Below, one piece after another: positions 1-64,000 of a stretch of DNA of 64,000 bases. Numbering within the stretch: the first letter of the stretch is position 1; every line of letters begins with the position of its first letter. The DNA is from Candidatus Saganbacteria bacterium. Lineage in GTDB: Bacteria; Margulisbacteria; WOR-1; O2-12-FULL-45-9. The stretch lies in NCBI GenBank assembly GCA_013204645.1, contig JABMSE010000112.1, forward strand, positions 4 to 64,003, given 5' to 3'. The notes below the pieces were generated by a model that worked only from the letters and a program-made list of their open reading frames with translations, searched no databases and was not told the origin of the DNA. The translations under genes were made by a program, and so were the position numbers.

Positions 1-495
1 CCATCCAGATCATAGTTCGTCTTAAATATTCTATCATAAAGGTGTACAACTTTATGAGCCAATATCTCGATTAAGGGATTTCCCATGGTAACAATAATAT
101 TTCCCTTGTTTTTAAGTACCCGATAGGCTTCTAATAATTCTTGATCCCTTTCCTCTTTTGGGATATGATTGATGTTGGCGATAAAAGTTACTGTTTGAAA
201 AGAGGCATTTTCATAGGGAAATACAGTTAAATCACGCACCAAGCACTCTTGTGGCATCCCCGCATAAAGAAAAAGATCAATCCCTTTTCCTTGCCCCTCA
301 AGGAATTCTTTTATAAATCTATTCGTGCCACAACCCACATCTAAACAATATCCCTTAACCTCCCCTGCCACATAATCATATCTCTCACTGGCCAAAGAAG
401 ATAACTGCCACCTATCATCGTAAAAAAGAGTAAGTGCTCGTAGGGGAAAAGTTATAAAATCTACGGTTTTTTGGATAGGGGTTCGTGATTTCATC
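1..495 (-). CDS. Class I SAM-dependent methyltransferase, partial (3' end beyond window start)
   Basis: Reverse-strand translation from the ATG at 495 gives MKSRTPIQKTVDF...GYCLDVGCGTNRF..., carrying the glycine-rich SAM-binding motif (DVGCGTN). The ATG overlaps the stop of the upstream gene (ATGA). The reading frame continues past position 1. Confidence 0.55.
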
Positions 496-1789
496 GTTTT
501 AGGACCACCCTAAATAAATTATAATAAAAGGCTGCTCCAAAGATTGAAAAAAGTATCTCCAGGGGTAAACGGTATCTTAGAGCATCGTCCACCATGAAGC
601 AGGGATATACCAATCCAAAAACTATCAGTAACAAAAGGAAGAAAACATATTCACGTTTCCCCTTAAATAACAAACAATAGATGAAATATATGATTGAGGG
701 AAGAAAGACAAAGAGGTAAATTAATGTTTTTGCTATCTGATGCCGCAAAGAAATGTTGCCCCCCAACGGTCCCCAGAAAGAAAAACTTTTGCTGGCAAAA
801 TTATTTAATAGTTTCGCGGGCTGAGAAAAAATACCCTTTACCCCTTCTTTTGCTAGTTGACCGTCAGCTTGGGCAAATTCTTTGGTGTGAATTAAAGTGT
901 TTAGCTTTTTGTCCTGGTTAGAGCTATAGAGATTTTTATTGCCCGAATAGAATACGTATCCCATCTCTGCATTGACTGGAATAAATCTTTCAAAAACAAT
1001 GTAATTGCGCACAATCCAGGGCATAAAAATAAGACAGGCTACGGCCAGAATGATTAGATATTGACTGATGGCGACATAAAAGTTTTTACAAAGATATAAC
1101 AATCCTATAATGAAAGCGGCTAGATAAGCCAAAAAAACCGATCTGCATAAAATAATTAAGCCAAATAAGGTGCCTAAGATCAAATCCCATTTTAGGTTAA
1201 AAGTTTTTATCTTGCCAATTTGGGAGCAAAGATAGTAGAAGAATAAGACAAGCATAAATATATACAAGGTTTCCATCCAGGCAAAACAGGCAACAAAATT
1301 GTAACTGAAGTTGGCTACCACTAGATAGCCAGCCAGCAGTCCTATTTGTCGGCTCTTAAAAATAATTTGGCCCAGTTCATAAATCAAGTATACGGTGCCC
1401 AAACTTAAAATGAGCTGAAATATAATTAGTGCCATATAGTAATTTGGTTTAAATAGGAAATAAACTATGGCGAGAACAAATGGATAAAGAGGAGGAACAA
1501 AAGCGGTAGGCACCCCCCCTATCCTAAAACCACTAAATTGAGAGAGACTAAGGGCTATACCATTATAAATTCCCTGGTCAGAGTCAAACCATAATTGCTG
1601 GGCAATGGGGGAAAAATGCCAGAGAAATAAGAAGCGCACAATGATAGTAATAAATAAAAGAATTAAAAGAGAATGATTGGCAAAGAAAGTCCCTGCTTTT
1701 TCTCTAAATTTCACTTCAAAATCTCCTGGCTTATTTTTAACACTTGATCTGGTTTGATCAGTTCCATGCACTTCCAAGGGGTAGCACAA
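491..1789 (-). CDS. Integral-membrane GT-C family glycosyltransferase (ArnT/PMT-like)
   Basis: 432-aa ORF with more than 10 predicted hydrophobic helices. The N-terminal region resembles the ArnT/PMT_2 family. The true start is probably an internal Met, because the ORF overlaps the upstream gene by ~80 nt. Confidence 0.45.
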   Translation of the reverse strand: MCYPLEVHGTDQTRSSVKNKPGDFEVKFREKAGTFFANHSLLILLFITIIVRFLFLWHFSPIAQQLWFDSDQGIYNGIALSLSQFSGFRIGGVPTAFVPPLYPFVLAIVYFLFKPNYYMALIIFQLILSLGTVYLIYELGQIIFKSRQIGLLAGYLVVANFSYNFVACFAWMETLYIFMLVLFFYYLCSQIGKIKTFNLKWDLILGTLFGLIILCRSVFLAYLAAFIIGLLYLCKNFYVAISQYLIILAVACLIFMPWIVRNYIVFERFIPVNAEMGYVFYSGNKNLYSSNQDKKLNTLIHTKEFAQADGQLAKEGVKGIFSQPAKLLNNFASKSFSFWGPLGGNISLRHQIAKTLIYLFVFLPSIIYFIYCLLFKGKREYVFFLLLLIVFGLVYPCFMVDDALRYRLPLEILFSIFGAAFYYNLFRVVLKR

Positions 1790-2925
1790 GACGGCGGATA
1801 ATTGGTAATTGGATCAAAATGATTTTTAACACAAGGGGAACACGGGGCCTTTCCCCATAACACAATGTTATCTGGGGAAGAAGAAAAGCTGTCCGGATCA
1901 GAAAAACCAAAAAGAGAAATTACGGGAATATTAAGAGCTAGCGCCAGATGCATTAATCCGGAATCAGTCGTAATAAAAAGTGAGCATTCTCTTAAAATAT
2001 GGGCTGCCTCATTAAGCGTTGTTTTGCCAGCAAGGTTGATCACTTTTTCTTTTTTGTCTATGAGCGCAACTAGTTTTGCCACATGTGCTTGTTCCGGCTT
2101 TGAGCCAAAGAGCACAATAGCCAAATGGTCGTTTTCTAGTAGTTTGTTGGCCACGATAGCAAAGTTTTCTAGCGGCCATATCCCAAGGCCCTTCCAGGTT
2201 GCTGTTTTATTAGGATTAATTCCAATTAGACGGATATTTTTGTCTTTTAGGTCTTTTATTTTTTTTGCCGTTTCTGAGGTGATGGGGTCTGGTTGGATAA
2301 AATAGTTCAGTTCCTGGTTTTTCTTGTCGTCAACTAGTTTTTCCTTGGTTAGTGCTTCGATGACCCTTAAATTCCTTTTTACTGCATTGGTGTAGGGGTT
2401 TTTAGTATTAACTGGTTTAAAACCAATAGCCTCAACCTCGTGATAAGAAGAAAGATACCCTGCTCTATAGCGGGGATGGAGCATTTTTCCAAAGAGATAA
2501 TACTCAAAACAAGATATAAACATAAGGAAAAGATCGAATTTTTGAGCCCTTAGTTTCTTTGCCTCCCTTAGAAAATTGTTTTTTTCTATTGTAATAACCT
2601 CATCTATGTAAGGATTATCACAAAAGAGATCTCTAAATTCTTTTTTTGTAATAATGGTTATCCTAAGATCGGGTTTAAATTGTTTTAGGGCTCGGATGGC
2701 AGGAGTTAACATAAGGGAATCTCCTATGCCGTAAAAAGCTAGGATCAACACCTTTTCTGTCTCTTTTAGCGCTTGAGAAACATTTTTGGAGTTTATAAGA
2801 TAGCCATAATTTATTCTTAATCGAATGGCTCTTGAGATGATCATCCTAAGCATAAAGTCTAATCTCTGAATAAATGGGTTTTGTGAAAAATATAAATTTC
2901 TTAGGGCTAATAAATATTTAAACAT
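1711..2925 (-). CDS. Glycosyltransferase family 9 (ADP-heptose:LPS heptosyltransferase-like)
   Basis: Contains ILAFYGIGDSLMLTPAIRALK and LAGKTTLNEAAHIL...FITTDSGLMHLALALNIPVISLFG, typical of RfaF/RfaC/RfaQ-type heptosyltransferases. Confidence 0.7.
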   Translation of the reverse strand: MFKYLLALRNLYFSQNPFIQRLDFMLRMIISRAIRLRINYGYLINSKNVSQALKETEKVLILAFYGIGDSLMLTPAIRALKQFKPDLRITIITKKEFRDLFCDNPYIDEVITIEKNNFLREAKKLRAQKFDLFLMFISCFEYYLFGKMLHPRYRAGYLSSYHEVEAIGFKPVNTKNPYTNAVKRNLRVIEALTKEKLVDDKKNQELNYFIQPDPITSETAKKIKDLKDKNIRLIGINPNKTATWKGLGIWPLENFAIVANKLLENDHLAIVLFGSKPEQAHVAKLVALIDKKEKVINLAGKTTLNEAAHILRECSLFITTDSGLMHLALALNIPVISLFGFSDPDSFSSSPDNIVLWGKAPCSPCVKNHFDPITNYPPSCATPWKCMELIKPDQVLKISQEILK

Positions 2926-4147
2926 GGTTTTCCTTGGTTTTTCTGTCCCTTCTCATTATTGCTATGGTCGCAACACCTAGAGAAATACCGAGCCACGCAT
3001 AACCAGAAAGATAGAAAGGATGGAATTGAGATAACAATAGAACGCAAACAACCATATAAAAGGTTGCACGCAATAGCAACTGATTTTTAACCTTCCCTTT
3101 TTGGTATTGGAGCTCTCTGTAGCAATAAAACAAAAAAGTAAGCAGCATGAGCATAAAAACTAGCAAGCCCAAAATACCCGCGTCATATAAAATGGTTAAA
3201 AATATGTTAAAGGTAGCAGGCCAACGCATACCCATTCCTATGGCATCGCCCCAGGTACCTATGCCGTTGCCAATAAATGGATGGTTAGCTATCGATTTTA
3301 TCGCTACCTCAACAATGGGGATCCGATCAGCATTACTAGACAGGAATAGTCGCGCAAAAACATTTTCTTGCATAAAAATCCTTTCCCAATATTCGCGCAG
3401 AAAAAAGAAGGCAAACGCCAAGGCTATGAGCGCGGCCGAACTTTTGACTAATAATCTAATCGGTTTCTTGAAATTTACAAAAAGCTCATTAATTACAATT
3501 AATAAAACAAGGGTCACCAAAGCTGCTCTGGAATTTGAAAGTAGTATGCAAGAAATGAGAAAGAGAAGAATGAACCTAGAGAACCAAAGAGACCTTTCTT
3601 TTAATCGCGGATAGAGGGCGATAAAAGCCGAGAAAACAAAAACCAAATAATTACCATACCAAGTTCTTTCTGTAAACCAGGCAGGAGGGCCGGCTAAGTT
3701 AAAGTTCCACCACATAAGATTTATTCCGAAAAACCAGATGGCAATCATCTGAATTATTCCAAAAGCCCCTACTATGAGTCCAGCTAAAAACAAGATCTTA
3801 TAAGCCTTTAGCAAGAAATTGCTTGTATGGACTACGTTTACTACCAGGATATATAATAAAACATCTATCAATATTAGCTTTAGTAACTGGAGAATACTAT
3901 AAGTGACATTACTTGAATTGAATATGGATAAAATATAAGTCATTAAAAACAAAAAGAATACCCAGCCTAAGGGAGTATTGATTGGTTCTCGTTTCATTAA
4001 TTTGTTTAATATTAAAAAGAAAATGCCTATAAAACAAATAATATTCCAGGGGCGTAAGTTAAAAAAGGTATACTGAAAAATATCCAGTGGCATCAATAAA
4101 ATGGTGAACAGCAAAATGTTTTGTAGGGTTAGATGTTTCTTAAGCAT
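2918..4147 (-). CDS. O-antigen ligase / Wzy-type polymerase family membrane protein
   Basis: 409-aa polytopic membrane protein carrying the Wzy_C/O-antigen-ligase signature region (...LSNSRAALVTLVLLIV...) and a large periplasmic loop. Confidence 0.55.
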   Translation of the reverse strand: MLKKHLTLQNILLFTILLMPLDIFQYTFFNLRPWNIICFIGIFFLILNKLMKREPINTPLGWVFFLFLMTYILSIFNSSNVTYSILQLLKLILIDVLLYILVVNVVHTSNFLLKAYKILFLAGLIVGAFGIIQMIAIWFFGINLMWWNFNLAGPPAWFTERTWYGNYLVFVFSAFIALYPRLKERSLWFSRFILLFLISCILLSNSRAALVTLVLLIVINELFVNFKKPIRLLVKSSAALIALAFAFFFLREYWERIFMQENVFARLFLSSNADRIPIVEVAIKSIANHPFIGNGIGTWGDAIGMGMRWPATFNIFLTILYDAGILGLLVFMLMLLTFLFYCYRELQYQKGKVKNQLLLRATFYMVVCVLLLSQFHPFYLSGYAWLGISLGVATIAIMRRDRKTKENHV

Positions 4148-5243
4148 TTTCGATTACCTTTATCCAGGCATTTTCCCAATTCACAATGTTAAATGTTTGG
4201 CGGACTTCCTCAAATTGTTCCTGGCCTAAGTTTTCTCTCTCTTGGAAAACAAATTCCATTGCAATGGCAATAGACTTTTCTTGTACCTCACACTTATAGG
4301 TAGGAAGATCTAATAACCCCTCAATGTTGGTTGAAATGGTGGGTGTTTTACATGCCATGCTTTCAAGCGCAGCTAGAGAGGTCCCCTCCCGGTGGCGGGT
4401 AGGAATCACGGTCATAATCGAAGAGGAGTAAACCTTTGGCATGGCATCGTTTTCAAGATGTCCCAAAAATAGGACCTTCTCTGATAAGCCTAAATCATCA
4501 ATCAATTTTAGCAATAGAGCCACGTATTTATCTTGGCTCGATCCCAGATGACTTCTGCTTCCCACTAGACCCAGCCTGGTTTCAGGGTGTTTTTTGCAAA
4601 ATAAGGCAAATGCTCGCACTGCCAGATCAATTCCCCGCCCATAGGTCAAGTTTCGGGGGACCAAGATTAGGTTTTCCTTTTTAAGCTCCTGGTCTGGCTC
4701 AACTGGTTTAAATTTTTCGCAATCAACACAGTTTGGGATAAACCAGATGCCAGGTCTGATTTCTTCAAAAAACCTTGTCCCAGGTTTAATATCTATGCCT
4801 AATTCCCGTGGCACAAAGGTATCATTGACAACATATTTTGGTGAAAACTTAGAAACAATCTTTGAAATAGCCCTAACCAATTTTCTCTTTATTCCTTTCT
4901 TGTCTGTCCAGATGGCTCCGTGAGAAATAACAATAACATTGCGGTGCCAGAAGACGGGGAAAAAATATTCAGGATAGCTTACAATGATCGCCTTTTGTTT
5001 CAAAAGCTTAAATACATGTCTAAAAAGCATAAGGCTAAAATTTAGCGGCTTAGACAGAAAGGCTATTTTTGGCAAATGAATAATTTCGGCACTCTTATTA
5101 TCTGTGGCAAGCTGAAAAACGGTTGGGTAATAGCCGTGTTTGCCCGCGATCTTAGCTAGATTATCCACATACACTTCGGCACCACCAGTTATGGGTTTAT
5201 ATGAGGAAGCTAAGATGGCTAGTTCTTTTGTAGAAGTGGTCAT
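4140..5243 (-). CDS. Glycosyltransferase family 4 (GT-B, retaining)
   Basis: C-terminal EX7E-type motif (REGTSLAALESMACKTPTISTNIEG) and GT4 domain architecture. Confidence 0.7.
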   Translation of the reverse strand: MTTSTKELAILASSYKPITGGAEVYVDNLAKIAGKHGYYPTVFQLATDNKSAEIIHLPKIAFLSKPLNFSLMLFRHVFKLLKQKAIIVSYPEYFFPVFWHRNVIVISHGAIWTDKKGIKRKLVRAISKIVSKFSPKYVVNDTFVPRELGIDIKPGTRFFEEIRPGIWFIPNCVDCEKFKPVEPDQELKKENLILVPRNLTYGRGIDLAVRAFALFCKKHPETRLGLVGSRSHLGSSQDKYVALLLKLIDDLGLSEKVLFLGHLENDAMPKVYSSSIMTVIPTRHREGTSLAALESMACKTPTISTNIEGLLDLPTYKCEVQEKSIAIAMEFVFQERENLGQEQFEEVRQTFNIVNWENAWIKVIENA

Positions 5244-6196
5244 TTTTTTCGGTCCTTTATATGCTGTTTTAATTCAGCAAGGTGTGAAGTTAGATGGTAT
5301 TTTACTTTCTTAAGTCGAGAATATTGGGGAACCTTGGTGGAGGAAATATTGGGGGGCTTAACTAAAGGTTTGGGCTGAGCCGTCGCTCTCTCCTTTGTCC
5401 ACCATTTGAAATATTCAGAAAAGTTCATAGATTTAATGCCGTCTAAAGAAGCAATACAAGAAAAGATGCAATCTAGCACCTTTCGGTTATAGGAAATATC
5501 ATCGTCATTTGGATGACCATAAAGGATTATGGGTAGGTGGTTGGCATATCTAGCTCTGATATGGTTCTCAAAATAGGCACAGACAGTATCAACGGCAAGT
5601 CTGCTGTAAATAAACGATCCGGTGCAGACGGGGTGAATCGGGATCTGTAAAACAGAAGAGACTTTCCCATTAATTACAGGGTAAAAGGGTGCACAGTCAA
5701 ATGCCAAAGAAAACTCAGAGCTATAAGAATAGCCCAATTCCTCTAAAGCCTTTTGGAAATTTTGGTTCCATTCTCCATAAGGAGCAACCACACCCTTTAC
5801 CCTCCTTTGGACAAATTTTTCAATATAATCTTCAGCTTTCTTTAGGTTAACAAGATTTTCTTTTTGGCTGTTGTATACTTGATGTTTAAAAGCATGGGAT
5901 TGAACTTCTACCAAGGGGTCGGCAACAAGTTCTTTGATTGCATTAGGTGACTCTTTATATCCCTCAATATTTACAAACCAGCTGCTTTTTATCCCGTATT
6001 TCCTGGCACTCTCAAGAAAGAGCTTGTGCCCTTCCTCTAAAAAAATATCTGCGTCAACTCGAAACAAGAAAAGTCCTCTTGCGTCTCTTGGAATTAATGG
6101 TTGATCTGGTAGTGGTGGATTATTTTTGGCAACCCGTTCAGTAACAAAAAATCCATCCGGGGTATAGAAACGCTTTCTAGCTGTTTTATCCCGCAT
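5240..6196 (-). CDS. Polysaccharide deacetylase-like (CE4-like) protein
   Basis: Has FRVDADI (a TFDDG-like Asp motif), SHAFKH (a His motif) and VAPYGEW (RPPYG-like), loosely matching NodB-type deacetylase motifs. The assignment is tentative. Confidence 0.35.
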   Translation of the reverse strand: MRDKTARKRFYTPDGFFVTERVAKNNPPLPDQPLIPRDARGLFLFRVDADIFLEEGHKLFLESARKYGIKSSWFVNIEGYKESPNAIKELVADPLVEVQSHAFKHQVYNSQKENLVNLKKAEDYIEKFVQRRVKGVVAPYGEWNQNFQKALEELGYSYSSEFSLAFDCAPFYPVINGKVSSVLQIPIHPVCTGSFIYSRLAVDTVCAYFENHIRARYANHLPIILYGHPNDDDISYNRKVLDCIFSCIASLDGIKSMNFSEYFKWWTKERATAQPKPLVKPPNISSTKVPQYSRLKKVKYHLTSHLAELKQHIKDRKK

Positions 6197-7088
6197 AGAT
6201 GGTTTGCCCTTCTTTCAACATTGCATCAAGTGTCTTAACTACTTCATTAGTATTTAAAAGATAAGACCATCGTTCCCCTACTTTGATTTCTTTCAATATG
6301 CCCTCTTTTTGGAAATATTTTTTTACTCTTCTTGCAACCCTTCGATCGTGATCAATCCTTGTTTTTGCCAAATCTTCGCGGTGGCAATAAGTTGTGATAA
6401 TCTGGTATTTTCCCTTAGCATCGTTAATGCCGATTCTTATTGGTTTATCACTGTAAACTTTAAGGGGGAAATGCGGATTCAGATCTTCATAGACATGATA
6501 AAAAGTTATGAACTGAGTTGAAACCCCCAAACAAAGGATGTCAGCGTTTAACGCTAATAACTTTTGATAAGGCGAAAAGGCGTCAAATGGTGTTTTTGAG
6601 TTTATATGTTCGCTGACCAGGAATTTAGCTTGTGGACCATAAGCACAAACCGAATGGGTGGGATGACAACTTCGCAAAACACCGGGCCGACGCCTAAAGG
6701 TTTCACTTATCTTTCCTAATCCCGAAGGGCTCCTTTTGCAATCAAAAACTGGTGGCTTGTCAGTAACATAATCCCTCAATACGGGAGGAAACCAGCTAAA
6801 AACCGGTATTACCAAGGTACCATCAGGACCCAATACTTCTAAAATAGCATCGATAACTGTGTTTGCCTCACCTCTAACAAATCCTAACCGCTCCAAAGAA
6901 CTATGAACAAATAAGGTGGATCCCCCTTTCCCCCCCAAACTTCTCAATTTATTGACAATTTCTTCTTTGGGTATCTTTTCAGCAAAAAAGTAATCCCATT
7001 TTCTCCTAGTTCGGGCAGGGAGCTCCAATATGTATTTCCCAAAAGACCTAACACCATAAGGCAGCCTTTTTATAATTTTGTTCATCAC
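6186..7088 (-). CDS. AAC(3)-family (aminoglycoside 3-N-acetyltransferase fold) acyltransferase, likely a sugar N-acyltransferase
   Basis: N-terminal LRSLGGKGGSTLFVHSSLERLGFVRGEANTVIDAILEVLGPDGTLVIPVFSW matches the hallmark region of the AAC(3)/PF02522 family. The gene sits inside the glycan operon. Confidence 0.55.
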   Translation of the reverse strand: MMNKIIKRLPYGVRSFGKYILELPARTRRKWDYFFAEKIPKEEIVNKLRSLGGKGGSTLFVHSSLERLGFVRGEANTVIDAILEVLGPDGTLVIPVFSWFPPVLRDYVTDKPPVFDCKRSPSGLGKISETFRRRPGVLRSCHPTHSVCAYGPQAKFLVSEHINSKTPFDAFSPYQKLLALNADILCLGVSTQFITFYHVYEDLNPHFPLKVYSDKPIRIGINDAKGKYQIITTYCHREDLAKTRIDHDRRVARRVKKYFQKEGILKEIKVGERWSYLLNTNEVVKTLDAMLKEGQTIYAG

Positions 7089-8032
7089 CCTGCTCTCTTA
7101 ACTCCCTCTTTCTTTAGTAATAGCTCTATCATTTGCCTAAAATTAACCGAGGGTACCCAGCCAGTTAATTTTTTTATTTTTCGAGGATTACCAACCAATG
7201 GCTTTCTTTTTTTGCCTATAATGGTTGGCTTTGTTTCGACATAGTCTCTCCAATCTAAACCGGCATAAGCGAAGGCAATTTTGACAAAATCGACCACCCT
7301 ATGTTTTTTACCAGTGGCTATAACAAAATCATCCGCATGCTTGATCTGTAAGGTTTTATACATAGCCCTTACATAGTCGGGAGCATATCCCCAGTCTACT
7401 TCGGCCTGAAGGTTTCCAAGAATTAGTTTTTTTTGTTTTTTTCGTTTAATTTTTGCAACGGCCTTTATTATTTTTTTGCTTACAAATTTATCGTCGCGCA
7501 AGTGGGACTCATGATTAAAAAGAATCCCGGTCGAAGCGAAGATCGCATGTTTTTTGCGATAAAAACGGCAAACATAATAGCCGCTTGCCTTTGTGATCCC
7601 GTAAACGCATTCTGGATTTATTTCTGATTTTTCATTTTTTAAACCAGTGGCGCTTTCCCCAAAAATCCTAGAGGAAGCCGCATAAAATAGTCTAGCCTTT
7701 GGTGCATAGCGCCGCATACCCTCCAGGAAGTAAATTAAGCTGATGGTATTGGTGTTAAAGCTTCGTTTAAATAACAAAAGATTATCTTCTGGGGAGTCTT
7801 GGGAGGAATGGTGATAGGCTGCCAGGTAGTAAATTTCATCTGGCTTAAAAGAGTTAAGAAATTTCAATACTTGACTGGCATCCGAAATATCAACAAAATA
7901 CTTCTTTGAAGGACGAGTACTCAGGCTATAATTGATATCCAATCCTACTAAGCTGTATTTCTTTTCTCTCAGGAATTCATAGAGGAGTCTGCCATCCTGT
8001 CCCTTACAGCCTATTATAACTGCTTTTTTCAT
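7085..8032 (-). CDS. GDP-mannose 4,6-dehydratase-like short-chain dehydrogenase (paralog of gmd)
   Basis: N-terminal Rossmann motif VIIGCKGQDGRLLYEFL. The [11 protein letters not shown] motif is equivalent to the GMD motif [12 protein letters not shown], and the catalytic YxxxK region is present. Confidence 0.55.
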   Translation of the reverse strand: MKKAVIIGCKGQDGRLLYEFLREKKYSLVGLDINYSLSTRPSKKYFVDISDASQVLKFLNSFKPDEIYYLAAYHHSSQDSPEDNLLLFKRSFNTNTISLIYFLEGMRRYAPKARLFYAASSRIFGESATGLKNEKSEINPECVYGITKASGYYVCRFYRKKHAIFASTGILFNHESHLRDDKFVSKKIIKAVAKIKRKKQKKLILGNLQAEVDWGYAPDYVRAMYKTLQIKHADDFVIATGKKHRVVDFVKIAFAYAGLDWRDYVETKPTIIGKKRKPLVGNPRKIKKLTGWVPSVNFRQMIELLLKKEGVKRAG

Positions 8033-9282
8033 TTACTTATAACCTCGGGGATTGGTAAAGGGAAGAAAAGATTCCCTCCCTTTTGCATATATTCCTTTTC
8101 CCTTTTAATGATTCCATCTCTAAAATGCCAAGGTAGGACCATAAAGTAATCGGGTTTCATCGCCCTTGCTTCTCGCTCTGATATGATGGGGATAAGTGTT
8201 CCCGGGGTATAGCAGCCAAACTTGTTTTCATTAACTTCAGCAATGAAAGGTATGTCAGCCGAAGATAGGTTGCAGAATTGCAAAATAACATTCCCTTTTG
8301 TAGAGGCTCCATAGCCAAAAATGGTCTTGTTTTGTTTTTTCGCCTTGCGAATAAATTCTATTAATTGGTTACGGTGTTCTTCTACCCGCTTTTCAAATTC
8401 ACGATAAGGTTTTAAGCTGCCTAAGCCCATTTTTTCTTCTTTATGCATAACCGCATCAACCTTGTCGGTGATTTCCTGGTAAGGCGAATCAACTTTAGCT
8501 ACGGTTAACGAAAAACTTCCTCCATTAATGGGGTTCAATTCCAAGTCAATTATTTTAAAGCCAACCCTATCCATCATCCACTTAATTTGCTTTAAGCGAT
8601 AATATTCCAGATGCTCATGACACACTGTATCATAAGCATTTACCTCCAACATGGTAGGCAAATAACTTTGCTCAAAGGTCCATATTCCGTCTTTGGCTAG
8701 AGTTTGGTGGATTTGGCTAACAAAATCCATTGGGGATTCTAGATCATAGAACATAGCGATAGATGTTATTATTTTGGCCTTTTTTTTGCCAAATTTATTT
8801 TCAACCGTAGCGGCAGAGAAAAACTCAGGAATGAGTTGGATGTGTTCGGGATAATATTTCTTGAATTTGATTCCGGTGGGATCAATTCCGACCGTAAGCT
8901 GCCCTCTTTCGGGATAGGCTTGCAAAAGAGTACTGTCATTGCTACCAATATCGATTATCATATCTTGGGAATCAAGAGAAACAAGCCCGAGTATCTTTTT
9001 GACTTTATTGTGTAAATGCAACACCATAGACTGATTAAGACCAGAACGATAACCATAGTTTTCTCCATACATCTCGGTGTTGTCAAATGAATGCCTTAGT
9101 TGGACCAAACCGCAGTTTTTCCCATTGTTTTCGGAGCATTTCACTAGCTCTAAGGGGCCTGCCGTAAGAGATTGCTCACTGCTTTTTGGAAACACCCCCG
9201 TTAACTTTTGGGTTCCAAGGTCAAGTATTGGCTCCAAATTTTCATTCCCACATATTCGACATTTTTTGATTTCTTTAAACAC
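8029..9282 (-). CDS. SAM-dependent methyltransferase with N-terminal zinc ribbon and C-methyltransferase C-terminal domain (TylCIII/TcaB9-like sugar C-methyltransferase family)
   Basis: N-terminal CRICGN...C zinc-ribbon, followed by a class I methyltransferase core and a C-terminal domain typical of NDP-sugar 3-C-methyltransferases. Confidence 0.55.
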   Translation of the reverse strand: MFKEIKKCRICGNENLEPILDLGTQKLTGVFPKSSEQSLTAGPLELVKCSENNGKNCGLVQLRHSFDNTEMYGENYGYRSGLNQSMVLHLHNKVKKILGLVSLDSQDMIIDIGSNDSTLLQAYPERGQLTVGIDPTGIKFKKYYPEHIQLIPEFFSAATVENKFGKKKAKIITSIAMFYDLESPMDFVSQIHQTLAKDGIWTFEQSYLPTMLEVNAYDTVCHEHLEYYRLKQIKWMMDRVGFKIIDLELNPINGGSFSLTVAKVDSPYQEITDKVDAVMHKEEKMGLGSLKPYREFEKRVEEHRNQLIEFIRKAKKQNKTIFGYGASTKGNVILQFCNLSSADIPFIAEVNENKFGCYTPGTLIPIISEREARAMKPDYFMVLPWHFRDGIIKREKEYMQKGGNLFFPLPIPEVISK

Positions 9283-9304
9283 TTTCTTAATCCCTCCTAA
9301 TTTT

Positions 9305-10462
9305 TTAGGTTTCCTCCCAAATATATTTAAATTTACGGGCCAAATTAGGATAACCTAACTTTTCTCGGCCTTTAAGAATATTATTGCATTGGGTCCGATA
9401 GCGTTCGTGGGGGGAAGTGTTGACTATTTCCAGTACTTTATTTTTGATCTCTTCGTAGGATTCACATAAATAGCCAATATCTCCCAGGACGCTAAAATAG
9501 TAGTCAAATACGGGGTTACGAAGAGCGATAATGGGTTTTACATATGAGAAAGCATCAAAGAGTGCGCCACTAGTAGATAAGCGATAGGATTTGTACAAGT
9601 AAAGGGTATAATGAATTTCACTAATGCGTTGGGCAAATTCAGCCCGGCTCAATATTTTTCTGCTAATGGTTATACTTGTATTTGAATATAAGGCAGCCGG
9701 GATTTTGTCCTTTAGATGACCGATAAGAGTAAATTGGGGGGGGGATTTTACTCTTGCCTTCTCACAGTCGGCAGCTAGTCGAAAAAACAAATCAATACCC
9801 TTAGATACAGTTCCCACCCCTAAGAAAGCAAAACGGACGTTGCTCTTGGGGGGAGTAAAGGTAGGGGTTGGGCAAAAATTGTAAGGAGTATCAATAGAGC
9901 AGATCTTAGTATTTAGGTTAGGGAAATCAAGTTGTAGTTGCTTCTTGATAAATTCGCCTAGCACTAAATAGCTAATTTTATCGCTGTTGCCTACTAGGAA
10001 GACATGGCGAAACCAAAAGAGTAGCGGGTAAATCAAATACCATCTTTTGGGGATTCGCAAGGTTAATTCAAGGATCGAGTGCGGCATTACAATACATCTA
10101 ATATTTTTATAGATTCTCTGCAGTATTTTAATCGAGATTAACCCGGGGCTGGTGGTTGAGCAAAATAATATTTTTTTACTCTTGAGCTTGGAAGCCAGAT
10201 TAAAAATCTTTATGGTTTGAAAAAGAGAGGGAATCATTTTTACAAAATCAGGAGAGTAGCGAGGGGGAATATTAATGGTTATGCCGGTAAGGTTTAAAAC
10301 TTTGAATTGCTTTAGCTTAGAAGTCACATGCTTTAAATGTTCCTTCTCAGCAGCAAAAAATATCTTTTCCTGGGGAAACGCAGATGCTACAACATAGAGC
10401 AAAGCCGAATTTACTTCGGCATGCTCAAACCCTGAGCAATTTGGTTCACAAATAAATATCAT
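9305..10462 (-). CDS. Putative GT-B fold glycosyltransferase
   Basis: C-terminal half is GT1/GT4-like (FLGVGTVSKGIDLFFRL... followed by an E/D-rich sugar-donor-binding region). The N-terminal half is poorly conserved. Confidence 0.35.
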   Translation of the reverse strand: MIFICEPNCSGFEHAEVNSALLYVVASAFPQEKIFFAAEKEHLKHVTSKLKQFKVLNLTGITINIPPRYSPDFVKMIPSLFQTIKIFNLASKLKSKKILFCSTTSPGLISIKILQRIYKNIRCIVMPHSILELTLRIPKRWYLIYPLLFWFRHVFLVGNSDKISYLVLGEFIKKQLQLDFPNLNTKICSIDTPYNFCPTPTFTPPKSNVRFAFLGVGTVSKGIDLFFRLAADCEKARVKSPPQFTLIGHLKDKIPAALYSNTSITISRKILSRAEFAQRISEIHYTLYLYKSYRLSTSGALFDAFSYVKPIIALRNPVFDYYFSVLGDIGYLCESYEEIKNKVLEIVNTSPHERYRTQCNNILKGREKLGYPNLARKFKYIWEET

Positions 10463-11595
10463 GGTTGGTTTTGCCCTACCCCGTCTGCTTTGGACCAGAG
10501 ATTCTGATATTCTAAAACCAGGTTTTTTATGGAACGATTTTTAACAAAAGAATAAGCTGTTTCTATCATCTTATCCGCACTTGGATGGGTTAGATGGAAA
10601 TTAACTTTTTCGGCCAAAGAGCTGGAATTTCCAGCTATTTCAAGCATCTCTTGAGAATGGGGGATTAATTCTAAGTAATCCTTCTTCATAGCATTATCAT
10701 AGATTGCAAAAACTAGACTCTTCTGCGCCATGGCTTCTAATATACCTAAATAACCGGTTACAAAGGCATACTTAAATTGCCTAGCGATTAAAAAGGGATC
10801 CTTTACAAACCCTTTAAACTCAACTTCTAAACCAGTCTCCTCTACCCGCTTTTTAATCTGAGGCATTAAGGGACCGTCCGCACAAATGATTAAGGGAAGC
10901 CGCTTTCCAAATTCATCTCTTAAAATAACCAGCGCTTCAATTATTTCTTTAATACCGGTGTCAAAATTCAGTCTACCAATAAATACGGCGCCCTCTTTTT
11001 TGGGAGCGGATTCTTGTCGGAATAAAATTGATTCGTCAATTCCCCCATAAGTTACTATGTTTGCCCGGGTCCCATACCATTTAACAATAAATTCACCCGC
11101 GCAAATATTACCTCGGGTTAAATATTGGCACAGCTTCCTAATTAAGATTATTTTTTTGCGTGGAGGACACTGACCTTCCCAACCATGAAATGTCATGTAG
11201 TACTCTTTCCAGAAAAGAATAAACCTAAATGGTAGGTACCAGTAATAAAGTGACCCAAAATCATGAAAGTGAATTATATCTGCTGCAAGCAGCAATTTAA
11301 AATGCGTCGCAAAAAACCAATATTTATCCATTATATTAGGATACCTTTTACTCGAGCGTTTCATGCGAAGGATAGTAAAACCGTCTACTTTTTCTTTTTC
11401 AGAAAGTGAGTTCTCTTCATTGTTTTCCGTTACGATAATAAGCTCATTGGTTTTGGCCAAGATTTTGGCAATTTCATGCACGTGCTTTTCCACCCCTCCC
11501 AGAAAGGGGTAAAATCTTGGGCAAATCATCAATATCTTTTTGCTTTTCATTTTGATTTTGCCCCGGACAAAATATCCCGCATTTTCTTTCGCCAA
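10459..11595 (-). CDS. Glycosyltransferase family 4
   Basis: Glyco_trans_4-like N-terminus (KILMICPRFYPFLGGVEKHVHEIAKIL) and a GT4 C-terminal domain. The start is probably the internal Met (MKSKK), given the 49-nt overlap with the upstream gene. Confidence 0.65.
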   Translation of the reverse strand: MAKENAGYFVRGKIKMKSKKILMICPRFYPFLGGVEKHVHEIAKILAKTNELIIVTENNEENSLSEKEKVDGFTILRMKRSSKRYPNIMDKYWFFATHFKLLLAADIIHFHDFGSLYYWYLPFRFILFWKEYYMTFHGWEGQCPPRKKIILIRKLCQYLTRGNICAGEFIVKWYGTRANIVTYGGIDESILFRQESAPKKEGAVFIGRLNFDTGIKEIIEALVILRDEFGKRLPLIICADGPLMPQIKKRVEETGLEVEFKGFVKDPFLIARQFKYAFVTGYLGILEAMAQKSLVFAIYDNAMKKDYLELIPHSQEMLEIAGNSSSLAEKVNFHLTHPSADKMIETAYSFVKNRSIKNLVLEYQNLWSKADGVGQNQP

Positions 11596-12401
11596 CCCAG
11601 ATAGCAGGCCTCTTGTTTGCTTAACTTGGCTTTAGTGTAAATAAAGAAATTACGGTTGAACCAATTGCGAAAGTTTGCCAACTTTATATATTTATCAATT
11701 GTTTTATAATGTTCTAGGTGAATGACCGGCAAGAAATTTAGAGAATTCTGAGTAGCATGGAGGCGATACTTTATTAGGTTCTTATTGATGAGGCCAATTT
11801 TGCTTTTTTCTGCAATCCTAAGCCACATGTCTAAATCAAAGGTGAATTTATACCCCCGATAATCAAACCCGCCGACTGAATCAATTATGTCTTTTCTAAA
11901 CATGGCCGTTGGACACACAAAGAAGCAGGCATGCTTCATCATAAGATTTAAGGTGGTGTTAAAATCGTAAATATTGATTTCGTCAAAAATATCTGGCAGC
12001 TTTGGATCGTCATAGTGACGCCCCGACTGATTGAGGTATTCAACAAAGGCAAAAACCACCCCGACTTCGTGATGTTTATCCATTAGCTTAACTTCTTCTT
12101 CCAAAATTGTTGGGGAATAAATATCATCGGCATGATAGAGTGCTATATATTCACTTGTAGCCAATTCAAGGCATCGGTTCCAGTTTTGCGGACTTCCAAT
12201 GTTTTTATCATTCCTATATAGCTTGATCCTTGGATCTTTTATGGATTCAAGGATTTCAAAAGTCGCATCGGTTGAGCAATTGTCTACAATAACAAACTCA
12301 AAATCCTTATAGCTTTGGTTTAGGATCGAATTAACTGATTCCCCTATATATTTTTCGGTATTGTACACTGGTATACAAACAGAAACCTTAGGCTTTGACA
12401 T
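11547..12401 (-). CDS. Glycosyltransferase family 2
   Basis: [42 protein letters not shown] is a canonical GT2 N-terminal motif, with a DxD present. Confidence 0.7.
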
Positions 12402-13752
12402 TCCCTACAAACTCCTTGATTTTCTCCGTCATATATTTGACTTTATCATCCGTCATCCCAGGATAAACTCCAATCCAAAAAGTATTATTCATAATTAAAT
12501 CCGTGTTAGTAAGCTCCCCAGAAATCCGGTACCCTTTTTTTGCCTTTCGCATTCCATCAAAGGCCGGATGCCGCAGCATATTCCCGGCAAAAAGCATCCG
12601 AGTTTGAATTTTATGTCCTTCTAAAAAATTTACGATTTCCTCGCGACTGAATCCGGCATCTGGTTTTACGGTTAAGAGAAAGCCAAACCAGCTTGGATCC
12701 GAACCGGGAGTTGCGTCACAGAAAATAAACTTATCTGAATACTTATCTAATGCTTTCCTTATAGTTTTGTAGTTCTTCTTTCTGGCAGAAATAAAGCCAG
12801 GTAGCTTATCAAGCTGCGCGCAGCCAATTGCTGCTTGCATGTCCGTAACCTTTAAGTTGAAGCCAAAGTGTGAATAAATGTACTTATGGTCATAGCCAAA
12901 GGGGAGCTCTCCCAGCTGCCATTTAAAGCGCTTTTTGCAGGTATCGTCTTTGCCGCTCGGACACCAGCAATCCCTACCCCAATCGCGGAAGGATTCAACA
13001 ATTCGCTTTAATTTGATATCATTAGTTAGAACCGCACCACCCTCTCCCATGGTCATATGGTGGGGAGGATAGAAGCTGCAAGTAGCCAAATGGCCAAAAG
13101 TACCCGTATATTTTCCCTGGTATTTTGAGCCCAAGGAGTCACAGTTATCTTCTATCAACCAAAGATTATGTTTTTTGCATATTTTTTTTACTTTATCAAT
13201 ATCAAAAGGGTTTCCCAGTGTGTGTGCTAAGATAACCGCTTTGGTTTTTTTGCTTACGGCTTTTTCCAGTTGTTTACAATCAACGTTATAGGAAGGTAGC
13301 GTAACGTCAACAAAAACGGGGATGCACCCATTTTGGATGATTGGTGCAATTGTTGTTGGGAAACCAGCTGCAACTGTTATTACCTCATCGCCTTTTTTTA
13401 GCCTTCTTTTACCCAGCTTAGGAGAGGTTAGCGCTGTGATTGCTAAAAGATTGGCTGACGAGCCTGAATTAGTAAGGCTGCAATATTTAACCCCAATAAA
13501 TTTAGCCAGTCTTTTCTCAAATTCTGCGGCAAACCTTCCAGTAGTTAGCCAAAAATCAAGCGCTGAATCAACCAGATTTATCAACTCTTTTTCATCATAT
13601 ACGCGGCCAGCATAGTTAACCTTGCTCTGTCCAGGAACAAACTTAGGTTCCTTTTTGAGCAGATGAAATCTTTTCACATCCTTTAATATTTTTTTTCTTA
13701 ATTCATCTCTTTGCATAAATCTCCTTTCGTTGGTAAAGTATGGGCATTCCAT
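12388..13752 (-). CDS. ddhC: CDP-6-deoxy-D-xylo-4-hexulose 3-dehydrase (E1; DdhC/RfbH/AscC family)
   Basis: DegT/AHBA-synthase fold. The PLP lysine is replaced by histidine ([13 protein letters not shown]). A [2Fe-2S] motif C-X57-C-X1-C-X7-C is present (NCDSL...[11 protein letters not shown]). The N-terminus resembles RfbH. Confidence 0.75.
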
Positions 13753-14771
13753 AAAACAGTGCGGTAAATCGCGTCCTTTAAGCCAATGGTTTGTTTTAAA
13801 TTAAGTTCAGCTAAAACGCGCCCAACTGCGGGAACATACCGAGAAGGTGGTTGTTGGGAAAGGGGTTGCTTAGCAATTTTAATTTCCATTGGTTTTTTAA
13901 AAACCTTGGCTACAACTTTCGCTAAATCGGAAATAGTGATAGCATCGTCTGCGCCAACGTTATAGGCGCGACATGATTTTCCTTTTAAAAGGATCGTCCA
14001 TAACCAGATAGCCAAATCAGCCGCGTAAAGATAAGATCGATAAGGAGTTCCATCACCATTCACCTTAATAGGTCCGCCTTCCAATCCATCCCGGATAAAG
14101 TTTCCAATGGCATAATGAATATCTAAGGGTAGATAGGGACCAACAAAGACAAAACAGCGAGCAATCTTAGTCTTAAGACCATACTTGCTTGAATAATATG
14201 AACAGAGAAATTCTGCAGCTCGTTTGCTTTCTCCCCAAGCAGAGCCCGGATTAGTTGGGTCAGGTGCTCCGCAATAGTCTTCCAGGGTATGAGTCATATT
14301 AGCTGGCTGTTTACCGTAAACGGCCCCGGAACTGGTTAGAAGAAAGTTTTTCGCCCCGCACTTAACGGCAAAATCTAGGATATGCCGGGTTCCAGCAACC
14401 ACTGTATCAAATTTAGTCAAAGGATCTTCACTATTAAAGGTAGCTCTAGCTGAGGTAGCAGCAGCATGAATGATGTAGGAAAACTCTCCAGGGGGGAAAT
14501 CAAAATCCCTAATGTCTCCGACATGAAACTGGATGGCTGGATTAGATGCCAGGTGTGGCACCTTTTTTACGAATGCGTTAGGGTTTCTGGTTAGAACCAC
14601 GGCGGAGGCGTTAAGATTTAAATTTTTATTTGCCCAGGCAAAACTTTCCAGGAGCCAACAGCCAAAAAAACCAGTTCCACCAGTAATAAACAAGCGCTTT
14701 CCCCGCAGATCTTCCCAAAGGCCCTGGGTGTGTTTTATTATATGGTTCAAGTCATCAGTAAGTGGATTCAT
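13698..14771 (-). CDS. NAD(P)-dependent epimerase/dehydratase (SDR) family, NDP-sugar reductase/epimerase
   Basis: Rossmann motif [16 protein letters not shown] and a YxxxK catalytic region. Its position next to ddhC suggests a CDP-sugar 4-reductase (paratose-synthase/YerF-like). The start is probably an internal Met. Confidence 0.55.
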
Positions 14772-15865
14772 GGTCGATAAAGTTGTCTTTCCTCCCGTTT
14801 GATAAAATCTTCCTTGGTAAATACTTCGTTATAGGGCACTGGCAAAGGCTTTCCATATACTTTTTTGGCCTCATATTCTTCGATAAATTCTCTATCTTCA
14901 GCAATAAAACAGGTGTCACAATATTTGCCAAAAAACTTGATATTTAAGCCCCTGTCAATGATATCTTTCAGGGGTTCTTCAAAAAAGTTCCCTAAAGAAA
15001 CATGGATATAAGGGCACGGCAATACGTCACCATATTTAGTGATCGAAACCATCCTTTTGACCGCTATACACCCCAGGTCAAGGCCATAAGACGGGGTCAA
15101 ATGGGTAAACACATTATATTTGCTCTCCAGCCCCCTTAAATAATCCATGTCATCTTTGTTAATAAGTACATCATAATTACCTTCCCATTCTCCTACAGGT
15201 TTGGCATAGGTAACAAATACCCCTACTCCTTTGCCATTAAGAAACGTCAGAAAATCAACAAATTCCTGTGATCTGATCCTTTGTTTTGTCACGACGGTCT
15301 GAATAATAATGTTCAGACCTGCTTTCTGTGCCGCATCAATAGCTCTTAAGCACCTTTCATGTGATCCTGGTTTGCGCCTGAACGCGTCATGATCTTCCAC
15401 GGAAAGACTGTCAAAACTCAGCTGGACCTTATCTACCCCTATTTCTTTGAGGTGTTTTGCCCTTTTTTCATCTAAATTCCATCCATTGGTATCAGAAGTT
15501 ATGTAAAATTTGGCAGGATCTATGGCTGCGACAATATCATCAAAATCCGGAAATACCAATGGTTCACCGCCAGTGATCACTATATGTGCAAGACCCATTT
15601 CGTCTGCTTGCCGTGCAAGCTCTTTCACGCTTTCAGGGGTAAAAAATCTGTTCGGATCCTTTCCTCTTAATCTGGTTATATCACAATGCTGGCAGGCAAA
15701 ATTGCATTTATAATCATATTGAAATTGAAGAATAGCTATACTTTCTCCATTTTTAATCTTTTCTTCAAATTTCATGATCTTCTGGTAAACATGCGGCTTT
15801 TCATTTTTAAGCAGGTTTCTCTTCTCTTTTTCGCTTGATCTCACCTTTTCTTGCAGACTTGACAT
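14768..15865 (-). CDS. Radical SAM protein with C-terminal auxiliary Cys cluster
   Basis: CNFACQHC (CX3CX2C) radical-SAM motif and the GGEPL SAM-binding motif. Extra cysteines near the C-terminus (CPYIHV..., CDTC) are suggestive of a SPASM/twitch-like domain. Confidence 0.6.
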   Translation of the reverse strand: MSSLQEKVRSSEKEKRNLLKNEKPHVYQKIMKFEEKIKNGESIAILQFQYDYKCNFACQHCDITRLRGKDPNRFFTPESVKELARQADEMGLAHIVITGGEPLVFPDFDDIVAAIDPAKFYITSDTNGWNLDEKRAKHLKEIGVDKVQLSFDSLSVEDHDAFRRKPGSHERCLRAIDAAQKAGLNIIIQTVVTKQRIRSQEFVDFLTFLNGKGVGVFVTYAKPVGEWEGNYDVLINKDDMDYLRGLESKYNVFTHLTPSYGLDLGCIAVKRMVSITKYGDVLPCPYIHVSLGNFFEEPLKDIIDRGLNIKFFGKYCDTCFIAEDREFIEEYEAKKVYGKPLPVPYNEVFTKEDFIKREERQLYRP

Positions 15866-15897
15866 AATAATTGCCTCCTTATCAGTAGATCAGTAGT

Positions 15898-17082
15898 TTA
15901 TTCCCTTATTTCCAGCCCAAAATCTCTCAATATAGCAATCTTAATATTTGGATCATAATTTTGCCGTATGATCTTCGTCACTTCATCAGAGTAACTGGCT
16001 GCCATAACAATGACGGCATCAACCGGTTCTTTTTTTAGTGTTTCGGGAGAAACTATAGGGATATGTGTGGCTGGCGTGTATTTTCCCTGCTTAAATGTTG
16101 CCGAATCAACCACATATTTGATCTTACCCGCTAGATTGGCCAAAGCAATAATTGCTAGCGCTTGATGCCCTGCACCCCAGATAGCGACATTTTTATTGCT
16201 AAAACGGCAAAGATATTCTTGGATTTCATTCGTAATCTTAATCTGGTAATCATGAAAATGTGAGAGGTCCAATTTTTTAGTTGCTTTGAGCGAGTCCACC
16301 ACCGAGGAATGAGCAAAAGGTCCTTTCCTAACAACGAAAGAAAGAATGTAGTCATGCCATACCGCATTGCATTCAATAATCTCAAAACCATTAAGTTTTA
16401 AGGCCGTAGTCAATGTATCTTTAGTAAAATAAAATAGATGATCAGAAATAAATTCGGAAAAAAGTTTTTTTTCAACGATCATATCAAAATTAGGTACCTC
16501 AACTAACCCTACCGCTTCATCGGCTAAATTATCGCGGATTCCTCTAAGCGCTGAATTTGGATCAGGTAAATGTTCAAAATAATTCATAATGAAAAAAGCA
16601 GCAAATGGTGCCCTTTTTAGCTGGTAAGTACCACTATCAATAAACCCTTTTGAGACATTTAACCCCTCCTTTTTGCAGAGTTCCACGGATTCTTCTAAAT
16701 GTTCCAGGCCGTAGGCATCGGCACCTGCTTGCTGCATAATAGAAAGATATTCTCCGCGACCACAGCCTATTTCCAGAACCTTTTTGCCTTTGAGTGAATA
16801 TTTATCCACAAATTCTCTAAATTGCCCAACGCGAAAGCTTTTCATTTCATCGGAAAAAGCTGCTGCGCGTATAACGTCTTTATAATAAGGAACTGGAGGA
16901 CTGCTTAATTGTACTAGCCCACAACCAGAGCATTGGTAGATAGTGAGACTTTCTCCGTGCTCGTTTTTGAGATTGCCTTTCTCTGGTAGAAACTGGGCGG
17001 CTTTGGGCATATTGTCAAATTGCAGCAAAGGCCCTTTAAAAAAAACATTGCCGCAAACTCTGCATTTTTCTTGTTTTTTCAT
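15898..17082 (-). CDS. Second zinc-ribbon SAM-dependent methyltransferase (sugar C-methyltransferase family paralog)
   Basis: CRVCGN...CSGCG zinc ribbon, with an EIGCGRGEYL SAM motif. The architecture matches the 8029..9282 gene. Confidence 0.55.
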   Translation of the reverse strand: MKKQEKCRVCGNVFFKGPLLQFDNMPKAAQFLPEKGNLKNEHGESLTIYQCSGCGLVQLSSPPVPYYKDVIRAAAFSDEMKSFRVGQFREFVDKYSLKGKKVLEIGCGRGEYLSIMQQAGADAYGLEHLEESVELCKKEGLNVSKGFIDSGTYQLKRAPFAAFFIMNYFEHLPDPNSALRGIRDNLADEAVGLVEVPNFDMIVEKKLFSEFISDHLFYFTKDTLTTALKLNGFEIIECNAVWHDYILSFVVRKGPFAHSSVVDSLKATKKLDLSHFHDYQIKITNEIQEYLCRFSNKNVAIWGAGHQALAIIALANLAGKIKYVVDSATFKQGKYTPATHIPIVSPETLKKEPVDAVIVMAASYSDEVTKIIRQNYDPNIKIAILRDFGLEIRE

Positions 17083-17105
17083 GCGATTCTAATTAACCTC
17101 ACAGA

Positions 17106-18908
17106 TTAATCTATATTTTCTTTGGAGATTGCCATATTATTCTTCAGTTCTTGCTCATCTAAGAAAGGCCACAGGTCTTCCAGAGGTTTTGATACCATTG
17201 AACCATCAGAAAGTTTCATTGATGACAGCCTTGGGGCCATTTGCAGGTCAGGATCGATCATTACTTCACAAACAACCGGGCCTTCCATCTTAAGAACATT
17301 AAGAACATCTTCTCGTAAATTATTCTGGTGCGAGATCTTTGCTGTTTTAATCCTATAGGCAGAGGCGATCTTTATGGTGTCTGGCAGAGTTAATCCGCTT
17401 GAAGGGTCACAACAGACCAGGCGTCCATCAAAAAATCGCTTATGCGTATTCCTGATGGCTGCGTAGCCGTAATTATTAAGAACAAAAAGTTTTATCGGGA
17501 TATTCAGCCTCTTTAACGTTTCCAGCTCCTGAATGTTGTGCTGGAGGCCTCCATCGCCAATAAGACAAACTGTTCTTTTTTTACCGCTGGCAAGACAAGC
17601 ACCTATACTTTGCGGAAGGCCAAAGCCCATTGAGCCCAAACCGGGCGAATTAAGGACCCGTTGCCCTTTTTTAACCTTAAAGGCCTGTGGAGTTATTTCA
17701 GCAGCGCTTCCCGAGCTTTCCGGCACAAGCACATCATCTGCGGTGAGCAACTCTGAAAGCGTTTCGACCAGGGCATATGTGTTCACGTATTTCGCCGGCT
17801 TTAAATATTCCTTGAGTATCACGGGATATTTTGTTTTCCATTCCCTGCATTTTGCTATCCAGGCTGACCTGTCTTTTGGTTTTACAAGGGCCAATTTACT
17901 GATGAATTCCTCTAAAAATGCTTTAGCGTCACATATCAATGGGATATCAATTTTCGTTTTAATTTTTCTGATCTCATTTTCATCAATATCTACAATAACT
18001 TTCCTGGCACCGCGCGCAAAGTTTTCATAACTATGCCCTACCTGGGGACGGTCCAGACGAGCACCAATAACTAATATAAGATCAGCATTTTGTTGGACGA
18101 AATTAGCAGCCCTTGAAGCAATAGATCCTGGCCTGCCAAAATAGAGATCGCTGTCTTCAGGTAAAATATCCATAAATCTCCAGGTCGACAACACGGGTAT
18201 TTTTAATGTTTCAATAACTTTTAAAAATGCATCATTTGCTCCGGCCAGACGTATGCCCCTACCCGCCAGGATCACAGGACGCTGGGCATTGTTAAAAAGA
18301 GATATGATATCTTCTGTCAAAGAATGAAAATTGTTGTTTTTTCGCTTTTCTTTTGAAGGAGTAAATCCTTTTAATTTATTCTTATCAATTATTGCTGCCT
18401 GCACATCTAACGGAATGTCTATCCATACAGGTCCGGGACGTCCGCTATTAGCAAGATAAACAGCTTTTTCCAGATGGTAGCGGATATTTTCAGGTTCAAG
18501 CACTGTAACAGCGTATTTAGTGATCGGCTTGACCAGTGAAACGATATCCACTTCCTGGATGCCTATCTGGCGAACGCCTGTCCCGGAAAGCAGGTCTTTT
18601 CGTTTGGTCTGGCCGGATAAGAGCAACAATGGCGTGGAATCGATCCAAGCGGCAGCTACTCCTGTTATTGTATTGGTAGCGCCAGGACCGGTGGTAACAA
18701 GCGCCGCTGCAATATTGCCATTGTATTGGGCATAACCGTCCGCAGCGATCACTGCTGCCTGTTCATGAAGGCACCCAATAAACTCTATCTTCTTGTTGGT
18801 GCCTATGGAATCGACCAGGTGCATACAGCCTCCGCCAGGCAGCATAAAAACGTGCTTTACTTTAAGTTCAGTAATAAAGTTAATAACATAATCTGATAAT
18901 TTCATCAT
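17106..18908 (-). CDS. Thiamine-pyrophosphate-dependent enzyme (acetolactate-synthase-like; YerE-like candidate sugar C-branching enzyme)
   Basis: N-terminal TPP_enzyme_N region (HVFMLPGGGCMHLVDSIG) and a C-terminal TPP-binding GDG...N motif (IGDGGLQHNIQELETL). 600 aa. Lies in a CDP-dideoxyhexose context. Confidence 0.65.
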   Translation of the reverse strand: MMKLSDYVINFITELKVKHVFMLPGGGCMHLVDSIGTNKKIEFIGCLHEQAAVIAADGYAQYNGNIAAALVTTGPGATNTITGVAAAWIDSTPLLLLSGQTKRKDLLSGTGVRQIGIQEVDIVSLVKPITKYAVTVLEPENIRYHLEKAVYLANSGRPGPVWIDIPLDVQAAIIDKNKLKGFTPSKEKRKNNNFHSLTEDIISLFNNAQRPVILAGRGIRLAGANDAFLKVIETLKIPVLSTWRFMDILPEDSDLYFGRPGSIASRAANFVQQNADLILVIGARLDRPQVGHSYENFARGARKVIVDIDENEIRKIKTKIDIPLICDAKAFLEEFISKLALVKPKDRSAWIAKCREWKTKYPVILKEYLKPAKYVNTYALVETLSELLTADDVLVPESSGSAAEITPQAFKVKKGQRVLNSPGLGSMGFGLPQSIGACLASGKKRTVCLIGDGGLQHNIQELETLKRLNIPIKLFVLNNYGYAAIRNTHKRFFDGRLVCCDPSSGLTLPDTIKIASAYRIKTAKISHQNNLREDVLNVLKMEGPVVCEVMIDPDLQMAPRLSSMKLSDGSMVSKPLEDLWPFLDEQELKNNMAISKENID

Positions 18909-19480
18909 TAAGAAATCCCTGCTAAGGCCTCTTTGAGCGTCATTTTATTTTTATTCCATGGCCTTGGTATTACAATGCCTTTTACCCCTGCATTTTTAGC
19001 CAATGATACATTATCCGAATTGTCTTCTACCAACAGATCAACTTTTTGTATCCATTTCAAGTAATCACCCTTATCATTATCATATTGCGGTATTTGCTCT
19101 CCGGCTCTCTTTGAAGGAACAAAGTGGAATGTCCTGATCCAAGGGCCAAAATTCCTTATCACCCACTGGGCTGAAAGATGAGCCGCGCTAAGCGGAACCG
19201 CTGTCAGGGCAATATGGCGGAAATTATTCCCATTTTCTCTGAACCATCCCAATACTTCTTTTATAGGAGCCATCTGCTCATACTTTCCCGATAATCGGAA
19301 CTCATCCAAAGATCGCGAATATTCTTCTATATCAGTATTTAACAGCCTGTTTGGAGGATTTTCACTGATATTCTCATAGTTTATTTTACAGGCCGGATGG
19401 TCCGGTTGCCATTTCTCTTTAAACCAGGTCAGCATTAAATCATTTAGGACGTCGTCTACGTCCCAAGCAATGGTTTTCAC
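18908..19480 (-). CDS. HAD-superfamily hydrolase/phosphatase
   Basis: N-terminal motif I, WDVDDVL (DxDxV). ~190 aa, nucleotidase-like HAD fold. Confidence 0.45.
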   Translation of the reverse strand: MKTIAWDVDDVLNDLMLTWFKEKWQPDHPACKINYENISENPPNRLLNTDIEEYSRSLDEFRLSGKYEQMAPIKEVLGWFRENGNNFRHIALTAVPLSAAHLSAQWVIRNFGPWIRTFHFVPSKRAGEQIPQYDNDKGDYLKWIQKVDLLVEDNSDNVSLAKNAGVKGIVIPRPWNKNKMTLKEALAGIS

Positions 19481-19491
19481 CTAGTCCCTCC

Positions 19492-21003
19492 TTAAGCATC
19501 CAGCCAATAAGATATGGCTGTTTTACGCTGCTTATTTTTTGCAATTTCGGGATCGGTGTAGAATGAATCATCCCTATGATGGGTGGATGAAATTTCCTCA
19601 ATTATCGCCCCGGTTTTACTGCTAAAAATGTGTTTGGTGCCCCTTTCTACAACCACAATATCCCCAGGGTTACCTCTGCTCTTCTTTCCATCCATCACAA
19701 ACTCAACATCGCCATGTAAGACATGGAAGGTTTCCTCTTTTTTATGGTGATATTGTTCTGGATGGCTTTGTCCTGGTACCAAGACAATCAACTTTTTGCA
19801 GTATTCCCGATTAATAAAATTAATTAAAGTACAACCTACTTCGCTGAAACGATCAACCCCATAATGGTGAGATATTTCAAGATCAAGCATCCCTGGAACA
19901 TTTACCTGACCATCCTGCAGAACTTTCTTGACCTGCTTAACAATGCTATAGATCTTTTCGCGATTATCGGTTCGACTAACCGAACAAAAGAGTACTGGTT
20001 TATTAGCTGCGATGTCCTCCTTGGCCGTGAACTCAATATATTTTGAAAAATCATTAGCTGTAATCTGATTGTCAATGGTTGGAATAGCCAGAAAGGTATC
20101 AGCTAAAGTAATGTGTTCACCTTTTTTTAGGGCTCTCTTTGCAAAAATCCCTCGCCTTAGTGCTTTTAAACTAGCAGTTTCGGCAGCGGGGAATTCTAAT
20201 CTCTTGTTCTCTACTCCACACATTTCGTAGGCTTGCTTGGCGCTCTTTAACCATTCCTTTACTTGAGCTGGGGTACTGGAATAGGCGTTGATTTTATATT
20301 TATCAGTTGGGACAGCAACATGTCTTTCAAGAATGCTGGCCCCTTTAGCAATTGCCATTTTAGCCGCAGCAAAATTATCAGGATTCTCGTGGGTTGAATA
20401 GCCAATAGCAACATCGGGATAGCGTTCTTTAAATAAGCTAATCTGATTAAGTTCAAGGCTTTCATTAGGCGTTGGGTAAGCGGCTACACAATGCATCAGT
20501 GCAAACATTTTGTCTCGATGCTTAAAAAATGACACTACCTTGTCAATATCTTCCAAGGAGGCCCCTGCAGTTGAAGCAATGATTGGCTTATTGGTTTTGG
20601 CAATCCGTTCTAAAAGTGGCCAATCGGAAAAAGAACAACTAGCGATTTTAATAATATCAAAATTATGCTTTTCAATCAGATCAACCGAGGCCTCATCAAA
20701 TGGAGTACAAACAGCAACAAATCCGGCCTTAATAACCTCCTCTTTTAAGCGTAAAAAATCAGCTCGAGAAAGCTTGGTCTCGCTGAAACGTTTAACATAT
20801 TTAATGTCCTTTCGATCTTTAAACTCCGGGTGGATGAATGTATCAAGTTGACGATATTGGAACTTAAAAGCGAATTTAAAATCGAATCCAGCACAGACAT
20901 CTTTTATCTCATTGATTACTTTTAATCCGTGTTCAACATCTCCCATGTGGTTGTTAGCCATCTCAAAAATGAACAATTTATTGAAGCGATTCCTTTTCAT
21001 CAT
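19492..21003 (-). CDS. NeuB-family (sialic/nonulosonic acid synthase-like) PEP-condensing enzyme fused to a C-terminal cupin domain
   Basis: N-terminal FIFEMANNHMGDVEHGLKVINE resembles NeuB/PseI. The TIM-barrel and SAF regions are present. The C-terminal ~110 aa show a cupin pattern (QSHPEQYHHKKEETFHVLHGDVEFVMDG). Confidence 0.6.
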   Translation of the reverse strand: MMKRNRFNKLFIFEMANNHMGDVEHGLKVINEIKDVCAGFDFKFAFKFQYRQLDTFIHPEFKDRKDIKYVKRFSETKLSRADFLRLKEEVIKAGFVAVCTPFDEASVDLIEKHNFDIIKIASCSFSDWPLLERIAKTNKPIIASTAGASLEDIDKVVSFFKHRDKMFALMHCVAAYPTPNESLELNQISLFKERYPDVAIGYSTHENPDNFAAAKMAIAKGASILERHVAVPTDKYKINAYSSTPAQVKEWLKSAKQAYEMCGVENKRLEFPAAETASLKALRRGIFAKRALKKGEHITLADTFLAIPTIDNQITANDFSKYIEFTAKEDIAANKPVLFCSVSRTDNREKIYSIVKQVKKVLQDGQVNVPGMLDLEISHHYGVDRFSEVGCTLINFINREYCKKLIVLVPGQSHPEQYHHKKEETFHVLHGDVEFVMDGKKSRGNPGDIVVVERGTKHIFSSKTGAIIEEISSTHHRDDSFYTDPEIAKNKQRKTAISYWLDA

Positions 21004-21761
21004 AATACCTCCATATAATTATCTCGGACTGCCCGAGTATTTTTGTGAATTCGTTTGGCTTGTTTTTCTGCTGTATTCCTTTCTTTTAAGGTTTGGTAAA
21101 TTGCTGCATCAAAATGAACCAGTAATAGGCGATCGGCTTTAGCTTTTTTGGCGATTTTAGCTGCTGTAGTTGGATCAAGATGTGGCCATCCTTCTTCTTG
21201 TATCCCTACTTTCATGGCACACTCGGCAATTAATAGATTTGCATTCTTAGCTAATTTAGCTGCGTTTGGACACGGACCTGTATCTGGAACATAAGCAAGA
21301 ATCTTGTTGCCAAACCGCAAACGAAAACCCAGACAAGGTACAGGATGCCTGAGCACGAGAGCGTTTTCCATGAAAGGAAGGTGTTTGTTTCTACCAGCTA
21401 TTTCAATAATGCGCGTTTTAAATGGTAGCTTGTTTAAGGCCAAGGTGAAATCTTTATTTACAATCGTTTTTAATATCTTTTTGCTACCTTTACGAATACA
21501 AATATTGAGTCCTTGAGGAAATCTAAACTTTGCCAAAATGTGCAAACCAATTATATGATCAAGATGAAAATGGCTTAAAAACAGATAAATTGGCTTATTG
21601 CTTTTGATATATTGATCAAGCTTATAAATTCCGTTGCCAGCATCGAGCACCACGTATTCATTGGCCGTTTCAATTAGAATGCAGATAGTGTTGCCGGTAG
21701 CTGTGTCATACCAACCATTGGTTCCCAGGAAAATGATTTTTATTTTATCTTGTTTTTTCAT
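21000..21761 (-). CDS. MBL-fold metallo-hydrolase
   Basis: HxHxDH motif (LSHFHLDHIIGLH) and a downstream His/Asp ligand pattern. Confidence 0.6.
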   Translation of the reverse strand: MKKQDKIKIIFLGTNGWYDTATGNTICILIETANEYVVLDAGNGIYKLDQYIKSNKPIYLFLSHFHLDHIIGLHILAKFRFPQGLNICIRKGSKKILKTIVNKDFTLALNKLPFKTRIIEIAGRNKHLPFMENALVLRHPVPCLGFRLRFGNKILAYVPDTGPCPNAAKLAKNANLLIAECAMKVGIQEEGWPHLDPTTAAKIAKKAKADRLLLVHFDAAIYQTLKERNTAEKQAKRIHKNTRAVRDNYMEVL

Positions 21762-22824
21762 AGTTTTTTATTTGGGCAAAACAGGTGTTTCTCAAATTTT
21801 TCTTCTCCTTATAAGCTTTTGTCCATTCAACAATTTCATCTAAGGTTTGGTTAATATTCCATTTTGGTTCCCATCCCAGAACTTTTCTGGCCTTTGACGA
21901 GTCCAAACTTAGATACGTGGTCTCATGAGGATGATTCCCCTTAGCGATTTCAAAGGAGGCTGTGTTTCCCCACTTTTTACAGAGTTTATTAACAACCCAT
22001 TCCACTGTCCTTGCATCCTGATTATTCGGACCAAAATTCCAAGCACCAGCATATTGTAAACCATGCTTGTAAAGCCTTTCGGCCAGCATTAAGTAGCCAG
22101 AAAGTGGCTCTAAAACATGCTGCCAGGGCCTAACTGCTTTGGGGTTTCGCACCCGAATTTTTCGTCCCTTCAAAATAGCCCTAACAAAGTCTGGTACTAA
22201 TCGGTCATTGGCCCAATCACCACCGCCAATTACATTTCCGGCCCGGGCCGAAGCTACATTCATGCCATATGAACAACGATAAGCAGTGGTTACTATTTCA
22301 GAGCAAGCTTTGCTGCTCGAATATGGATCATATCCCCCCAAAGGCTCATCTTCACGATAACCTCTCCTCTGCTCCCTATTTTCATAAACCTTATCGGTTG
22401 TAACGTTAAGTATGGCCTTGACCCTTCCTTGCTGTCTTGCTATCTCTAACAGATTAACTGTTCCCATTACATTGGTAGAATAGGTTTCGACTGGAATTTT
22501 ATAGGAATCACGCACAATTGGCTGTGCTGCCATATGGATAATGATTTCGGGCCGAGCTTTTATAATTGCTTGACTTAACGCTTTTTTATCCCTTATATCA
22601 GCTATAGTGGAATTTACAAGCTGATCAATCTGACAAAGGTTATATAAATTTGGCTTAGTATGCGGAACGAGAGCGTAGCCCGCAACCTTCGCTCCTAATA
22701 AATAAAGCCACAGGCTAAGCCATGAACCCTTAAAGCCTGTATGGCCGGTTATAAAAACTCTTTTGTTTTTCCAAAACTTATTCATTAAGCCCAAACCTTC
22801 CATGGAGCTTTGCCCGCGTTCCAA
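21745..22824 (-). CDS. ddhB: CDP-glucose 4,6-dehydratase
   Basis: FWKNKRVFITGHTGFKGSWLSLWL is a hallmark of the RfbG/DdhB N-terminus. SDR fold with YxxxK. Confidence 0.75.
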   Translation of the reverse strand: MERGQSSMEGLGLMNKFWKNKRVFITGHTGFKGSWLSLWLYLLGAKVAGYALVPHTKPNLYNLCQIDQLVNSTIADIRDKKALSQAIIKARPEIIIHMAAQPIVRDSYKIPVETYSTNVMGTVNLLEIARQQGRVKAILNVTTDKVYENREQRRGYREDEPLGGYDPYSSSKACSEIVTTAYRCSYGMNVASARAGNVIGGGDWANDRLVPDFVRAILKGRKIRVRNPKAVRPWQHVLEPLSGYLMLAERLYKHGLQYAGAWNFGPNNQDARTVEWVVNKLCKKWGNTASFEIAKGNHPHETTYLSLDSSKARKVLGWEPKWNINQTLDEIVEWTKAYKEKKNLRNTCFAQIKNYEKTR

Positions 22825-23570
22825 AGCTCATTAAGTAGTAAGAAGTCGCGGTAGGTATCCATGCAGTGCCAATAATTGTCCAAAGGATACATAGCCATTT
22901 GCTGCTTTTTGACCAGTGTTTCCAAGGGCTCTCGTTCTAGAGTACAATCTTCATCAACAGAGAGATAATCAAAAAGCTCGCGTTTAAACACAAAAAAACC
23001 ACCGTTTATAAATCCTTCCGATACTGAAGGTTTTTCGTTAAAAGTGGTTACCAGGGTGTCGTGGACTGAAAGTTCGCCAAACCTGGAAGGTGGTCGCACT
23101 CCGGTCATGGTTGCAATTTTGCCATGAGAACGATGAAAGGCTATAAGAGCATTAATATCAATATTAGCTACTCCATCCCCATAGGTGAGCAAAAATTCCT
23201 TGTCATTTCCAATATATGGCTTAACTTGGGCAACTCTGCTTCCGGTCATGGCCTTTTGGCCGGTATTTATAAAAGTAATATTCCAGTCTTCAAGATTAGC
23301 TTTGCTGTGATGAATAATACGTTCAGATTTAGAGCGCAGACTCAAAGTGAAATCATTAGATAATTCTTCAAACTTTAAAAAATAATCTTTTATCATGTCT
23401 CCTTTATATCCCAGACAAAGAATGAAATCTTTGTGTCCAAAATGGGAATAGGTCTTCATGATATGCCATAAAATAGGCATCCCTCCAACCGGCACCAAAG
23501 GTTTGGGACGATATTCGGTTTCTTCCTTTAATCGCGTACCTTGACCACCGCAAAGTATAACTACTTTCAT
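22785..23570 (-). CDS. ddhA: Glucose-1-phosphate cytidylyltransferase
   Basis: MKVVILCGGQGTRLKEETEYRPKPLVPVGGMPILWHIM is a canonical RfbF/DdhA N-terminus. Confidence 0.8.
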   Translation of the reverse strand: MKVVILCGGQGTRLKEETEYRPKPLVPVGGMPILWHIMKTYSHFGHKDFILCLGYKGDMIKDYFLKFEELSNDFTLSLRSKSERIIHHSKANLEDWNITFINTGQKAMTGSRVAQVKPYIGNDKEFLLTYGDGVANIDINALIAFHRSHGKIATMTGVRPPSRFGELSVHDTLVTTFNEKPSVSEGFINGGFFVFKRELFDYLSVDEDCTLEREPLETLVKKQQMAMYPLDNYWHCMDTYRDFLLLNELWNAGKAPWKVWA

Positions 23571-24610
23571 ATAATAACCCTCCCATTTTTCAGTTTGATC
23601 TTTGAAAATATATCGCTGTATCTTTTGTCCCAGGTATGTTCGCGCATGGTTCTTTCGTATCCGGCCCTGGCGATCTTTTCCCTTTCTTCATCATGGGAAA
23701 GGTAATATTTGATCTTGTCGATCATTTCTTCTATCGTATCAAATGTTTCTATTTCCTTACCTAGTTCATAATAGTGTTCAAGATCAGCATCGTGGCTGCT
23801 TAAGAGGAACGCACCGCAGGCGGGGACTTCAAAATGGCGCCCCTTCATCTGCGATCTTATTCCGTGGGAATTTTGCGAGAGGTTTAAATTGATTTTACTT
23901 TTGTTAAATACCGCAAGCATCATATCATGGCTTATCATTCCGGTATCGAATTTTAGGATATCTAAGAAAACTTTCTTCATCAGACGGTTCCATTTTTTCT
24001 TGAGTAAAGTGGTCTTCCAGCCATTCCCAAAGGTTGAAATATTTATTCCTTTTTCAATCACTGCCTTAATGATGTCCCGGCGGACACCATGCGGCTGGCC
24101 AACAAATGAAACATCCAAGCTGCGGGGAATATCCATTTTCTTATAAACGTGTTGGTTAGCAGCAAATTGGGAGAGGATAATATTGTTGTAACCAATTTTT
24201 TTGTATTTCTTAATGGCAGAGTGATCAGTGGTTATACAATAATCAAAATTAAAACAGTAGTCTTTAGAAAAGGAATCAAAGCGCCACTGATCATCGCAAA
24301 ACCAGTGAAGGGTTGTGGTGGCAGTTTTGTATTTAATGTAAAGAAGAGTCTCATTGGATACCAGTCCGTCAAAGTCACCGTAAAGCATTATATCTGGTTT
24401 TTCTTTTTCTACAATATTAATTATCTGCTCGTTGTTCCTGGCTCTTTTATCCAGATTTCCGAAATCACATATATCGAAATGCAAATAATCAATGTCGTCC
24501 ATTCTTGATAATGACAAATGGTTATTGTAGTATCCATAACCTAACCCAAAATCTTTTGAATTATAATCATAAACCAGATCAAGATATAATAATTTTATTT
24601 TTTTTGCCAT
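23567..24610 (-). CDS. CgeB-like glycosyltransferase (Glyco_trans_1_2 family)
   Basis: C-terminal GRHFEVPACGAFLLSSHDADLEHYYELGKEIETFDTIEEMIDKIKYYLSHDEEREKIARAGYERTMREHTW matches the CgeB/YkvP family. Confidence 0.5.
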   Translation of the reverse strand: MAKKIKLLYLDLVYDYNSKDFGLGYGYYNNHLSLSRMDDIDYLHFDICDFGNLDKRARNNEQIINIVEKEKPDIMLYGDFDGLVSNETLLYIKYKTATTTLHWFCDDQWRFDSFSKDYCFNFDYCITTDHSAIKKYKKIGYNNIILSQFAANQHVYKKMDIPRSLDVSFVGQPHGVRRDIIKAVIEKGINISTFGNGWKTTLLKKKWNRLMKKVFLDILKFDTGMISHDMMLAVFNKSKINLNLSQNSHGIRSQMKGRHFEVPACGAFLLSSHDADLEHYYELGKEIETFDTIEEMIDKIKYYLSHDEEREKIARAGYERTMREHTWDKRYSDIFSKIKLKNGRVII

Positions 24611-24625
24611 TTTGGATAGTTAACT

Positions 24626-25801
24626 TTAATCTTTCTTTAAACAATTACCCAGTAATTTCAGCTCTGCTTGACTTAGCTCAGGATAGTTTCCAAAGTAAAA
24701 ACCACAATCATGAATAAAATCTGCTCCTGGCAGATTAAAATGCCTTTTAACGTATTTAGGAAAGAAGGGTTGCCGCTGTAGGTTCCCTGCAATCATGGGA
24801 CGAATTTCCACGCCAGCTTTTGAAAATCGCATGCAATATTTCTCTTTTAGCTCTGGAGTTTTACAAATAACCGGGAAAGCAAAACTAGAAAGCCGGGAAA
24901 GGTGGGCCGAATCTAGTTCGACTAGATTTGGATTATCTCTTGCAATGCTGGCCAAGAATTTATAATTAGCTTCTCGTTTTGCAATATTCTTTTCTATAAA
25001 CTGTAGTTGATAACGGCCTAAAAAACCCGTAATCTCTGTTGGCCGAAAATTAAAGCCTAAATCGTAAAAAGCATATTTCGCTTCAAAATCACTTCTGATT
25101 CCAAATTTCTTTCTCCATTTTGCTTGTTGGGAAGGAGAAAGGTTGCGGTCCCAACCGTTTGCTCGAACAATGCGAAGCATTTCGGAAAGTTCAGGGTCAT
25201 CAGTGCAGACCATTCCTCCCTCAATAGAGGACATATGGTGGGCTACAAAAAAGGAAAAAGTTGCTGCCAGCCCGAAATTACCTGCTTTACCAGATGGCAA
25301 TTCCGTTCCCAGTGACTCGCAGTTGTCTTCCAGTAAAATTATCCCCCGCTGCCTGCAGATTTCTCTTATCTTTTCTAGATCACCGGCAAACCCTAATGCA
25401 TTAGTGATGAACACAGCTTGCAATCTTTCCGATTCCAAAGTTTTTTCTAGGTTACCAGACATGACATTTAATGTACGCAGATCACAATCAATGGGTATTG
25501 GCGAAAGCCCTAATTGGATGATTGGCATAACGTTAGTTGACCAAGTCAGCGCTGAAAAGCCAATTTTATCTCCATCCTTTAGTCGCCCTATGTTCTTTAG
25601 CGACTGCAACAGCGCCAAATTAGCACTGCCTCCACTATTGACCAAAATAGCTTCATCGCGCTCTTGAAACTTAGAGAAGGCTTTCTCAAATTGTGAACAC
25701 TGCGTACCCATGCTGAAACGGGAGGATTGCAATATGAACTCTGCCAACGCTTTTCTTGTTTCCTCCTCATTTAAAAAAGTGGTTTTCATTAAGGGGATCA
25801 T
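24626..25801 (-). CDS. DegT/DnrJ/EryC1/StrS-family PLP-dependent NDP-sugar aminotransferase
   Basis: ILVNSGGSANLALL, plus a conserved Lys-containing region (the SFFVAHHMSSIEGG context) and a C-terminal domain typical of sugar aminotransferases. Confidence 0.7.
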   Translation of the reverse strand: MIPLMKTTFLNEEETRKALAEFILQSSRFSMGTQCSQFEKAFSKFQERDEAILVNSGGSANLALLQSLKNIGRLKDGDKIGFSALTWSTNVMPIIQLGLSPIPIDCDLRTLNVMSGNLEKTLESERLQAVFITNALGFAGDLEKIREICRQRGIILLEDNCESLGTELPSGKAGNFGLAATFSFFVAHHMSSIEGGMVCTDDPELSEMLRIVRANGWDRNLSPSQQAKWRKKFGIRSDFEAKYAFYDLGFNFRPTEITGFLGRYQLQFIEKNIAKREANYKFLASIARDNPNLVELDSAHLSRLSSFAFPVICKTPELKEKYCMRFSKAGVEIRPMIAGNLQRQPFFPKYVKRHFNLPGADFIHDCGFYFGNYPELSQAELKLLGNCLKKD

Positions 25802-26742
25802 CCTTTTTTCGCCTCCTCTTTTTTCTGGCGATAGAGGCTTATCATTTCATCTAATCCTTGACTTAAGGATATCTGGGGAGCAAAGCCCATGCTGCTGATT
25901 TTAGAAATATCCAGACATTTTTTGAGCATTCCATCTGGTTTTGATTTGTCCCATAAAATCTCTCCCCTGAACCCGGTTTTTTGAGCAATGAGTTCTGCCA
26001 GTTCCTTAATAGAAATATCCCTTCCCCACCCCACATTTATAATATCGCTGGAGTTAAGCTTATCCATTAAAAAAAGAAGGGCTCGGGCAAGATCATCAAC
26101 GTGCATAAACTCACGTCGCGCAACCCCTGTCCCCCAAAGTGTAATTTGATTTTTTTGTTCGTCGACGGCATCCACAAAGCGTTTTACCAGGGCCGATAGA
26201 ACGTGACTTTTAGCCAGGTCAAAATGGTCATTGGGGCCATATAAATTGCAGGGCATCGGACAAATGCTTTTTAGGCCGTATTGGAAATTAAGGTATTTGG
26301 CTAATTTTAAGCCGGCTATCTTTGCTAGAGCATAACCCTCATTAGTTGGTTCCAGTAATCCGGTCATCAGATATTCTTCTTTCATAGGTTGGGGACACTC
26401 TTTTGGATAAATACATGAACTTCCCAGAACACATACCTTCTTAACTTTAGACTGTAGAGCTTGGTATAAAACATTATTTTGTATCATGAGATTGTCATAT
26501 AAGAAATCCGCTGGGTAATCTTGGTTGGCTTTTATCCCCCCTACCCGGGCGGCGGCGAGAAGAACATAGGCAGGATTTTCCTTTTTAAAAAAATGCTCTA
26601 CACTTTCTTTTATGCGAAGGTCTATTTCGTCTATATCCACAGCAATAATGTCTTTATAACCCTCCTTAGTCAGTAATCGTAAAATGGCTGAGCCTAACAT
26701 CCCCTTAGCACCCAAGACACAGACTTTTTCCTCTTTCCTCAT
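25798..26742 (-). CDS. GDP-L-fucose synthase-like NAD-dependent epimerase/reductase (fcl paralog)
   Basis: VCVLGAKGMLGSAILRLL Rossmann motif and an overall Fcl/WcaG-like pattern (...NLYGPNDHFD...). Confidence 0.6.
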   Translation of the reverse strand: MRKEEKVCVLGAKGMLGSAILRLLTKEGYKDIIAVDIDEIDLRIKESVEHFFKKENPAYVLLAAARVGGIKANQDYPADFLYDNLMIQNNVLYQALQSKVKKVCVLGSSCIYPKECPQPMKEEYLMTGLLEPTNEGYALAKIAGLKLAKYLNFQYGLKSICPMPCNLYGPNDHFDLAKSHVLSALVKRFVDAVDEQKNQITLWGTGVARREFMHVDDLARALLFLMDKLNSSDIINVGWGRDISIKELAELIAQKTGFRGEILWDKSKPDGMLKKCLDISKISSMGFAPQISLSQGLDEMISLYRQKKEEAKKG

Positions 26743-26761
26743 AGCAACGCTCCCTTGTTCA

Positions 26762-28202
26762 TTAAAGAGACTCCTTTAGCCATTTTCGAGCAAACAGATA
26801 TTGCCCTAGCATAAAATATGCTCCTAAAATAAAAAGAAAAACAAAATTCCAATAATAAGCCCTAAGGCTCATGGCAAAATAAAATACAAAAACTAGAAGC
26901 ATCGGCAAACAAAATAAAGAGGCTTTAAGGGTTCTTTGTAAAGGGAATTTTATGGGTACGATCTTTTTTATTTCTGCGCGCAAAACAACCAGACCAATCA
27001 AGCCGCCTAAAACTAGGGCTGATGCTACCCCTACGTATAGATTCCAGCCGGGCAAGTAATAGATGAGTCCAACCACCACGACTGCTGAAATCAGACCGGG
27101 TAGGATAAGAGATTTGGTTTTATATTCAGCATGTGCGGCCAAAGAATAAACCGACGAAATAATGCGTAAGGCTTCTACCAGCGCACCAAAAAAGATTAAA
27201 TAGCTAAAAGGCCAGTAAAGAGAAGCAACTAAAATTCTGGATAAGAATATGCTGCTGCAGCCAATAAAAACAAGCATCATTAGGAGGGCAGGTAAAAAGG
27301 CCCCCCCCAAAGCATTCCAAGCAGCAACCCGTTTATCAACCTCTGGAGAACTAATATTGTTATAATAAATAGGATGGTAGAACTGGTTAAAGAGGGTTTC
27401 AAAAGCCACGGTTAATTGCATCCCTATGTTGAGATTGATAAAAAATATACCTAAGGTTTCTAGCCCAAATTTATATTGAAGGATAAAACGATAACCTTGA
27501 GTTTGTACCCAATAGAAAAGTACGGCTAAAGATAGGGGCAGCGAAAAGTTTAAGGCACCTCGAAACTTGGCGAAAGAGAAATTTATTTTTGTTTCTTCGG
27601 GTACCTCTGATTGGCGGCTAATCTTAAAGAGAATATATAATGCTGCCACAGCAATAATAAATTGGGCAATAAAACCGCCTAGCATCCAGAACTCTGCTGT
27701 CCTAGCAAAAGCTAGGGTAAGGAGCGCAGAAGATAATATACCTATCCAGCCGGCTAGATTGCTTAGGATTACAAAGGTAAAACGTCGCTTGAAGAGATTA
27801 ATATATCCTATAAAAGAAGAAAAGAGGGCAGCAACAAATATCCCTAAGAAAATAATGGTAGCAAACCAAAGGTTCGTAGCCCCTTCAGCAAGCGGAATAA
27901 ATAATTTTAGCAAAAATAATACAAAAAGTGCAAAAAGTGCAACCAAAAAAACATAAATAATATAATAGATCAGATTTATTTTTAGTAATCCCTTTTTTTC
28001 CCAGCCGATAATCTGTCGGTTAACGTAGTTTCCTATCGGGCTAATCATAAAGAGGCCAAAAAATCCCAAGATGGTCATGAAAATTGCCATGCGTCCGATC
28101 TCAGCGGGTAAGAGTATGGTGGTTAAAACGCGTACGATGACAAATGCTACCAGCATGGAAGCAATTCTTCCCACAACTAAAACAAAGGCGTCGAATTGAT
28201 TT

Positions 28203-28210
<8 letters not shown>
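26762..28210 (-). CDS. Wzx-type O-unit flippase (MOP superfamily polysaccharide biosynthesis protein)
   Basis: 482 aa with ~12-14 hydrophobic helices and an N-terminal PolyS_synth-like pattern. Confidence 0.55.
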
Positions 28211-30198
<1,988 letters not shown>

Positions 30199-30207
30199 TT
30201 ATTGAAA

Positions 30208-31224
30208 TTATCTCTTGCTAAGAGTTTTTAGGTCGAATTCTACCATTTTCCTAATTAGATCCGGAAACTTGGTTTTGGGAGACCATCCCAGATTATTTTT
30301 GGCTTTGCTGGCATCTCCGACTAACACACATACTTCGGTGGGTCGGAGGTAGCGGGAATCGAGCTCAACCAAGATTTCACCGCTTTTTTGATCAATCCCT
30401 TTTTCATTTAAACCTTTGCCTTTCCATGCTAGATTAATGCCTATGATTGAAAAAGCATACTCACAGAGTTCGCGAATGGTGTGCGTTTCCCCTGTAGCAA
30501 TAACATAATCTTCAGGCTTATCTTGCTGAAGCATTAACCACATAGCCTCGACAAACTCCGGGGCATAACCCCAATCTCTTTTTGCATCTAAGTTCCCCAA
30601 TACCAACTTCTCCTGCTGTCCATGCTTGATCTTAGCTACTGCAGTAGTCACTTTGCGGGTTACAAAGGTTTTACCTCTTCTTTCGGATTCGTGGTTAAAG
30701 AGTATTCCGTTACAAGCAAAAAGTTTGTAGGCCTCACGATAATTTGCCGTAATCCAATAAGCATACAGTTTTGCGGCACCATAAGGACTGCGGGGGGCAA
30801 ACGCTGTTTTTTCGTTCTGGGGGGCAGTTTCTGGGATGCCTCCAAAGATTTCACTGGTGGAGGCTTGATAGAATTTAGCTTTTAGCTTAGTTTCGCGAAT
30901 AGCATCTAAAATCCTAAGGGTTCCAATTCCATCAACTTCTGCAGTATACTCCGGAACCTCAAAAGATACTGCCACATGCGATTGCGCGGCTAAATTATAT
31001 ATTTCATCCGGCTCAATTTTTTCTAAAAGTCGGTTAAGGCTAGAAGAGTCAGTTAAATCGCTATAATAGGTTTTTAGTTGATCAAAGACATGGTCTATGC
31101 GCTCGGTTGTAAATACGCTTGACCTTCTTAAAGTTCCATGAACTTCATACCCCTTGGAAAGCAAAAGCTCGGCTAAATATGATCCATCTTGTCCCCCAAT
31201 CCCGGTTATAAAAGCTTTTTTCAT
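30208..31224 (-). CDS. gmd: GDP-mannose 4,6-dehydratase
   Basis: [30 protein letters not shown] and [12 protein letters not shown] are near-identical to canonical Gmd motifs. Preceded by an AAGGAGG Shine-Dalgarno sequence. Confidence 0.85.
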
Positions 31225-31289
31225 CGAATCAACTCCTCCTTACTATCCAAAATGGCTGTAAGATTTACAAAAAAACGCAGTGGATAGAT

Positions 31290-32216
31290 TTAATTTTTTA
31301 TTCTTTTCTCAGTTTTATGCCAATAATCCAAAAAGAATGCTACGAAAACACCAGAGAAAAACCCAAGAAACAATCCAATTAGCAAATTCAATTTTACTCT
31401 TGGTTTAACCGGCTTTTGGGGTGCAACAGCCATATCGATTATGGAAAAAGGTGGGATTTCTTTGGATTCCTCGAGTTTCACCGCTTCATACTCTTTCCGG
31501 AGCATTATATAAACCGAGTTTTGGATTTCAAGTTCCCTAGCCAACCTGGCCACCTCAATCCCCTGGACGCTAGATAAAGAGTTCACCTCACCCGGGGAAA
31601 AGGGAATTAACAGTGTAAAATTTTTATATTTTTGCTCAGCATTTTTTAATTCCTTTTCTATGCGGGGAAACTGGCTTTCAATATATTCCTTTTTTTTACG
31701 CGCTTGAGTATAATTTGATTTATTCCAATAGTCAGATAAGGCTTTAATATAGGCATTAGAAACATCCGCAGCTAGTTTTGGATCCGGCGCCCAAACCTTG
31801 ACTTCTACCAGGTTGCCATTGGATTTTGGTTTTTTAAGCATGCCCTGCACCGCGCCAGACAAATCATGCTCGCTAAGGTGGGGCTTATCCCAACCTTTGA
31901 CCCTATCCCTTAATTGCAAATCGTTTAAAACTCGATTAGCAACAGCTTTGCTCTGCAATAATTCAGTAAGATCACCTAAATTGCTGCCTCCAGAAGGTAA
32001 ATTTATTCCAGCTAACCCGGCCAAACTCGCGAAGCCGGATAAAGAGTTGCCTCCACCGGATTTGAAAAGGATGGTTGTCTTTGCCTCATAAAGAGAAGCC
32101 TGCCTAAGGGTGTAAAGAAAAGCCGCAACCGTAAGGCCCAGAGTAATCAAGAGAATAACCAACCAGTATTTTTTGATCACACCAAGATATTCACGTAAAT
32201 TTATTTCATCATCCAT
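31290..32216 (-). CDS. Wzz-type chain-length determinant / polysaccharide co-polymerase
   Basis: N-terminal Wzz motif (LREYLGVIKKYWLVILLITLGLTVAAFLY), a coiled-coil periplasmic region and a C-terminal transmembrane helix. Confidence 0.6.
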   Translation of the reverse strand: MDDEINLREYLGVIKKYWLVILLITLGLTVAAFLYTLRQASLYEAKTTILFKSGGGNSLSGFASLAGLAGINLPSGGSNLGDLTELLQSKAVANRVLNDLQLRDRVKGWDKPHLSEHDLSGAVQGMLKKPKSNGNLVEVKVWAPDPKLAADVSNAYIKALSDYWNKSNYTQARKKKEYIESQFPRIEKELKNAEQKYKNFTLLIPFSPGEVNSLSSVQGIEVARLARELEIQNSVYIMLRKEYEAVKLEESKEIPPFSIIDMAVAPQKPVKPRVKLNLLIGLFLGFFSGVFVAFFLDYWHKTEKRIKN

Positions 32217-32229
32217 AATTTATCCTCCA

Positions 32230-33273
32230 TTATCTAGTTACTAGAGTATTATAAAGCGCAATCCCGGTAAAAATCATAGCTGCGAGGCTTCCAAAATCTG
32301 AAAAATAAAAGAACTTTCCTGGAACATTTATGACATCGCCAGCTAAAATTCCAATATCGTTTTGAGATAGGCCTTTGTAGAGGATTTTAGATGCATCTAT
32401 GTAAGAACTTTTTGGAGATGCCCCTTCTATATAACGCGTGACTGAAACTCTGGCTAAGTTTGCCCTGGTAGAGGGTCCCCCAGCAATATTGATGTAATCA
32501 GAAAGGGTCTGTCCTGGGACGTAGCCATAGGTTCCTGAATTCCCTACTTCTCCGTAAACATACACATAGGATCTAATGGCCGGCACAGAAATAATATCAC
32601 CGTATTCCAGCCTCACATTCTGGCGGGCATCATTTTCCAGAAAAACTTCATATAAGACCAATTTAAAGTTGTGGTACGTACCATCAGCTGATTTTCTCTT
32701 AAGATAAACAAAATCATTAAGGTCAGATCCACCCTTGGCCATTCCAACTTGTTTTAATATATCCGCTATCCTGGTTCCGTCATAAACCTCATATAACCCC
32801 GGATCATCTATCTGTCCGGTGACATAAACGTTGATTCTTTTAGGAATCACTAGCAGCAAAGAAAAATTAAGGCTTTCTTTGTACTTGGCCTTTATTTGTT
32901 TAAGGATCACAGCCTTGGCATCCTTTAAGCTTAAACCCGCAAGCATAATTTCGCCAATGTTTGGGAAATAAATCTCACCTTGAGGATTAATCAGCAATGT
33001 ATAATCAAGGATCAGGGCGTTATTAGCAACAATTAGATGGGCTTCCATTTGATCGCCTGGACCAAGGATATAATTTTCGGAAATCGCGACCTGCGGAACA
33101 GCATTGGCAGAAGTTCCTTGAGGAACCGATATGATAGGTACATTTTTAACAGGTGTGCTAACGGGAGAGAGACTGAGCTGGGAAGCGGCTATGCAAGGCG
33201 CAAAAATCTGTAATAAGAAGCTCAAAAAAACAATCACCGTTGTAATACGAAGCATCATAAACCTCCTAGTCAC
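32230..33273 (-). CDS. Wza-like polysaccharide export protein (Poly_export + SLBB domains)
   Basis: Signal peptide, a Poly_export motif (ILGPGDQMEAHLIV) and repeated SLBB-like segments. Confidence 0.65.
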   Translation of the reverse strand: MTRRFMMLRITTVIVFLSFLLQIFAPCIAASQLSLSPVSTPVKNVPIISVPQGTSANAVPQVAISENYILGPGDQMEAHLIVANNALILDYTLLINPQGEIYFPNIGEIMLAGLSLKDAKAVILKQIKAKYKESLNFSLLLVIPKRINVYVTGQIDDPGLYEVYDGTRIADILKQVGMAKGGSDLNDFVYLKRKSADGTYHNFKLVLYEVFLENDARQNVRLEYGDIISVPAIRSYVYVYGEVGNSGTYGYVPGQTLSDYINIAGGPSTRANLARVSVTRYIEGASPKSSYIDASKILYKGLSQNDIGILAGDVINVPGKFFYFSDFGSLAAMIFTGIALYNTLVTR

Positions 33274-33514
33274 TTATTTTCTCCAAACGCTGTTTCACCT
33301 TTTCGCGAACCCCCAAATAAGCATCAGTTACTTTTTGCTCTAAGTTTGGGCTAACCAAATGGAGTATTTCCTTGCCTAAAATACGGTACTGACCACCCAC
33401 CTTATAGGCATGCAAAACACCCTTTTTGATTAGGCGCAGAAAAGTGGATTGCGAAATCTTTAGGAGGGCCTTTGTTTCTTCGGATGTATAGATCTCATTC
33501 TCTCTAATTTCCAT
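33266..33514 (-). CDS. Excisionase/MerR-type helix-turn-helix DNA-binding protein (putative locus regulator)
   Basis: 82 aa. ETKALLKISQSTFLRLIKKGVLHAYKVGGQYRI matches the HTH_17/excisionase-family fold. Sits at the head of the co-directional gene array. Confidence 0.55.
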   Translation of the reverse strand: MEIRENEIYTSEETKALLKISQSTFLRLIKKGVLHAYKVGGQYRILGKEILHLVSPNLEQKVTDAYLGVREKVKQRLEKISD

Positions 33515-33524
33515 GGTGAGCTAA

Positions 33525-33552
33525 ATTATACCATTATATGGAGTGTTGTCAA
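33525..33552 (-). promoter_or_regulatory. Consensus sigma70-type promoter (TTGACA-N16-TATAAT) driving the HTH gene and glycan locus; near-leaderless
   Basis: On the minus strand, TTGACA is the reverse complement of 33547-33552 and TATAAT is the reverse complement of 33525-33530. The spacer is 16 nt. The predicted start codon at 33512-33514 lies only ~10 nt downstream of the -10 element. Confidence 0.5.
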
Positions 33553-33683
33553 GTTGTTTTCTTCTATGTCAAGATATGTCAAAAGATGTCACCGCGAGCG
33601 GTTCTGTGCCTGGCACAGCTTGTCAGCCCCCCCCCTTTTTTCATGGTGGTTGTCGCGGCTTAAATTATGTATAATATGGTTGA

Positions 33684-34711
33684 TGGTAAGATTACTTGCT
33701 ACGTTGCTAATATTGTTTGCCTTTCAGTTCCCGGGTTTTTGCCAGGAAATAAATGTCCCTTTTAAGCCAATGAAAGAGACTTCCTATTTTGATTCCCCCC
33801 AAGTGATGATTGATTCAATTGAGTATGATACCCTAATTTTAAGCCTAAACATGAAGTCAAAAGATAATGTAAAAATTCTATGGACCAATTCCTTTAGTCG
33901 GACATTTAATTTATCCAAAAGCATTGCTTTTCGAGCTAAACCCGGGCAGCATAAGTATTACTTTGATCTCCCAAGACAAAATCCGCTCTGGCTCGGCTGG
34001 ATAACCAAACTTATTCTCTACCCGGAGAAAGGCCAGGAGAATATCCGCTTTGCCCAGGCTGTTCTAGTTAAAGGCAATTTCTTTACTAGGATACTTTCAG
34101 CCTGGCAAGAATTTGGGGGTCCCAAAGGAAGGATTATTGAAGGGTATTCCATAAATAATATGCAAACCAGTCGGATCTTTGGAAAACCACTTAAAATTTA
34201 TATCTATATCATTATTATTTTGTTAGGTTTGTTTTCCTTCCTATATCATCTCTTTAAGAGCAAAAGTCTTGCTTTTTCATGGCATAATTGCGGCAAAATT
34301 GTAATCTTGACATCCATTGCCTTTTGGGTATTGCTAACACTTAATAATCTTGTCAATCAGTATAATCAACTTAAATTAGATTTTGCTGTGTATAATTTTA
34401 AATCCTTGTCGGAAAAAAGGGCAGCGCTAGTGGGAACCGATTTCTATAATTTTTTGATGTTCTGCCAAGAAAATATTCCTCAAAGAGCTACCGTTAAAAC
34501 CCTTTATTCCGGAGCGCTTTCCGATTATTCTCGCGGCCAAACTACCTTTTACTTATATCCGCTCGATTTTTTCGCGCAATCTCCTGATTTCATTATTGCT
34601 TATCGATATGCTGAACCAGCAAAAGAAGTATTAGCCGAAAATAAAGATTTTTCCTTGTATAAACAATATTCCAACCAAGGGTATATTTTAAAAAAACGGA
34701 GGAATAAATGA
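33684..34711 (+). CDS. Hypothetical secreted/membrane protein
   Basis: The ORF track starts at 33554, but the first Met followed by a signal-peptide-like sequence is at 33684 (MVRLLATLLILFAFQFPGFC), and a TGTATAAT extended -10-like element sits just upstream. The protein has two further hydrophobic helices and no recognisable family. Confidence 0.35.
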
Positions 34712-35856
34712 ATCAACCAAATATTGATCTCTCCATTGTAATGCCCTGCTTAAATGAAGAAGCAACCATTGCTGCTTGTATAAGATCCGCTAAGGAAGGC
34801 ATCAAAACCACCGGACTTACCGGTGAAATCGTTGTGGTTGACAATGGATCAAATGATAAATCAGTTGAAATTGCCAAATCTTTAGGTGCAAAAGTGGTTT
34901 ATGAACCCCAAAAAGGATACGGGAATGCGTACAAAAAGGGATTCGAGGAAGCATGCGGCAAATATTTAATTATGGGTGACTCAGATAATACCTATGATTT
35001 TTCAAAGCTAAAACCCTTTATCGATAAATTAAAAAAAGGGGCAGACGTTGTGATGGGTTCACGCCTAAAAGGAAAAGTTATGCCAGGGGCTATGCCCATC
35101 CTCCACCAATACTTTGGGACCCCCTTCCTGGCCGCTCTCTTGAACTTGTTTTTTAGAACCGGTATTTCGGATCCAAATTGCGGCATGCGCGGCCTGACCA
35201 AAGATGCCTTTAATAAAATGAAACTTCAATCAGGGGGTATGGAATTTGCCTCTGAAATGATTGATAATGCCCGAAGAGAACGCCTCCAAATAGTTGAAGT
35301 CCCAATTAATTATTATCCTCGAGAAGGTGAGTCTAAACTCAGGACTTTTCACGACGGATGGCGCCATCTACGTTTTATGTTAGTGAATAGCCCAACTTAT
35401 TTATTTATCGTTCCTGGGATTATACTACTTGTCATTGGCTTATTCCTATTGCTCACCATTTTGCCCGGCCCTTTTCGTTTTGGGAAGTTCAGTTTGGACA
35501 TCCACTTTATGGTTTTGGGCAGTGCTTTAGCCATTTTAGGCACCCAAATAATTAGTATCGGGCTTTTTGCCAAATGCTATGCTTACATTGAAGGGGCTGG
35601 TTTCCCAGATGATTTTATTACGGCTTTCACCAAATATTTTAGCCTTGAGCGTGGAATTTACACTGGCGGCATAATCTTCTTAATTGGGTTTATTATAAAT
35701 CTTTATATCTTGATCAAGTGGTTGGGAGCTGGTATGGGGGCGCTAGCTGAGGTGCGTACATCTTTGTTTGCTTTGACTTTAGTAATTATTGGCTTGCAGA
35801 TAGTCTTCTCATCATTTTTTATCAGCATTCTTTTGCTAAAGAAAGGCAAAGAATAA
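34708..35856 (+). CDS. GT2 glycosyltransferase, polyprenol-phosphate sugar synthase-like (DPM1/ArnC/GtrB-type) with C-terminal TM helices
   Basis: LSIVMPCLNEEATIAACIRSAKEGIK...EIVVVDNGSNDKS GT2 motif. The C-terminal ~120 aa are hydrophobic. Confidence 0.7.
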   Translation: MNQPNIDLSIVMPCLNEEATIAACIRSAKEGIKTTGLTGEIVVVDNGSNDKSVEIAKSLGAKVVYEPQKGYGNAYKKGFEEACGKYLIMGDSDNTYDFSKLKPFIDKLKKGADVVMGSRLKGKVMPGAMPILHQYFGTPFLAALLNLFFRTGISDPNCGMRGLTKDAFNKMKLQSGGMEFASEMIDNARRERLQIVEVPINYYPREGESKLRTFHDGWRHLRFMLVNSPTYLFIVPGIILLVIGLFLLLTILPGPFRFGKFSLDIHFMVLGSALAILGTQIISIGLFAKCYAYIEGAGFPDDFITAFTKYFSLERGIYTGGIIFLIGFIINLYILIKWLGAGMGALAEVRTSLFALTLVIIGLQIVFSSFFISILLLKKGKE

Positions 35857-35857
35857 A

Positions 35858-37282
35858 GTGGTAATTTTAAAACTAATTGGCGCCACCGTCTTTCCGACCG
35901 TTCTGGGGCTATCTTTTGTTAATCTCTTTTTAAACCACAAAAAAGACATTAATATTTTTGAGCGGCTAGCTTTTGGCTTCTTAGCTGGGATGATGCTTTT
36001 AGTTTTAGAGATGCTCTTGCTTTCTCAGCTAAAAATTGCCTTTTCCCTACTTTTCTTGACCCTACCCTGGATTCCCTTAATAGTTATCGGGCTGTACTTT
36101 GGTTATAAAAATAGCCTCTTTTCGCTAGAGTTTAAACTCAATAGGCTGAAGCTTCCCAGACTTACCCCCCCAGGTCTATCTAGCGCTTTCACTGTGCGAA
36201 AGTCCGCCGAAGTCCCCACGAAACATCGGGACGAAGGCGGATTGAATTGGATTGAAATAGCCCTAATCTTGTTTATCTGCTTTGAAGTCTTTTTTGTTTT
36301 CTCGTCTACCCTAATCAAGCCAGTAGTTACCTGTGATGCTTGGAGTAACTATTCCTGGCGGGGGAAAATGTTTTTTATTGAGAAAACCTCGATTGTCAAA
36401 AACACCGCTCAAACTGGCCACCCCTTATATAACTGTCTTAATCAAACCTGGGTTTTTATGTGCTTAAATGACTGGAATGATCTACTAGGTAAAATTTTCT
36501 ATCCCTTATATTATTTATCTTTGCTAGTAATATTTTACTTTACGGTTTCGCGCAAGCAAACTCGCTTTTTTAGTTTACTGGCAACGGCTATGCTCGCCAG
36601 CCTTCCTTTTTTAATCTATCATGCCAGTACCGCCTATGCGGATTTCCCCTTAGCTACTTATTATTTTGCGGGGATATCGCTTCTCTTTCTCTTTTTTAAT
36701 AGGCCCAAAATAAATTATTTGCTCTTAGCTGCTTTATTTTTACTTAGTACAGCTACTATCAAAAACGAGGCTTACTTTTACCTATTTATGACCTTTATCG
36801 TCTTTGCTGCCACAATTTTTATGGGTAAATTTAAAGAAGTAAAGGGAATAAAATCCATCCGTATCACAACCATTGCTTTAGCTCTTTTGGGCACAGCTTT
36901 TATGACTTATAAGATATTCTTCTCTTCCCACGAGGCGCTGCGCTATGCCCCTACCCTAGATTTCACAAGAGTATGGCCGCTGCTTTTAGTTTTCACAGAT
37001 TACTTGTTTGTCCGGGGAAACTTCAGTATTGTTTGGTTCCTCCTAATTCTTTTGCTCATTTTCAATTTCAAGAAACTCAAAAACAACTTCAATCTAAGCT
37101 TACTAGCACTGGTTCTTTTAAACTTATTTGGATTAATGGCTTATTATTTTGTCTTAGAGCAAACTATGTTTGATTGGCTTTTCTATGTTACCCCGGCGGT
37201 TCGCAATATTTTGCAATTTATGCCCATTGTGCTACTTTTAGTTGGCAATTTGCTGGTGATTAAAAATAAAAATGAAGCTTAG
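35858..37282 (+). CDS. Polytopic integral membrane protein (possible GT-C-type glycosyltransferase partner)
   Basis: 474 aa with more than 10 hydrophobic helices. Translationally coupled to the preceding polyprenol-P-sugar synthase-like GT2, since its start overlaps that gene's stop. Confidence 0.4.
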   Translation: MVILKLIGATVFPTVLGLSFVNLFLNHKKDINIFERLAFGFLAGMMLLVLEMLLLSQLKIAFSLLFLTLPWIPLIVIGLYFGYKNSLFSLEFKLNRLKLPRLTPPGLSSAFTVRKSAEVPTKHRDEGGLNWIEIALILFICFEVFFVFSSTLIKPVVTCDAWSNYSWRGKMFFIEKTSIVKNTAQTGHPLYNCLNQTWVFMCLNDWNDLLGKIFYPLYYLSLLVIFYFTVSRKQTRFFSLLATAMLASLPFLIYHASTAYADFPLATYYFAGISLLFLFFNRPKINYLLLAALFLLSTATIKNEAYFYLFMTFIVFAATIFMGKFKEVKGIKSIRITTIALALLGTAFMTYKIFFSSHEALRYAPTLDFTRVWPLLLVFTDYLFVRGNFSIVWFLLILLLIFNFKKLKNNFNLSLLALVLLNLFGLMAYYFVLEQTMFDWLFYVTPAVRNILQFMPIVLLLVGNLLVIKNKNEA

Positions 37283-38144
37283 CATTATAATCGTAAATTA
37301 TAACGACAAGGAATTAACCCTCAATCTCCTTAAATCAATCTACAGAAATACCCAAGAAAAAGATTTTGAAACAATCGTTGTGGACAACAATTCGAAAGAT
37401 AACAGCATTTCAGCCATAAAATCCAGCTACCCAGCAGTAAATATTATTGCCAATTCCAAAAACCGGGGTTTCCCCCCCGCTGTCAATCAAGGGATTAAAT
37501 TAAGTAATGGTGACTATATTCTACTCCTTAATCCGGATATTAATATCTCCCCGGGAGCCATTGATTCGCTGCTTAAGTTTATGGAGCAACACGTAAAAGC
37601 CGGGGCAGCTGGGTGCAAAATAGTAAACTTGGATGGATCAATACAATTGTCTGGTAAAAGCTTCCCAAACCCACTAGTCATGCTCTTTGTAACCTTAAAT
37701 TTTCACAAGCTGTTTCCCAATAATCCTATAACACGAAAATACTATCATTCTTCAGATTACAGTAAAACCCATCAGGTTCAACACCTTATGGCATCCTGTT
37801 TAATGGTGAAAAAATCAGTAATTGATAAAGTAGGTTTGATGGATGAAAACTTTTTCCTCTATTGTGATGATGTAGATTGGTGTTTTCGCATCCATAACGC
37901 TGGCTATGAAATTTGGTATATTGCCGACACAGAAGTTACCCATGCTAAGGGAGAAACAACTAAAAGGGAAAGCTATCGCGGCATAATTGAATATCACAAG
38001 AGCGCTTGGTATTTCTACAAAAAATATTATTATAAGCGTTACCCTAAAATATTAAGTTTCGTTTTTTATGTGGGGCTAGGAATAAGAAAATATTGGTTCC
38101 TCGCCGCCAATTTCTTGCGCAGAGATAAAAGGGTTAGATATTAA
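37272..38144 (+). CDS. Glycosyltransferase family 2
   Basis: LSIIIVNYNDKELTLNLLKSIYRN...ETIVVDNNSKDNS canonical GT2 motif. Confidence 0.7.
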   Translation: MKLSIIIVNYNDKELTLNLLKSIYRNTQEKDFETIVVDNNSKDNSISAIKSSYPAVNIIANSKNRGFPPAVNQGIKLSNGDYILLLNPDINISPGAIDSLLKFMEQHVKAGAAGCKIVNLDGSIQLSGKSFPNPLVMLFVTLNFHKLFPNNPITRKYYHSSDYSKTHQVQHLMASCLMVKKSVIDKVGLMDENFFLYCDDVDWCFRIHNAGYEIWYIADTEVTHAKGETTKRESYRGIIEYHKSAWYFYKKYYYKRYPKILSFVFYVGLGIRKYWFLAANFLRRDKRVRY

Positions 38145-38550
38145 GGTTTCTCTTGCTGACACGGAATGAAAAATGTTTGTGGCCAAAATAGGTGCCTACC
38201 ACAATTACAATCATCACTATCCCTTGACCAACAATCGGAGTAACAGCAAAAAATTCTACTAAAACGGGTAAGAGAATAAGGTTTAAGGCAATCGCCCCCC
38301 CATAAATGACATAAAAACGCAGATACTCTTTCAAATAATTGCCCCTAGTCCTGAAAACAAAGATCTTATAGCCAATATAAGCGTTGGTGATTGCCAAAAT
38401 ATTACTGATAACGACCAAAATCATATAATTAATCTTTTTGGCCAAGAGAAAATAGAGGGCAACAAAAACAAGATAGCCAAAAAGCGTGTTCCATAAGCCA
38501 ACCAGCAAATACCAGATTTTATCACGATGCTTGGTGTAGAATCTTTTCAT
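38134..38550 (-). CDS. GtrA-family small membrane protein
   Basis: 138 aa with four hydrophobic helices. N-terminal KIWYLLVGLWNTLFGYLVFVALY is typical of GtrA. Confidence 0.6.
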   Translation of the reverse strand: MKRFYTKHRDKIWYLLVGLWNTLFGYLVFVALYFLLAKKINYMILVVISNILAITNAYIGYKIFVFRTRGNYLKEYLRFYVIYGGAIALNLILLPVLVEFFAVTPIVGQGIVMIVIVVGTYFGHKHFSFRVSKRNLNI

Positions 38551-38555
38551 GAGCC

Positions 38556-39482
38556 CTAGAAATTAATTCTTTCCTTTTCAATAACCAGAGGGCGCCTGAG
38601 CACCTGGGTGTGGATTGAACCGATGTATTCGCCGAGAATTCCTATAAAGAAAAGCTGGACCGAAGCAAAGAAAAAGAAACCAATAACCAATGGGGCAATA
38701 CCAACCGAAAACCTTTCCCAAAACATCAATTTATAAATAAAATAGCCGAGGGCAATCAAAATACAAATTACCGAAAGGCCAAAACCCAGCATGGTGGCTA
38801 ACCGCAAAGGTACCCTTGAATGGTTGGTGATACCCAGCATGGCCATATCATATAAAGTGTAAAAATTGTTTTTTGTCCGTCCCCTCTTCCGTTTGGGTTG
38901 AATATATTCAATCTCGGCAATATTAAATCCAACATCTGAAATCAATCCGCGGAAATAAGGGTAAGGATCATCCGTTTCTTTTAAAATATCAATTACGCTT
39001 TTATCATACAACCCAAAACCAGTAAAACCAGAAATGAGTCTTATTTCCGAAAGTCCTCCAATCAGACGGTAGAAAAGCTTGCGCACCGAAAACATCAATA
39101 GAAATTCGTGACTTTGTTTTTTTACTCCCACAACGATTTTAAAGCCCTCTTCCCATTTTTTTATGAAATCAACGATCATTGCTGGCGGATCTTGAAAATC
39201 AGAAGACAAAGAAATAGCTGCGTCTCCTTTGGCTTGCAGTAAAGCGTAAAAAGGGGATCGGATATGGCCAAAATTACGGGTGTTAACAATAATCTTGACA
39301 TTTTTATCCTTTTTCGCAATTTGTTTCAATATCTCTAGGCTGCGGTCAGAAGAAGCATTATCAATAAAAATATGTTCATAATTGTAAGGTTGGTTAGCCA
39401 AAACCTGTTTTACTTGCTGGTATATTTCCTCAATATTAGCTTCTTCGTTATAACAAGGTGTGACAATACTGATTAATTTCAT
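38556..39482 (-). CDS. GT2 polyprenol-phosphate glycosyltransferase (GtrB/DPM1-like)
   Basis: KLISIVTPCYNEEANIEEIYQQV, IDNASSDRS, and two C-terminal TM helices. Confidence 0.7.
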   Translation of the reverse strand: MKLISIVTPCYNEEANIEEIYQQVKQVLANQPYNYEHIFIDNASSDRSLEILKQIAKKDKNVKIIVNTRNFGHIRSPFYALLQAKGDAAISLSSDFQDPPAMIVDFIKKWEEGFKIVVGVKKQSHEFLLMFSVRKLFYRLIGGLSEIRLISGFTGFGLYDKSVIDILKETDDPYPYFRGLISDVGFNIAEIEYIQPKRKRGRTKNNFYTLYDMAMLGITNHSRVPLRLATMLGFGLSVICILIALGYFIYKLMFWERFSVGIAPLVIGFFFFASVQLFFIGILGEYIGSIHTQVLRRPLVIEKERINF

Positions 39483-39558
39483 AGTAGCCCCTATGTTTAG
39501 TACCTTTATTTTACCATACTATGTGGCTTTGCAAAGTAAATTAAAGGCAATCCGGAAA

Positions 39559-39673
39559 AAGGTAAGAATTTATTGTTTTCTTCTCGCTGCGGAACTCGCC
39601 CTTCGCTCCTCACTTTGTTCCTCGCTCGGGCTCAAACAGTCCTCGCTGCGAAAAAACAATAAATTCTTACCTT
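39559..39673. repeat. 21-bp perfect inverted repeat flanking a 73-nt GC-rich spacer (MITE-like / large stem-loop RNA element)
   Basis: AAGGTAAGAATTTATTGTTTT at 39559-39579 is the exact reverse complement of 39653-39673. The spacer contains about five CTCGCT-like motifs (four exact CTCGCT). The element is flanked by an A5 run on the left and a T7 run on the right. Confidence 0.6.
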
Positions 39674-41181
39674 ATTTTTTTATACAGCCTCACCCTTACC
39701 CGATACGAACCAGGCTGATGCCTTTTAATTGGCAATTTGGAAACCAGTGTTTCCTCGTAAGGAATATATTTTTGTTCGTTTTTGAGCGTGTAGTTTTCTT
39801 CCAAAGCGGCTTTGATTCTATCAATATAACCCGGAGGAAAAGCCCGGTCATCATGAATATTAGTTACAAACCATATTCTTTCTGGCTTTTCATCTGCCAG
39901 GTTAATTTTTACTTCCTCAAGATCAAATATGGGGGCATTGACATGTCCGGTTATGTTCAAATAATAATTCAGCAGCCGATAAACCACAAAATGGTTGCTA
40001 GAAAGTATGCTATCGCCTTTTCGATATTGCTCCTTAATTGAGGTGGCCACATCTCTCCATGGCTCTATCTGGTTAGAATTATGATAACTAACCAAATTAA
40101 AATAGTTATGGATGGAATAAGCCTGTAGCAATATAATCACTAAAATGACTCCACATCTCAAACTGACCTTTTTAACTCGAACAATCGAATAGCCTATTAA
40201 AAGCAGATAAAAAGGCAAAGTTATTATCAAAAACTTCGGCATCGTTGGCGCAAGGAACAATACCGAAAAGAGAATGGGAAAAAGACACAAGATCAACAAA
40301 TAAACGATCCTTTTATCCGGAAGCCGTTTGAGGTTCCATAAAAAGAGAAAGCCAAACACTATGGCAGCTGGGAGAACGATCATCAAATTCCACGGAGCAA
40401 CTGTTTCCCCCAAGGATAGAACGAAAAAAACCAGGGGGAGCTTTAAATACCAGGGGAAAACCGAAAAAGCCATATCGGAAGTACCAGAAATCACTGCAGA
40501 AAAATTTACGAATAACATCGCAATATAAGCTGGGAGTGCCAACGCCCCGACTAAAATTTGCAGAGTTAAAATGTGAAGAAATGTAGATGTCTTTTTTTCT
40601 TGCCAGAGAGAAAATACTAAGTAAATAAATTGTGCGGCAATGATAAGGGATCCATAAATATGGGTCATGACCAGTAGAAATGAAGCCACAAAATAAGCGG
40701 TCGAGACCAATAGATTTCGTTTACCCGATACTAAATTCCAAAAATAAAAGCTTGAAAGGATTGACAAAAGCAGGAGGAGCCCATACATTCGGATTTCCTG
40801 TGAATGCATTAAGGCCAAGGGAGATATTGCAAGTAAAAGCATGCTGACCAACGCGGTTTTATCGTCAAAGATCTTTCGGGCAAAGAAAAAGAAAGCGATT
40901 ATACTTGATAAGCCAATTAAAATTGATAATAAGCGCAAGATATACTCCCCTACCCCAAAAAGTTTTGTCCAAGCTGATAATAAAATGAAATAAACTGGCA
41001 GGTGCGAATCTTTTATTAGATTAAGGGTGGCTAGACCTATCGGATCGGAACTTACCTCCTGGGCCAAATAAAAACTATGGGTTTCATCCCCCCATAAGCT
41101 CCTAAAAATAGGATTATAAAAGCGAAGAGCTGATGCGAAAATGAGAATAAGCAAAAACCAAATTAAAGTTTTCCTATTCAT
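39667..41181 (-). CDS. GT-C family glycosyltransferase (ArnT/PMT_2-like, polyprenol-P-sugar dependent)
   Basis: N-terminus LIWFLLILIFASALRFYNPIFRSLWGDETHSFYLAQ resembles ArnT/PMT. 504 aa with many TM helices. Follows the GtrA/GtrB pair. Confidence 0.6.
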   Translation of the reverse strand: MNRKTLIWFLLILIFASALRFYNPIFRSLWGDETHSFYLAQEVSSDPIGLATLNLIKDSHLPVYFILLSAWTKLFGVGEYILRLLSILIGLSSIIAFFFFARKIFDDKTALVSMLLLAISPLALMHSQEIRMYGLLLLLSILSSFYFWNLVSGKRNLLVSTAYFVASFLLVMTHIYGSLIIAAQFIYLVFSLWQEKKTSTFLHILTLQILVGALALPAYIAMLFVNFSAVISGTSDMAFSVFPWYLKLPLVFFVLSLGETVAPWNLMIVLPAAIVFGFLFLWNLKRLPDKRIVYLLILCLFPILFSVLFLAPTMPKFLIITLPFYLLLIGYSIVRVKKVSLRCGVILVIILLQAYSIHNYFNLVSYHNSNQIEPWRDVATSIKEQYRKGDSILSSNHFVVYRLLNYYLNITGHVNAPIFDLEEVKINLADEKPERIWFVTNIHDDRAFPPGYIDRIKAALEENYTLKNEQKYIPYEETLVSKLPIKRHQPGSYRVRVRLYKKIR

Positions 41182-42092
41182 TTTTCAAACTTCCCAGCTG
41201 ACCCCATACCATACTTTCCCCTTAAAAAATCGAAAAGTGCAAAGTAGGTGGCCTTAATACTTGCCAAGTTTCCAGCTGCCAGCGATCCAATAATAGAATA
41301 GATTGGAAAAATCATAAAATTCAATATGAGGGCAAGCCCTTGATGCGTCTTTTTAAAAAACAAAAGATTGTTTCGAGTTCTAAAATAAGTATAGAAAGGT
41401 GAAAACTTTCCTCCCATGGAAGCGGCAAATTTATGGTAAATTTTTGCTTGGGGAACAACCGCTATTTTGTAGCCGGCCTTTGTGGCTCGCAGGCAAAAAT
41501 CAACATCCTCATAATTATTGAAATAATCTGGGTCAAGTAGCCCTATTTTTTTGAAAACCTTAAAGCCAACAAGCATGCAACAACCTGAGACCCATTCAGT
41601 TTCTGCTATTTTGTTGATTTGGCCAACATCATCTTCTTGGTAATACTGGTGGAAGGGCTTTCTAATGACAGGAAGAAAGGCTCCTCCGCCAAACCAGATT
41701 TTTGCTTTGTCCTGATATGATAGAATTTTAGGGGAAACGACGCCAATTTGATCATCGTCTTTAAGTGTATCCACTAAATTGGCTAAAAAATCAGAGGCAA
41801 CTACGGTATCGTTGTTTAACAGCAGAATCATTTCTACACCATCATTTAAGGCGGCCTCAATGCCAACATTATTTCCCGCTGCAAAACCTATATTCTCATG
41901 GTTTTTGATCAGTTTTATCTCAGGGAATTTTTCCTTTAGTCTGTCTCCTGAACCATCATTTGACCCATTATCAACGACAATTATGTGGTAGTTATCATAC
42001 TGTAATTTTCCCAATGAGCTCAAACATTCTTGGCTATCAGCCTCACCATTCCAGTTAAGAATAATTATTGCTACGCGGGGGGGGTTGGGCAT
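41178..42092 (-). CDS. Glycosyltransferase family 2
   Basis: VAIIILNWNGEADSQECLSSL...IIVVDNGSNDGS GT2 motif. Confidence 0.7.
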   Translation of the reverse strand: MPNPPRVAIIILNWNGEADSQECLSSLGKLQYDNYHIIVVDNGSNDGSGDRLKEKFPEIKLIKNHENIGFAAGNNVGIEAALNDGVEMILLLNNDTVVASDFLANLVDTLKDDDQIGVVSPKILSYQDKAKIWFGGGAFLPVIRKPFHQYYQEDDVGQINKIAETEWVSGCCMLVGFKVFKKIGLLDPDYFNNYEDVDFCLRATKAGYKIAVVPQAKIYHKFAASMGGKFSPFYTYFRTRNNLLFFKKTHQGLALILNFMIFPIYSIIGSLAAGNLASIKATYFALFDFLRGKYGMGSAGKFEK

Positions 42093-43573
42093 TTTCCGAC
42101 TACCTCATAAATAAAGTTAAAAATGAATTTTCTTTCAACCAATAGCATAGATCCACCATATATTGTCAAGAAAATAAACATAACAATCAACGGTTTGATC
42201 AGGCCAGAAAGATTATTTAACAAAGGTAAAAACAAAAGGGATGCTACGAAAGCAACGAAAGTTAGGGCTAAAGGACGAATAAAATTTGGCCAAAAGCTCG
42301 GTTTAAGTATGCGCCGGGCCCAAAAAATAGAAAAGGAAGCAGCAGAAATCTCGGCAATGATGGTGGCAATTGCTGCTCCAACAAAACTAAAGGGAGGGAT
42401 CAATACAAAATTAAAAAAGATGTTAACCCCTGCTCCTATTGCTCCAGCCCATAAAAACATTTTATATCTGCCGGCCGCTATCAAGATGGTTATACTGTAA
42501 ATGCTTCCTATCGCAATTACTATGAGATTCCAAACTAGAAAACGCAAAGCTGTTGCCCCCGGTAAATATTCCGGGCCATAGAGGAGCACAATAAGGGAAG
42601 GAGCAGCAATAAATACGGCCGCTACAGCTGGGATGACGACTAATAGGGTTAAACGCAAGTATTTATCAATGAATAATTTGGCTCTGCCAAGATCAGTGTT
42701 GATCTTAGCTATGGCAGTTGGCAAGACAGTTGCTTGCCAGAGGGCAAATATACCAACTAAGATATTAAAAAGTTGATAAGCTGCATTATAATAGCCCACG
42801 ACTTCTTGATTGTGGATTATACCCAGCATAATTATATCTAGACTGCCGTAGATCTGAATTAGAATAATAGACGCCCCTAAAGGTATGGCTTTTTTATAAA
42901 TCTCAAACCAGGTCTTAGGTGTAATGGCTTTAAGGTTCGTTATAAGTAAACGTCTAAAAAGCAGTGCCACCAGGCAAAGGGAAACAAGAATACCGACGAT
43001 GAACTGGACGGCTGGAGCAATGAGTAGATCTTGCGGCCCTCTCACCAAAAACACAACTAGAGCAAAGGATAACGCTGAAAAAACCACTCTTGCCACTGCC
43101 ATGTATTCCATCTTTTCAATTCCCTGAAAGACCCACTCTGTATTCAATGCCCGATAAAATACAGCCAGAAAGGTTATCAAAAATAACCAGCGGAGGTAGA
43201 GGTCCATCGGGATGAGCAATATAATAAAGAAGCAAATAAAATACACCAGGCAGGCAATAATCAATCGGACGGCGAGAATATTAACGAGTACGGTAGCTGC
43301 TTGGCTTTTTTCCTTTGCAATCTCACGGGTGCCAAATAGCGAAAGGCCTGAATCAACCAGCAAAACCAAATAAATAAGAAAGGCCTGAACAAAAGAGTAA
43401 GTGCCGTAAACTGCAACGTGAAGAGTCCGTGCCAAATAAATTATGAGAAGAAAATTGAGCGTACCCGAGATCACACTTCCCACAAAAAGCCAGGAAAAAT
43501 TCTTTGCGATCCTTTTGGTTGCGCTTTGCGTCATTTTATTTACCCCAAAACTTAATCGAGTTAATGAGCTCAT
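42071..43573 (-). CDS. Wzx/MOP-family polysaccharide flippase (second copy)
   Basis: ~14 hydrophobic helices and a PolyS_synth-type N-terminus (KNFSWLFVGSVISGTLNFLLIIYLARTL). The likely start is the internal Met (MTQSATKR). Confidence 0.55.
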   Translation of the reverse strand: MSSLTRLSFGVNKMTQSATKRIAKNFSWLFVGSVISGTLNFLLIIYLARTLHVAVYGTYSFVQAFLIYLVLLVDSGLSLFGTREIAKEKSQAATVLVNILAVRLIIACLVYFICFFIILLIPMDLYLRWLFLITFLAVFYRALNTEWVFQGIEKMEYMAVARVVFSALSFALVVFLVRGPQDLLIAPAVQFIVGILVSLCLVALLFRRLLITNLKAITPKTWFEIYKKAIPLGASIILIQIYGSLDIIMLGIIHNQEVVGYYNAAYQLFNILVGIFALWQATVLPTAIAKINTDLGRAKLFIDKYLRLTLLVVIPAVAAVFIAAPSLIVLLYGPEYLPGATALRFLVWNLIVIAIGSIYSITILIAAGRYKMFLWAGAIGAGVNIFFNFVLIPPFSFVGAAIATIIAEISAASFSIFWARRILKPSFWPNFIRPLALTFVAFVASLLFLPLLNNLSGLIKPLIVMFIFLTIYGGSMLLVERKFIFNFIYEVVGKCPTPPA

Positions 43574-44537
43574 ACAAACTAGCTAAGTGACGCCTGAAAT
43601 ATTGCGCTGCGAAAAAAGGGATGGGCAAAAGTGCAATCAATAACAATAAAGTATTATTTAAGTTTGTCACCTTAGGAAAAGAAGGCCGGTGTTTGAGATA
43701 AAGCTTAAAATTATAATAGTTTAAGAGACGAAAACCAACAAAATAAAACAGGCTGAATAATCGGCTTTTTACTCCATGATCAAGTAGGCACCGAGCTTTT
43801 GCCCGAGGGGTATAACTTGCCGGCAAATCGTTAATCGCCCGAGACCATCTTGTAATCCAGATGTCAAAGACGCTCGGAAACCATAATGGCATTTCATAAT
43901 CCACATTATAAACCAACGCATCAGGTAGCCATAAAACCTTAAATTCTCTGCCAGCTAAATAATTAAAAATTACTGAATGCTGCAAGAAGTTGGTGTCATA
44001 ATATTTATCAAACTCGGCCTCTTTAATCATTTTATGGCTGAATACCAGACAGCTGGCCCAGGTCATGTGCCACCCGATCTCAGCTAGCAATCTATTTTGG
44101 TCGGTAAAAATAAGTGAGGAGGAATGGTCTTGTACACGACCAGAAACCTCCTCCATCTTCCCTTTGAGTTTTCCTCCATTCACCACTACTAAGGCATAAT
44201 CTTTCTCGTCAAGGATGGCAAGCATTTTTAAAATGGCATCTGGGGTAAGCCGATTATCATCACATAATAACCAGGAATATTTCGCGTGGGATAATTTTAA
44301 AACCTTGGCAAAATTAGCATCCGTCCCCAGGTTTTCATTATTTCTAAAATATCTAATGTTGTTATAACGTGTCTGAAACTCGGAAACAACCTTGGGGGTT
44401 TCATCACTTGAGGCATTATCTGAAACATAGATGGCTAGATTTTGTTTTGCAACCAAAGGTAATAGATGTTCTAGGCAACCTCTGAGATGTGTAGCACGGT
44501 TATAGGTTGGGATACAAATTGCCAGGCAATCATTCAT
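43536..44537 (-). CDS. Glycosyltransferase family 2
   Basis: LAICIPTYNRATHLRGCLEHL...YVSDNASSDET GT2 motif. Confidence 0.65.
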   Translation of the reverse strand: MNDCLAICIPTYNRATHLRGCLEHLLPLVAKQNLAIYVSDNASSDETPKVVSEFQTRYNNIRYFRNNENLGTDANFAKVLKLSHAKYSWLLCDDNRLTPDAILKMLAILDEKDYALVVVNGGKLKGKMEEVSGRVQDHSSSLIFTDQNRLLAEIGWHMTWASCLVFSHKMIKEAEFDKYYDTNFLQHSVIFNYLAGREFKVLWLPDALVYNVDYEMPLWFPSVFDIWITRWSRAINDLPASYTPRAKARCLLDHGVKSRLFSLFYFVGFRLLNYYNFKLYLKHRPSFPKVTNLNNTLLLLIALLPIPFFAAQYFRRHLASLYELINSIKFWGK

Positions 44538-44549
44538 TTGTGTTGACCC

Positions 44550-45518
44550 CTATGCCAAAACAAGCTTCTTCCACCACTCCTGGTTGTTATAATACCAGCG
44601 AATTGTTTGGGAAAGGCCCTCCTTGAGTTGCGTTGTGGGTGCCCAGCCCAATTTTTTTATTTTCGAACAATCAAGCGCATATCTTCTATCGTGGCCTAGG
44701 CGATCCTTAACATATTTTATTAAATCTTTCGGCTTACCCAGTTCATCTAAAATCATTCGGGTTATAGCTATATTTTCTTCTTCGTTGTCTGCTCCGATAT
44801 TATAGATCTCCCCTACCACCCCTTTTCGTAAAACTAAATCAATGGCCTCACAATTATCCATAACATACAGCCAATCCCGCACGTTTTTACCATCGCCCTA
44901 CAAAGGCAATTTCTTATCCTGCAAGGCATTAGTTATAAAGAGGGGGATGATCTTTTCGGGATACTGTAAAGGCCCATAATTATTAGAAGAACGGGTGATA
45001 ATGGCTGGTAAATTGTAGGTCTTAAAATAAGCACGAACCAGGAGATCTCCTCCTGCCTTGGAGGCTGAATAAGGGGAATTGGGAGACAAATTCGATTCCT
45101 CTGTGAAAGAGCCTTTTTCAATGCTACCATACACTTCATCGGTTGAGATGTGGATATAACGGCCAATATTATTCTTTTTAACAGCCTCAAGCAATATATG
45201 CGTGCCAAAAACATCCGTTTGCACAAAAGAGCCCGCAGATACAATTGAGCGGTCAACATGCGTTTCAGCAGCAAAATTGACGATGGCATCGATTTTAGGC
45301 AACAAACTCAAGGCTTTGTCAACGGCACCTGAATCAGAAATGTCACCCTTAAAAAACCTATAGCGTGGCTCCTTTTCTAGGTCGGAAAGATTAGAAAGAT
45401 TGCCGGCATAGGTTAAATTGTCAAAATTGAGTATTTCATCTTCGGGATAGTTAGAAAGAATATAGTGGATAAAATTGCTGCCAATAAATCCGGCACCACC
45501 AGTAACAAGAAGCTTCAC
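44550..45518 (-). pseudogene. rfbB: dTDP-glucose 4,6-dehydratase interrupted by an in-frame TAG
   Basis: The N-terminal ORF (44898..45518) and the C-terminal ORF (44550..44882) are in the same frame. The only break is a TAG at 44898-44900, replacing the conserved Tyr of the ...LP(I/L)YGDG(K)NVRDWLYV motif. This is a one-nucleotide change, TAT to TAG. Confidence 0.7.
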
Positions 45519-46234
45519 AGCTTAACCCTTCCTTCAGCCAGCAAGGTTGCCCGCTCCAATGATTCAAAGGTTCCAGCATCTGTCCACCAACCGCTTAAAA
45601 GATCATAGGTCAAGAGCCCCTTCTTCATATAGCAACGATTAACATCGGAAATTTCAAGTTCCCCCCGAGCCGAAGGCTTAAGCTTTGAAATAACATCAAA
45701 AACACAATTGTCATAGAAGTAGATCCCCGTAACAACAAACTTGCTTTTAGGTTTTTTGGGTTTTTCCTCAATGGAGACAATTTTACCGTCAGATAACTCA
45801 ACCACGCCAAATCTTTGTGGATCAGAGACCTCTTTGACCAAAACTCGTGCTCCGGTTTTTTGTTTAATAAAAGCATCTACAAAGGATTTAAGGTTATCTT
45901 CAAATATATTATCTCCTAAAAGCACGGCAATTTGATCATTTCCTGCAAAATTCCTAGCCAGTCCCAGAGCTTGCGCAATACCACCGGCTTCATCCTGAAC
46001 CTTATAGGTAAATCGACACTTAAAATCTTTGCCACTGCCTAAAAGGGCAACAATGTCGCCCATATGCTCAACTCCGGTTACAATCATAATATCTTCTATT
46101 CCAATCTGGAGCATCTTTTCAATTGAGTGAAAAATCATCGGTTTTCTTCCTACCGGAAGAAGATGTTTATTGGTTACTTTGGTCAAAGGATGCAGGCGCG
46201 AACCCGTACCCCCCGCCAGAATTATGCCTTTCAT
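45515..46234 (-). CDS. rfbA: Glucose-1-phosphate thymidylyltransferase-like sugar nucleotidyltransferase (short form)
   Basis: [34 protein letters not shown] is a canonical RmlA-type N-terminus. 239 aa. Confidence 0.7.
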
Positions 46235-46950
46235 TTACTCAAAACCTCTTTTTGCTTCTTAATCAACTTATTAATACCCAGACTTGCTAGATCAAGCATT
46301 TCATCTAAATGTTTCCTAGAAAAAGGCTCGCCCTCAGCTGTTCCCTGCACCTCAACAAATTTGCCTGATTCAGTCATCACCACATTCATATCCACCTCGG
46401 CGACAACATCTTCCACATAGGGTAAATCCACCATGCAAACCCCACCCACAATTCCAACACTAATTGCGGCACTATTTTCACGAATTGGGTTTTCATTGAT
46501 GATTCCAGCTTTTAATAAGTAAGAAACCGCGTCACAAAGTGCCACAAAAGAACCTGTAATCGCCGCAGTGCGGGTTCCCCCATCTGCCTGAATTACATCT
46601 GCGTCAACATAAATGCTACGCTCTCCAAGTTTTTTCATGTCAAAAATAGCACGCAGGGATCGACCGATCAAACGCTGAATCTCATGGGTGCGTCCCCGTG
46701 CCTTGCCATGACTGTGTTCACGATTACTGCGGTTAACTGTAGCACGGGGGATCATGGCATATTCTGCTGTCACCCAACCCAAACCACTTCCCTTCCTATG
46801 ATTTGGAACGTTCTCTACGACGGAAGCAGTACAAATCACTTTGGTATTTCCCATTTCAATTAAAACCGAGCCTTCAGGGTATTTCAAATAATTACGGGTG
46901 ATTTTTATTGGTCGGATCTGTTTGTTGGATCTTTTATCTGCTCGGCTCAT
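46231..46950 (-). CDS. rph: Ribonuclease PH
   Basis: [33 protein letters not shown]...; full-length RNase PH pattern. Confidence 0.85.
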
Positions 46951-47393
46951 TTATTTCCCTCCGAACCCGGTGTTTTGGCCAAACGGTCACGCCCAGCCTT
47001 TATGGTACGCAAGATCCGCGTTGAAGTAGCCTCAAGGTTTGATAAAATTTCATCTGCATACTTATCCGCACCGTCACGTATTTCCTTTGCCATTTGATAG
47101 GCCTGCTGAAGGACTTCTACGGCTTTTGAATCCCCGGACGAACTATCAGTAACGTCCCTTGAGCTAGCCGACCCACGGGCTGGCGTGGCTCCCTGCCCTA
47201 TCTCTGGCGAAGAACTCGCGTTACTCACAATGGCATCCTTGGCAAAACCTCCTCCTCCCTGAATAACCAAACGCATCTTATCTATAACCGCTAAAATTCT
47301 ATCTTCATTAATTACAACCTTCTTGGTAAGTGGGATTTTTGCTCCATCCAAAATCATTGATTCTAGTGTATCCAATAAGCCTAAAATTTCCAT
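46947..47393 (-). CDS. Hypothetical protein with low-complexity Ser/Gly-rich centre
   Basis: 148-aa ORF translationally coupled to rph. No confident family match. The C-terminal helix ([20 protein letters not shown]) is amphipathic. Confidence 0.3.
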
Positions 47394-47405
47394 AACCGTC
47401 CCTCC

Positions 47406-47879
47406 TTAAATTTTAATTTTTAGTTTTTGACATATCGCAGGAGGAACAAGCTCTGATACGTCCCCCCCAAAATGAGCAATTTGTTTTACAAAACTTGAAG
47501 AAAGATAGGAATATTTATAATCTGTCATAAAGAAAATGGTCTCAATATTTGGTGCCATTTTACGGTTAGTAAGTGCCATTTGAAACTCATAATCAAAATC
47601 AGAAACCGCCCGTAGACCCCTTACTATTATGTTCGCCTTCTTTTTCTTTGCATAATCCACCAATAATCCATCAAAGCTATCAACCACTACATTCCTGTCT
47701 TTTTTGAGCGATGCTTTTAACATATCCACACGATCATCTAAAGAAAATTTTGGGGTTTTATCCGGGTTTCTGATAACAGCTACGATCACTTTATCAAAGA
47801 GGGTGGCCGCCCGCGAAATTATATCAATATGGCCATTTGTAACTGGATCAAAACTACCGGGATAAATTGCTACTTTCAT
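47406..47879 (-). CDS. coaD: Phosphopantetheine adenylyltransferase
   Basis: MKVAIYPGSFDPVTNGHIDII... is a canonical CoaD sequence. Confidence 0.85.
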   Translation of the reverse strand: MKVAIYPGSFDPVTNGHIDIISRAATLFDKVIVAVIRNPDKTPKFSLDDRVDMLKASLKKDRNVVVDSFDGLLVDYAKKKKANIIVRGLRAVSDFDYEFQMALTNRKMAPNIETIFFMTDYKYSYLSSSFVKQIAHFGGDVSELVPPAICQKLKIKI

Positions 47880-48414
47880 AAAATGTCAGCTCCGTCTCGC
47901 CGTATTTCACACTACGAAAAACTACAAGCTTTTCATACTGGTCTTGGATCTTGTGCTGTCTGCGATGTTCTGCGACTACGATGCCCCGCTCGTTTAACAA
48001 ACTACCATCTGACAACTCGGCTAAAACCTTCTCTAAATTGGGGCTGTCGTATGGAGCACCAATGAATATTATATCAAATTTTGCGCCCTTTCGCTTTAAT
48101 ATTCGCAAAGCTCTCAAAACATCCAAAGCATAAACTTCTGCGCGATCAGAAAAGGAACAGAGCTCTAGATTTTCCCTTATAACCCGCACGGTTTTTTTGT
48201 CTAATTCAACGAAAATTGAAAGGGTAGCTCCCCTCGATAAGGCTTCAATTCCAACCGCCCCACTGCCAGCAAAAAGGTCAAGAAAATAACAATCGCAAAT
48301 CCTGTTTTGCAAAATATTAAAGAGGGCTTCTTTAACCTGATCAGAAAGGGGGCGAGTTTTCCCTTTAGGTGAGTTTAATTTTTTTCCTTTGGCTTTCCCA
48401 GATATTACACGCAC
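47854..48414 (-). CDS. rsmD: 16S rRNA (guanine966-N2)-methyltransferase RsmD
   Basis: GKTRPLSDQVKEALFNIL...DLFAGSGAVGIEALSRGA matches RsmD signature motifs. The start is probably an internal Met, because the ORF overlaps the recG 3' end. Confidence 0.75.
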   Translation of the reverse strand: MRVISGKAKGKKLNSPKGKTRPLSDQVKEALFNILQNRICDCYFLDLFAGSGAVGIEALSRGATLSIFVELDKKTVRVIRENLELCSFSDRAEVYALDVLRALRILKRKGAKFDIIFIGAPYDSPNLEKVLAELSDGSLLNERGIVVAEHRRQHKIQDQYEKLVVFRSVKYGETELTFYESSNLSR

Positions 48415-50419
48415 ATTCTAAATCTGTGGCAACTAAATCCATCGCCACAGCCCTTGCAGCTTTAAGCACTTTTTCGTCTCTAATTATATCAGCTACCCTA
48501 AAGTTTGGCAAACCACTCTGGCGGGTGCCATAGAAATCACCAGGGCCGCGAAGTTTAAGGTCTACTTCAGCAAGATAGAAGCCATCCACCGAATCAAGCA
48601 TCGCCTTAACGCGAGTCTTGGCCTCCTCGGAAGCTATCTTTGCAATCAAAAAACAAAAAGATTGCTTAGATCCCCTTCCAATGCGGCCGCGCAGCTGATG
48701 AAGCTGGGCGAGCCCAAAGCGCTCGGCATGCTCAATAACCATAACCGTAGCATTGGGGATATCAATGCCGACTTCAATTACCGTGGTTGAAACCAGGATA
48801 TGAATCTTACCTTGGCTAAATTGTTTCATTATACGATCTTTTTCTTCACCCTTTAATCTTCCATGCAGCAACCCTACCCGATACTCGGGGAAGATTTCTT
48901 TTTGCAAGCGCGCGGCTTCGTCCATAGCAGCTTTGATGCCTCGACGTTGCTCGGCATCAATCCTGAGCGCTGTCGAAGGATTGAAGTCGATCTTTTCCGA
49001 TTCTGAAACTAAGGGGCAGACCACAAAAACTTGTTGTCCTTCCGCTACTTTTTGACGCATAAACTCGTAAGCACTTCTGCGCCTGTTTTCTGGCACAAAA
49101 TGAGTCTTAATCGGTGTTCTACCCGGGGGCATCTCATCAATTACTGATCGATCAAAATCCCCATAAAGGGTTAAGGCCATGGAGCGAGGAATCGGAGTAG
49201 CTGTTATAGCCAGAACATCTGGAGAGAGGCCCTTTTTTACCAATGCCTTCCTTTGCAGAACTCCAAAGCGGTGTTGTTCATCAATAATTACCAACCCCAA
49301 GCGGTCAAAGTTAACTTTTTCCTGTATCAGTCTATGGGTTCCGATAAACAAATTAGTTATATCTTTTTTGCTGCTAGTTGTCCGTTTTTTAGTAGAACTC
49401 GTCATGAGTTTGGTTGTAACTTTTGAGCCCTTAAGTAGCTTGGTTAACTTTGTGTAATGTTGTTGGGCTAAAATTTCCGTCGGCGCCATGAAAGCTACCT
49501 GATAACCATTATTTACGGCAACCAAAGCTGCCAAAGTTGCCACAATTGTCTTTCCTGATCCCACATCCCCCTGCAGCAGACGATTCATGGGTTGGGGTTT
49601 TCCCATATCCGACAAGATATCCGCTAAAACCTGCTCTTGGGCAGATGTCAGGGTAAAAGGCAAAGTATCTGAAAAGGATTTTAAGCTCTTTTGATCAATT
49701 TGGTAGGCAATACCCTTTTCTCTTTTAATCTTTCTCTTACATAAACCAAGGCCTAATTGAAAAACAAAGAAGTCATCAAAAATAAGTCTTTTGCGCGCCT
49801 CGGAAATGTCCGACATGGAATTTGGAAAATGCAGGGTTTTAATAGCTGTTTCTAAATCGATAAGCCCTTCTTTTCGCTTAATGTCTTCAGGCAGAAAATC
49901 CACGACGTCTGCCAAGCAATTATCCAGGGCCTCCCGGATAATACCTCTCATTTTTTTAGGATACAAACCTTGGGTTAGGGGATAAAGAGGAACAATTTTT
50001 ATATTATCCCCGGTATCAACTTCAAAATCACGCACTATAACTTGAAGGGACTTATCAAAGTCCGAATATTCCACTCTCCCTGACAGGATTAACCTCATTC
50101 CCTTGCGAAAAAGCCTACTTAAAAAGGGCTGATTAAACCAAACTGCCTGAATTGAACCGGAAAGATCAGAGAGTATAACCTTTATCACCGAGAAGCGGTT
50201 ACGCGTTAATTGGGGGTTAACCTGTGAAATTTGCCCTTTAACAATTTCAAAATTGGCCGGACGAAGATCAGAAATGGGCTTTATATGACTGCGGTCCTCG
50301 TAATCGCGTGGGAAGTAATAGATGAGATCTTCGACAGTTTCCACTCCCAACTTTTTAAGAATTTTTGCCAATTTAGGGCCAACGCCCTTAAGGTACTGTA
50401 CCGACATTATAATTGTCAT
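48365..50419 (-). CDS. recG: ATP-dependent DNA helicase RecG
   Basis: Wedge domain plus DEQH-box helicase motifs (GDVGSGKT, IIDEQHRFG) and a C-terminal helicase domain. 684 aa. Confidence 0.85.
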   Translation of the reverse strand: MTIIMSVQYLKGVGPKLAKILKKLGVETVEDLIYYFPRDYEDRSHIKPISDLRPANFEIVKGQISQVNPQLTRNRFSVIKVILSDLSGSIQAVWFNQPFLSRLFRKGMRLILSGRVEYSDFDKSLQVIVRDFEVDTGDNIKIVPLYPLTQGLYPKKMRGIIREALDNCLADVVDFLPEDIKRKEGLIDLETAIKTLHFPNSMSDISEARKRLIFDDFFVFQLGLGLCKRKIKREKGIAYQIDQKSLKSFSDTLPFTLTSAQEQVLADILSDMGKPQPMNRLLQGDVGSGKTIVATLAALVAVNNGYQVAFMAPTEILAQQHYTKLTKLLKGSKVTTKLMTSSTKKRTTSSKKDITNLFIGTHRLIQEKVNFDRLGLVIIDEQHRFGVLQRKALVKKGLSPDVLAITATPIPRSMALTLYGDFDRSVIDEMPPGRTPIKTHFVPENRRRSAYEFMRQKVAEGQQVFVVCPLVSESEKIDFNPSTALRIDAEQRRGIKAAMDEAARLQKEIFPEYRVGLLHGRLKGEEKDRIMKQFSQGKIHILVSTTVIEVGIDIPNATVMVIEHAERFGLAQLHQLRGRIGRGSKQSFCFLIAKIASEEAKTRVKAMLDSVDGFYLAEVDLKLRGPGDFYGTRQSGLPNFRVADIIRDEKVLKAARAVAMDLVATDLECACNIWESQRKKIKLT

Positions 50420-50450
50420 TTTATCACACTTATGTTATACTACAAATGTC

Positions 50451-50642
50451 ATGAGTAAAAAATGTTTTATTTGCAGAAAAAAAGCACAAAGGGGCAATAA
50501 TGTGTCCCATAGTAACCGGCGTACCTTGCGCACCTGGAACCCAAATATTCAAAAAGTTAACATCCTGGTAGAAGGCAAAAAGAAGAAAGAATACGTTTGC
50601 ACTAAATGCCTGAAGGCTGGAAAAGTCAAAAAAGCTCTCTAA
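50451..50642 (+). CDS. rpmB: 50S ribosomal protein L28
   Basis: MSKKCFICRKKAQRGNNVSHSNRRTLRTWNPNIQKVNILVEGKKKKEYVCTKCLKAGKV matches the L28 family. The ATG is at 50451. Confidence 0.75.
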   Translation: MSKKCFICRKKAQRGNNVSHSNRRTLRTWNPNIQKVNILVEGKKKKEYVCTKCLKAGKVKKAL

Positions 50643-51119
50643 CTAATCACGATCCTCATGTTTAAAGCGCTCGGTTGCAATTTCATCCATAAACTTCGTC
50701 TCCAGATCTAACATTAACTTGTTAAATTCCCCAAGTTTTCTCTCGCGATGCTTTTCGATTATTTTCTTATCCTTCATGGAAGCAATTAATTGGGCTCGCT
50801 GTTCCTCAAGTTTCTTGCTTGCCTCAATTACCTTTTCCACCTGTTTATCGAGATCATCCTTTAGGACTTCGAGATGTGCTTTTCTTCTTAAAACCTTAGT
50901 GAAGTCTGAAATAGGACTTTTTTTTCTGAAAACTTGGCGTAGGTCTTCTTCTTTTCCCTTTTTTTCCGTATCAATTCGGCCTTCTTCTTCTTTTTCGCTA
51001 AGATAGGTCCTTTGCTTATCGGCAAATTTTTCCTGTTCTTTTTTCTCTTTGATGGCTCGAACTTTTAACACAGATTCAAGATCGTATTCAAATTTCTTAC
51101 CCGGCTTAGGCTTTGCCAT
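50643..51119 (-). CDS. fliJ: Flagellar export chaperone FliJ-like coiled-coil protein
   Basis: ~158-aa charged coiled-coil protein immediately downstream of fliI. The N-terminus FEYDLESVLKVRAIKEKKEQEKF fits the FliJ pattern. Confidence 0.5.
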   Translation of the reverse strand: MAKPKPGKKFEYDLESVLKVRAIKEKKEQEKFADKQRTYLSEKEEEGRIDTEKKGKEEDLRQVFRKKSPISDFTKVLRRKAHLEVLKDDLDKQVEKVIEASKKLEEQRAQLIASMKDKKIIEKHRERKLGEFNKLMLDLETKFMDEIATERFKHEDRD

Positions 51120-51131
51120 GATCGTCCCCTT

Positions 51132-52442
51132 TTAAGAAAAGATACCAATTAAGCGCTTGACCGTTTCCTCAAATTTAACTTGTTCAAAGGTCCCTTGTTT
51201 TAAGAAAGTATTTACCTGATCAATTTTTGATAGTGCGTAGTCAATTTTGGGATTACTCCCCTTAACATAGGCCCCGATATTGATTAAATCTTCAGCTTCA
51301 GCATAACGGGCTAAAACTTCCCTTAGTTTTCCGGCTGCTTGCTTCTGTTCGTCAGATACAAGATTGGTCATTAGCCGCGATACACTGGGCGGAACATCAA
51401 TAGCTGGATAATGATTGCGTGCCGCAAGATCGCGCGACAGCATAATGTGTCCATCTAAAATTGAGCGGGAATGGTCTGAAATAGGCTCGTTAAAATCATC
51501 CCCTTCAACCAAAATGGTATAAAAAGCTGTAATCGTACCAACTGTAGAGGTCCCAGAACGCTCCATAAGCCTGGGCAAAAGCGCAAAAACTGAAGGGGTA
51601 TACCCTTTAGTGGTGGGCGGCTCCCCAGCCGCTAGCCCTATTTCGCGCTGGGCCATGGCAAAACGAGTAACCGAGTCCATCATCAAAATCACCGTCTTAT
51701 TTTGATTGCGAAAGTATTCTGCAATAGCTGTGGCAACAAAAGCCGCCTTCAGACGAATCAAGGGTGGTTGATCAGAAGTTGCTGCAACCACAACCGATTT
51801 TTTCAAACCTTCTTCTCCTAAGGATTCTTCAATAAAATCACGAACCTCCCTGCCCCGCTCCCCAACCAAGGCAATCACGTTAACGTCTGCTTCAGCATTT
51901 CTAGCAACCATTCCCATTATGGTTGATTTTCCCACCCCAGAGCCAGCAAAAATTCCAATGCGCTGTCCTTGACCTAGGGTCAACATGCCGTCAATGGCGC
52001 GAATCCCAACCCTTATAACCTCGGTTATACGCGGACGTTTAACCGGATCGGGGGGGTCGGCATCCAAGGGACAATCAACTCCGCCGGAAATAGCACCCTT
52101 ACCATCTACTGGCTGCCCCAAACCATTAAGGACGCGGCCCAAAACATCCTCGCTTACTCTTACCATAAGAGGCTTACCTGCTGCTACTACTTGTGAACCA
52201 GGAGAAATCCCAGAAGTGGAACCAAGGGGCATAAGGAGTACACGCTTTTCGCGAAACCCAACCACCTCAGCTAAAGATTCTCGATTTTCTTTTTCAAGAC
52301 GGATAGAACAAATATCCCCCACCGAAACCCCCCCCACCTGGGCCTCAATAATCAATCCCACCACCTGCACTACTTTTCCAATAACCCGTACTAGGTCGGC
52401 TCTTTCAATTGCTTTATGATATTTTTCAAAATCAATTTCCAT
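51132..52442 (-). CDS. fliI: Flagellum-specific ATPase FliI
   Basis: Walker A GIFAGSGVGKST; the conserved FliI/T3SS ATPase core is present throughout. Confidence 0.85.
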   Translation of the reverse strand: MEIDFEKYHKAIERADLVRVIGKVVQVVGLIIEAQVGGVSVGDICSIRLEKENRESLAEVVGFREKRVLLMPLGSTSGISPGSQVVAAGKPLMVRVSEDVLGRVLNGLGQPVDGKGAISGGVDCPLDADPPDPVKRPRITEVIRVGIRAIDGMLTLGQGQRIGIFAGSGVGKSTIMGMVARNAEADVNVIALVGERGREVRDFIEESLGEEGLKKSVVVAATSDQPPLIRLKAAFVATAIAEYFRNQNKTVILMMDSVTRFAMAQREIGLAAGEPPTTKGYTPSVFALLPRLMERSGTSTVGTITAFYTILVEGDDFNEPISDHSRSILDGHIMLSRDLAARNHYPAIDVPPSVSRLMTNLVSDEQKQAAGKLREVLARYAEAEDLINIGAYVKGSNPKIDYALSKIDQVNTFLKQGTFEQVKFEETVKRLIGIFS

Positions 52443-52448
52443 TTTTTT

Positions 52449-53129
52449 TTAGGACGTGGCTTCCTCAGAAGATATCTTATTGAGGGATTCTTCAATAGAT
52501 TGTATTTTAGTAGAAATCTTGGCATCCACAAAGCCGAGATTAGTTTCGATTAAACATCCACCGGGCTCAATGTTAGGGTCTTCGATCACAGAGAAACTTT
52601 TAACCCCATCTAACATTCCAGCCAAACGATCCTTATAACGCTTTAAATACTCTGCATCCTCGCGATTAACTTTAACAATTATCTGCTCTCGATCCGAAAC
52701 CCGAGAAATAGCCTCGGCAACAATGTTTAAGCAAACATCACGATGCAGAGATACTTCAGAACGAATGACTTGTTCGGCAACTTTTATGGCCAATCTTAAT
52801 ATCTCTTGTTCCGAATCTTTGATAATATTTTTACGCTCCTTAACTGCTTGATTTAGTGTTTCAACGGCTTCCTCAATTTGAGAAGCAGCTTCAGATCGTC
52901 CAGCTTCGCGGCCTGCCTGTTTAGCCTCTTCTCTTATCGAGGAAGCTTCATTCATTGCGGCATCAATAATTTTTTGGGCTTCGTTTTTGGCGCGTGGCAA
53001 ATCGTTTTTTAAAATCGCTTTGCCTATTTTTGGTTTGATAAGTGCTGGCCTCAAAAGAGGAGCCACCGCCTGTCGTTCTATAACTAGCGTTCCCTTATCT
53101 TCAATTTGATCTTTCTTAATTAACGCCAT
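52449..53129 (-). CDS. fliH: Flagellar assembly protein FliH
   Basis: Charged coiled-coil N-terminus and a C-terminal ...PGGCLIETNLGFVDAKISTKIQSIEESL characteristic of FliH. Confidence 0.6.
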   Translation of the reverse strand: MALIKKDQIEDKGTLVIERQAVAPLLRPALIKPKIGKAILKNDLPRAKNEAQKIIDAAMNEASSIREEAKQAGREAGRSEAASQIEEAVETLNQAVKERKNIIKDSEQEILRLAIKVAEQVIRSEVSLHRDVCLNIVAEAISRVSDREQIIVKVNREDAEYLKRYKDRLAGMLDGVKSFSVIEDPNIEPGGCLIETNLGFVDAKISTKIQSIEESLNKISSEEATS

Positions 53130-53131
53130 AA

Positions 53132-53620
53132 CTAAAATATTTTCCCTGCGAATTGTGCTTTCAACTTATTTCCAAGTTTAGCATGCAAAGGGTTTTTATA
53201 AAGTCCTGAAAGAAGCTCAGAAACCACGGCCCGCTCCCGCGGAAGAGAAAGTAGAGCCTCTTCTTTTTGTTGCTCGGTAAAAAGTGATAAAAGAAAAGCA
53301 ATCATCTGCGGCCGCTCATAAACCAGCATAGTATAAGATTTTTTTGGCACTGGAGGGGGTGCCGGGGGCACTTCCCTTTGTTCCAGCTGAGGTGGAACTT
53401 CGCCTGCGTTAGGAAGGGCCAAAAAGCCCTTAAATTCATCCAAAACTTCCGAAAGGGCTTGTGGAGAGGGAGAAGGTAGGTGATTAATGCCTGAAGCAAT
53501 TAGATCGGCTAACTCATCCGGCAAATAACGCAACACCCGGGCCGAGGTATCGGTACCTAAGATTGACAAAAATATCGTGGCCTTTTCTCTTCCAGATAAA
53601 GGCATTACTCTGACAACCAT
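53132..53620 (-). CDS. fliG: FliG-like protein, N-terminal domain only (truncated rotor/switch protein)
   Basis: LSGREKATIFLSILGTDTSARVLRYLPDELADLIASGINHL...ALSEVLDEFKGF matches FliG_N. This is followed by a short segment resembling the start of the middle domain. The ORF is only 162 aa and ends with TAG, 3 nt before the fliH ATG. No C-terminal torque domain is encoded. Confidence 0.55.
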   Translation of the reverse strand: MVVRVMPLSGREKATIFLSILGTDTSARVLRYLPDELADLIASGINHLPSPSPQALSEVLDEFKGFLALPNAGEVPPQLEQREVPPAPPPVPKKSYTMLVYERPQMIAFLLSLFTEQQKEEALLSLPRERAVVSELLSGLYKNPLHAKLGNKLKAQFAGKIF

Positions 53621-55083
53621 TTCCTGAGCATGTCTGCCACGCGCTCAGGATTCCTCTCAGCTGCGTTTTTGATATTTGAAAGCGTTGACAGCTTAGCGCG
53701 ATTTACCGCGGGTTTATCCATCTCATTATCCTCTTCTTCCATTCTCGGTAGTTTATCAACCCGTGATTTTTTCCTTACACTTTTAAAAACCAGGATAATA
53801 ATAAGTATTAGGACTAAGACAATAGACGCAATAATTATATTTCTTATAAGGGGTGAGACAATAAGGGGAAGTTTTTCGGGCTCCGCAGCTAAGGGAAGAA
53901 CTTTTTCCACCTCTATCTGGATAACTTCGGGGGGTGGCGTGGCCAGATGAAAAGGAACCTTCTGCAATACAATCTGGTCACCTCGACTGCGATCATAGCC
54001 AATCGCCGCCGCCACAGCCTTATAGGTAGATTGTTTTAGTTGTGGGGTTAGATCAACACGATTATCGACAAGAATTACAGCTGACAAAGCTTGGATGCTT
54101 AATTCCTCCTTATCCACACCTTGGCCGGTAGCTTTAGTTTCTAACTCTACATTTACTTTTATAACTGCACTGTTAGGGGGATAAAAACGATTTAAAATTT
54201 CTTGAGATTTCCCTGAGAGATTATTTTCTAGTTCCTTTTTTGCCTTTACCACCAGAAGTATCTTTTCCTCAGCGCTGAGAGGCCTTGCAACTGCCGCTTC
54301 GCCTGAAAGGGCGGCGGCCTCAAAAGAGACTTCAACTTTTATTTCTTCCGCACCAAAAACAGCGGTCGAAAGCTCAGAAAGAGAAATCACCTCATCTGAA
54401 GAAATAATTTCAGCAGTGACCAGCATGGGTTCGGCGGTTAAAATTCTGCCCGTACTATCAACTATCGTAACATTTTGCGGCCGAAGGTTTTCTACACTAC
54501 TAGCCACAAGATGGACAATGCCATTTATTTTAGCTGGAGCTATGTAAGTCCCCGGCATTAGGCGCAGAAAGACGGAAGCGGTAACCGGAGCAACGTTTTC
54601 TGCAAAAAGCGGGGTCTCAGGCATAACAATCTGCACACGGGCACTTTGGACTGCTTGTATACTACCAATGGTTCGTGAGAGCTCGCCGGAAATAGCACGA
54701 ATAAGTTGGATACGTCGGTCAAAAGCCGTGGCACCCAGCTTTGTTTCATCAAAAATTTCCCATCCCACAACCCCACCCGCCGGCAGATTTTTTTCCGCCA
54801 AACCCAAACGCGCATCATCTGCCACCTGTTTAGGAACAGCAACTGCCCGCCCCTCATCCTTAATCTCGTAAGGAATCCCTAATTCTTTAAGACGCGCGAT
54901 TACATTAGCCGCATCCTTCAACTCCAGATTGGAATAAATTACAGTATAGCCGGTTTGGCTGCGCGAAAACGGGGAACAACCACGAAAAAGAAAGAACAAT
55001 AGCGCAATAACAATAACGAACCCGACGCCAGCCAGAAGAAGGATGCGTCGAATATCAAAACCTGCTGGAGCTGCTTCTGCCAT
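53605..55083 (-). CDS. fliF: Flagellar M-ring protein FliF
   Basis: N-terminal TM helix, then GYTVIYSNLELKDAANVIARLKELGIPYEI..., a second TM helix near the C-terminus and a FliG-binding tail. Confidence 0.8.
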   Translation of the reverse strand: MAEAAPAGFDIRRILLLAGVGFVIVIALLFFLFRGCSPFSRSQTGYTVIYSNLELKDAANVIARLKELGIPYEIKDEGRAVAVPKQVADDARLGLAEKNLPAGGVVGWEIFDETKLGATAFDRRIQLIRAISGELSRTIGSIQAVQSARVQIVMPETPLFAENVAPVTASVFLRLMPGTYIAPAKINGIVHLVASSVENLRPQNVTIVDSTGRILTAEPMLVTAEIISSDEVISLSELSTAVFGAEEIKVEVSFEAAALSGEAAVARPLSAEEKILLVVKAKKELENNLSGKSQEILNRFYPPNSAVIKVNVELETKATGQGVDKEELSIQALSAVILVDNRVDLTPQLKQSTYKAVAAAIGYDRSRGDQIVLQKVPFHLATPPPEVIQIEVEKVLPLAAEPEKLPLIVSPLIRNIIIASIVLVLILIIILVFKSVRKKSRVDKLPRMEEEDNEMDKPAVNRAKLSTLSNIKNAAERNPERVADMLRKWLSE

Positions 55084-55093
55084 GTTCTACTCC

Positions 55094-55456
55094 TTAAATC
55101 TGCATTTGAATAACTTCTTTAAAAGCTGTCACGGCTGAATTTACCGTGGTAACCGCTAATTGAACCATAATACTCATTTTAGACTGAGCCACCATTACAT
55201 CAGACAATTCTGCTTGGCCGTGTAAATATTTATCGATAAGTTGATTGGCATAAAACTCGGACTGACTAATTCCATTCAATGAATCAATAGCTTTGGATAG
55301 GATATCATCAAAAGGATTACGACTGAGTTTCATTGGGCTGGTGGGTTCTGCTGCCAAGTTAGGAGACGCAACCTCTGGGGCCTGGGCTAAGAAATCATCC
55401 CCTAGAATCTGGGCTAGACTTAAGTCTGCATTAATCGGGTTAATTTGTTCTACCAT
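55094..55456 (-). CDS. fliE: Flagellar hook-basal body protein FliE
   Basis: 120 aa. The C-terminus ...VQLAVTTVNSAVTAFKEVIQMQI fits the FliE signature. Confidence 0.65.
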   Translation of the reverse strand: MVEQINPINADLSLAQILGDDFLAQAPEVASPNLAAEPTSPMKLSRNPFDDILSKAIDSLNGISQSEFYANQLIDKYLHGQAELSDVMVAQSKMSIMVQLAVTTVNSAVTAFKEVIQMQI

Positions 55457-55511
55457 CTTATAATTCTACCTTCATTAGCTTCCCGCGAATGAACTTCGCG
55501 GTTTCCAAAAT

Positions 55512-55949
55512 TTACGGTATTTGCAAAGTATCCTGCATCATTTTCTTTGTCGCATTAAAAGCCGTAATATTGGCCTCGTAAAGCCTTTGTGTGTAGACTA
55601 AGTCTACCATTTCTTCTGACAGATTCACATTGGGTAATTCCACAAACCCTTCAGCATCGGAATCCGGGTGACCCGGTTTATAAATTTTTTGCAAGGGTGT
55701 TGTATCCTCTACCACATCGACAACCTCTACTCCAGCCACACCTCTTGCAAGCCTGTTTTGGGCTATCGCGAGCTCATCGTTAAAGCTAACTGGTTTTTCA
55801 CCCAAAACTGCAATACGACGACGGTAAGGACCACCATAAACGGTGTAGGTAGTATTAACATTAGCTATATTTGAAGCAATTAATTCTAACGTGATACGTT
55901 GCGCAGCAAGACCAGAAACACTGATATCCATAGCTTGATTTAATCCCAT
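55512..55949 (-). CDS. flgC: Flagellar basal-body rod protein FlgC
   Basis: MGLNQAMDISVSGLAAQRITLELIASNIANVNTT... plus a C-terminal ...VDLVYTQRLYEANITAF... rod-protein heptads. Confidence 0.8.
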   Translation of the reverse strand: MGLNQAMDISVSGLAAQRITLELIASNIANVNTTYTVYGGPYRRRIAVLGEKPVSFNDELAIAQNRLARGVAGVEVVDVVEDTTPLQKIYKPGHPDSDAEGFVELPNVNLSEEMVDLVYTQRLYEANITAFNATKKMMQDTLQIP

Positions 55950-55956
55950 GCCTTAA

Positions 55957-56262
55957 CTACCTCCTTCCCTGACTGGTTATATTCTTTAAGACATTTATTT
56001 TGCTGGATAAAAGCTTGATATAACTAGAATATTTTATAGAGTTATCTGCCAGGGCTGCCAGTTCGTCCTCTAAAATAACATCTTTTTTGTCCGACCTCTC
56101 TACCGCACGCATCAGATGCTCATCAAAAGTAAGCGCCGTAAAACCTGGAGTTTTTGCGTTTGCGATATTATGCGAAATCACTTCCTGCCAACGAGTGGAA
56201 ATATCCATGGCCCTTTCAAGCTGATTAAACTGCGCATCAAACATTTCAATCGGTCTAGACAT
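55957..56262 (-). CDS. flgB: Flagellar basal-body rod protein FlgB
   Basis: ERAMDISTRWQEVISHNIANAKTPGF N-terminal rod motif. ~100 aa. Confidence 0.65.
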   Translation of the reverse strand: MSRPIEMFDAQFNQLERAMDISTRWQEVISHNIANAKTPGFTALTFDEHLMRAVERSDKKDVILEDELAALADNSIKYSSYIKLLSSKINVLKNITSQGRR

Positions 56263-56983
56263 GTTTAAGCTTCCCTTGAATTACACTTATAACCTTTGAA
56301 AGCACCCGGCACACCTTGGGGCGCGATAAATCTAGTCGTTTTGCAATCGTTTTCTGATTCAGGCCATTATGATAAAATAGTTTAGCAACTTTTCTTTGCA
56401 GAGGAGGAAGCCCCTCAACAATAACCTTTATCCTATCTTTGAGTTCAGCAAATTCAAATTCAGCGGCGGGGGTAGATTCACTGGGAACCGGAGCCTCAAC
56501 CCCAATGCCTGCCATCTCCTCAACCGAAAGAAGATACATAAGAGCTGAAGCCGAAACAATTTTCTTAATTCTTTTAATAGCTTGTTTAAATTCGCCCTCG
56601 GTTAACTCCTTTTTCTCTAAAAGTTCATCATCCTTTTTTTCCTTTTTGGAGACTACCATAGAGGAGAATCCCCTCTTTGCCAAATCCCTCACCATAACCT
56701 GAACCCGATAAGGAACTGGATTGTAATTTTTAAAGCCATCCAGAATTTCCCCCCTAATGCGATAAGAAGCATAAGTTTCAAACTTAACCCCACGATTTGG
56801 GTCAAAATTCTCCCAGGCCTTCATGAGCCCTACTGTTCCATCCGAAACCAAATCATCATATTCAATATTAGGCGGCAACCCTTTACCCGAAACCATAGAA
56901 GCAATGGAATGGACCAGCGGCATATAGGCCTCAATTGATTTTGGCAAAGGTTTATTCTGTATTTTTTTCTTTAGTTTATTCAT
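56255..56983 (-). CDS. fliA: Sigma-70 family sigma factor, FliA (sigma-28)-like
   Basis: Region 2 (DDLVSDGTVGLMKAWENFDPNRGVKFETYASYRIRGEILD) and a region 4 HTH (QKTIAKRLDLSRPKVCRVLSKVI). ~240 aa. Embedded in the flagellar operon. Confidence 0.65.
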   Translation of the reverse strand: MNKLKKKIQNKPLPKSIEAYMPLVHSIASMVSGKGLPPNIEYDDLVSDGTVGLMKAWENFDPNRGVKFETYASYRIRGEILDGFKNYNPVPYRVQVMVRDLAKRGFSSMVVSKKEKKDDELLEKKELTEGEFKQAIKRIKKIVSASALMYLLSVEEMAGIGVEAPVPSESTPAAEFEFAELKDRIKVIVEGLPPLQRKVAKLFYHNGLNQKTIAKRLDLSRPKVCRVLSKVISVIQGKLKHV

Positions 56984-57312
56984 TTGACTTCAACTGCTTT
57001 AGAAAAAGTTGGAAAAACATTTTCAGCCGAAAAGGTCTTACTTTTTACCAATTCCAAAGCAAGTTTATTCACAAACATATCAGACCCAAAACGCGAACTC
57101 AAAAAATCATTATCTTTGTCATCTCCACTAAAATTAGGCGTCTTAAAGGCCTGCTTAAAAACCTCCCGATAAAAAATCACCATGAATTCATCTTTAATGC
57201 TTTCACGGGCAGCCTGCGTTTGTGCGTGGCTAGCTGCCACAATAATCTCATTCATTTTTCTGGTATCAGGAGAAGATCCCATTTGGCTTAGCGCAGTAAT
57301 TTCCGAAACCAT
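56980..57312 (-). CDS. flgJ: Rod-binding (FlgJ N-terminal-like) protein
   Basis: DEFMVIFYREVFKQAFK resembles the Rod-binding domain consensus (FEamflqqmLksmr). 110 aa. Sits in the expected position directly after flgI. Confidence 0.45.
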   Translation of the reverse strand: MVSEITALSQMGSSPDTRKMNEIIVAASHAQTQAARESIKDEFMVIFYREVFKQAFKTPNFSGDDKDNDFLSSRFGSDMFVNKLALELVKSKTFSAENVFPTFSKAVEVK

Positions 57313-58571
57313 TAAATCACCTCAAGTTCTGCCTTTATGGCACCAGCTCTTTTCATGGCCTGCAAAATAGCAATTAGGTCCTTGGGGGTAGCCCCAATCG
57401 TGTTTAACCCGCGCACTAGTGTTGATAGGGTTGCTCCCCCCTCAACCAAGGTTAACTTTCCTTCGGTTTTCTTTAATTGGGCATTTGAACGTGCAAGGTA
57501 ATAGCTTTCATCCAAAACCGAATCTTGCGTGTACCCTTCCGAAAAAAGAGAAACATTCCCAATGCTTACATCGATTCCCGCATAAGAGACCGCTACCGGA
57601 GAAATCTTCACATTTTCACCAATTACAATCGTTCCAGTACGCTCATTAACCACAATTTTGGCAACTACATCTGGGACAATAGTCAAACTCTCAATACGTG
57701 AGACAAGCTCAACAATATCATCATCATCGGAAATTGGAACGGTAATCGTAGCCGCATCGAGAGCCAAAGCTTCCAAGCCAATCCTTCTAATTGAGGAAAC
57801 CAAGCGACTTGCCGTAGTAAAATCTGGCTCATCCAAAACAATGGTAAGCAACTCCTTATTAGTGATTGAAACCGGCACTTATTTTTCAACCAAGGCCCCC
57901 CCCGGAATTCGGCCAACCGTGGTCTGACCATGTCTAACATATGGAATAGAAGGGGTGGTGGATTCCAGGCCAATTAGGAGGCTACCCTGGGCCACTGCAT
58001 AAACCTCCTCATTAACCCCTTGAAGGGGTGTAATCAATAGGGTTCCGCCTTGAAGAGAAGTTGCATCCCCCATAGACGAAACAGTAACATCCATTTTTTG
58101 CCCTGGCTTTACAAAAGATGGAAGGGTTGCCGTAACCATAACCGCTGCTACATTTCTTGATTTAAAATCAACTGACTGGGGTACAACTCCCATTCTGGAC
58201 AACAAATTGGTCAAGGCCTGCTGGGTAAAACCGGTTTGACTTCGGTCCCCGGTGTTTTTTAGGCCAACCACCAAACCAAATCCCATTAACTGATTATCCC
58301 GTGCTTCTAAGACATGAGCTATATCTTTTACTCTAACGGAGGGGGATTGAGCAGATGCAAAATACTCCGCCTGCGGCGGACAAACTACAAAGTACAAAAT
58401 ACAACCCAAAAACAAAATTTTCTTAATAACTTGTGCCTTGTGCCCTCGTCCTGAGGTCTGGCCCAACATGACTCGGTCCGAAGGATTTGTGCCTTGTAAC
58501 ATTATTTGCTTCCTCCTAAAAGATCCAATTAAAAAGCCGAGTAATCCAACCCGGGGACTCGGTGTCCGCAA
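57312..58571 (-). pseudogene. flgI: Flagellar P-ring protein FlgI interrupted by an in-frame TAA
   Basis: The N-terminal part (57879..58571) and the C-terminal part (57312..57878) are collinear with full-length FlgI and lie in the same frame. A single TAA at 57879-57881 sits where E. coli FlgI has Glu (VERELP; here VEK*VP). Confidence 0.7.
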
Positions 58572-59238
58572 TCACGCCAGTCCCTCTTACGGAAACCTCA
58601 GCATTAGCCACCTGATAGGAATAAACTGTATTCTCGCCACTTAGATCTTTAGGTCGAACAATTCCGCTTACTGTAATCTCTTGCATTTCATCATTTACCT
58701 CGACCTTATGTCGTCCACGAATTTCAAGATTACCATTGGGAAAGACATTTGTAACCCAGGCCGCCACCCGAGCAGAAACATCATTGCTGCGGGTTGTCTC
58801 CCCATCCCCAGTAAATTTATTCGAGACTTGTCCCGTTACCTGGTTGGAGGCTCCAATTATAGGAGCCAAGCGCTGAATAGTATGGGCAAACTGTAGCCCC
58901 AAATCATCCCTGACATTCGTTTTAGTCCTAGCTTTATTCTTAGCACTGGTGTTCTCCATGATAATAACATTTACAATATCTCCCACGCGGTAAGCCTTTT
59001 GGGCGTTGTAAGGTGAAGCACTATTATCATTCCAGACAGAATCTGCTCTCACAGGCAAGATAGAAAAATAAGCTACAAGAGACAAGATACAAAAACCAAA
59101 TAATAACCAATAACCAATATTCAACATCCAAATTGAAGGCCTTTGAAATTTGTTTTTTGGAATTTGCAATTTATTTGAATCTTGTACCTTGTATCTTGTA
59201 TCTTGCATCTTGTGTCTTGTATCTTGTGCGTTTATCAT
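58516..59238 (-). CDS. flgH: Flagellar L-ring protein FlgH
   Basis: ...YRVGDIVNVIIMENTSAKNKAR...GNLEIRGRHKVEVNDEMQEITVSGIVRPKDL... is a canonical FlgH core. The likely true start is the Met at ~59127 (MLNIGYWLLFGFCILSLVAYF signal peptide). The longer ORF reaching 59238 reads through the heptamer array. Confidence 0.75.
   Translation of the reverse strand: MINAQDTRHKMQDTRYKVQDSNKLQIPKNKFQRPSIWMLNIGYWLLFGFCILSLVAYFSILPVRADSVWNDNSASPYNAQKAYRVGDIVNVIIMENTSAKNKARTKTNVRDDLGLQFAHTIQRLAPIIGASNQVTGQVSNKFTGDGETTRSNDVSARVAAWVTNVFPNGNLEIRGRHKVEVNDEMQEITVSGIVRPKDLSGENTVYSYQVANAEVSVRGTGVIADTESPGWITRLFNWIF
59181..59229. repeat. Seven tandem copies of heptanucleotide CTTGTAT (degenerate: CTTGTAC/CTTGCAT/CTTGTGT/CTTGTGC)
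   Basis: Seven contiguous 7-nt units read directly from the sequence. The array lies between the flgA stop (59235) and the flgH signal-peptide Met (~59127). Confidence 0.85.
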
Positions 59239-60041
59239 TTTAACACCACCTCAACTTCTCCTGGGGCAATCAGAATTCCCTCCAGGGTTTTTTTTGTCTC
59301 TTTTTTTCTTACCGTTATCTTGCCACCTATATAGCCATCCATTAAGGCTATCCCGCTCGTTTTCAGCAACAAATTAGGCGCCCTTACGAAAATCGTAACT
59401 GAATCCCCACGCCGGGCTTGCGGAACTTCTTTTATCATCCAAGAAAACACGGTACTATTTTGGGGGATGGTTGTTTTTGCTTCTCGGCCAGAAACTTGAT
59501 CAAAAGAAGTGAAATATTTCTGCGGTAACATTGCAATATCTCTTTTTTCTAAAGCTAGATCGTCTCTTTTTATCTCCTGGCCACGTTTAATTTTTTTCGC
59601 CGCCGCCACAATACCTAAAAAAACCTCAACCTTTGCTCGAATAAAAATGGTGCTTTTATCCTTTCCATCAAAAACCTCGATGGGAAAAATAACATTGCCC
59701 ACCGGCCTAAAATCTTTATAAGTTTCTTTTATTTTTAAATCAGCATTAGGAGACAGACCACGCAAGATATCAAATGCCTTATCTGCCATCCGATAAGTGA
59801 CGGAAATATCCAAACCCGTAAGCTTCGGATCATAGGAAATGACCAAGCCTTCTACGAGTTTGGTAACCTTCTGTTCAGGATTATCCAAGGCAGCAGCTGG
59901 AATCGATAAAATACAAGATACAAGACACAAGATACAATAACCAAATAATATCCGATATCCAATATCCAACATCCAAATTGGAGATTTTTGAAATTTGATT
60001 TTTGAAACTCGTAATTTATTTATATTTTGTATCTTGGTCAT
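59235..60041 (-). CDS. flgA: Flagellar basal-body P-ring formation chaperone FlgA
   Basis: C-terminal SAF/FlgA domain (...GDSVTIFVRAPNLLLKTSGIALMDGYIGGKITVRKK...). The likely start is the Met of MLDIGYRILFGYCILCLVSCILSIPAAA, at ~59972. Confidence 0.65.
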   Translation of the reverse strand: MTKIQNINKLRVSKIKFQKSPIWMLDIGYRILFGYCILCLVSCILSIPAAALDNPEQKVTKLVEGLVISYDPKLTGLDISVTYRMADKAFDILRGLSPNADLKIKETYKDFRPVGNVIFPIEVFDGKDKSTIFIRAKVEVFLGIVAAAKKIKRGQEIKRDDLALEKRDIAMLPQKYFTSFDQVSGREAKTTIPQNSTVFSWMIKEVPQARRGDSVTIFVRAPNLLLKTSGIALMDGYIGGKITVRKKETKKTLEGILIAPGEVEVVLK

Positions 60042-60053
60042 TGTTTCTTTTTC

Positions 60054-60851
60054 TTACTGTTTCATTGCCTCCAAGCTTCTAAGCATACCCTCATAGGATT
60101 GCACAGCCTTGGTCACCGTATCAAAAACTCTTTGCACCATTACCATGCGCATCATTTCAGAGATAACATCAACATTTGATTGCTCTAGAGCATATTGCCG
60201 AATGGTACCAAACCCATCTTCTCCCGGAATACCTACCCATGGTTCACCGGATGCTTCACTTTCCTGGTAAAGATTCTGTCCAATCGTGGTTAACCCAGCG
60301 GAATTAGTGAAACGAACTAAGTCGATTTGTCCGATCTCGGAATAACTAGTTTCATTATTTATCGCCGCATAAACTAAGCCATCAGACTGGATAAGAACCG
60401 AGGTGGTACCCTCGGGAAAAATAATTTGTGGTTCAAGCAAATGGCCATTTGGATCACAGAGGTTGCCATCATTGTCAATGTGCAAATTGCCAGCCCGACC
60501 ATAAGCTAGGGTTGCGTCCGGCATGCCAAACTGTAAAAAGCCATCGCCTTCAATGGCAACATCCAAGGGATTAGAAGTTATATCAATTGAACCTTGCGTA
60601 AAATCAGCCGGGGTAGCAGCTACACGAACTCCAGTTCCATATTCAACATTAACTGGAGGAGCTTCCATTCCGCTCATAGATTCATAGAGCATATCCTTAA
60701 AACTTTTTTCAATGTAAAAAAGGCTCTCCATCTCAGTACGAGATTTTTTAAAAGCAATTGTCTGGGCATTGGCCAAATTGTTGGTAATGGTCAAGATCTC
60801 ATCTTCCATCGCAGAAAGCCCTGTAGCTGCAACATATAAAGGTTGAAACAT
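60054..60851 (-). CDS. flgG: Flagellar basal-body rod protein FlgG
   Basis: MFQPLYVAATGLSAMEDEILTITNNLANAQTIAFKK... plus a C-terminal ...ALEQSNVDVISEMMRMVMVQRVFD... Confidence 0.8.
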   Translation of the reverse strand: MFQPLYVAATGLSAMEDEILTITNNLANAQTIAFKKSRTEMESLFYIEKSFKDMLYESMSGMEAPPVNVEYGTGVRVAATPADFTQGSIDITSNPLDVAIEGDGFLQFGMPDATLAYGRAGNLHIDNDGNLCDPNGHLLEPQIIFPEGTTSVLIQSDGLVYAAINNETSYSEIGQIDLVRFTNSAGLTTIGQNLYQESEASGEPWVGIPGEDGFGTIRQYALEQSNVDVISEMMRMVMVQRVFDTVTKAVQSYEGMLRSLEAMKQ

Positions 60852-60869
60852 TTTACTTACACCTCCAAA

Positions 60870-61604
60870 TTATTTGGTGGAGCCCATTTCCATGGCGCGT
60901 GACAATTCAGTATCCCGGGTTTGAATAATTTTCGTGTTCAAGGTATAAATACGCTCAAGATAAATCATTTCCATCATCTGGTCAATAATATTTACATTAG
61001 ATGCCTCAACGTAGCCCTGAATAACCCGGGGCCTTACAACCTCGTTCAAAACGGCATAGGGATCTCTAAGCTTAAAAATGCTTCCATTCAAAGACTCGAA
61101 TGCTTCCGGATTTTCTGGATTAACTACTAAAATCGTATCAACGGTTACCCCATCCACTTTTATTTCACCTTCCTGCGTAAACTCAACCGAGGATCCAGGA
61201 GGTACAATAATGGGTCCCGCTTGCCCCATCACAGGGAAATTACCGGAAACAGAGAGCAATCTACCCTCCTTATCCAACTGAAACCTCCCATCCCTAGTAT
61301 AACCCTCTCCCCAATCCCCCATTACAACAAAAAAACCAGAGGATCCCAAAGCAAGATCGAGCTGGCTATCAGTTTTAATTAACGCGCCCTGTATAGTATT
61401 ATAAAAAGTACCTTCAACCTGGGGTTTCACAGAAGATAAACGCTGGGTTGCAGCCTCAAGCTCAAGAGGAAATCCACGAATCATTACGTCGGATTTCTTG
61501 AAGCCGGGCACTTCAGAACCAACCATATTATCCATAAGTTTCCTTACTTTTTGATCGGCACTCTCCAGCCCGGCGGTACCAATCTCTAAAATGCGGTCGG
61601 TCAT
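60870..61604 (-). CDS. flgF: Flagellar basal-body rod protein FlgF (FlgG paralog)
   Basis: Rod-protein N- and C-terminal heptads (...IQGYVEASNVNIIDQMMEMIYLERIY...). 244 aa. Immediately upstream of flgG. Confidence 0.7.
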   Translation of the reverse strand: MTDRILEIGTAGLESADQKVRKLMDNMVGSEVPGFKKSDVMIRGFPLELEAATQRLSSVKPQVEGTFYNTIQGALIKTDSQLDLALGSSGFFVVMGDWGEGYTRDGRFQLDKEGRLLSVSGNFPVMGQAGPIIVPPGSSVEFTQEGEIKVDGVTVDTILVVNPENPEAFESLNGSIFKLRDPYAVLNEVVRPRVIQGYVEASNVNIIDQMMEMIYLERIYTLNTKIIQTRDTELSRAMEMGSTK

Positions 61605-61652
61605 TGTGAAATTATTATATGATGTAAGGGGAGCAATGTCAAACGGGAAAAA

Positions 61653-61982
61653 TTAGATCCCTCTCTTCTTCCTTTCCTCTTCCTTCATCCTCCCCACAAC
61701 TTGTTCTCTCTTTTCCGCCATGCGGTCAAGTTTGTAAACAAAGAAAAGAACCTCTGCAACTAAGGTGTAAAGCTCGGGTGGGATTTCCGTATCTAATTCT
61801 AATTTAGTAAGAAGCTTTGCCAGCTCTGGATCTTCGTAGAGGGGGATTTTGTTATCATCTGCAATACGTAAAATCTCATCCGCCACAGGCCCACGTCCAG
61901 TGGCAATCACCAGCGGTGCTTTATCCTGATCAACATCATAACGCAATGCAACTGCAGCTTTTTTGTCGTTTGCTTGTGCCAT
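61653..61982 (-). CDS. FlhB C-terminal-domain-like protein (EscU/YscU/FlhB family, YlqH-like)
   Basis: AVALRYDVDQDKAPLVIATGRGPVADEILRIADDNKIPLYEDPELAKLL...PPELYTLVAEVLFFVYKL matches the FlhB cytoplasmic domain, including the NPxH-region equivalent. 109 aa. Confidence 0.6.
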   Translation of the reverse strand: MAQANDKKAAVALRYDVDQDKAPLVIATGRGPVADEILRIADDNKIPLYEDPELAKLLTKLELDTEIPPELYTLVAEVLFFVYKLDRMAEKREQVVGRMKEEERKKRGI

Positions 61983-61987
61983 TTTAT

Positions 61988-63268
61988 TTACGCCTCAATA
62001 TCAATTTTCTTTAATAAGTCATCAAGCCCGGGAATCATGGGAATCAGATAAGGCCGTATATTACACATTGCCGGATCCACTTTTACCTGGTATCCCGTAA
62101 CCATAAAATTGCGCTCTGCTAATTTTTGCTGGAAGTCGCCAAACTCCTTGGCAATTAATCTGCGACCCTCTTTTCCGTAATTCTTTTCATTATAAACAAA
62201 AATAACATAGACTTTATTGTTTTTTACAATCATGGAAACAACCATTTTTCCCATGTTCTCGGTTTCCATGGACATGACCACTTGGGTATTTTTTGGATCA
62301 ACCGGTGAGTTTTTGCCCTCACCCTCCCGCTTAACCACTATTTCAAGATCCTTGGGAGGATCGGTCATCGTGTTTGGGATTTGATGATAAAGATAATTAA
62401 CTTCTGACCTGCCAGATTGTGAAAGGATGGATTGGGCAAGCAAGTTTTGCAAAACCCCGTCTAATTTTCCCTGAAGCTCGATAAGCGAGGAAGAAAGAGC
62501 TTGGGCAGCGGCACTATTTGCATTAGGGGTTTTGTTCTGAACGCCTGAAAGAAGTGCCTTGAGTGCCCGGACATCAGTAAGCAGATTTTCCCGGCTAATA
62601 GCTGACTTTTCAAAAGATCGTTTGGTTAAACTTTTAAATGTTTCATCTAATTGGGAAAGAAGCGCTCCTAATTGAGAAACCAGATTTGCATTCAATAAAC
62701 CTTTTGCCATCCCTAAGGCAGAGGTTAAATTCCCTGCTGCCTGCTGTAGAGCGATGAGCTGAGAAGCTACTCCTGGGTTTTTTGCAAAATATTGTCCGAG
62801 AACATTTACTGCCTGTGGAGAGTCAATCCCTTTCATTATGAGAAGAACAGCTGCTTCCTGCATAGCCTGGGACTTATTAGTACCTTGTAACATGTTCATG
62901 ATTTTAACCAGATTTGCACGGGAAAGTTCTAGCCCATTGCGCAACATGAGCGAAGATAATTTTGTAATAAAATTATTGGGTTCAATCTGCATATTTAACA
63001 GATGGGCACGGATATCCTCAACCGTTAGAGGCCGCGTAATAGATGGTGCAGGTTTTGGTGGAGCAGCTGGTGCTCCGGGCGCAGTCGGGGTGGTAGGAGC
63101 AACTTCTCCTGGCTTAGTCGGCGTTACGCGAGGCGGAACACCTCTCACGCCACCCATGGTTTGAGCAGTTTGAGCTGATTGAACCGGGGTTCCAGTTGGT
63201 TTACCAGTTGGCCAAATAGGCCTACTTTCGGGATGTATTCCCCCTGATCCTACGGGGACTTCCGCCAT
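61988..63268 (-). CDS. Putative flagellar hook-length control protein (FliK-like), Pro/Ala-rich N-terminus
   Basis: N-terminus is Pro/Thr/Ala-rich and low-complexity. The centre is Gln/Ser/Leu-rich. The C-terminal ~100 aa (LEIVVKREGEGKN...VVSMIVKNNKVYVIFVYNEKNYGKEGRRL) resemble the Flg_hook domain. Adjacent to the FlhB-C-like gene. Preceded by an AGGAGGG Shine-Dalgarno sequence. Confidence 0.35.
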   Translation of the reverse strand: MAEVPVGSGGIHPESRPIWPTGKPTGTPVQSAQTAQTMGGVRGVPPRVTPTKPGEVAPTTPTAPGAPAAPPKPAPSITRPLTVEDIRAHLLNMQIEPNNFITKLSSLMLRNGLELSRANLVKIMNMLQGTNKSQAMQEAAVLLIMKGIDSPQAVNVLGQYFAKNPGVASQLIALQQAAGNLTSALGMAKGLLNANLVSQLGALLSQLDETFKSLTKRSFEKSAISRENLLTDVRALKALLSGVQNKTPNANSAAAQALSSSLIELQGKLDGVLQNLLAQSILSQSGRSEVNYLYHQIPNTMTDPPKDLEIVVKREGEGKNSPVDPKNTQVVMSMETENMGKMVVSMIVKNNKVYVIFVYNEKNYGKEGRRLIAKEFGDFQQKLAERNFMVTGYQVKVDPAMCNIRPYLIPMIPGLDDLLKKIDIEA

Positions 63269-63362
63269 AATAATACCCTCCTACCTAATATATCGGTATT
63301 TAGAGGGAAAAACTTGCATTCTCCTATGCCCTACGGGCTTCGGAGAACAAGCTACCTTGAGG

Positions 63363-64000
63363 CTACTTTTTCTCCCTTTTTTCCTTTTTCTCACCTTCGG
63401 CAGGTTTTGCTTTTTCAGCAGCCGGAGCAGCACCTGGAGGTGCTTTTTCTTTGACCCCTTCTTCGGCTACCGCACCTTCTCCTTCTGCAGCAGCAGCGGC
63501 AGCTGCGGCTTCTTCTGGGGTTAGCGGAGGCGGTGCTACTACTTCTTCTTTGGTTGGAGGCGAAACAGTGGCAACCATATCCGCTTTATCCGCCAAAATC
63601 TCTACCTTCTTAGAAACCGATAAATCGGAAACATACAAGGATTGATTAATTGCCAGAGTGGAAACATCTATCTCAAACTTATCCGGAATATCGCCCGGCA
63701 AACATTTGAGCTCAATCTCGCGCAATCCCTGAACCAAAACCCCACCTTCTTCTTTTACCCCAATAGGAATACCTTTAAACTCAACAGGTACCTTGGTTTT
63801 TATTATTTCATCCATGATTATATGCATCAGATCAAGATGGATTATTTCATCAGTTAAAGGATTTCTTTGCACATTATGGGTAATTACCGGAACGGGCTTA
63901 AGTTTGCCGTCGGCACTTAACTTTAAGCTGAAAATAAGATTATGCCCAGCCTCAGATTGCAGAACCTTTTTATTGAATTCTTTTAGATTAAGAGTTATGG
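63363..64000 (-). CDS. rplY: 50S ribosomal protein L25 / general stress protein Ctc, partial (5' end beyond window)
   Basis: The reverse-strand frame is open to the window edge (...ITLNLKEFNKKVLQSEAGHNLIFSLKLSADGKLKPVPVITHNVQRNPLTDEIIHLDL...EGGVLVQGLREIELKCLPGDIP...). This matches the L25/Ctc family. Ala/Glu/Lys/Pro-rich low-complexity C-terminal tail. Confidence 0.7.
   Translation of the reverse strand, partial: ITLNLKEFNKKVLQSEAGHNLIFSLKLSADGKLKPVPVITHNVQRNPLTDEIIHLDLMHIIMDEIIKTKVPVEFKGIPIGVKEEGGVLVQGLREIELKCLPGDIPDKFEIDVSTLAINQSLYVSDLSVSKKVEILADKADMVATVSPPTKEEVVAPPPLTPEEAAAAAAAAEGEGAVAEEGVKEKAPPGAAPAAEKAKPAEGEKKEKREKK

Follow-up and report, generated by a model that had tools for sequence, protein, structure and literature searches.

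Is the long run of surface-glycan genes in this Candidatus Saganbacteria MAG one polysaccharide locus, and does the small helix-turn-helix (HTH) gene at its head control it? The window (i.e. the whole 64,000-nucleotide stretch analysed) derives from a diderm (FlgH L-ring, Wza) and flagellated organism. An uninterrupted run of 31 complete minus-strand ORFs (~33 kb) was observed from position 33514 to 491, followed by a 32nd minus-strand gene, a methyltransferase, that shares an ATGA overlap with the GT-C gene and is cut by the contig end. This agrees with the co-directional ~33-kb glycan run described in the initial annotation, and its statement that gaps are 0–65 nt or overlaps proved correct too, junctions within the 31-gene run ranging from −79 to +65 nt (median −4) with overlaps at 20 of 30. 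As the minus strand carries 64 of the 68 genes in the window, a co-directional run of 32 genes is by itself neither improbable nor special; GC skew is negative throughout. The limits first given to the locus (491–33552) were wrong on both sides, as the methyltransferase lies beyond the left one, where the contig end truncates the locus, and further glycan genes lie rightward of the HTH gene, reaching 46,234, giving a locus of at least 46 kb. Genes for export, assembly and sugar transfer were as follows.

32230–33273, minus strand: Wza-type outer-membrane polysaccharide export protein (Poly_export, SLBB)
31290–32216, minus strand: Wzz/PCP chain-length determinant (Wzz and GNVR) without a kinase domain
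28203–29264, minus strand: GT10-type (fucosyl)transferase
26762–28210, minus strand: divergent Wzx flippase (MOP fold, 12 TM)
23567–24610, minus strand: glycosyltransferase-like protein (Glyco_trans_1_2)
11547–12401, minus strand: GT2
10459–11595, minus strand: GT4
9305–10462, minus strand: 385-aa soluble protein without a family match
4140–5243, minus strand: GT4
2918–4147, minus strand: Wzy_C polymerase/ligase (11 TM)
1711–2925, minus strand: GT9
491–1789, minus strand: GT-C/PMT_2 (10 TM)
1–494, minus strand: methyltransferase, cut by the contig end
33554–46234, mixed strands: second glycan block, with four plus-strand genes (unknown, GT2, 10-TM unknown, GT2) and, on the minus strand, GtrA, GT2, PMT_2, GT2, a second Wzx (Polysacc_synt), GT2, RmlB-like (with an in-frame stop) and RmlA-like

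Wza, whose true start is likely ATG 33258 with AGGAGG in front, Wzz, a fold-supported Wzx and Wzy_C were all found, in keeping with the Wza/Wzz/Wzx/Wzy machinery that had been claimed. No significant Pfam match was obtained for the 482-aa Wzx, which is supported instead by its MurJ/WzxE fold and 12 TM segments. Nine glycosyltransferases were counted in the 31-gene locus. A GT9 heptosyltransferase had been named among these; the GT9 family match stands, whereas heptosyltransferase identity fell under every equivalog cut-off. The locus is an O-antigen/EPS-type polysaccharide locus of the Wzx/Wzy pathway and ordinary in kind. It shares with the O-antigen, group-1-capsule and EPS loci of Gram-negatives the Wza (OPX), Wzz (PCP), Wzx and Wzy_C components, nucleotide-sugar and glycosyltransferase genes, a co-directional block and variable content at a conserved site. 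It differs in having no Wzc kinase domain and no WbaP/WecA-type initiating transferase within the window, in an uncommonly wide range of rare-sugar pathways and in its candidate-phylum host. As neither an initiating phosphoglycosyltransferase nor an E3 reductase was found in the 45 proteins scanned (positions 1 to 46,234), the window does not contain complete pathways. The initial annotation considered the size and mixture of the locus unusual, which general knowledge of O-antigen/EPS loci does not bear out.

L002 and L003, the closest genomes compared at this position, have the order recG-rsmD-coaD-x-rph-rmlA-rmlB-wza-wzz with other genes downstream. A glycan locus occupies the same chromosomal site in relatives, following recG-rsmD-coaD-rph-rmlA-rmlB, whereas its gene content differs. 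Both genomes lack the HTH gene, indicating that loci of this type can do without it. Horizontal acquisition had been suggested as testable by GC; GC3 was equal in the locus (0.379) and housekeeping genes (0.378), so that the GC test gives no sign of recent acquisition, while RSCU differs.

The run is tightly packed, no intergenic gap contained a stable structure or intrinsic terminator, and one strong promoter stands at its head. The strongest alternative is that the 31 genes form several sub-operons served by weak internal promoters and that the HTH module controls only wza and wzz. The contig-wide strand bias and uniformly negative GC skew favour this arrangement, as does an 11/12 promoter-like site (31531–31504) within wzz, 280 nt upstream of gmd, so that the genes may be divided among two or more transcription units. 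In WOR-1 (L095), moreover, the homologous HTH gene follows wzz-wza and precedes biosynthetic genes, indicating that the module can head different sub-blocks. However, promoter-like sites were not enriched (43 and 44 found versus 51.8 and 51.4 expected), no minus-strand terminator-like site fell within a gap, overlaps make up 20 of the 30 junctions and the widest gap, of 65 nt, lacked stable structure (z = 0.52). Division into sub-operons is a possibility to which we give an appreciable but minority weight.

The control region and the head gene comprise three features.

33565–33591, minus strand: operator-like array in which the direct repeat T-GACAT occurs three times in tandem, exactly 10 bp apart
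33525–33552, minus strand: head promoter, TTGACA, 16 nt, (TG)nTATAAT, 12/12 sigma-70 consensus
33266–33514, minus strand: NQT30044, an 82-aa winged-helix protein of the HTH_17 family, with a BldC-like predicted fold and a C-terminal helix

The head promoter has its −35 (TTGACA) at 33552–33547, a 16-nt spacer, its −10 (TATAAT) at 33530–33525 and TG upstream of the −10. It was the sole 12/12 sigma-70 match in the scanned 39 kb and the sole perfect one in 19001–38900. The predicted transcription start is ~33517, leaving a 5′UTR of ~3 nt, and the −10 lies 10 nt from ATG 33514. No Shine-Dalgarno sequence was present in the 10 nt before this ATG; with the start codon so close to the −10, the HTH gene looks leaderless. 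The leaderless state had been claimed from the outset and is plausible across relatives, where the −10 lies 6–10 nt before the ATG in 32 of 57 unique loci and an SD-like motif occurs in 4 of 57. The array and the −35 hexamer are in helical phase (20 bp); the hexamer forms the final unit of a 10-bp-phased TTGACAY direct-repeat series, and TGACAY-N4-TGACAY occurs at this one site only in the 64 kb.

The same architecture was observed beside homologous HTH genes. Homologs numbered 306 at 55–96% identity in Margulisbacteria, Omnitrophota and CPR phyla, with more than 551 in metagenomes, and the family formed 93 clusters at 50% identity (E ≤ 1e-10). All but two of 67 listed loci start with ATG. The next ORF was co-directional in 54 of 54 loci at a median gap of 9 nt, as were 202 of 212 downstream ORFs overall. 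The following gene is mostly an exporter or a sugar-nucleotide enzyme; the first two positions held Wza (12), fused ABC exporters (12), Wzz (7), epimerases/dehydratases (15) and glycosyltransferases, and glycan genes lie upstream too. The repeat array preceded the HTH gene in about 55 of 57 loci; two or more TTGACAC-like units were present in 50 of 57 upstream regions, as compared to 0.5% of 8300 control windows. Its consensus is TTGACACCTT; 137 units point forward and 5 in reverse, and 71 of 85 spacings measure exactly 10 bp. In 37 of 50 loci the −35 position (spacer 16–18) coincides with a unit, and additional units fall at +10n, some of them within the spacer. All 91 of the 10-bp-spaced pairs in ~0.97 Mb lay upstream of an HTH gene. 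The HTH gene and TTGACAC repeats appear to constitute a previously undescribed module heading sugar-coat clusters in many uncultured phyla.

The HTH protein matched HTH_17 and TIGR01764 ‘excise’. Its AF2 model (pLDDT 82.5) was closest in the PDB to BldC-DNA complexes (TM 0.75–0.83, rmsd 1.4–1.7 Å across 50 residues), with TorI, RacA and Xis ranking next; Foldseek E-values were weak (0.04) because the domain is small. BldC assembles into cooperative multimers that sit head-to-tail on a variable number of 9-bp direct repeats (PMC5859096). Streptomyces BldC, the MerR-like wHTH founder of its family (6AMA, 6AMK), is likewise tiny with little beyond the winged HTH, and its direct-repeat binding fits the two to four tandem unidirectional repeats upstream of this family. 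The differences are that the unit is 10 bp here (TTGACACCTT) versus 9 bp (AATTnnnnC), that no sequence relationship was found (the HTH profile had no PDB match at E ≤ 1), that a C-terminal helix (residues 56–80) is extra, that the array overlaps the gene's own −35, and that BldC governs a pleiotropic developmental regulon whereas in Saganbacteria, Margulisbacteria, Omnitrophota and CPR this family stands at the head of glycan loci.

We propose, from this predicted fold and the repeat layout, that the HTH protein is an autoregulator of the locus. The 82-aa protein would form a cooperative multimer along one helix face, its subunits bound head-to-tail to the repeats, and would occupy the −35/spacer region; such occupancy would autoregulate the protein's own promoter, most likely by repression, and through that promoter the protein may set how strongly the export and biosynthesis genes downstream are expressed. 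Because the core of the repeat is the same as the sigma-70 −35 consensus, the array could instead be read by RNA polymerase itself. It would then be a −35-like/UP-like stack producing a strong constitutive promoter for a long operon while the HTH protein acts elsewhere or on another site, an explanation that draws on the frequent placement of the last unit at −35 and on the perfect 12/12 promoter of the window. We regard it as unlikely, since conservation runs past the hexamer (C at position 7 in 78–95%, then C-T-T), phasing is strictly 10 bp across two to four units, units within the spacer make no sense as a −35, the array occurs only beside the HTH gene in about 1 Mb and the predicted fold resembles that of a protein that binds direct repeats. 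The STFLR and STIKR variants of the recognition helix are also associated with different bases at repeat positions 7–8, a covariation that is confounded by phylogeny. The joint explanation, a Wzx/Wzy glycan locus of at least 46 kb with a branched-sugar cassette and a head HTH module that autoregulates its own promoter, is the one we favour, with somewhat better than even confidence.

The sugars assembled by this locus were considered next, beginning with the cassette and its neighbours.

22785–23570, minus strand: RfbF glucose-1-P cytidylyltransferase, above the NCBIfam equivalog cut-off
21745–22824, minus strand: RfbG CDP-glucose 4,6-dehydratase, above the NCBIfam equivalog cut-off
21000–21761, minus strand: MBL-fold hydrolase, outside the conserved cassette
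12388–21003, minus strand: conserved branched-sugar cassette of the seven genes below
19492–21003, minus strand: NeuB-family and cupin fusion
18908–19480, minus strand: HAD-type phosphatase, DVDDV motif
17106–18908, minus strand: YerE/JanthE-like ThDP enzyme
15898–17082, minus strand: C-methyltransferase
14768–15865, minus strand: radical SAM/SPASM protein
13698–14771, minus strand: SDR
12388–13752, minus strand: RfbH/E1 3-dehydrase

The order NeuB-cupin, ~190-aa HAD and ThDP enzyme beside rfbF and rfbH repeats in WOR-1, a Nitrospirae MAG and L098, with protein identities of 60–83% to the first two and 52–62% to L098. The C-methyltransferase and radical SAM genes are also in WOR-1 and Nitrospirae, and among the compared cassettes only Nitrospirae has a close counterpart of rfbG. 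The ThDP enzyme scored 426 bits against JanthE (8RPH), 291 against 5AHK, which is deposited as acetolactate synthase II large subunit, and ~250 against other acetolactate synthases. YerE-like enzymes attach 2-keto-acid-derived branches to CDP-4-keto-3,6-dideoxyglucose, and ErwE donors are hydroxylated and C4 or longer (PMC12247030). Judged by these gene assignments, the product is probably a 4-C-branched CDP-3,6-dideoxyhexose. RfbF, RfbG and RfbH would supply CDP-4-keto-3,6-dideoxyhexose, the NeuB-cupin fusion and HAD phosphatase may form a functionalised 2-keto acid, and the ThDP enzyme would join the two before tailoring by the SDR, C-methyltransferase and radical SAM enzymes. The yersiniose, erwiniose and caryophyllose pathways (YerE, ErwE, JanthE) have RfbF, RfbG, RfbH and a ThDP enzyme in common with this locus, JanthE being the nearest solved relative; the coupling of the NeuB-family/cupin fusion, HAD phosphatase, C-methyltransferase and radical SAM/SPASM protein, and the lack of the E3 reductase, set the present locus apart. 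A sialic-acid-type route for the NeuB-family gene was rejected (154 bits versus a 400-bit NeuB cut-off, the cupin fusion, and the RfbF/G/H and ThDP context); neither NeuA nor NeuC is present.

Further sugar branches were encoded on both sides of the cassette.

30208–31224, minus strand: GDP-mannose 4,6-dehydratase (Gmd), 478 bits, full length
29242–30183, minus strand: Fcl-like SDR, GDP-fucose-synthase-like, below cut-off
25798–26742, minus strand: ColC/Fcl-like SDR
24626–25801, minus strand: ColD-like PMP-dependent 3-dehydratase, active-site His-His replacing Lys
8029–9282, minus strand: TylC3/TcaB9-like sugar 3-C-methyltransferase
7085–8032, minus strand: Gmd-like dehydratase
6186–7088, minus strand: AAC(3)/FrbF-like N-acetyltransferase
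5240–6196, minus strand: polysaccharide deacetylase

Gmd and the Fcl-like SDR, which is 75% identical to a cassette-linked gene of L095, would constitute a GDP-fucose pathway. The ColD-like and ColC/Fcl-like pair suggests a GDP-3,6-dideoxyhexose (colitose-like) branch. As in the GDP-colitose pathway (Gmd, ColD, ColC; E. coli O55 etc.), the 391-aa protein is nearest to ColD (2GMS, 1.8e-60), carries His-His at the aminotransferase Lys position and adjoins a Fcl/ColC-like SDR, with Gmd in the locus; the ColC-like protein differs in falling under the Fcl equivalog cut-off. The second Gmd-like, C-methyltransferase and N-acetyltransferase set may yield a C-methylated, N-acetylated GDP-sugar. The three separate NDP-sugar pathways first listed (GDP-fucose, CDP-dideoxyhexose, NeuB-type) consequently need revision, as the NeuB-type one is not independent and the ColD/ColC-like branch and second Gmd-like set are additional.

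Flagellin glycosylation islands typically carry NeuB-family genes, and the rare-sugar cassette, which contains one, could serve flagellin or other protein glycosylation instead of a surface polysaccharide. The cassette of the Nitrospirae MAG (L097) adjoins flagellin, CsrA and FliW, and a flagellar gene cluster starts at 50.6 kb of the window. Here, however, the cassette sits within one tight run between Wza/Wzz/Wzx and Wzy_C/glycosyltransferase genes, the WOR-1 cassette is flanked by Wza and an ABC-2 (Wzm/Wzt-type) exporter, and no Maf-type motility-associated glycosyltransferase was found among the proteins scanned, making this role decidedly improbable and a surface polysaccharide the preferred destination.

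That the HTH protein is an excisionase/RDF of a mobile element carrying the glycan genes, with the direct repeats as arm-type sites, is scarcely credible: it shares domain family and fold (HTH_17, TIGR01764) with lambda Xis, TorI and Pukovnik Xis, Xis-type proteins bind tandem direct repeats and form filaments, and the 60–83% identity of cassette genes across phyla suggests lateral transfer, but no integrase or recombinase occurs among window neighbours or the most frequent neighbour families in about 55 loci, there is no att context, tblastn gave no match in 50,697 phage and 72,556 plasmid records, the repeats are part of a promoter, phased with the −35/−10 pair immediately before the HTH gene, and that gene is always co-directional and tightly coupled with downstream glycan genes.

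First-gene regulators of polysaccharide operons include Lactococcus EpsR, Bacteroides UpxY/UpxZ and the RfaH-ops systems. These likewise place a small regulatory gene 5′ of a long co-directional glycan operon, and differ from the HTH module in protein family (XRE HTH; NusG-like antiterminators); no ops element was found in the window. The L098 cassette carries a NusG paralogue in place of the HTH gene.

The glycan genes of this contig begin with a compact minus-strand run. In a six-frame ORF list and a separate ORF table, 31 complete ORFs, all on the minus strand, extend from 33514 down to 491, and a 32nd gene, a methyltransferase starting at 494 in an ATGA overlap with the preceding stop codon, is cut at the left edge. 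Junctions between the genes range from -79 to +65 nt (median -4; overlaps at 20 of 30) and most genes, excluding the head gene, are preceded by a GGAGG-type Shine-Dalgarno sequence. The tight co-directional run described in the initial annotation was therefore accurate. Across the whole window, 65 of the 69 retained ORFs (i.e. 64 of 68 genes) are on the minus strand and the GC skew is negative throughout, indicating that co-directionality is a property of the contig and not of the locus; the adjoining housekeeping and flagellar run is also compact (median gap 3.5 nt, gaps up to 223 nt). The right boundary originally drawn at the head gene was not borne out, as glycan genes run on to 46,234:

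491-33514, minus strand: main locus, headed by the gene for an 82-aa HTH_17 protein (33266-33514)
33554-38144, plus strand: four genes
38134-46234, minus strand: GtrA, GT2 transferases, PMT_2, a second Wzx, an RmlB-like protein with an in-frame stop and an RmlA-like protein

The genes further right are rph, coaD, rsmD and recG and then a flagellar set, among them the gene for the L-ring protein FlgH; FlgH together with Wza indicates a diderm envelope. Neither Rfam at gathering threshold nor ARAGORN found any RNA gene or element in the window. The window proteins are identical to NCBI NQT30044 to NQT30076 and to contigs of JGI metagenome 3300032738, and Saganbacteria (WOR-1) are placed in the Cyanobacteriota/Melainabacteria group.

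Transcription signals were examined across the locus. Promoter-like sites were not enriched (43 and 44 versus 51.8 and 51.4 expected) and terminator-like sites were likewise judged not enriched (27 and 26 versus 19.2 and 19.8 expected). None of the intergenic gaps of the locus contains a minus-strand terminator-like site, the largest gap (wzz-gmd) has no significant fold and the ops/JUMPstart core GGCGGTAG is absent. An 11/12 match to a sigma-70-like site (TTGAAA-16-TATAAT; 31504-31531, minus strand) is located within wzz, ~280 nt before gmd, and, judged by its sequence, could be an internal promoter. The only perfect promoter found (TTGACA, 16 nt, TGgTATAAT) sits directly upstream of the HTH gene, where 10 nt without a Shine-Dalgarno motif separate the -10 hexamer from the ATG.

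The 82-aa HTH protein belongs to a widespread family. A total of 306 homologs (55-96% identity) were retrieved, and >551 in metagenome contigs, collapsing to 93 clusters at 50% identity (E<=1e-10), and their source names include Margulisbacteria, Omnitrophota, Parcubacteria, Portnoybacteria and Doudnabacteria. Twenty-three residues are invariant, concentrated in the HTH and wing. In about 55 metagenomic loci the next ORF was co-directional with the HTH gene in 54 of 54 cases at a median gap of 9 nt, as were 202 of 212 downstream ORFs. The proteins at positions +1 and +2 include Wza (12), fused ABC exporters (12), Wzz (7), epimerases or dehydratases (15) and glycosyltransferases, and the upstream neighbours are glycan genes too, so that the HTH gene usually stands first in a transcription unit that is itself part of a larger glycan region; from its sequence context, the window gene would do likewise. 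Representative gene orders were:

Margulisbacteria: HTH, Wza, Wzz, Ugd
Portnoybacteria: GT4, HTH, ABC exporter, then further genes
WOR-1: Wzz, Wza, HTH, then the branched-sugar cassette
A further lineage: HTH, epimerase, GT4, Wza, Wzz, NeuB, NeuC

Comparison across these loci lent support to the earlier proposal of a leaderless HTH gene, with which the window sequence is compatible, the promoter predicting a transcription start site close to the ATG. In 32 of 57 loci the distance from the end of a -10-like hexamer to the ATG is 6-10 nt, and only 4 of 57 have an SD-like motif. Of 67 listed loci, all except two use ATG as the start codon.

The same upstream regions contain a phased repeat array. 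At least two TTGACAC-like units were present within 110 nt upstream in 50 of 57 unique HTH loci, as compared to 0.5% of 8300 control windows. Successive units were exactly 10 bp apart in 71 of 85 cases, with nearly all others at multiples of 10, and 137 units were in forward and 5 in reverse orientation (consensus TTGACACCTT). One unit occupies the -35 position in 37 of the 50 loci; the others lie at 10-bp increments upstream and some fall within the spacer. All 91 of the ten-bp-spaced pairs found in ~0.97 Mb were upstream of an HTH gene. Where the array seemed to be missing, it was located 150-440 nt upstream or before the preceding GT4 gene (Portnoybacteria), bringing the loci with unidirectional, 10-bp-phased repeats upstream of the HTH gene to ~55 of 57. 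The window array (33565-33591) is in phase with the -35 hexamer and is the sole such site in 64 kb. Two recognition-helix subgroups, STFLR and STIKR, differ at repeat positions 7-8, a correlation confounded by phylogeny.

In an AF2 model (pLDDT 82.5), the HTH protein is predicted to fold as a winged helix (b-a-a-b-b-a) extended by a long helix at the C-terminus. The best PDB matches were BldC-DNA complexes (TM 0.75-0.83), then TorI, RacA and mycobacteriophage Xis. Like BldC, the protein is predicted to be a minimal MerR-like winged HTH without an effector domain. It differs in its extra C-terminal helix and in having no detectable sequence homology, with 24% identity in the structural alignment and no match at E<=1 between the family profile and PDB sequences, BldC included. 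On 9-bp direct repeats, BldC assembles head-to-tail into cooperative multimers whose length varies (PMC5859096), whereas the repeats of the HTH loci are phased at 10 bp. Unidirectional, helically phased repeats fit this head-to-tail mode, and the HTH protein would accordingly be expected to bind them head-to-tail and cooperatively. This picture gains weak additional backing from the subgroup difference at repeat positions 7-8 and from natural proteins with 4-5 tandem HTH_17 domains; four of these (P0265, P0291, P0296 and P0308; 260-290 aa) carry five domains of ~52 aa each and, from their domain layout, would correspond to a head-to-tail multimer joined into one chain.

As the array includes the -35 hexamer and sometimes the spacer, cooperative autorepression is favoured over activation by the HTH protein. 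Such autorepression of its own promoter would also throttle the export and biosynthesis genes downstream. The alternative that the protein is an excisionase or recombination directionality factor draws on a generic 'excise' domain, which with a sub-threshold MamR match was the only NCBIfam result, and is argued against by the lack of any integrase or recombinase among the neighbours in the window or the most frequent neighbour families of ~55 HTH loci and of any tblastn match in phage or plasmid records. The head module, a putatively leaderless BldC-like mini-regulator with a promoter-embedded 10-bp array, conserved in several candidate phyla and linked to glycan loci, seems to be a so far undescribed form of regulation whose principle is known. 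A literature search of incomplete coverage, on HTH_17/BldC-like proteins with polysaccharide and on leaderless genes with the excisionase family, returned nothing relevant; that no paper was found to connect the family with polysaccharide loci speaks only weakly for its novelty.

The divergent intergenic region has further features. Between the HTH promoter and the probable plus-strand gene start come a 7-1-7 palindrome (CTGTGCC-T-GGCACAG, ~33604-33618) and then a C9 plus T6 tract (~33627-33641); the palindrome could be a second regulator site and the C9/T6 run a slipped-strand (phase-variation) tract. A sigma-54 reading of TGGCAC-AGC-TTGTCA (33610-33625, plus strand) was rejected, its GG-to-GC spacing being 2 nt short. 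As listed from a TTG at 33554, the plus-strand gene would overlap the HTH promoter. An ATG in the same frame at 33683 is found 7 nt past a TATAAT (33670-33675), and so this gene may be leaderless too.

The gene content of the main locus was assigned from Pfam, NCBIfam and PDB comparisons. In transcription order (minus strand, 33514 to 491) the products are:

Start: HTH_17 protein, Wza, Wzz, Gmd, Fcl-like SDR, GT10, 12-TM protein
Then: ColC/Fcl-like SDR, ColD-like dehydratase, glycosyltransferase, RfbF, RfbG, MBL hydrolase
Then (12388-21003): NeuB-family/cupin fusion, 190-aa HAD-type protein, ThDP enzyme, C-methyltransferase, radical SAM/SPASM, SDR, RfbH
Then: GT2, GT4, protein without a family match, TylC3/TcaB9-like 3-C-methyltransferase, Gmd-like dehydratase
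End: AAC(3)/FrbF-like N-acetyltransferase, deacetylase, GT4, Wzy_C, GT9, GT-C, cut methyltransferase

Of the components of a Wzx/Wzy-dependent polysaccharide assembly locus, Wza, the OPX outer-membrane exporter, exceeded all Pfam cut-offs (Poly_export 41.6 bits plus two SLBB domains), and Wzz, the PCP or chain-length determinant, scored 50 bits to Wzz and 49 bits to GNVR. The 12-TM protein, with five homologs, matched Polysacc_synt only below threshold and showed no significant BLASTP or hhalign similarity to the second Wzx of the window. Its AF2 model (pLDDT 78) matched MurJ and WzxE (TM 0.6-0.74) and, on this predicted fold, its identification as a Wzx flippase of the MOP superfamily stands. 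The Wzy_C protein (54 bits, 11 TM) falls in a family that also includes WaaL ligases. No initiating phosphoglycosyltransferase of the WbaP/WecA type was found, as judged by Bac_transf and Glycos_transf_4 matches among 45 proteins scanned from 1 to 46,234; its gene may lie past the contig end. A group-1-capsule-type system would be expected to contain a Wzc tyrosine autokinase, but the window PCP (308 aa) lacks such a domain and the window yielded no kinase. The GT9 protein (Pfam 113.6 bits) had been called a heptosyltransferase; its assignment to the LPS-core enzymes WaaC/F/Q was not upheld, as it fell below every equivalog cut-off (best 102.3 versus 134.6) and the window showed no genes of a heptose pathway. 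A 385-aa soluble protein (9305-10462, minus strand) without a Pfam or NCBIfam match, encoded between GT4 and C-methyltransferase genes, is possibly an unrecognised transferase.

For a GDP-L-fucose pathway, Gmd (478 bits) was clearly assigned and the GT10 transferase (38 bits) exceeded its cut-off, while both Fcl-like proteins (294 and 397 bits) fell under the 500-bit equivalog cut-off. The ColD-like protein, by similarity a PMP dehydratase of the GDP-colitose-type 3,6-dideoxyhexose pathway, had ColD as its best PDB match (1.8e-60), and its AHH motif aligned to the SHH of ColD, i.e. His-His where aminotransferases carry the Schiff-base Lys. The size and mixture of the locus, initially regarded as unusual, were judged not to be exceptional; this is a glycan locus of a well-known kind, one more large rare-sugar polysaccharide cluster whose main point of note is the host, which has a Gram-negative-type envelope and belongs to a sibling lineage of Cyanobacteria.

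RfbF (328.7 versus 300), RfbG (492.5 versus 278) and RfbH (E1; 756 versus 423) all scored above their NCBIfam equivalog cut-offs. No protein with Fer2, FAD_binding_6 or NAD_binding_1 domains, as sought for E3 (CDP-6-deoxy-delta-3,4-glucoseen reductase), was present in the window locus or in the cassette loci L095-L098. The ThDP enzyme scored 426 bits to JanthE (8RPH), a characterised YerE-like enzyme, as compared to 291 bits to 5AHK (deposited as acetolactate synthase II large subunit) and <=254 bits to other acetolactate synthases, and was below all ALS equivalog cut-offs; its sequence thus places it in the YerE-like subclass rather than with AHAS. The NeuB-family protein is fused to a lyxose-isomerase-like cupin, with the SpsE-like 3G8R as its closest solved relative. 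Its scores were far under the cut-offs (NeuB 153.9 versus 399.65; PseI 139 versus 340) and no NeuA or NeuC partner (CTP_transf_3 or Epimerase_2) was found in the locus, which argues against the nonulosonic acid route implied by the earlier label of a NeuB-type pathway.

The fusion is widespread at 59-82% identity, occurring in WOR-1, Margulisbacteria, Verrucomicrobia, Nitrospirae, Omnitrophota and a Nanoarchaeota MAG. In three unrelated contigs the order NeuB-cupin, ~190-aa HAD and ThDP is kept, with rfbF and rfbH nearby; SDRs and a C-methyltransferase follow the ThDP gene, together with a radical SAM/SPASM protein in two of the three, and a close counterpart of the window rfbG occurs in the Nitrospirae contig only. 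The cassette proteins of the third contig (L098) are 52-62% identical to those of the window; for WOR-1 and Nitrospirae the range is 60-83%. As RecG is only ~50% identical to the nearest genomes, lateral spread of the cassette is suggested by these sequence identities. Enzymes of the YerE-like class add branches derived from 2-keto acids to CDP-4-keto-3,6-dideoxyglucose, and ErwE favours hydroxylated donors of C4 or longer (PMC12247030). Given this chemistry and the JanthE-like ThDP enzyme, the NeuB-cupin and HAD proteins (the latter 190 aa with a DVDDV motif) are proposed to make the keto-acid donor, and the product would be a 4-C-branched, further methylated 3,6-dideoxyhexose.

In the Nitrospirae MAG (JACRGV010000005; L097:1-21521), rfbF, rfbG, rfbH, NeuB/cupin, HAD, ThDP, C-methyltransferase and radical SAM genes lie directly downstream of flagellin, csrA and fliW, and the cassette also adjoins giant TPR-GT proteins; this hints at flagellin glycosylation by the cassette in that organism. 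In L098 (3803-5106), a response regulator and a 162-aa NusG paralogue (UpxY/RfaH-like) precede the cassette in place of the HTH_17 module.

A more far-reaching reading of the two modules is put forward tentatively, and is more probably wrong than right as a whole: the head module would be a new pan-phylum 'glycan-locus switch' and, independently of this, the NeuB-cupin/HAD pair would feed a sugar-derived 2-keto acid donor to the YerE-like enzyme. The leaderless BldC-like protein would polymerise head-to-tail on the 10-bp-phased repeats, including the promoter's own -35 hexamer, and compete with sigma-70 region 4. Operons for surface-polysaccharide export in Saganbacteria, Margulisbacteria, Omnitrophota and CPR bacteria would in this way be switched ON or OFF cooperatively and possibly in a bistable manner. 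The cassette would yield a branched sugar of higher carbon number that is new. Together with its repeats, the 82-aa protein forms a sequence-defined cis/trans pair that marks the starts of surface-glycan transcription units in several uncultured phyla. These include CPR episymbionts, for which surface chemistry is central to host attachment. If true, the switch would extend the BldC/Xis direct-repeat binding mode to promoter autoregulation and provide a conserved case of leaderless expression in these phyla. The conserved NeuB-cupin/HAD/ThDP cassette is a concrete candidate source of both ketone-accepting ThDP biocatalysts and new chemistry of branched sugars.

A genome-contig search with Wza retrieved three loci only, all distant (28-49% identity), and none from a close relative of the MAG. 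In the nearest two, L002 (Wza 49%) and L003 (43%), the order recG-rsmD-coaD-x-rph-rmlA-rmlB-wza-wzz is followed by different genes, indicating that the site is a conserved anchor of a variable glycan locus, as in classical O-antigen and capsule loci. Neither has the HTH gene, so the module is optional, nor a counterpart of the 33.5-44.5 kb block of the window. A suggested check of base composition for horizontal acquisition gave a divided result: RSCU differed moderately from the housekeeping genes (correlation 0.80; permutations 0.945), whereas GC3 was identical, the lower total GC of the locus arising from codon positions 1-2, and no clear foreign signature emerged.

Several other window genes merit description. 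A 148-aa protein (46947-47393, minus strand) encoded between coaD and rph is conserved in L002 and L003, and a 426-aa protein with a Pro/Thr/Ala-rich N-terminus (61988-63268, minus strand) lies inside the flagellar cluster; neither matched an NCBIfam model at E<=1e-10. The RmlB-like 4,6-dehydratase gene (44550-45518, minus strand) has a single in-frame stop (44898-44900) replacing the Tyr of the LPLYGDG motif. Its homologs are intact in L002 and L003, NCBI protein numbering skips the window copy, and the interruption marks a pseudogene or else reflects an assembly error. The GtrA-like, GT2 and PMT_2/GT-C genes at 38134-41181 (minus strand) form a GtrABC/ArnT-like trio, suggesting a periplasmic, lipid-carrier-dependent glycan modification separate from the main locus.

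Follow-up and report, generated by a model that had tools for sequence, protein, structure and literature searches.

The founding member of the YerE enzyme class, YerE itself, uses pyruvate as its donor (PMC9306805). Other members, ErwE, MMAR_2332, and MygE, act with a 4-hydroxy-2-keto acid donor on CDP-4-keto-3,6-dideoxyglucose or surrogates of it; ErwE refuses pyruvate, and in the erwiniose, caryophyllose, and gastriose clusters the 4-hydroxy-2-keto acid is provided by an aldolase (PMC9306805). JanthE (8rph), which is termed YerE-like in the literature and is the nearest solved structure to the ThDP enzyme described below, accepts several donors, pyruvate among them (PMC12188165).

We analyzed a 64-kb stretch of DNA (the window) from an uncultured Saganbacteria genome and found a ten-gene block at positions 12388 to 23570 in which all open reading frames (ORFs) lie on the minus strand and are close-packed or overlapping. 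The genes that an earlier note on this DNA had listed here are real, but it missed three within the same coordinates, those for the NeuB-cupin fusion, the HAD protein, and the MBL-fold hydrolase. The features of the block, and the glycosyltransferase gene that adjoins it, are as follows.

22785 to 23570, minus strand: DdhA, glucose-1-phosphate cytidylyltransferase (TIGR02623 equivalog)
21745 to 22824, minus strand: DdhB, CDP-glucose 4,6-dehydratase (TIGR02622 equivalog)
21000 to 21761, minus strand: MBL-fold hydrolase, RNase Z/PhnP-like (Lactamase_B_2)
19492 to 21003, minus strand: NeuB-type PEP-condensing synthase fused to a C-terminal D-lyxose-isomerase-like cupin (Pfam NeuB, Cupin_2)
18908 to 19480, minus strand: predicted HAD-superfamily phosphatase, 5'(3')-deoxyribonucleotidase-like subgroup (AlphaFold2 model and Foldseek)
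17106 to 18908, minus strand: putative YerE/JanthE-like ThDP-dependent carboligase (TPP_enzyme_N, M, and C)
15898 to 17082, minus strand: SAM-dependent sugar C-methyltransferase, TcaB9/TylC3 type (Methyltransf_23, Methyltransf_14, PDB matches)
14768 to 15865, minus strand: radical SAM enzyme with a SPASM/twitch-type C-terminal Cys cluster (Radical_SAM, SPASM)
13698 to 14771, minus strand: extended SDR, nearest to UDP-glucuronate decarboxylase (Epimerase family)
12388 to 13752, minus strand: E1/DdhC/RfbH (NF011936)
11547 to 12401, minus strand: GT2 glycosyltransferase (Glycos_transf_2)

We judge it somewhat better than an even chance that this block is an operon-like cassette for a CDP-activated, C4-acyl-branched 3,6-dideoxyhexose; the product is most likely a CDP-activated 3,6-dideoxy sugar with a long carbon side branch. 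To our knowledge, the product of this cassette has never been characterized. The analysis shows which genes are present, their active-site motifs, how they are ordered, and that the cassette is conserved across phyla, whereas what the donor is, how the steps follow one another, and each tailoring reaction are inferred. In the acceptor arm, DdhA would make CDP-glucose, DdhB would convert it to CDP-4-keto-6-deoxyglucose, and E1, with electrons delivered by a reductase or ferredoxin whose gene lies elsewhere, would remove the 3-hydroxyl to give CDP-4-keto-3,6-dideoxyglucose. In the donor arm, the cupin domain would turn a ketose into an aldose, the NeuB domain would join this aldose to PEP to form a 3-deoxy-2-ulosonic acid, and the HAD phosphatase would strip phosphate from the sugar precursor or the ulosonate. 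The ThDP enzyme would then decarboxylate the 2-keto acid and couple the acyl anion so formed to the CDP-sugar at its C4 ketone, leaving a tertiary alcohol and a long hydroxylated side chain. The C-methyltransferase, the radical-SAM/SPASM enzyme, and the atypical SDR may tailor this product before a glycosyltransferase uses it for a surface polysaccharide.

Hundreds of species, both bacterial and archaeal, carry a version of the cassette, and they range from Nitrospirota to CPR bacteria and archaea. Through the NeuB-cupin gene we found 80 related loci in many phyla, with partners scored by tblastn, and the same gene set recurs beside that gene beyond chance. Of the 80 loci, 71 have the ThDP gene no more than 10 kb from the NeuB-cupin gene and 61 have E1 within that distance, while homologues of DdhB and DdhA were detected in 59 and 53, respectively. 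Restricting the count to loci that extend for 8 kb or more on each side left 43, of which 39 contained the ThDP gene and 33 contained E1. The usual order is DdhA-DdhB-E1-NeuB/cupin-HAD-ThDP, plus tailoring genes. In 41 of 65 loci, the ThDP gene follows the NeuB-cupin gene on its strand, at most 1.5 kb downstream.

The acceptor arm in the window is, by sequence, complete except for E3. As previously noted, ddhA, ddhB, and ddhC/E1 are all present, each scoring above its curated cut-off (TIGR02623, 328.7 bits against 300.25; TIGR02622, 492.5 against 278.45; NF011936, 756.4 against 423). The predicted function of E1 is that of a CDP-6-deoxy-L-threo-D-glycero-4-hexulose 3-dehydrase, which would carry out PMP- and [2Fe-2S]-dependent C3 deoxygenation. 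Its motifs are intact: we confirmed the exact iron-sulfur motif (C204-X57-C262-X-C264-X7-C272) and the replacement of the PLP lysine of related aminotransferases by histidine, as an HH pair. The reported lack of an E3 gene in the window also held, since Salmonella DdhD as a tblastn query had no match in the 64 kb (best E=0.57, elsewhere) and Pfam scans of the window ORFs found no Fer2, FAD_binding_6, or NAD_binding_1 domain. The absence is not the special oddity it had been taken for: an unlinked E3 is common, with no DdhD homologue in the 80 related loci and none in three of four plasmid ddh clusters that we checked (no E3 beside rfbH in Desulfobaculum, Azospirillum, or Methylovirgula; one in Salmonella).

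The putative donor arm consists of genes that the earlier note had overlooked. The 503-residue fusion protein matches Pfam NeuB (152.7 bits) and Cupin_2 (42.8 bits), has a TIM barrel and SAF-like linker followed by the cupin, and falls short of the equivalog cut-offs for NeuB and PseI; its residues 9 to 342 match the 350-residue chain 3g8r (E=1.8e-121). When aligned to Neisseria meningitidis NeuB, the synthase domain keeps the PEP and metal residues, while the ManNAc-contacting residues are not kept and E134 and N184 are replaced by S and A, respectively. The cupin shares motifs with the lyxose isomerase 2y0o (E=1.7e-10), and H418, E423, and H457 are invariant across 26 NeuB-cupin homologues. 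We propose that this fusion makes the 3-deoxy-2-ulosonic acid donor. The product of a NeuB reaction is exactly a 4-hydroxy-3-deoxy-2-keto acid, the donor type of the erwiniose, caryophyllose, and gastriose pathways, and our preferred reading is of a variant on the published "acyl-branched sugar" scheme, with a PEP-dependent NeuB-type synthase in place of the pyruvate aldolase.

The adjacent 190-residue protein had no Pfam or PDB sequence match, and some of its homologues carry PF06941 or bear the source name HAD hydrolase. In Foldseek, the top matches of its AlphaFold2 model (pLDDT 96.6) were HAD-superfamily proteins, deoxyribonucleotidase-like ones among them and phosphatases for the most part. 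Its invariant residues comprise a DxD motif (D7, D9), K137, D148, and D153. On the strength of this model, we assign it as a HAD phosphatase, which we propose would dephosphorylate the sugar precursor or ulosonate phosphate. We found a homologue in 44 of the 80 loci and a different HAD family, HAD_2, in 8 loci without the 190-residue type. A phosphatase from one or the other of these unrelated families, never both together, is present in at least 48 loci. Members of the lyxose-isomerase family act on unphosphorylated sugars, which counts against a neat placing of the phosphatase.

These genes bear on whether the branch is the two-carbon unit from pyruvate suggested previously. In a plain yersiniose-type pathway, such a branch would be followed by C-methylation and radical modification, and the NeuB-cupin and HAD proteins would make an unrelated sugar acid, their genes sharing the polysaccharide locus only by coincidence. 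Pyruvate is the donor of YerE (PMC9306805) and is also accepted by JanthE (PMC12188165), and methylation by the methyltransferases and B12-radical-SAM enzymes of related loci could extend a short branch. However, no other three genes are linked as consistently across phyla as NeuB-cupin, HAD, and ThDP, which form a contiguous, overlapping run in the window, and enzymes of the ErwE type show that pyruvate can be excluded in this class. In addition, we found no CTP_transf_3 domain (CMP-ulosonate synthetase), and thus no cytidylyltransferase for activating a free ulosonic acid, in the scanned window ORFs or among the ten commonest conserved neighbor families absent from the window, which argues that the ulosonic acid does not itself become an activated sugar. 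We therefore regard a two-carbon branch as unlikely and, because the NeuB-cupin and HAD genes are the tightest-linked partners of the ThDP gene, favor a long acyl branch derived from a 2-keto sugar acid. The earlier suggestion of a product more elaborate than yersiniose also holds.

NeuB-family enzymes of the pseudaminic and legionaminic acid pathways normally follow an NDP-sugar hydrolase. By analogy, a Nudix or MBL-fold hydrolase could free a modified CDP-3,6-dideoxyhexose, which NeuB and PEP would extend to a deoxy-nonulosonic acid. A Nudix hydrolase is found in 33 related loci, where it is superfluous to our preferred model and counts against it, and in the window the MBL-fold hydrolase gene adjoins that of DdhB. 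We consider this route quite improbable, since the window has no Nudix gene, CDP activation of the DdhA type would be wasted, the CMP-transferase is absent as described above, and the route leaves no role for the YerE-like ThDP enzyme, the isomerase-like cupin, or the HAD phosphatase. The MBL-fold protein (Lactamase_B_2, 58 bits; all NCBIfam matches below cut-off) is an accessory gene, present in only 3 of the 80 loci, each time adjoining DdhB or E1.

The ThDP enzyme, whose start codon overlaps the HAD stop, has all three domains expected of the TPP-dependent enzyme reported earlier (TPP_enzyme_N, M, and C), together with the GDG motif and the catalytic Glu (HEQ). It is 36% identical to JanthE, and its PDB matches rank JanthE (426 bits) and 5ahk (291 bits) above acetolactate synthases (at most 254 bits). 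We take 5ahk to be PpYerE. These scores and the conserved linkage support the idea that the E1 product undergoes ThDP-dependent C-branching, as by YerE in yersiniose synthesis, and we propose that this YerE/JanthE-like carboligase is the branching enzyme; that cassette ThDP enzymes are only 34 to 40% identical to JanthE and 5ahk counts against our reading. So do the approximately one-fifth of complete loci, mostly in Betaproteobacteria, that have the NeuB-cupin and ThDP genes with no ddh genes within 9 to 10 kb, where the acceptor may differ or its genes may sit elsewhere. Such loci, the frequency of ThDP decarboxylases for 2-keto acids, and an SDR that could in principle act as a 4-reductase would fit a pathway in which the ThDP enzyme only decarboxylates the ulosonic acid to a 2-deoxy-aldose, without carboligation, while the ddh enzymes and, by reduction, the SDR independently make an ordinary 3,6-dideoxyhexose. 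This is very improbable, given that the nearest ThDP relatives are ketone-accepting carboligases, the window SDR lacks the catalytic Tyr, E1 is linked in most complete loci (33/43), and no route is encoded for activating the resulting free deoxy sugar. That the enzyme instead serves branched-chain amino acid synthesis, as a true acetolactate synthase placed here by chance, is scarcely credible: its best NCBIfam names are those of acetolactate synthase large subunits, but it scores below every such cut-off (TIGR00118, 388.8 bits against 538.35), resembles JanthE and 5ahk more than any acetolactate synthase structure, has no small subunit or ilv genes in the 64-kb window, and keeps its place next to NeuB-cupin and E1 across many phyla.

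For the acyl-branched product, several genes could supply tailoring steps. Only one of the two C-methyltransferases described previously is in the block. This protein (15898-17082; Methyltransf_23, 59 bits; Methyltransf_14, 56.7 bits; Methyltransf_13, 27.3 bits, below the 31.3 cut-off) has an N-terminal CxxC...CxxC Zn ribbon and is a full-length homologue of sugar 3-C-methyltransferases, matching the D-mycarose enzyme 4rv9 (E=2.6e-28) as well as TcaB9 and 5t6b. It had tblastn matches in 33 of 80 loci, approximately 24 at orthologue level (at least 54% identity). TcaB9-type methyltransferases act on a carbon adjoining a ketone, and the proposed ThDP product offers such positions, in keeping with the scheme. 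The other methyltransferase (8029-9282) lies 3 kb outside the block, shares 22% identity with the first, was found with the cassette at 1 of the 80 loci, and belongs to another pathway. Methyltransferases and B12-radical-SAM enzymes also occur in related loci.

The radical SAM protein reported in the block is present (Radical_SAM, 97.7 bits; SPASM, 24.8 bits), with a CX3CX2C motif at residues 54 to 61 (CNFACQHC), and its gene is found in 44 of 80 loci. Every NCBIfam match was far below cut-off and the nearest PDB matches were MoaA and BlsE (54 bits); it probably provides a tailoring step. Its gene overlaps by 4 nt that of the SDR, also noted before, which is an extended SDR (Epimerase family, 127 bits) with UXS1 (2b69, 94 bits) as best PDB match and a W aligned to the Tyr of YxxxK. 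Family members that follow the radical SAM gene have W, L, or H in place of the Tyr, which most others keep. The SDR occupies the expected place of a YerF-like side-chain ketoreductase and its chemistry is uncertain; since this only SDR of the cassette lacks the catalytic Tyr, a YerF-like reduction is not clearly provided. Finally, the GT2 protein (Glycos_transf_2, 119 bits), which has only generic N-terminal similarity to the ArnC-like GT2 found at the cassette's end in 14 other loci, is encoded by a gene overlapping the E1 stop and is a tentative candidate for the transferase of the product.

The block at 12388 to 23570 lies within a surface-polysaccharide locus, nearly all of it on the minus strand, that occupies ~1.7 to 33.3 kb and then 38 to 46 kb of the window and encodes a heptosyltransferase, an O-antigen ligase-like protein, Wzz, Wza, GDP-fucose genes, and many glycosyltransferases. 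We found that the block is made up of ten contiguous minus-strand open reading frames (ORFs) that either overlap or lie 11 to 32 nt apart. The genes that an earlier note had listed for this interval are real, but the list left out three others that fall inside it, encoding a NeuB-family protein with a C-terminal cupin domain, a 190-aa protein, and an MBL-fold hydrolase. Rfam and tRNA scans found no RNA elements in the window.

Genes of the block (window coordinates, strand, assignment)
22785-23570, minus: DdhA (TIGR02623, 328.7 bits; cut-off, 300.25)
21745-22824, minus: DdhB (TIGR02622, 492.5 bits; cut-off, 278.45)
21000-21761, minus: MBL-fold hydrolase
19492-21003, minus: 503-aa NeuB-family protein with C-terminal cupin
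18908-19480, minus: 190-aa ORF, predicted HAD type, no Pfam match
17106-18908, minus: ThDP enzyme (TPP_enzyme_N, M, and C domains)
15898-17082, minus: sugar C-methyltransferase (full-length PDB matches to 4rv9, TcaB9, and 5t6b)
14768-15865, minus: radical SAM/SPASM protein (Radical_SAM, 97.7 bits; SPASM, 24.8 bits)
13698-14771, minus: SDR, nearest to UDP-glucuronate decarboxylase, with Trp at the catalytic Tyr position
12388-13752, minus: E1/RfbH (NF011936, 756.4 bits; cut-off, 423)

DdhA, DdhB, and the C3 dehydrase E1 (DdhC/RfbH) are present, as the earlier note had claimed, and all three exceed their curated NCBIfam equivalog cut-offs. Its description of E1 was also accurate, in that the iron-sulfur motif is exact (C204-X57-C262-X-C264-X7-C272) and a His-His pair occurs in a 13-residue segment where related aminotransferases carry the PLP lysine, a position that we take from the register of the motif to be H231. 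Since the iron-sulfur motif is intact, E1 should still require an electron donor. We found no gene for E3 (DdhD), the reductase of E1, in the window, where tblastn with Salmonella DdhD gave no match and Pfam scans of the ORFs detected no Fer2, FAD_binding_6, or NAD_binding_1 domain. The same query detected no DdhD homologue in 80 related loci, which are genomic stretches found through the NeuB-cupin gene, and an E3 concealed in the window or in these loci was rejected on this basis. A small ferredoxin-like ORF inside the block was also rejected, because the intergenic gaps of 11 to 32 nt leave no space for one. In addition, DdhD is absent beside rfbH on three of the four plasmids checked: the rfbF-rfbG-rfbH clusters on Desulfobaculum, Azospirillum, and Methylovirgula plasmids have no neighboring E3, in contrast to the Salmonella cluster, which has one. 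The absence of E3 from the window, the 80 loci, and the three plasmid clusters therefore indicates that an unlinked reductant is the rule outside the enterics, and the missing E3 is not the peculiarity of this locus that it had been taken for. The simplest assumption is that E1 receives electrons from a housekeeping ferredoxin, flavodoxin, or reductase; E3 is reported to be replaceable by other reductases in vitro. On two of the plasmids, both from cultured bacteria, split transketolase genes (N- and C-terminal halves) directly follow rfbH (Desulfobaculum plasmid locus L083, 11316 to 13114; Methylovirgula plasmid locus L085, 11358 to 13111), an arrangement that represents another ThDP route to C-branched 3,6-dideoxyhexoses, also with no E3 nearby.

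The TPP-dependent enzyme predicted in the earlier note has the expected three domains and contains the HEQ catalytic Glu and a GDGG...NN motif. Its best match among solved structures is JanthE of Janthinobacterium sp. HH01 (PDB 8rph, 8rpi, and 8rpj), with 426 bits against 8rph, followed by 5ahk with 291 bits, whereas true acetolactate synthases reach at most 254 bits. We take 5ahk to be the Pseudomonas protegens enzyme PpYerE, although the deposit itself is titled acetolactate synthase. The window enzyme also falls under every acetolactate-synthase NCBIfam cut-off, and no acetolactate synthase small subunit is encoded in the window. A genuine acetolactate synthase, the alternative against which the earlier note had asked that its YerE-like assignment be checked, was thus rejected in view of the cut-offs, the nearest structures, the gene context, and the missing small subunit. 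The match to JanthE is full length at 36% identity, so we place the cassette enzyme in a subgroup of its own; the two are not orthologues, and they differ in the ThDP motif, which is CDG in JanthE and GDG in the window enzyme. JanthE is a YerE-like lyase that takes long 2-keto acids and ketone acceptors, and its physiological substrates are not known (PMC12188165). Judged from its sequence, the window enzyme is proposed to join a 2-keto acid to a ketone acceptor. Some of the related loci (L046 and L013, the latter from an uncultured archaeon) encode two ThDP enzymes. Those of L013 lie at 10594 to 12282 and 3243 to 5003; the first is 44% identical to 5ahk, nearer than any cassette-type enzyme, and a locus of this kind may hold two different branching enzymes.

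The genes missing from the earlier list include a candidate source of the 2-keto acid. The N-terminal part of the 503-aa protein scores 152.7 bits with Pfam NeuB and matches 3g8r over residues 9 to 342 with high identity (E = 1.8e-121). This structural-genomics entry ("probable spore coat polysaccharide biosynthesis protein E"), presumably from Chromobacterium violaceum, belongs to the same subfamily as the window domain; its deposited chain has 350 residues and lacks the cupin domain, and no function has been published for it within the literature searched. When the window domain was compared with Neisseria meningitidis NeuB, the K, Q, K..S, S, S.H, and E.H residues aligned, and we assume the K/Q/S/H positions to be PEP and metal ligands. 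The domain differs at the positions equivalent to E134 and N184, and its scores with the NeuB and PseI equivalogs TIGR03569 (153.9 bits; cut-off, 399.65) and TIGR03586 (139.3 bits; cut-off, 340.25) are both far below the cut-offs. This residue pattern, together with the low scores, argues for a synthase that condenses PEP with another aldose.

The C-terminal cupin domain matches the Bacillus D-lyxose ketol-isomerase 2y0o (E = 1.7e-10) and shares with it the motifs PGQxxPE..H, KxETF, TKHxF, E(I/M)SST, and FTDP. Gln replaces the first His of the HxH pair, whereas H418, E423, and H457 do not vary within the family. PF07385 matches some homologues but not the window protein. We rejected an NDP-sugar 3,4-ketoisomerase or 3,5-epimerase, since neither has Pfam or PDB support and the best matches are lyxose/mannose isomerases. 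For the 190-aa protein, a PDB sequence search returned nothing, and an AlphaFold2 model (pLDDT, 96.6) matched deoxyribonucleotidase-like and other HAD-superfamily proteins, mostly phosphatases, with a Foldseek probability of 1.00. The DxD motif residues D7 and D9 are invariant, as are K137, D148, and D153, and on the basis of the model the protein is a predicted HAD phosphatase. An unrelated HAD_2 phosphatase occurs in eight loci without the 190-aa protein, and the two types never co-occur. Among the scanned window ORFs there is no CMP-ulosonate-activating CTP_transf_3 gene, and no cytidylyltransferase for an ulosonic acid occurs among the ten commonest conserved neighbor families that the window lacks. 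The lack of such an enzyme in these two sets suggests that the acid would be a building block and not an independent sugar.

ThDP-dependent acyl branching of a CDP-3,6-dideoxy-4-ketohexose is already known. In a unifying scheme for the clusters of erwiniose (ErwE/ErwF/ErwI/ErwJ; Pectobacterium atrosepticum), caryophyllose (MMAR_2331/2332; Mycobacterium marinum), and gastriose (MygE/F/I; M. gastri), a 4-hydroxy-2-keto acid is supplied by an aldolase and decarboxylated by a YerE-like ThDP enzyme, which joins it to C4 of CDP-4-keto-3,6-dideoxyglucose, and a reductase acts next; ErwE takes no pyruvate at all (PMC9306805). The window cassette is like these clusters in having the CDP-4-keto-3,6-dideoxyglucose genes beside a YerE-like ThDP enzyme, an adjacent enzyme predicted to form a 4-hydroxy-2-keto acid through an aldol-type condensation, an oxidoreductase, and, as in R. 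palustris, a methyltransferase. In contrast to the known clusters, however, the pyruvate aldolase (BphI-like or HpcH/citrate-lyase-like) is absent, and a NeuB-family synthase, predicted to be PEP dependent and to act with the isomerase-like cupin and the HAD phosphatase, stands in its place. The cassette also adds predicted radical SAM tailoring, and its SDR lacks the catalytic Tyr. The yersiniose A pathway of Yersinia pseudotuberculosis (DdhA-D, YerE, and YerF), with which the earlier note had drawn its parallel, shares DdhA, DdhB, and E1 with the window, as well as a ThDP/FAD-type carboligase of acetolactate-synthase fold that acts there, and is proposed to act here, at C4 of the E1/E3 product. 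The window differs in having no linked DdhD, a donor that is probably not pyruvate, a doubtful YerF counterpart, and additional NeuB-cupin, HAD, C-methyltransferase, and radical SAM genes.

The putative donor module follows the logic of the Kdo module (KdsD-KdsA-KdsC) and of the KDN-9-P synthase and KDN-9-P phosphatase of Bacteroides thetaiotaomicron, in which an isomerase gives an aldose, condensation with PEP gives a 3-deoxy-2-ulosonic acid, and a HAD phosphatase is part of the module. It differs in that a cupin joined to the synthase takes the place of a SIS-domain isomerase, the phosphatase belongs to a deoxyribonucleotidase-like HAD group instead of the KdsC type, and the synthase is accompanied by a ThDP carboligase, with no CMP-activating enzyme. 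Every NeuB-type reaction yields a 4-hydroxy-3-deoxy-2-keto acid, the same donor class as in the unifying scheme, and from this we infer the most likely donor-arm and grafting steps of the cassette. On this reading, which predicts all of the chemistry from gene identity, motifs, and linkage, the cupin domain would convert a ketose to an aldose, the NeuB domain would condense the aldose with PEP, the HAD phosphatase would act on the sugar precursor or the ulosonate phosphate, and the ThDP enzyme would graft the decarboxylated chain onto the E1 product. Going further, we put forward, tentatively and with rather low confidence, that the cassette could specify a CDP-activated 3,6-dideoxyhexose whose C4 bears a polyhydroxyalkyl chain of C6-C8 that stems from a Kdo- or KDN-like ulosonic acid. 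With a total of 12 to 14 carbons, this would be a monosaccharide class so far undescribed. In this extended version, the NeuB-type synthase would feed the ThDP carboligase, the radical SAM protein and the Tyr-less SDR would remodel the sugar, E1 would be reduced by a general low-potential ferredoxin or flavodoxin and not by a dedicated E3, and the product would be a widespread surface-glycan component of uncultured bacteria, CPR bacteria, and archaea.

The methyltransferase of the block contains a CxxC...CxxC Zn ribbon and a GCGRG motif and matches the sugar 3-C-methyltransferases 4rv9 (E = 2.6e-28, full length), TcaB9, and 5t6b. It passes the cut-off for Methyltransf_14 (56.7 bits) and falls just under that for Methyltransf_13 (27.3 bits; cut-off, 31.3). 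TcaB9-type methyltransferases require a carbon beside a ketone, which would be available in the CDP-4-keto sugar as well as at the ketone newly formed in the side chain, and an enzyme of this type fits the model. The earlier note had counted two C-methyltransferases in the pathway, and only this one lies in the block. The second was rejected as a pathway member because it lies beyond the block, shares 22% identity with the first, and occurs with the cassette in 1 of the 80 loci. It belongs to a separate sugar-modification set just outside the block, at 5240 to 9282, which comprises this canonical Zn-ribbon C-methyltransferase (8029 to 9282) and its neighbors, a dehydratase-like SDR (7085 to 8032), an aminoglycoside-3-N-acetyltransferase-family protein (6186 to 7088), and a polysaccharide deacetylase (5240 to 6196), and which probably makes a C-methylated, N-acetylated amino sugar.

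The radical SAM protein and the SDR were also found as described. The former has a CX3CX2C motif (CNFACQHC) and a C-terminal auxiliary Cys motif, and no named subfamily reaches its cut-off. In the SDR, the GxxGxxG motif is intact, and the loss of the catalytic Tyr leaves the window without an obvious YerF-type ketoreductase. When we compared the window with nine other loci (L015, L016, L022, L064, L055, L058, L066, L073, and L040), the family Tyr was lost (W, L, or H) in SDRs encoded directly after a 365-aa radical SAM gene and kept in most others, so that the radical SAM protein and the Tyr-less SDR look like a co-evolving pair.

Relatives of the NeuB-cupin fusion at about 60% identity number in the thousands. 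When each GTDB species was scanned through one genome, at least 558 stretches encoding the fusion were detected, and the best 80 loci were kept. These come from Nitrospirota, Desulfobacterota, Omnitrophota, Chloroflexota, Cyanobacteria, Bacteroidota, Planctomycetota, Verrucomicrobiota, Spirochaetota, Acidobacteriota, Actinomycetota, Beta- and Gammaproteobacteria, Patescibacteria, and archaea (e.g., Methanoperedens and Altiarchaeota). A tblastn search of the 80 loci with the window proteins detected a homologue of the ThDP enzyme in 71, E1 in 61, DdhB in 59, DdhA in 53, the SDR in 45, the 190-aa protein and the radical SAM enzyme in 44 each, the methyltransferase in 33, and the MBL hydrolase in 3. 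In the 43 loci that extend at least 8 kb to either side, the ThDP gene is present in 39 and E1 in 33. The recurrent gene order is DdhA-DdhB-E1-NeuB/cupin-190aa-ThDP, followed by a variable tail of Nudix hydrolase, C-methyltransferase, B12-radical SAM, one to three radical SAM/SPASM, and SDR genes, often with an ArnC-like GT2 gene last. The window version is rearranged, with E1 last, no Nudix gene, and an extra MBL gene. About one-fifth of the complete loci, mainly from Betaproteobacteria, have the NeuB-cupin and ThDP genes with no ddh genes nearby. A tblastn search of 72,556 plasmids for cultured, annotated examples of the NeuB-cupin gene gave no match.

In many cassette versions (33 of the 80 loci; e.g., L016, L022, L015, L064, and L033), the ThDP gene is immediately followed by that for the Nudix hydrolase (171 aa), which may control or hydrolyze the CDP-sugar. 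The tail is highly variable in L041, L078, L067, L004, and other related loci, with up to three radical SAM/SPASM genes, B12-binding radical SAM genes, and several Zn-ribbon methyltransferase genes. This variability would fit rapid side-chain diversification and suggests a hot spot of surface-antigen diversification.

Within the literature searched, the NeuB-cupin and HAD donor module, the tailoring by a radical SAM protein and a Tyr-less SDR, and the very broad phylogenetic spread appear undescribed, and no link of NeuB with YerE-type or CDP-dideoxy clusters was found in that literature, which did not include two directly relevant papers. If the model holds, the cassette would provide a second, PEP-dependent way to donors for ThDP-dependent sugar branching, and very high-carbon branched sugars would be predicted in the envelopes of many uncultured lineages; NeuB-cupin hits among GTDB species representatives number at least 558. 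It would also offer a co-evolved enzyme set (isomerase-synthase fusion, phosphatase, and ketone-accepting carboligase) for chiral tertiary alcohols. Orphan YerE-like enzymes, JanthE among them, may find their physiological context in the cassette, which should be of interest to glycobiologists and ThDP enzymologists.

Elsewhere in the polysaccharide locus, genes for a GDP-mannose 4,6-dehydratase, a GDP-fucose synthase-like SDR, and a GT10-family fucosyltransferase-like protein lie side by side at 28203 to 31224, so a fucosylated glycan is likely also made from this locus. Genes for a GtrA-like flippase, a GT2 protein, and a PMT_2 (ArnT-like GT-C) protein at 38134 to 41181, together with a gene for another PMT_2 protein at the start of the window (491 to 1789), suggest periplasmic glycan modification via a polyprenyl-phosphate sugar. 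An rmlB-like dTDP-glucose 4,6-dehydratase gene (44550 to 45518), which adjoins an rmlA-like gene (45515 to 46234), has one in-frame stop (LPL*GDG) where a Tyr is expected and reflects a nonsense mutation, a pseudogene, or an assembly error. A flagellar cluster at 50643 to 63268 adjoins the polysaccharide locus and encodes FliF, FliH, FliI, FliJ, FlgA, the rod proteins FlgF/G, and a FliA-type sigma factor (56255 to 56983), with RecG, RNase PH, CoaD, and RsmD encoded between the two.

Follow-up and report, generated by a model that had tools for sequence, protein, structure and literature searches.

What does a NeuB-type synthase do when it carries an additional cupin domain and is encoded among genes for a CDP-activated sugar? 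The question is raised by a protein encoded in the window, by which we mean the whole 64-kb stretch of DNA analysed here. The gene lies in a polysaccharide locus that also encodes Wzx, Wzy, Wzz and glycosyltransferases. A first-pass annotation had described a PEP-condensing NeuB-cupin fusion flanked by a HAD phosphatase and an MBL-fold hydrolase. All three reading frames (503, 190 and 253 aa, respectively) are located on the minus strand where it had placed them, and the motifs that it quoted (MANNHMGD; HPEQYHH...HVLHGDVEFVMDG) are found in the 503-aa fusion. They belong to an operon with the order RfbF-RfbG-MBL-NeuB/cupin-HAD-ThDP enzyme-C-methyltransferase-radical SAM-SDR-RfbH (Table 1), whose co-directional genes are tightly packed, overlapping or separated by gaps of at most 32 nt; the MBL gene shares 17 nt with RfbG and 4 nt with the fusion gene.

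Table 1. Features of the operon, with positions in the window and the matches on which each assignment rests.
Feature	Position	Strand	Match or size
RfbF, glucose-1-phosphate cytidylyltransferase (makes CDP-glucose)	22785..23570	-	TIGR02623, 328.7 bits vs cut-off 300.25
RfbG, CDP-glucose 4,6-dehydratase	21745..22824	-	TIGR02622, 492.5 bits vs cut-off 278.45
MBL-fold hydrolase, 253 aa	21000..21761	-	Lactamase_B_2, E 1.1e-15
NeuB-SAF-cupin fusion (NQT30031.1)	19492..21003	-	503 aa
NeuB TIM-barrel + SAF domain, residues ~9-342	19978..20979	-	3g8r match
D-lyxose/D-mannose isomerase-type cupin, residues ~362-489	19537..19920	-	2y0o + Foldseek matches
HAD-superfamily phosphatase, distant NT5C-like, 190 aa	18908..19480	-	motifs
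YerE-like ThDP-dependent carboligase, 600 aa, GDG motif	17106..18908	-	Pfam TPP_enzyme_N, _M, _C
Sugar C-methyltransferase-like tailoring enzyme	15898..17082	-	Pfam Methyltransf_23, _14, _13
Radical SAM/SPASM tailoring enzyme	14768..15865	-	Pfam Radical_SAM, SPASM
SDR, candidate YerF-like reductase of the acyl branch	13698..14771	-	Pfam Epimerase
RfbH (E1), CDP-6-deoxy-4-keto-glucose 3-dehydrase	12388..13752	-	NF011936, 756.4 bits vs cut-off 423

The domain composition of the fusion was confirmed in sequence and structure searches. Pfam assigns NeuB to residues 45-265 (E 1.5e-44; PF03102, 152.7 bits against a cut-off of 22.1) and Cupin_2 to residues 406-463 (E 4.3e-11), with weak matches to SAF (residues 284-337) and to Lyx_isomer; SAF (PF08666) is on record for many homologs of the fusion. 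The cupin comes on top of the SAF domain and is not a divergent form of it: the alignment with PDB 3g8r spans residues 9-342 (E 1.8e-121, 54% identity) and that with 2y0o residues 362-489 (E 2e-10, both halves covered). An AlphaFold2 model of the fusion (pLDDT 92.9) supports the same arrangement of a NeuB barrel and a cupin. In Foldseek searches with this model, the N-terminal ~335 residues matched 3g8r (TM 0.94) together with 1xuu and 8h2c, and the C-terminal ~166 residues matched the sugar aldose-ketose isomerases 2y0o, 7nzq, 3kmh and 4q0u, the top matches being lyxose, mannose or ribose isomerases without exception (TM 0.66-0.70, rmsd 2.0 Å; 0.70 for 2y0o). The isomerase-like character that the first-pass annotation had ascribed to the cupin is thus consistent with its nearest relatives in both sequence and modelled structure. 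Its description of the protein as a non-canonical NeuB is likewise borne out, as the fusion reaches 153.9 bits against the NeuB equivalog cut-off of 399.65 (TIGR03569) and 139.3 bits against that of PseI, 340.25 (TIGR03586). Like the NeuB/PseI/LegI enzymes (1xuu, N. meningitidis NeuB; 8h2c, C. jejuni PseI), the fusion combines a TIM barrel and a SAF domain with two metal His and the PEP Lys/Ser/Thr residues, but it is only about 25% identical to them and differs in the extra cupin and in a near-obligate genomic linkage to a ThDP enzyme (56/60 loci, see below).

Metal-site and catalytic residues are conserved in both halves, with one position of the cupin as an exception. Among 119 homologs, H205, H228, K119, S122, S144, T100 and Y176 of the NeuB part are invariant; on the basis of published NeuB structures, we take the two His to be the metal ligands and the remaining five to form the PEP site. 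The conserved positions line up with the NeuB motifs GSxE/KIGS, STG, SDH, ERH and TPF. On the other hand, E134 and N184, which line the ManNAc site of meningococcal NeuB, are replaced by Ser124 and Ala174 in the window protein. In the cupin, H419, K422, E424, H458 and E470 are invariant among the same homologs; H419, E424 and H458 belong to the His/His/Glu/His metal site of D-lyxose/D-mannose isomerases. At the first position of the HxH motif, the window protein has Gln (Q417) where some homologs have His. Residue H414 is conserved in at least 90% of the family and gives way to Asn wherever position 417 is His; this nearby His414 may act as a stand-in. The cupin shares the motifs YCxK...PGQ...PE..H...K.ETF...H.F...E.SST...D with B. 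subtilis YdaE (2y0o), the Thermofilum enzyme (7nzo-q) and E. coli Z5688 (3kmh/3mpb). It differs from these D-lyxose/D-mannose isomerases in being a fused C-terminal domain and in that its substrate may be phosphorylated. To our knowledge, characterised D-lyxose isomerases act on free sugars and not on phosphorylated ones, a preference that counts against a phosphorylated substrate in the pathway discussed below. We propose that the fusion is a bifunctional protein, a sugar isomerase joined to a PEP-dependent 3-deoxy-2-ulosonate synthase.

The genomic surroundings of the fusion are conserved well beyond the window. Synteny was assessed in 80 loci from different GTDB species, with counts within 2.5 kb over 60 loci, counts within 10 kb over 45 and full loci over 50. 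The recurring order is RfbF-RfbG-RfbH-NeuBcup-[HAD]-TPP-[NUDIX/MTase/rSAM/SDR]. RfbH lies directly upstream of the NeuB-cupin gene in most related loci (within 2.5 kb in 40/60, within 10 kb in 37/45), and an RfbF homolog is present within 10 kb in 32/45. Tailoring genes are more variable: clusters of C-methyltransferase, radical SAM and NUDIX proteins occur in 26/80, 34/80 and 29/80 loci, and at least one of three SDR clusters in 37 of the 50 full loci. The most constant partner is the 600-aa ThDP enzyme, found within 2.5 kb of the fusion in 56/60 loci and within 10 kb in 44/45; the TPP gene is absent nearby in 4/60.

This ThDP enzyme is predicted, from its closest solved relatives, to be a YerE-like carboligase. 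Its best PDB matches are JanthE (8rph, PMC12188165; E 1.8e-126, 36% identity) and PpYerE (5ahk, 1.1e-85), true acetolactate synthases (ALS) following at 2.4e-74 or worse, and it stays under every ALS equivalog cut-off. It could be argued that, as a member of the ALS-like decarboxylase superfamily, it acts on the NeuB product in the manner of those enzymes, using it as acceptor or decarboxylating it to an aldehyde, to give a small molecule unrelated to the CDP-sugar. We regard this as extremely improbable: the enzyme resembles YerE-like enzymes more closely than ALS, most loci also contain RfbF/G/H, and the Wzx, Wzy, Wzz and glycosyltransferase genes mark a polysaccharide locus, which demands an activated sugar.

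Of the two genes flanking the fusion in the window, it is the HAD, to which the first-pass annotation had drawn attention, that proves to be a regular partner: it recurs within 2.5 kb of the fusion in 37/60 loci and lies directly downstream of it in 42/80. The protein has no Pfam or PDB match above threshold and only a faint match to NT5C. HAD motifs I-IV (DxDxV/T, S/T, K, D/E) are nevertheless present, as DxDDV (residues 7-11), T93, K137 and D153, each at least 93% conserved among 43 family members (D7, D9, D10, K137 and D153 in 43/43, V11 in 42/43, T93 in 41/43). Several loci without the NT5C-like HAD have a HAD_2-type enzyme, and roughly a third of loci have no recognisable phosphatase within 8 kb, a fraction to be read with the imperfect ORF calling in GC-rich loci in mind. 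The identity of the TPP enzyme to that of the window falls from 57.9% in loci with the HAD to 48.1% in loci without it, as would be expected if what the HAD yields were recognised by the ThDP enzyme; the corresponding values for NeuB-cupin (59.0 vs 58.0) and RfbH (59.0 vs 57.3) are unchanged. The MBL protein, a hydrolase of the phosphodiesterase type resembling RNase Z (partial match), PhnP and Apyc1, had also been presented as a flanking partner. Although it adjoins the fusion in the window, a homolog was found in only 2/60 loci (L014 and L028, both directly after RfbG), and it is an accessory gene outside the conserved core.

The composition of this cassette recalls the known pathways to acyl-branched sugars, namely those of yersiniose (YerE/YerF), erwiniose (ErwE/F/I/J), caryophyllose (MMAR_2331/2332) and gastriose (MyGE/MygI) (Steitz et al. 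2022, PMC9306805). In these systems, ErwE, MMAR_2332 and MyGE use C4-C8 gamma-hydroxy alpha-keto acids made by an adjacent aldolase as donors, and CDP-4-keto-3,6-dideoxyglucose as acceptor (PMC9306805; PMC12247030). The YerE-type pathways and the cassette have in common RfbF/G/H, a YerE-like ThDP enzyme, an SDR and, beside the ThDP gene, a gene whose product forms a 4-hydroxy-2-keto acid. They differ in the source of that acid. In the former it is a pyruvate aldolase of the BphI, HpaI or citrate-lyase-like kind, in some cases accompanied by an acetaldehyde dehydrogenase; in the latter it would be NeuB-cupin, usually with HAD. Additional tailoring genes, for C-methyltransferase, radical SAM and NUDIX proteins, also set the cassette apart. 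Because NeuB-cupin holds the slot of the pyruvate aldolase, the cassette is best seen as a variant of the YerE type and not as a member of one of the described sub-types, and longer polyhydroxylated donors derived from sugar phosphates are implied.

Loci of the JanthE type share the RfbF/G/H scaffold (36-37/40), and 44 of 47 encode a BphI/BphJ-type aldolase-dehydrogenase pair. Neither NeuB-cupin nor the HAD was found in any of these 47 loci; conversely, the BphI/BphJ-type pair is absent from all 80 NeuB-cupin loci and from the window, so that the two sorts of donor genes exclude one another in these samples. HpaI-type and citrate-lyase-type aldolases are also missing among the recurrent clusters of the 80 loci, as judged from the cluster lists. 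On balance, NeuB-cupin and HAD probably take the place of the aldolase in supplying the keto-acid donor. The literature covered, to which the YerE-like survey of Krug et al. 2024 did not belong, yielded no description of the NeuB-cupin/ThDP cassette; that survey, carried out in silico, reportedly comprises more than 200 YerE-like clusters.

The first-pass annotation had instead suggested that the fusion may belong to a non-canonical branch leading to an ulosonic acid or a related keto-sugar. On a reading along these lines, the fusion and the HAD would produce a free ulosonic acid of unusual type (KDN-like or an octulosonic acid) by a phosphorylated route, and this acid would itself be activated and built into the polysaccharide, with no part played by the CDP-sugar and ThDP genes. 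The conserved NeuB catalytic residues, a HAD partner reminiscent of the synthase-phosphatase pairs for Neu5Ac-9-P and KDN-9-P, and a cupin akin to mannose and lyxose isomerases would all fit such a route. However, the absence of CTP_transf_3 (NeuA/KdsB) and NeuC-like proteins that it had noted was confirmed among all window ORFs of 150 aa or more, where PseB-H and Leg partners are lacking too, and no CMP-transferase occurs among the clusters of neighbours that recur in the 80 loci. Neither the YerE-like adjacency (56/60) nor the exclusivity with the aldolase pair is explained by this route, which we consider unlikely. The non-canonical character of the fusion stands, but its framing as a stand-alone branch overlooks the linkage to the ThDP enzyme and to RfbF/G/H. 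Given this linkage, the ulosonic acid probably serves as donor when a CDP-sugar is C-branched, and a sialic-acid-like end product is probably not what the fusion serves to make.

A related scheme, modelled on legionaminic and pseudaminic acids, would have NUDIX, MBL and HAD proteins free a modified CDP-3,6-dideoxyhexose from its nucleotide, after which the cupin would isomerise the sugar and NeuB would condense it with PEP into a new deoxy-nonulosonic acid. Pathways to bacterial nonulosonic acids do, as a rule, hydrolyse an NDP-sugar ahead of NeuB condensation, and the cassette does include NUDIX (29/80), HAD (42/80) and occasionally MBL genes. We judge the scheme very unlikely, since its product would again require the missing CMP-transferase, no role would remain for the ThDP enzyme, which is the most conserved partner, the window has no NUDIX gene and the MBL is missing from nearly all loci.

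We favour, with moderate confidence, a reading in which the fusion is a keto-acid-donor synthase for an acyl-branched CDP-sugar of the yersiniose/erwiniose/caryophyllose class. In a first step, RfbF, RfbG and RfbH, together with an E3 reductase encoded elsewhere, would produce CDP-4-keto-3,6-dideoxy-D-glucose. The cupin would turn a ketose, probably a sugar phosphate, into the matching aldose, probably of lyxo or manno configuration, and the NeuB domain would condense this aldose with PEP into a polyhydroxylated 3-deoxy-2-ulosonic acid (phosphate), that is, a 4-hydroxy-2-keto acid, as NeuB-type products are. Once the HAD had taken off the phosphate, the YerE-like enzyme would decarboxylate the keto acid and join the resulting acyl-anion equivalent to the CDP-sugar at its C4 ketone. 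Finally, the SDR would reduce the carbonyl of the branch, the C-methyltransferase and the radical SAM enzyme would tailor the product, and a glycosyltransferase would use the CDP-activated sugar. The analysis shows the domain identities, the conserved catalytic residues, the recurring operon and its exclusivity with aldolase-type donor genes; which aldose and which keto acid are used, and in what order the steps run, is inferred. No CMP-transferase is needed in this scheme, because its product stays CDP-activated. The sequence from ketose-phosphate isomerase through PEP condensation to HAD phosphatase follows the logic of the KDN-9-P/Neu5Ac-9-P and Kdo pathways. In the latter, these functions belong to KdsD (a SIS-domain isomerase), KdsA and the HAD phosphatase KdsC; the cassette differs in having a cupin instead of the SIS isomerase, a NeuB-type instead of a KdsA-type synthase, and an NT5C-like HAD instead of KdsC/C0. 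It also lacks the CMP-transferase (KdsB or NeuA) with which Kdo and sialic acid pathways finish.

Several observations count against the donor-synthase pathway, namely the absence of E3, the Gln in the cupin HxH motif, Ser124/Ala174, and the existence of TPP-less and phosphatase-less loci. As to the first, neither the window nor any one of the 80 loci encodes a homolog of E3, the partner of RfbH; its absence is not diagnostic, since E3 is missing beside JanthE too and is present in only 6/40 JanthE-type loci.

The same genes could also act in reverse order. In that case, the ThDP enzyme would add a short hydroxyacyl branch (an alpha-hydroxyketone) to the CDP-ketosugar, the cupin would isomerise the ketol to an aldehyde, and NeuB would add three carbons from PEP with the sugar still on CDP. 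Since products of ThDP carboligation are ketols, such a sequence accounts for the fusion of an isomerase to an aldehyde-requiring synthase; it makes a CMP-transferase unnecessary and fits the synteny data equally well. However, it gives no role to the HAD phosphatase encoded between the two genes and does not explain why the TPP enzyme co-varies with it. Moreover, the lyxose-isomerase cupins and NeuB enzymes known so far take small sugars in open-chain form and not nucleotide sugars, and the fact that the aldolase pair is replaced points to the fusion acting before the ThDP step, as the pair does. The reverse order thus appears improbable.

A more specific version of donor synthesis by the fusion can be put forward tentatively, and we think it somewhat doubtful. 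Starting from PEP and a sugar phosphate of central metabolism, the fusion would assemble an ulosonic acid of the Kdo or KDN kind (C8-C9), which the YerE-like ThDP enzyme would graft with decarboxylation onto CDP-4-keto-3,6-dideoxyhexose. The result would be a 'super-branched' CDP-sugar with a branched monosaccharide of 13-14 carbons, tailored further by radical SAM and methyltransferase enzymes, a class that would be spread over at least 558 species of bacteria and archaea. If true, the sialic-acid-synthase fold would have a new role, as supplier of donors for ThDP chemistry and not as maker of a glycan end-unit.

A database survey revealed that the fusion architecture is in fact common, occurring in at least 558 GTDB species of both bacteria and archaea. 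Chromobacterium violaceum is among the carriers, with the same gene cassette, as are loci L001-L005. The structure 3g8r represents the NeuB part of the C. violaceum fusion (AAQ61551.1): the crystallised chain (350 aa) is truncated, the native protein having 495 aa with the cupin included. The entry, a 'probable spore coat polysaccharide biosynthesis protein E' from structural genomics, was deposited without a function and belongs to the same family as the window fusion. Database names for the protein vary, from spore coat protein and NeuB family protein to D-lyxose/D-mannose family isomerase.

Pfam places NeuB in residues 45-265 (E 1.5e-44) and Cupin_2 in residues 406-463 (E 4.3e-11) of the NeuB-cupin fusion of the window, a stretch of a 'Candidatus Saganbacteria' MAG, with a weak SAF match between the two (residues 284-337). 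Residues 9-342 align with PDB 3g8r (E 1.8e-121), and residues 362-489 with the D-lyxose isomerase 2y0o. A Foldseek search with a confident AlphaFold2 model (pLDDT 92.9) placed the N-terminal ~335 residues beside 3g8r (TM 0.94), NeuB and PseI, and the C-terminal ~166 residues beside D-lyxose/D-mannose isomerases and L-ribose isomerase (2y0o, with TM 0.70 and rmsd 2.0 Å, 7nzq, 3kmh and 4q0u). These approaches agree on the fusion that the first-pass annotation had read from the sequence, and the HAD, fusion and MBL ORFs lie where it had placed them. Since a complete NeuB-SAF unit precedes the cupin, the latter is an extra domain and not a divergent SAF, an alternative checked by both domain search and structure prediction. 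The likening of the cupin to an isomerase is in line with its closest folds, the activity itself being suggested by resemblance. The fusion is also non-canonical, as had been claimed: its scores fall well short of the curated thresholds for true NeuB (154 versus 400 bits) and PseI (139 versus 340 bits).

Across 119 homologs, the metal-binding H205 and H228 of the NeuB domain and the PEP-site residues K119, S122, S144, T100 and Y176 are invariant, as are H419, K422, E424, H458 and E470 of the cupin; the window protein has Gln in place of the first His of the cupin HxH motif. Two positions lining the ManNAc site of meningococcal NeuB are replaced in the fusion (E134 by S124 and N184 by A174), which suggests that its aldehyde substrate is probably a different one. 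The phmmer alignment of these two proteins has no gaps in its first 100 residues and probably misplaces the K-x-Q motif (K47/Q49 versus K53/Q55), two residues that were disregarded.

The best 120 database matches are all NeuB plus Cupin_2 proteins of ~500 aa (59-82% identity) from many phyla. A survey for the same architecture, with one genome per GTDB species, confirmed at least 558 fusion loci in groups including Nitrospirota, Desulfobacterota, Planctomycetota, Verrucomicrobiota, Cyanobacteria, Bacteroidota, Proteobacteria and Patescibacteria, as well as in archaea such as Methanoperedens and Altiarchaeota. The family is ~60% identical across phyla and carries database labels as diverse as 'spore coat protein', 'N-acetylneuraminate synthase family' and 'D-lyxose isomerase'. 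The domain structure 3g8r dates from 2009 and has no function assigned. It was ruled out as an unfused relative, as its 350-aa chain ('SpsE') represents the N-terminal two-thirds of a 495-aa fusion; the native Chromobacterium violaceum protein is itself a NeuB-SAF-cupin fusion (L088 10001-11488). The full-length 3g8r protein bears inconsistent names, the latest being 'D-lyxose/D-mannose family sugar isomerase'.

In the window, the fusion sits in a tightly packed co-directional operon in the order RfbF, RfbG, MBL, NeuB-cupin, HAD, ThDP enzyme, C-methyltransferase, radical SAM/SPASM, SDR and RfbH/E1. The flanking 33 kb, a polysaccharide locus, hold GDP-fucose genes together with genes for glycosyltransferases, Wzy, Wzz and an exporter, and a further glycosyltransferase group with a flippase extends up to 44.5 kb. 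Two deoxysugar modules belong to the same polysaccharide locus, the second of which also encodes two GDP-fucose-synthase-like SDRs.

Features of the window discussed in the text
Feature	Position	Strand	Remark
RfbF	22785-23570		operon of the fusion; passes equivalog cut-off
RfbG	21745-22824		operon of the fusion; passes equivalog cut-off
MBL-fold protein	21000-21761	-	adjoins the fusion
NeuB-cupin fusion	19492-21003	-	503 aa, NQT30031.1
HAD-like ORF	18908-19480	-	adjoins the fusion
ThDP enzyme	17106-18908		operon of the fusion; 600 aa
RfbH/E1	12388-13752		operon of the fusion; 756 bits versus cut-off of 423
TylC3-like C-methyltransferase	8029-9282	-	deoxysugar module 6186-9282
NDP-hexose dehydratase-like SDR	7085-8032	-	same module
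Aminoglycoside-N-acetyltransferase-like protein	6186-7088	-	same module
GDP-mannose 4,6-dehydratase	30208-31224	-	second deoxysugar module, 25798-31224
GT10 fucosyltransferase-like protein	28203-29264	-	second module
RmlB-like NDP-glucose 4,6-dehydratase	~44517-45518	-	in-frame stop 44898-44900
RmlA-like nucleotidyltransferase	45515-46234		precedes the RmlB-like ORF
CTP_transf_like ORF	47406-47879		adjoins RsmD-like gene
FliG	53132-53620	-	162 aa
flgI (flagellar P-ring)	57312-58571	-	in-frame TAA 57879-57881

The conservation of this arrangement was assessed by tblastn of the window proteins against 80 NeuB-cupin loci of different species, partners being counted within 2.5 kb of the fusion where both flanks reached at least 3 kb. 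The ThDP enzyme was present in 56/60 loci (44/45 within 10 kb), RfbH in 40/60 and HAD in 37/60; a minority of loci have no nearby ThDP gene or phosphatase. When all ORFs nearby were clustered without bias, the order RfbF-RfbG-RfbH-NeuBcup-[HAD]-TPP-[NUDIX, C-MTase, B12-rSAM, rSAM/SPASM, SDR] recurred, TPP being the ThDP gene. Counts from these clusters are lower bounds, because simple ORF calling gave spurious antisense ORFs in GC-rich loci (e.g., L043, L049 and L059), and the tblastn counts are more trustworthy. The same cassette is carried by C. violaceum and, according to precomputed Pfam annotation, by three metagenomic/MAG examples. A small NUDIX protein (~170-208 aa), absent from the window, is encoded downstream of the ThDP gene in 29/80 loci (e.g., L022, L036 and L076) and in C. 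violaceum (L088 14481-15107). One NeuB-cupin locus (L005 2460-4483) encodes, besides the YerE-like enzyme, a split ThDP enzyme pair of the E1_dh/transketolase type, a second ThDP class for which published work proposes sugar branching.

No CMP-transferase cluster emerged from the neighbouring ORFs of the 80 loci, and neither NeuC nor the CTP_transf_3 domain of NeuA/KdsB was found among all ORFs of at least 150 aa in the 64-kb window, where the lack of NeuA had already been noticed. The CTP_transf_like ORF was rejected as a NeuA-type gene, since it adjoins an RsmD-like gene and resembles CoaD. Against this gene content, it is unlikely that a free ulosonic acid is the end product, as the first-pass annotation had it. 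A route in the style of legionaminic acid, with hydrolysis of a nucleotide sugar followed by condensation, appears decidedly improbable. The E3 reductase, the partner of RfbH, was found neither in the window nor in the 80 loci; this absence is not diagnostic, because E3 is also missing beside JanthE.

The best solved relatives of the ThDP enzyme are 8rph (E 1.8e-126) and 5ahk (E 1.1e-85), which we take to be the PpYerE entry; true acetolactate synthases match worse (E of at least 2.4e-74), and the use of an ulosonic acid in an acetolactate synthase- or decarboxylase-like manner is barely credible. NeuB-type enzymes form 3-deoxy-2-ulosonic acids, i.e., 4-hydroxy-2-keto acids, the donor class that YerE-type ThDP enzymes prefer. 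Structures of two YerE-like enzymes, JanthE and PpYerE, have been solved (PMC12247030), and the physiological substrates of JanthE (8rph) were stated to be unidentified (PMC12188165). For the YerE-type ErwE, MMAR_2332 and MyGE, it has been established that the donors are C4-C8 gamma-hydroxy alpha-keto acids supplied by the pyruvate aldolase of an adjacent gene, that the acceptor is CDP-4-keto-3,6-dideoxy-D-glucose, and that a reductase acts afterwards to yield erwiniose, caryophyllose or gastriose (Steitz et al. 2022, PMC9306805).

The JanthE locus of Janthinobacterium sp. HH01 (L086) reads RfbF-RfbG-RfbH-JanthE-SDR-(BphJ-like dehydrogenase)-(BphI-like aldolase)-SDR, and that of a Pseudomonas relative has a similar layout. 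In a comparison set of 80 metagenomic JanthE-type loci, the aldolase/dehydrogenase pair occurs in 44/47 with enough flank and RfbF/G/H in 36-37/40, and none with enough flank contains NeuB-cupin or HAD. Conversely, the BphI/BphJ pair is missing from all 80 NeuB-cupin loci and from the window. Beside the ThDP enzyme, one and the same scaffold thus bears either the aldolase or NeuB-cupin (+HAD). JanthE itself lies in an erwiniose-type cluster, with the aldolase pair common to 44/47 related loci (L086, L087 and L089-L168 were considered), which points to a donor of the 4-hydroxy-2-oxovalerate type and to CDP-4-keto-3,6-dideoxyglucose as its acceptor.

The reading we favour is that NeuB-cupin and HAD probably supply a keto-acid donor with which the YerE-like enzyme branches a CDP-4-keto-3,6-dideoxyhexose. 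We infer the following order of steps and all substrates in it. The cupin would convert a ketose, probably a sugar phosphate, into a lyxo- or manno-type aldose, which the NeuB domain would condense with PEP, and HAD would remove the phosphate. The YerE-like enzyme would then decarboxylate the keto acid and add the acyl unit at C4 of the CDP-sugar, and the SDR, methyltransferase and radical SAM proteins would tailor the product. NeuA would be absent because the product remains CDP-activated. The weak points of this pathway are that known lyxose isomerases act on free sugars, that Gln takes the place of a cupin His, that the locus lacks E3, and that a minority of loci have no ThDP gene or phosphatase nearby.

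The catalytic motifs of HAD are at least 93% conserved, with D7, D9, D10, K137 and D153 present in 43/43 family members, and the protein has no match in the PDB even at E up to 1. Several loci contain a HAD_2-type phosphatase instead of the NT5C-like HAD. Two cassette sub-types can be distinguished among L006-L085, one with the NT5C-like HAD between NeuB-cupin and the ThDP gene, and another in which a ThDP gene of a more divergent subclade (~48% versus ~58% identity to the window enzyme) directly abuts NeuB-cupin and a HAD_2 phosphatase often lies further downstream. Where HAD is missing, the ThDP enzyme is 48.1% identical to that of the window, compared with 57.9% otherwise, whereas NeuB-cupin (59.0 versus 58.0%, with and without HAD) and RfbH (59.0 versus 57.3%) show no drop. 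This further hint towards the favoured reading is as expected of a ThDP enzyme that recognises what HAD produces. That NeuB-cupin instead acts after the ThDP step, lengthening the branch, seems improbable.

The MBL-fold protein, an RNase Z/Apyc1-like hydrolase that had been grouped with the fusion, was rejected as a core partner, as a homolog accompanies only 2/60 loci. These homologs (L014 and L028, 51-56% identity) belong to a Planctomycetales MAG and a Flavobacteriales MAG and, as in the window, directly follow RfbG, so that the gene occupies this place in three unrelated genomes. It may serve the CDP-sugar steps in some specific way.

The YerE-type branching scheme is already known; a NeuB-type synthase-isomerase fusion as donor supplier is undescribed in the literature searched, where nothing was found linking NeuB with acyl-branched sugars or a cupin fusion. 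An in silico survey of YerE-like clusters (Krug et al. 2024) lay outside this search and might mention NeuB-cupin; in a large paper on the phylogeny of NulO synthases, cupins go unmentioned. If correct, the favoured pathway would assign a function to a fusion family that is both very large and highly conserved, and add a second, PEP-dependent donor route to the 'unifying scheme' of acyl-branched sugars. It would also predict that many environmental bacteria and archaea, and Chromobacterium, have surface glycans with polyhydroxylated branches of unusual length, make NeuB-cupin genes unsafe evidence of sialic/nonulosonic acid capacity in genome surveys, and open up a natural supply of functionalised, chiral keto-acid donors for use in ThDP biocatalysis. 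C. violaceum is a cultured, tractable carrier for a direct test.

Three further ORFs of the window deserve mention. The RmlB-like ORF has an in-frame stop at the Tyr position of the 'LP.YGDG' motif of its relatives, beyond which translation resumes in frame. The FliG ORF comprises N-terminal and middle domains, with no in-frame C-terminal domain found, and may be truncated. A single in-frame stop breaks flgI into two ORFs, which could reflect a pseudogene, heterogeneity among strains or an error in the MAG assembly.
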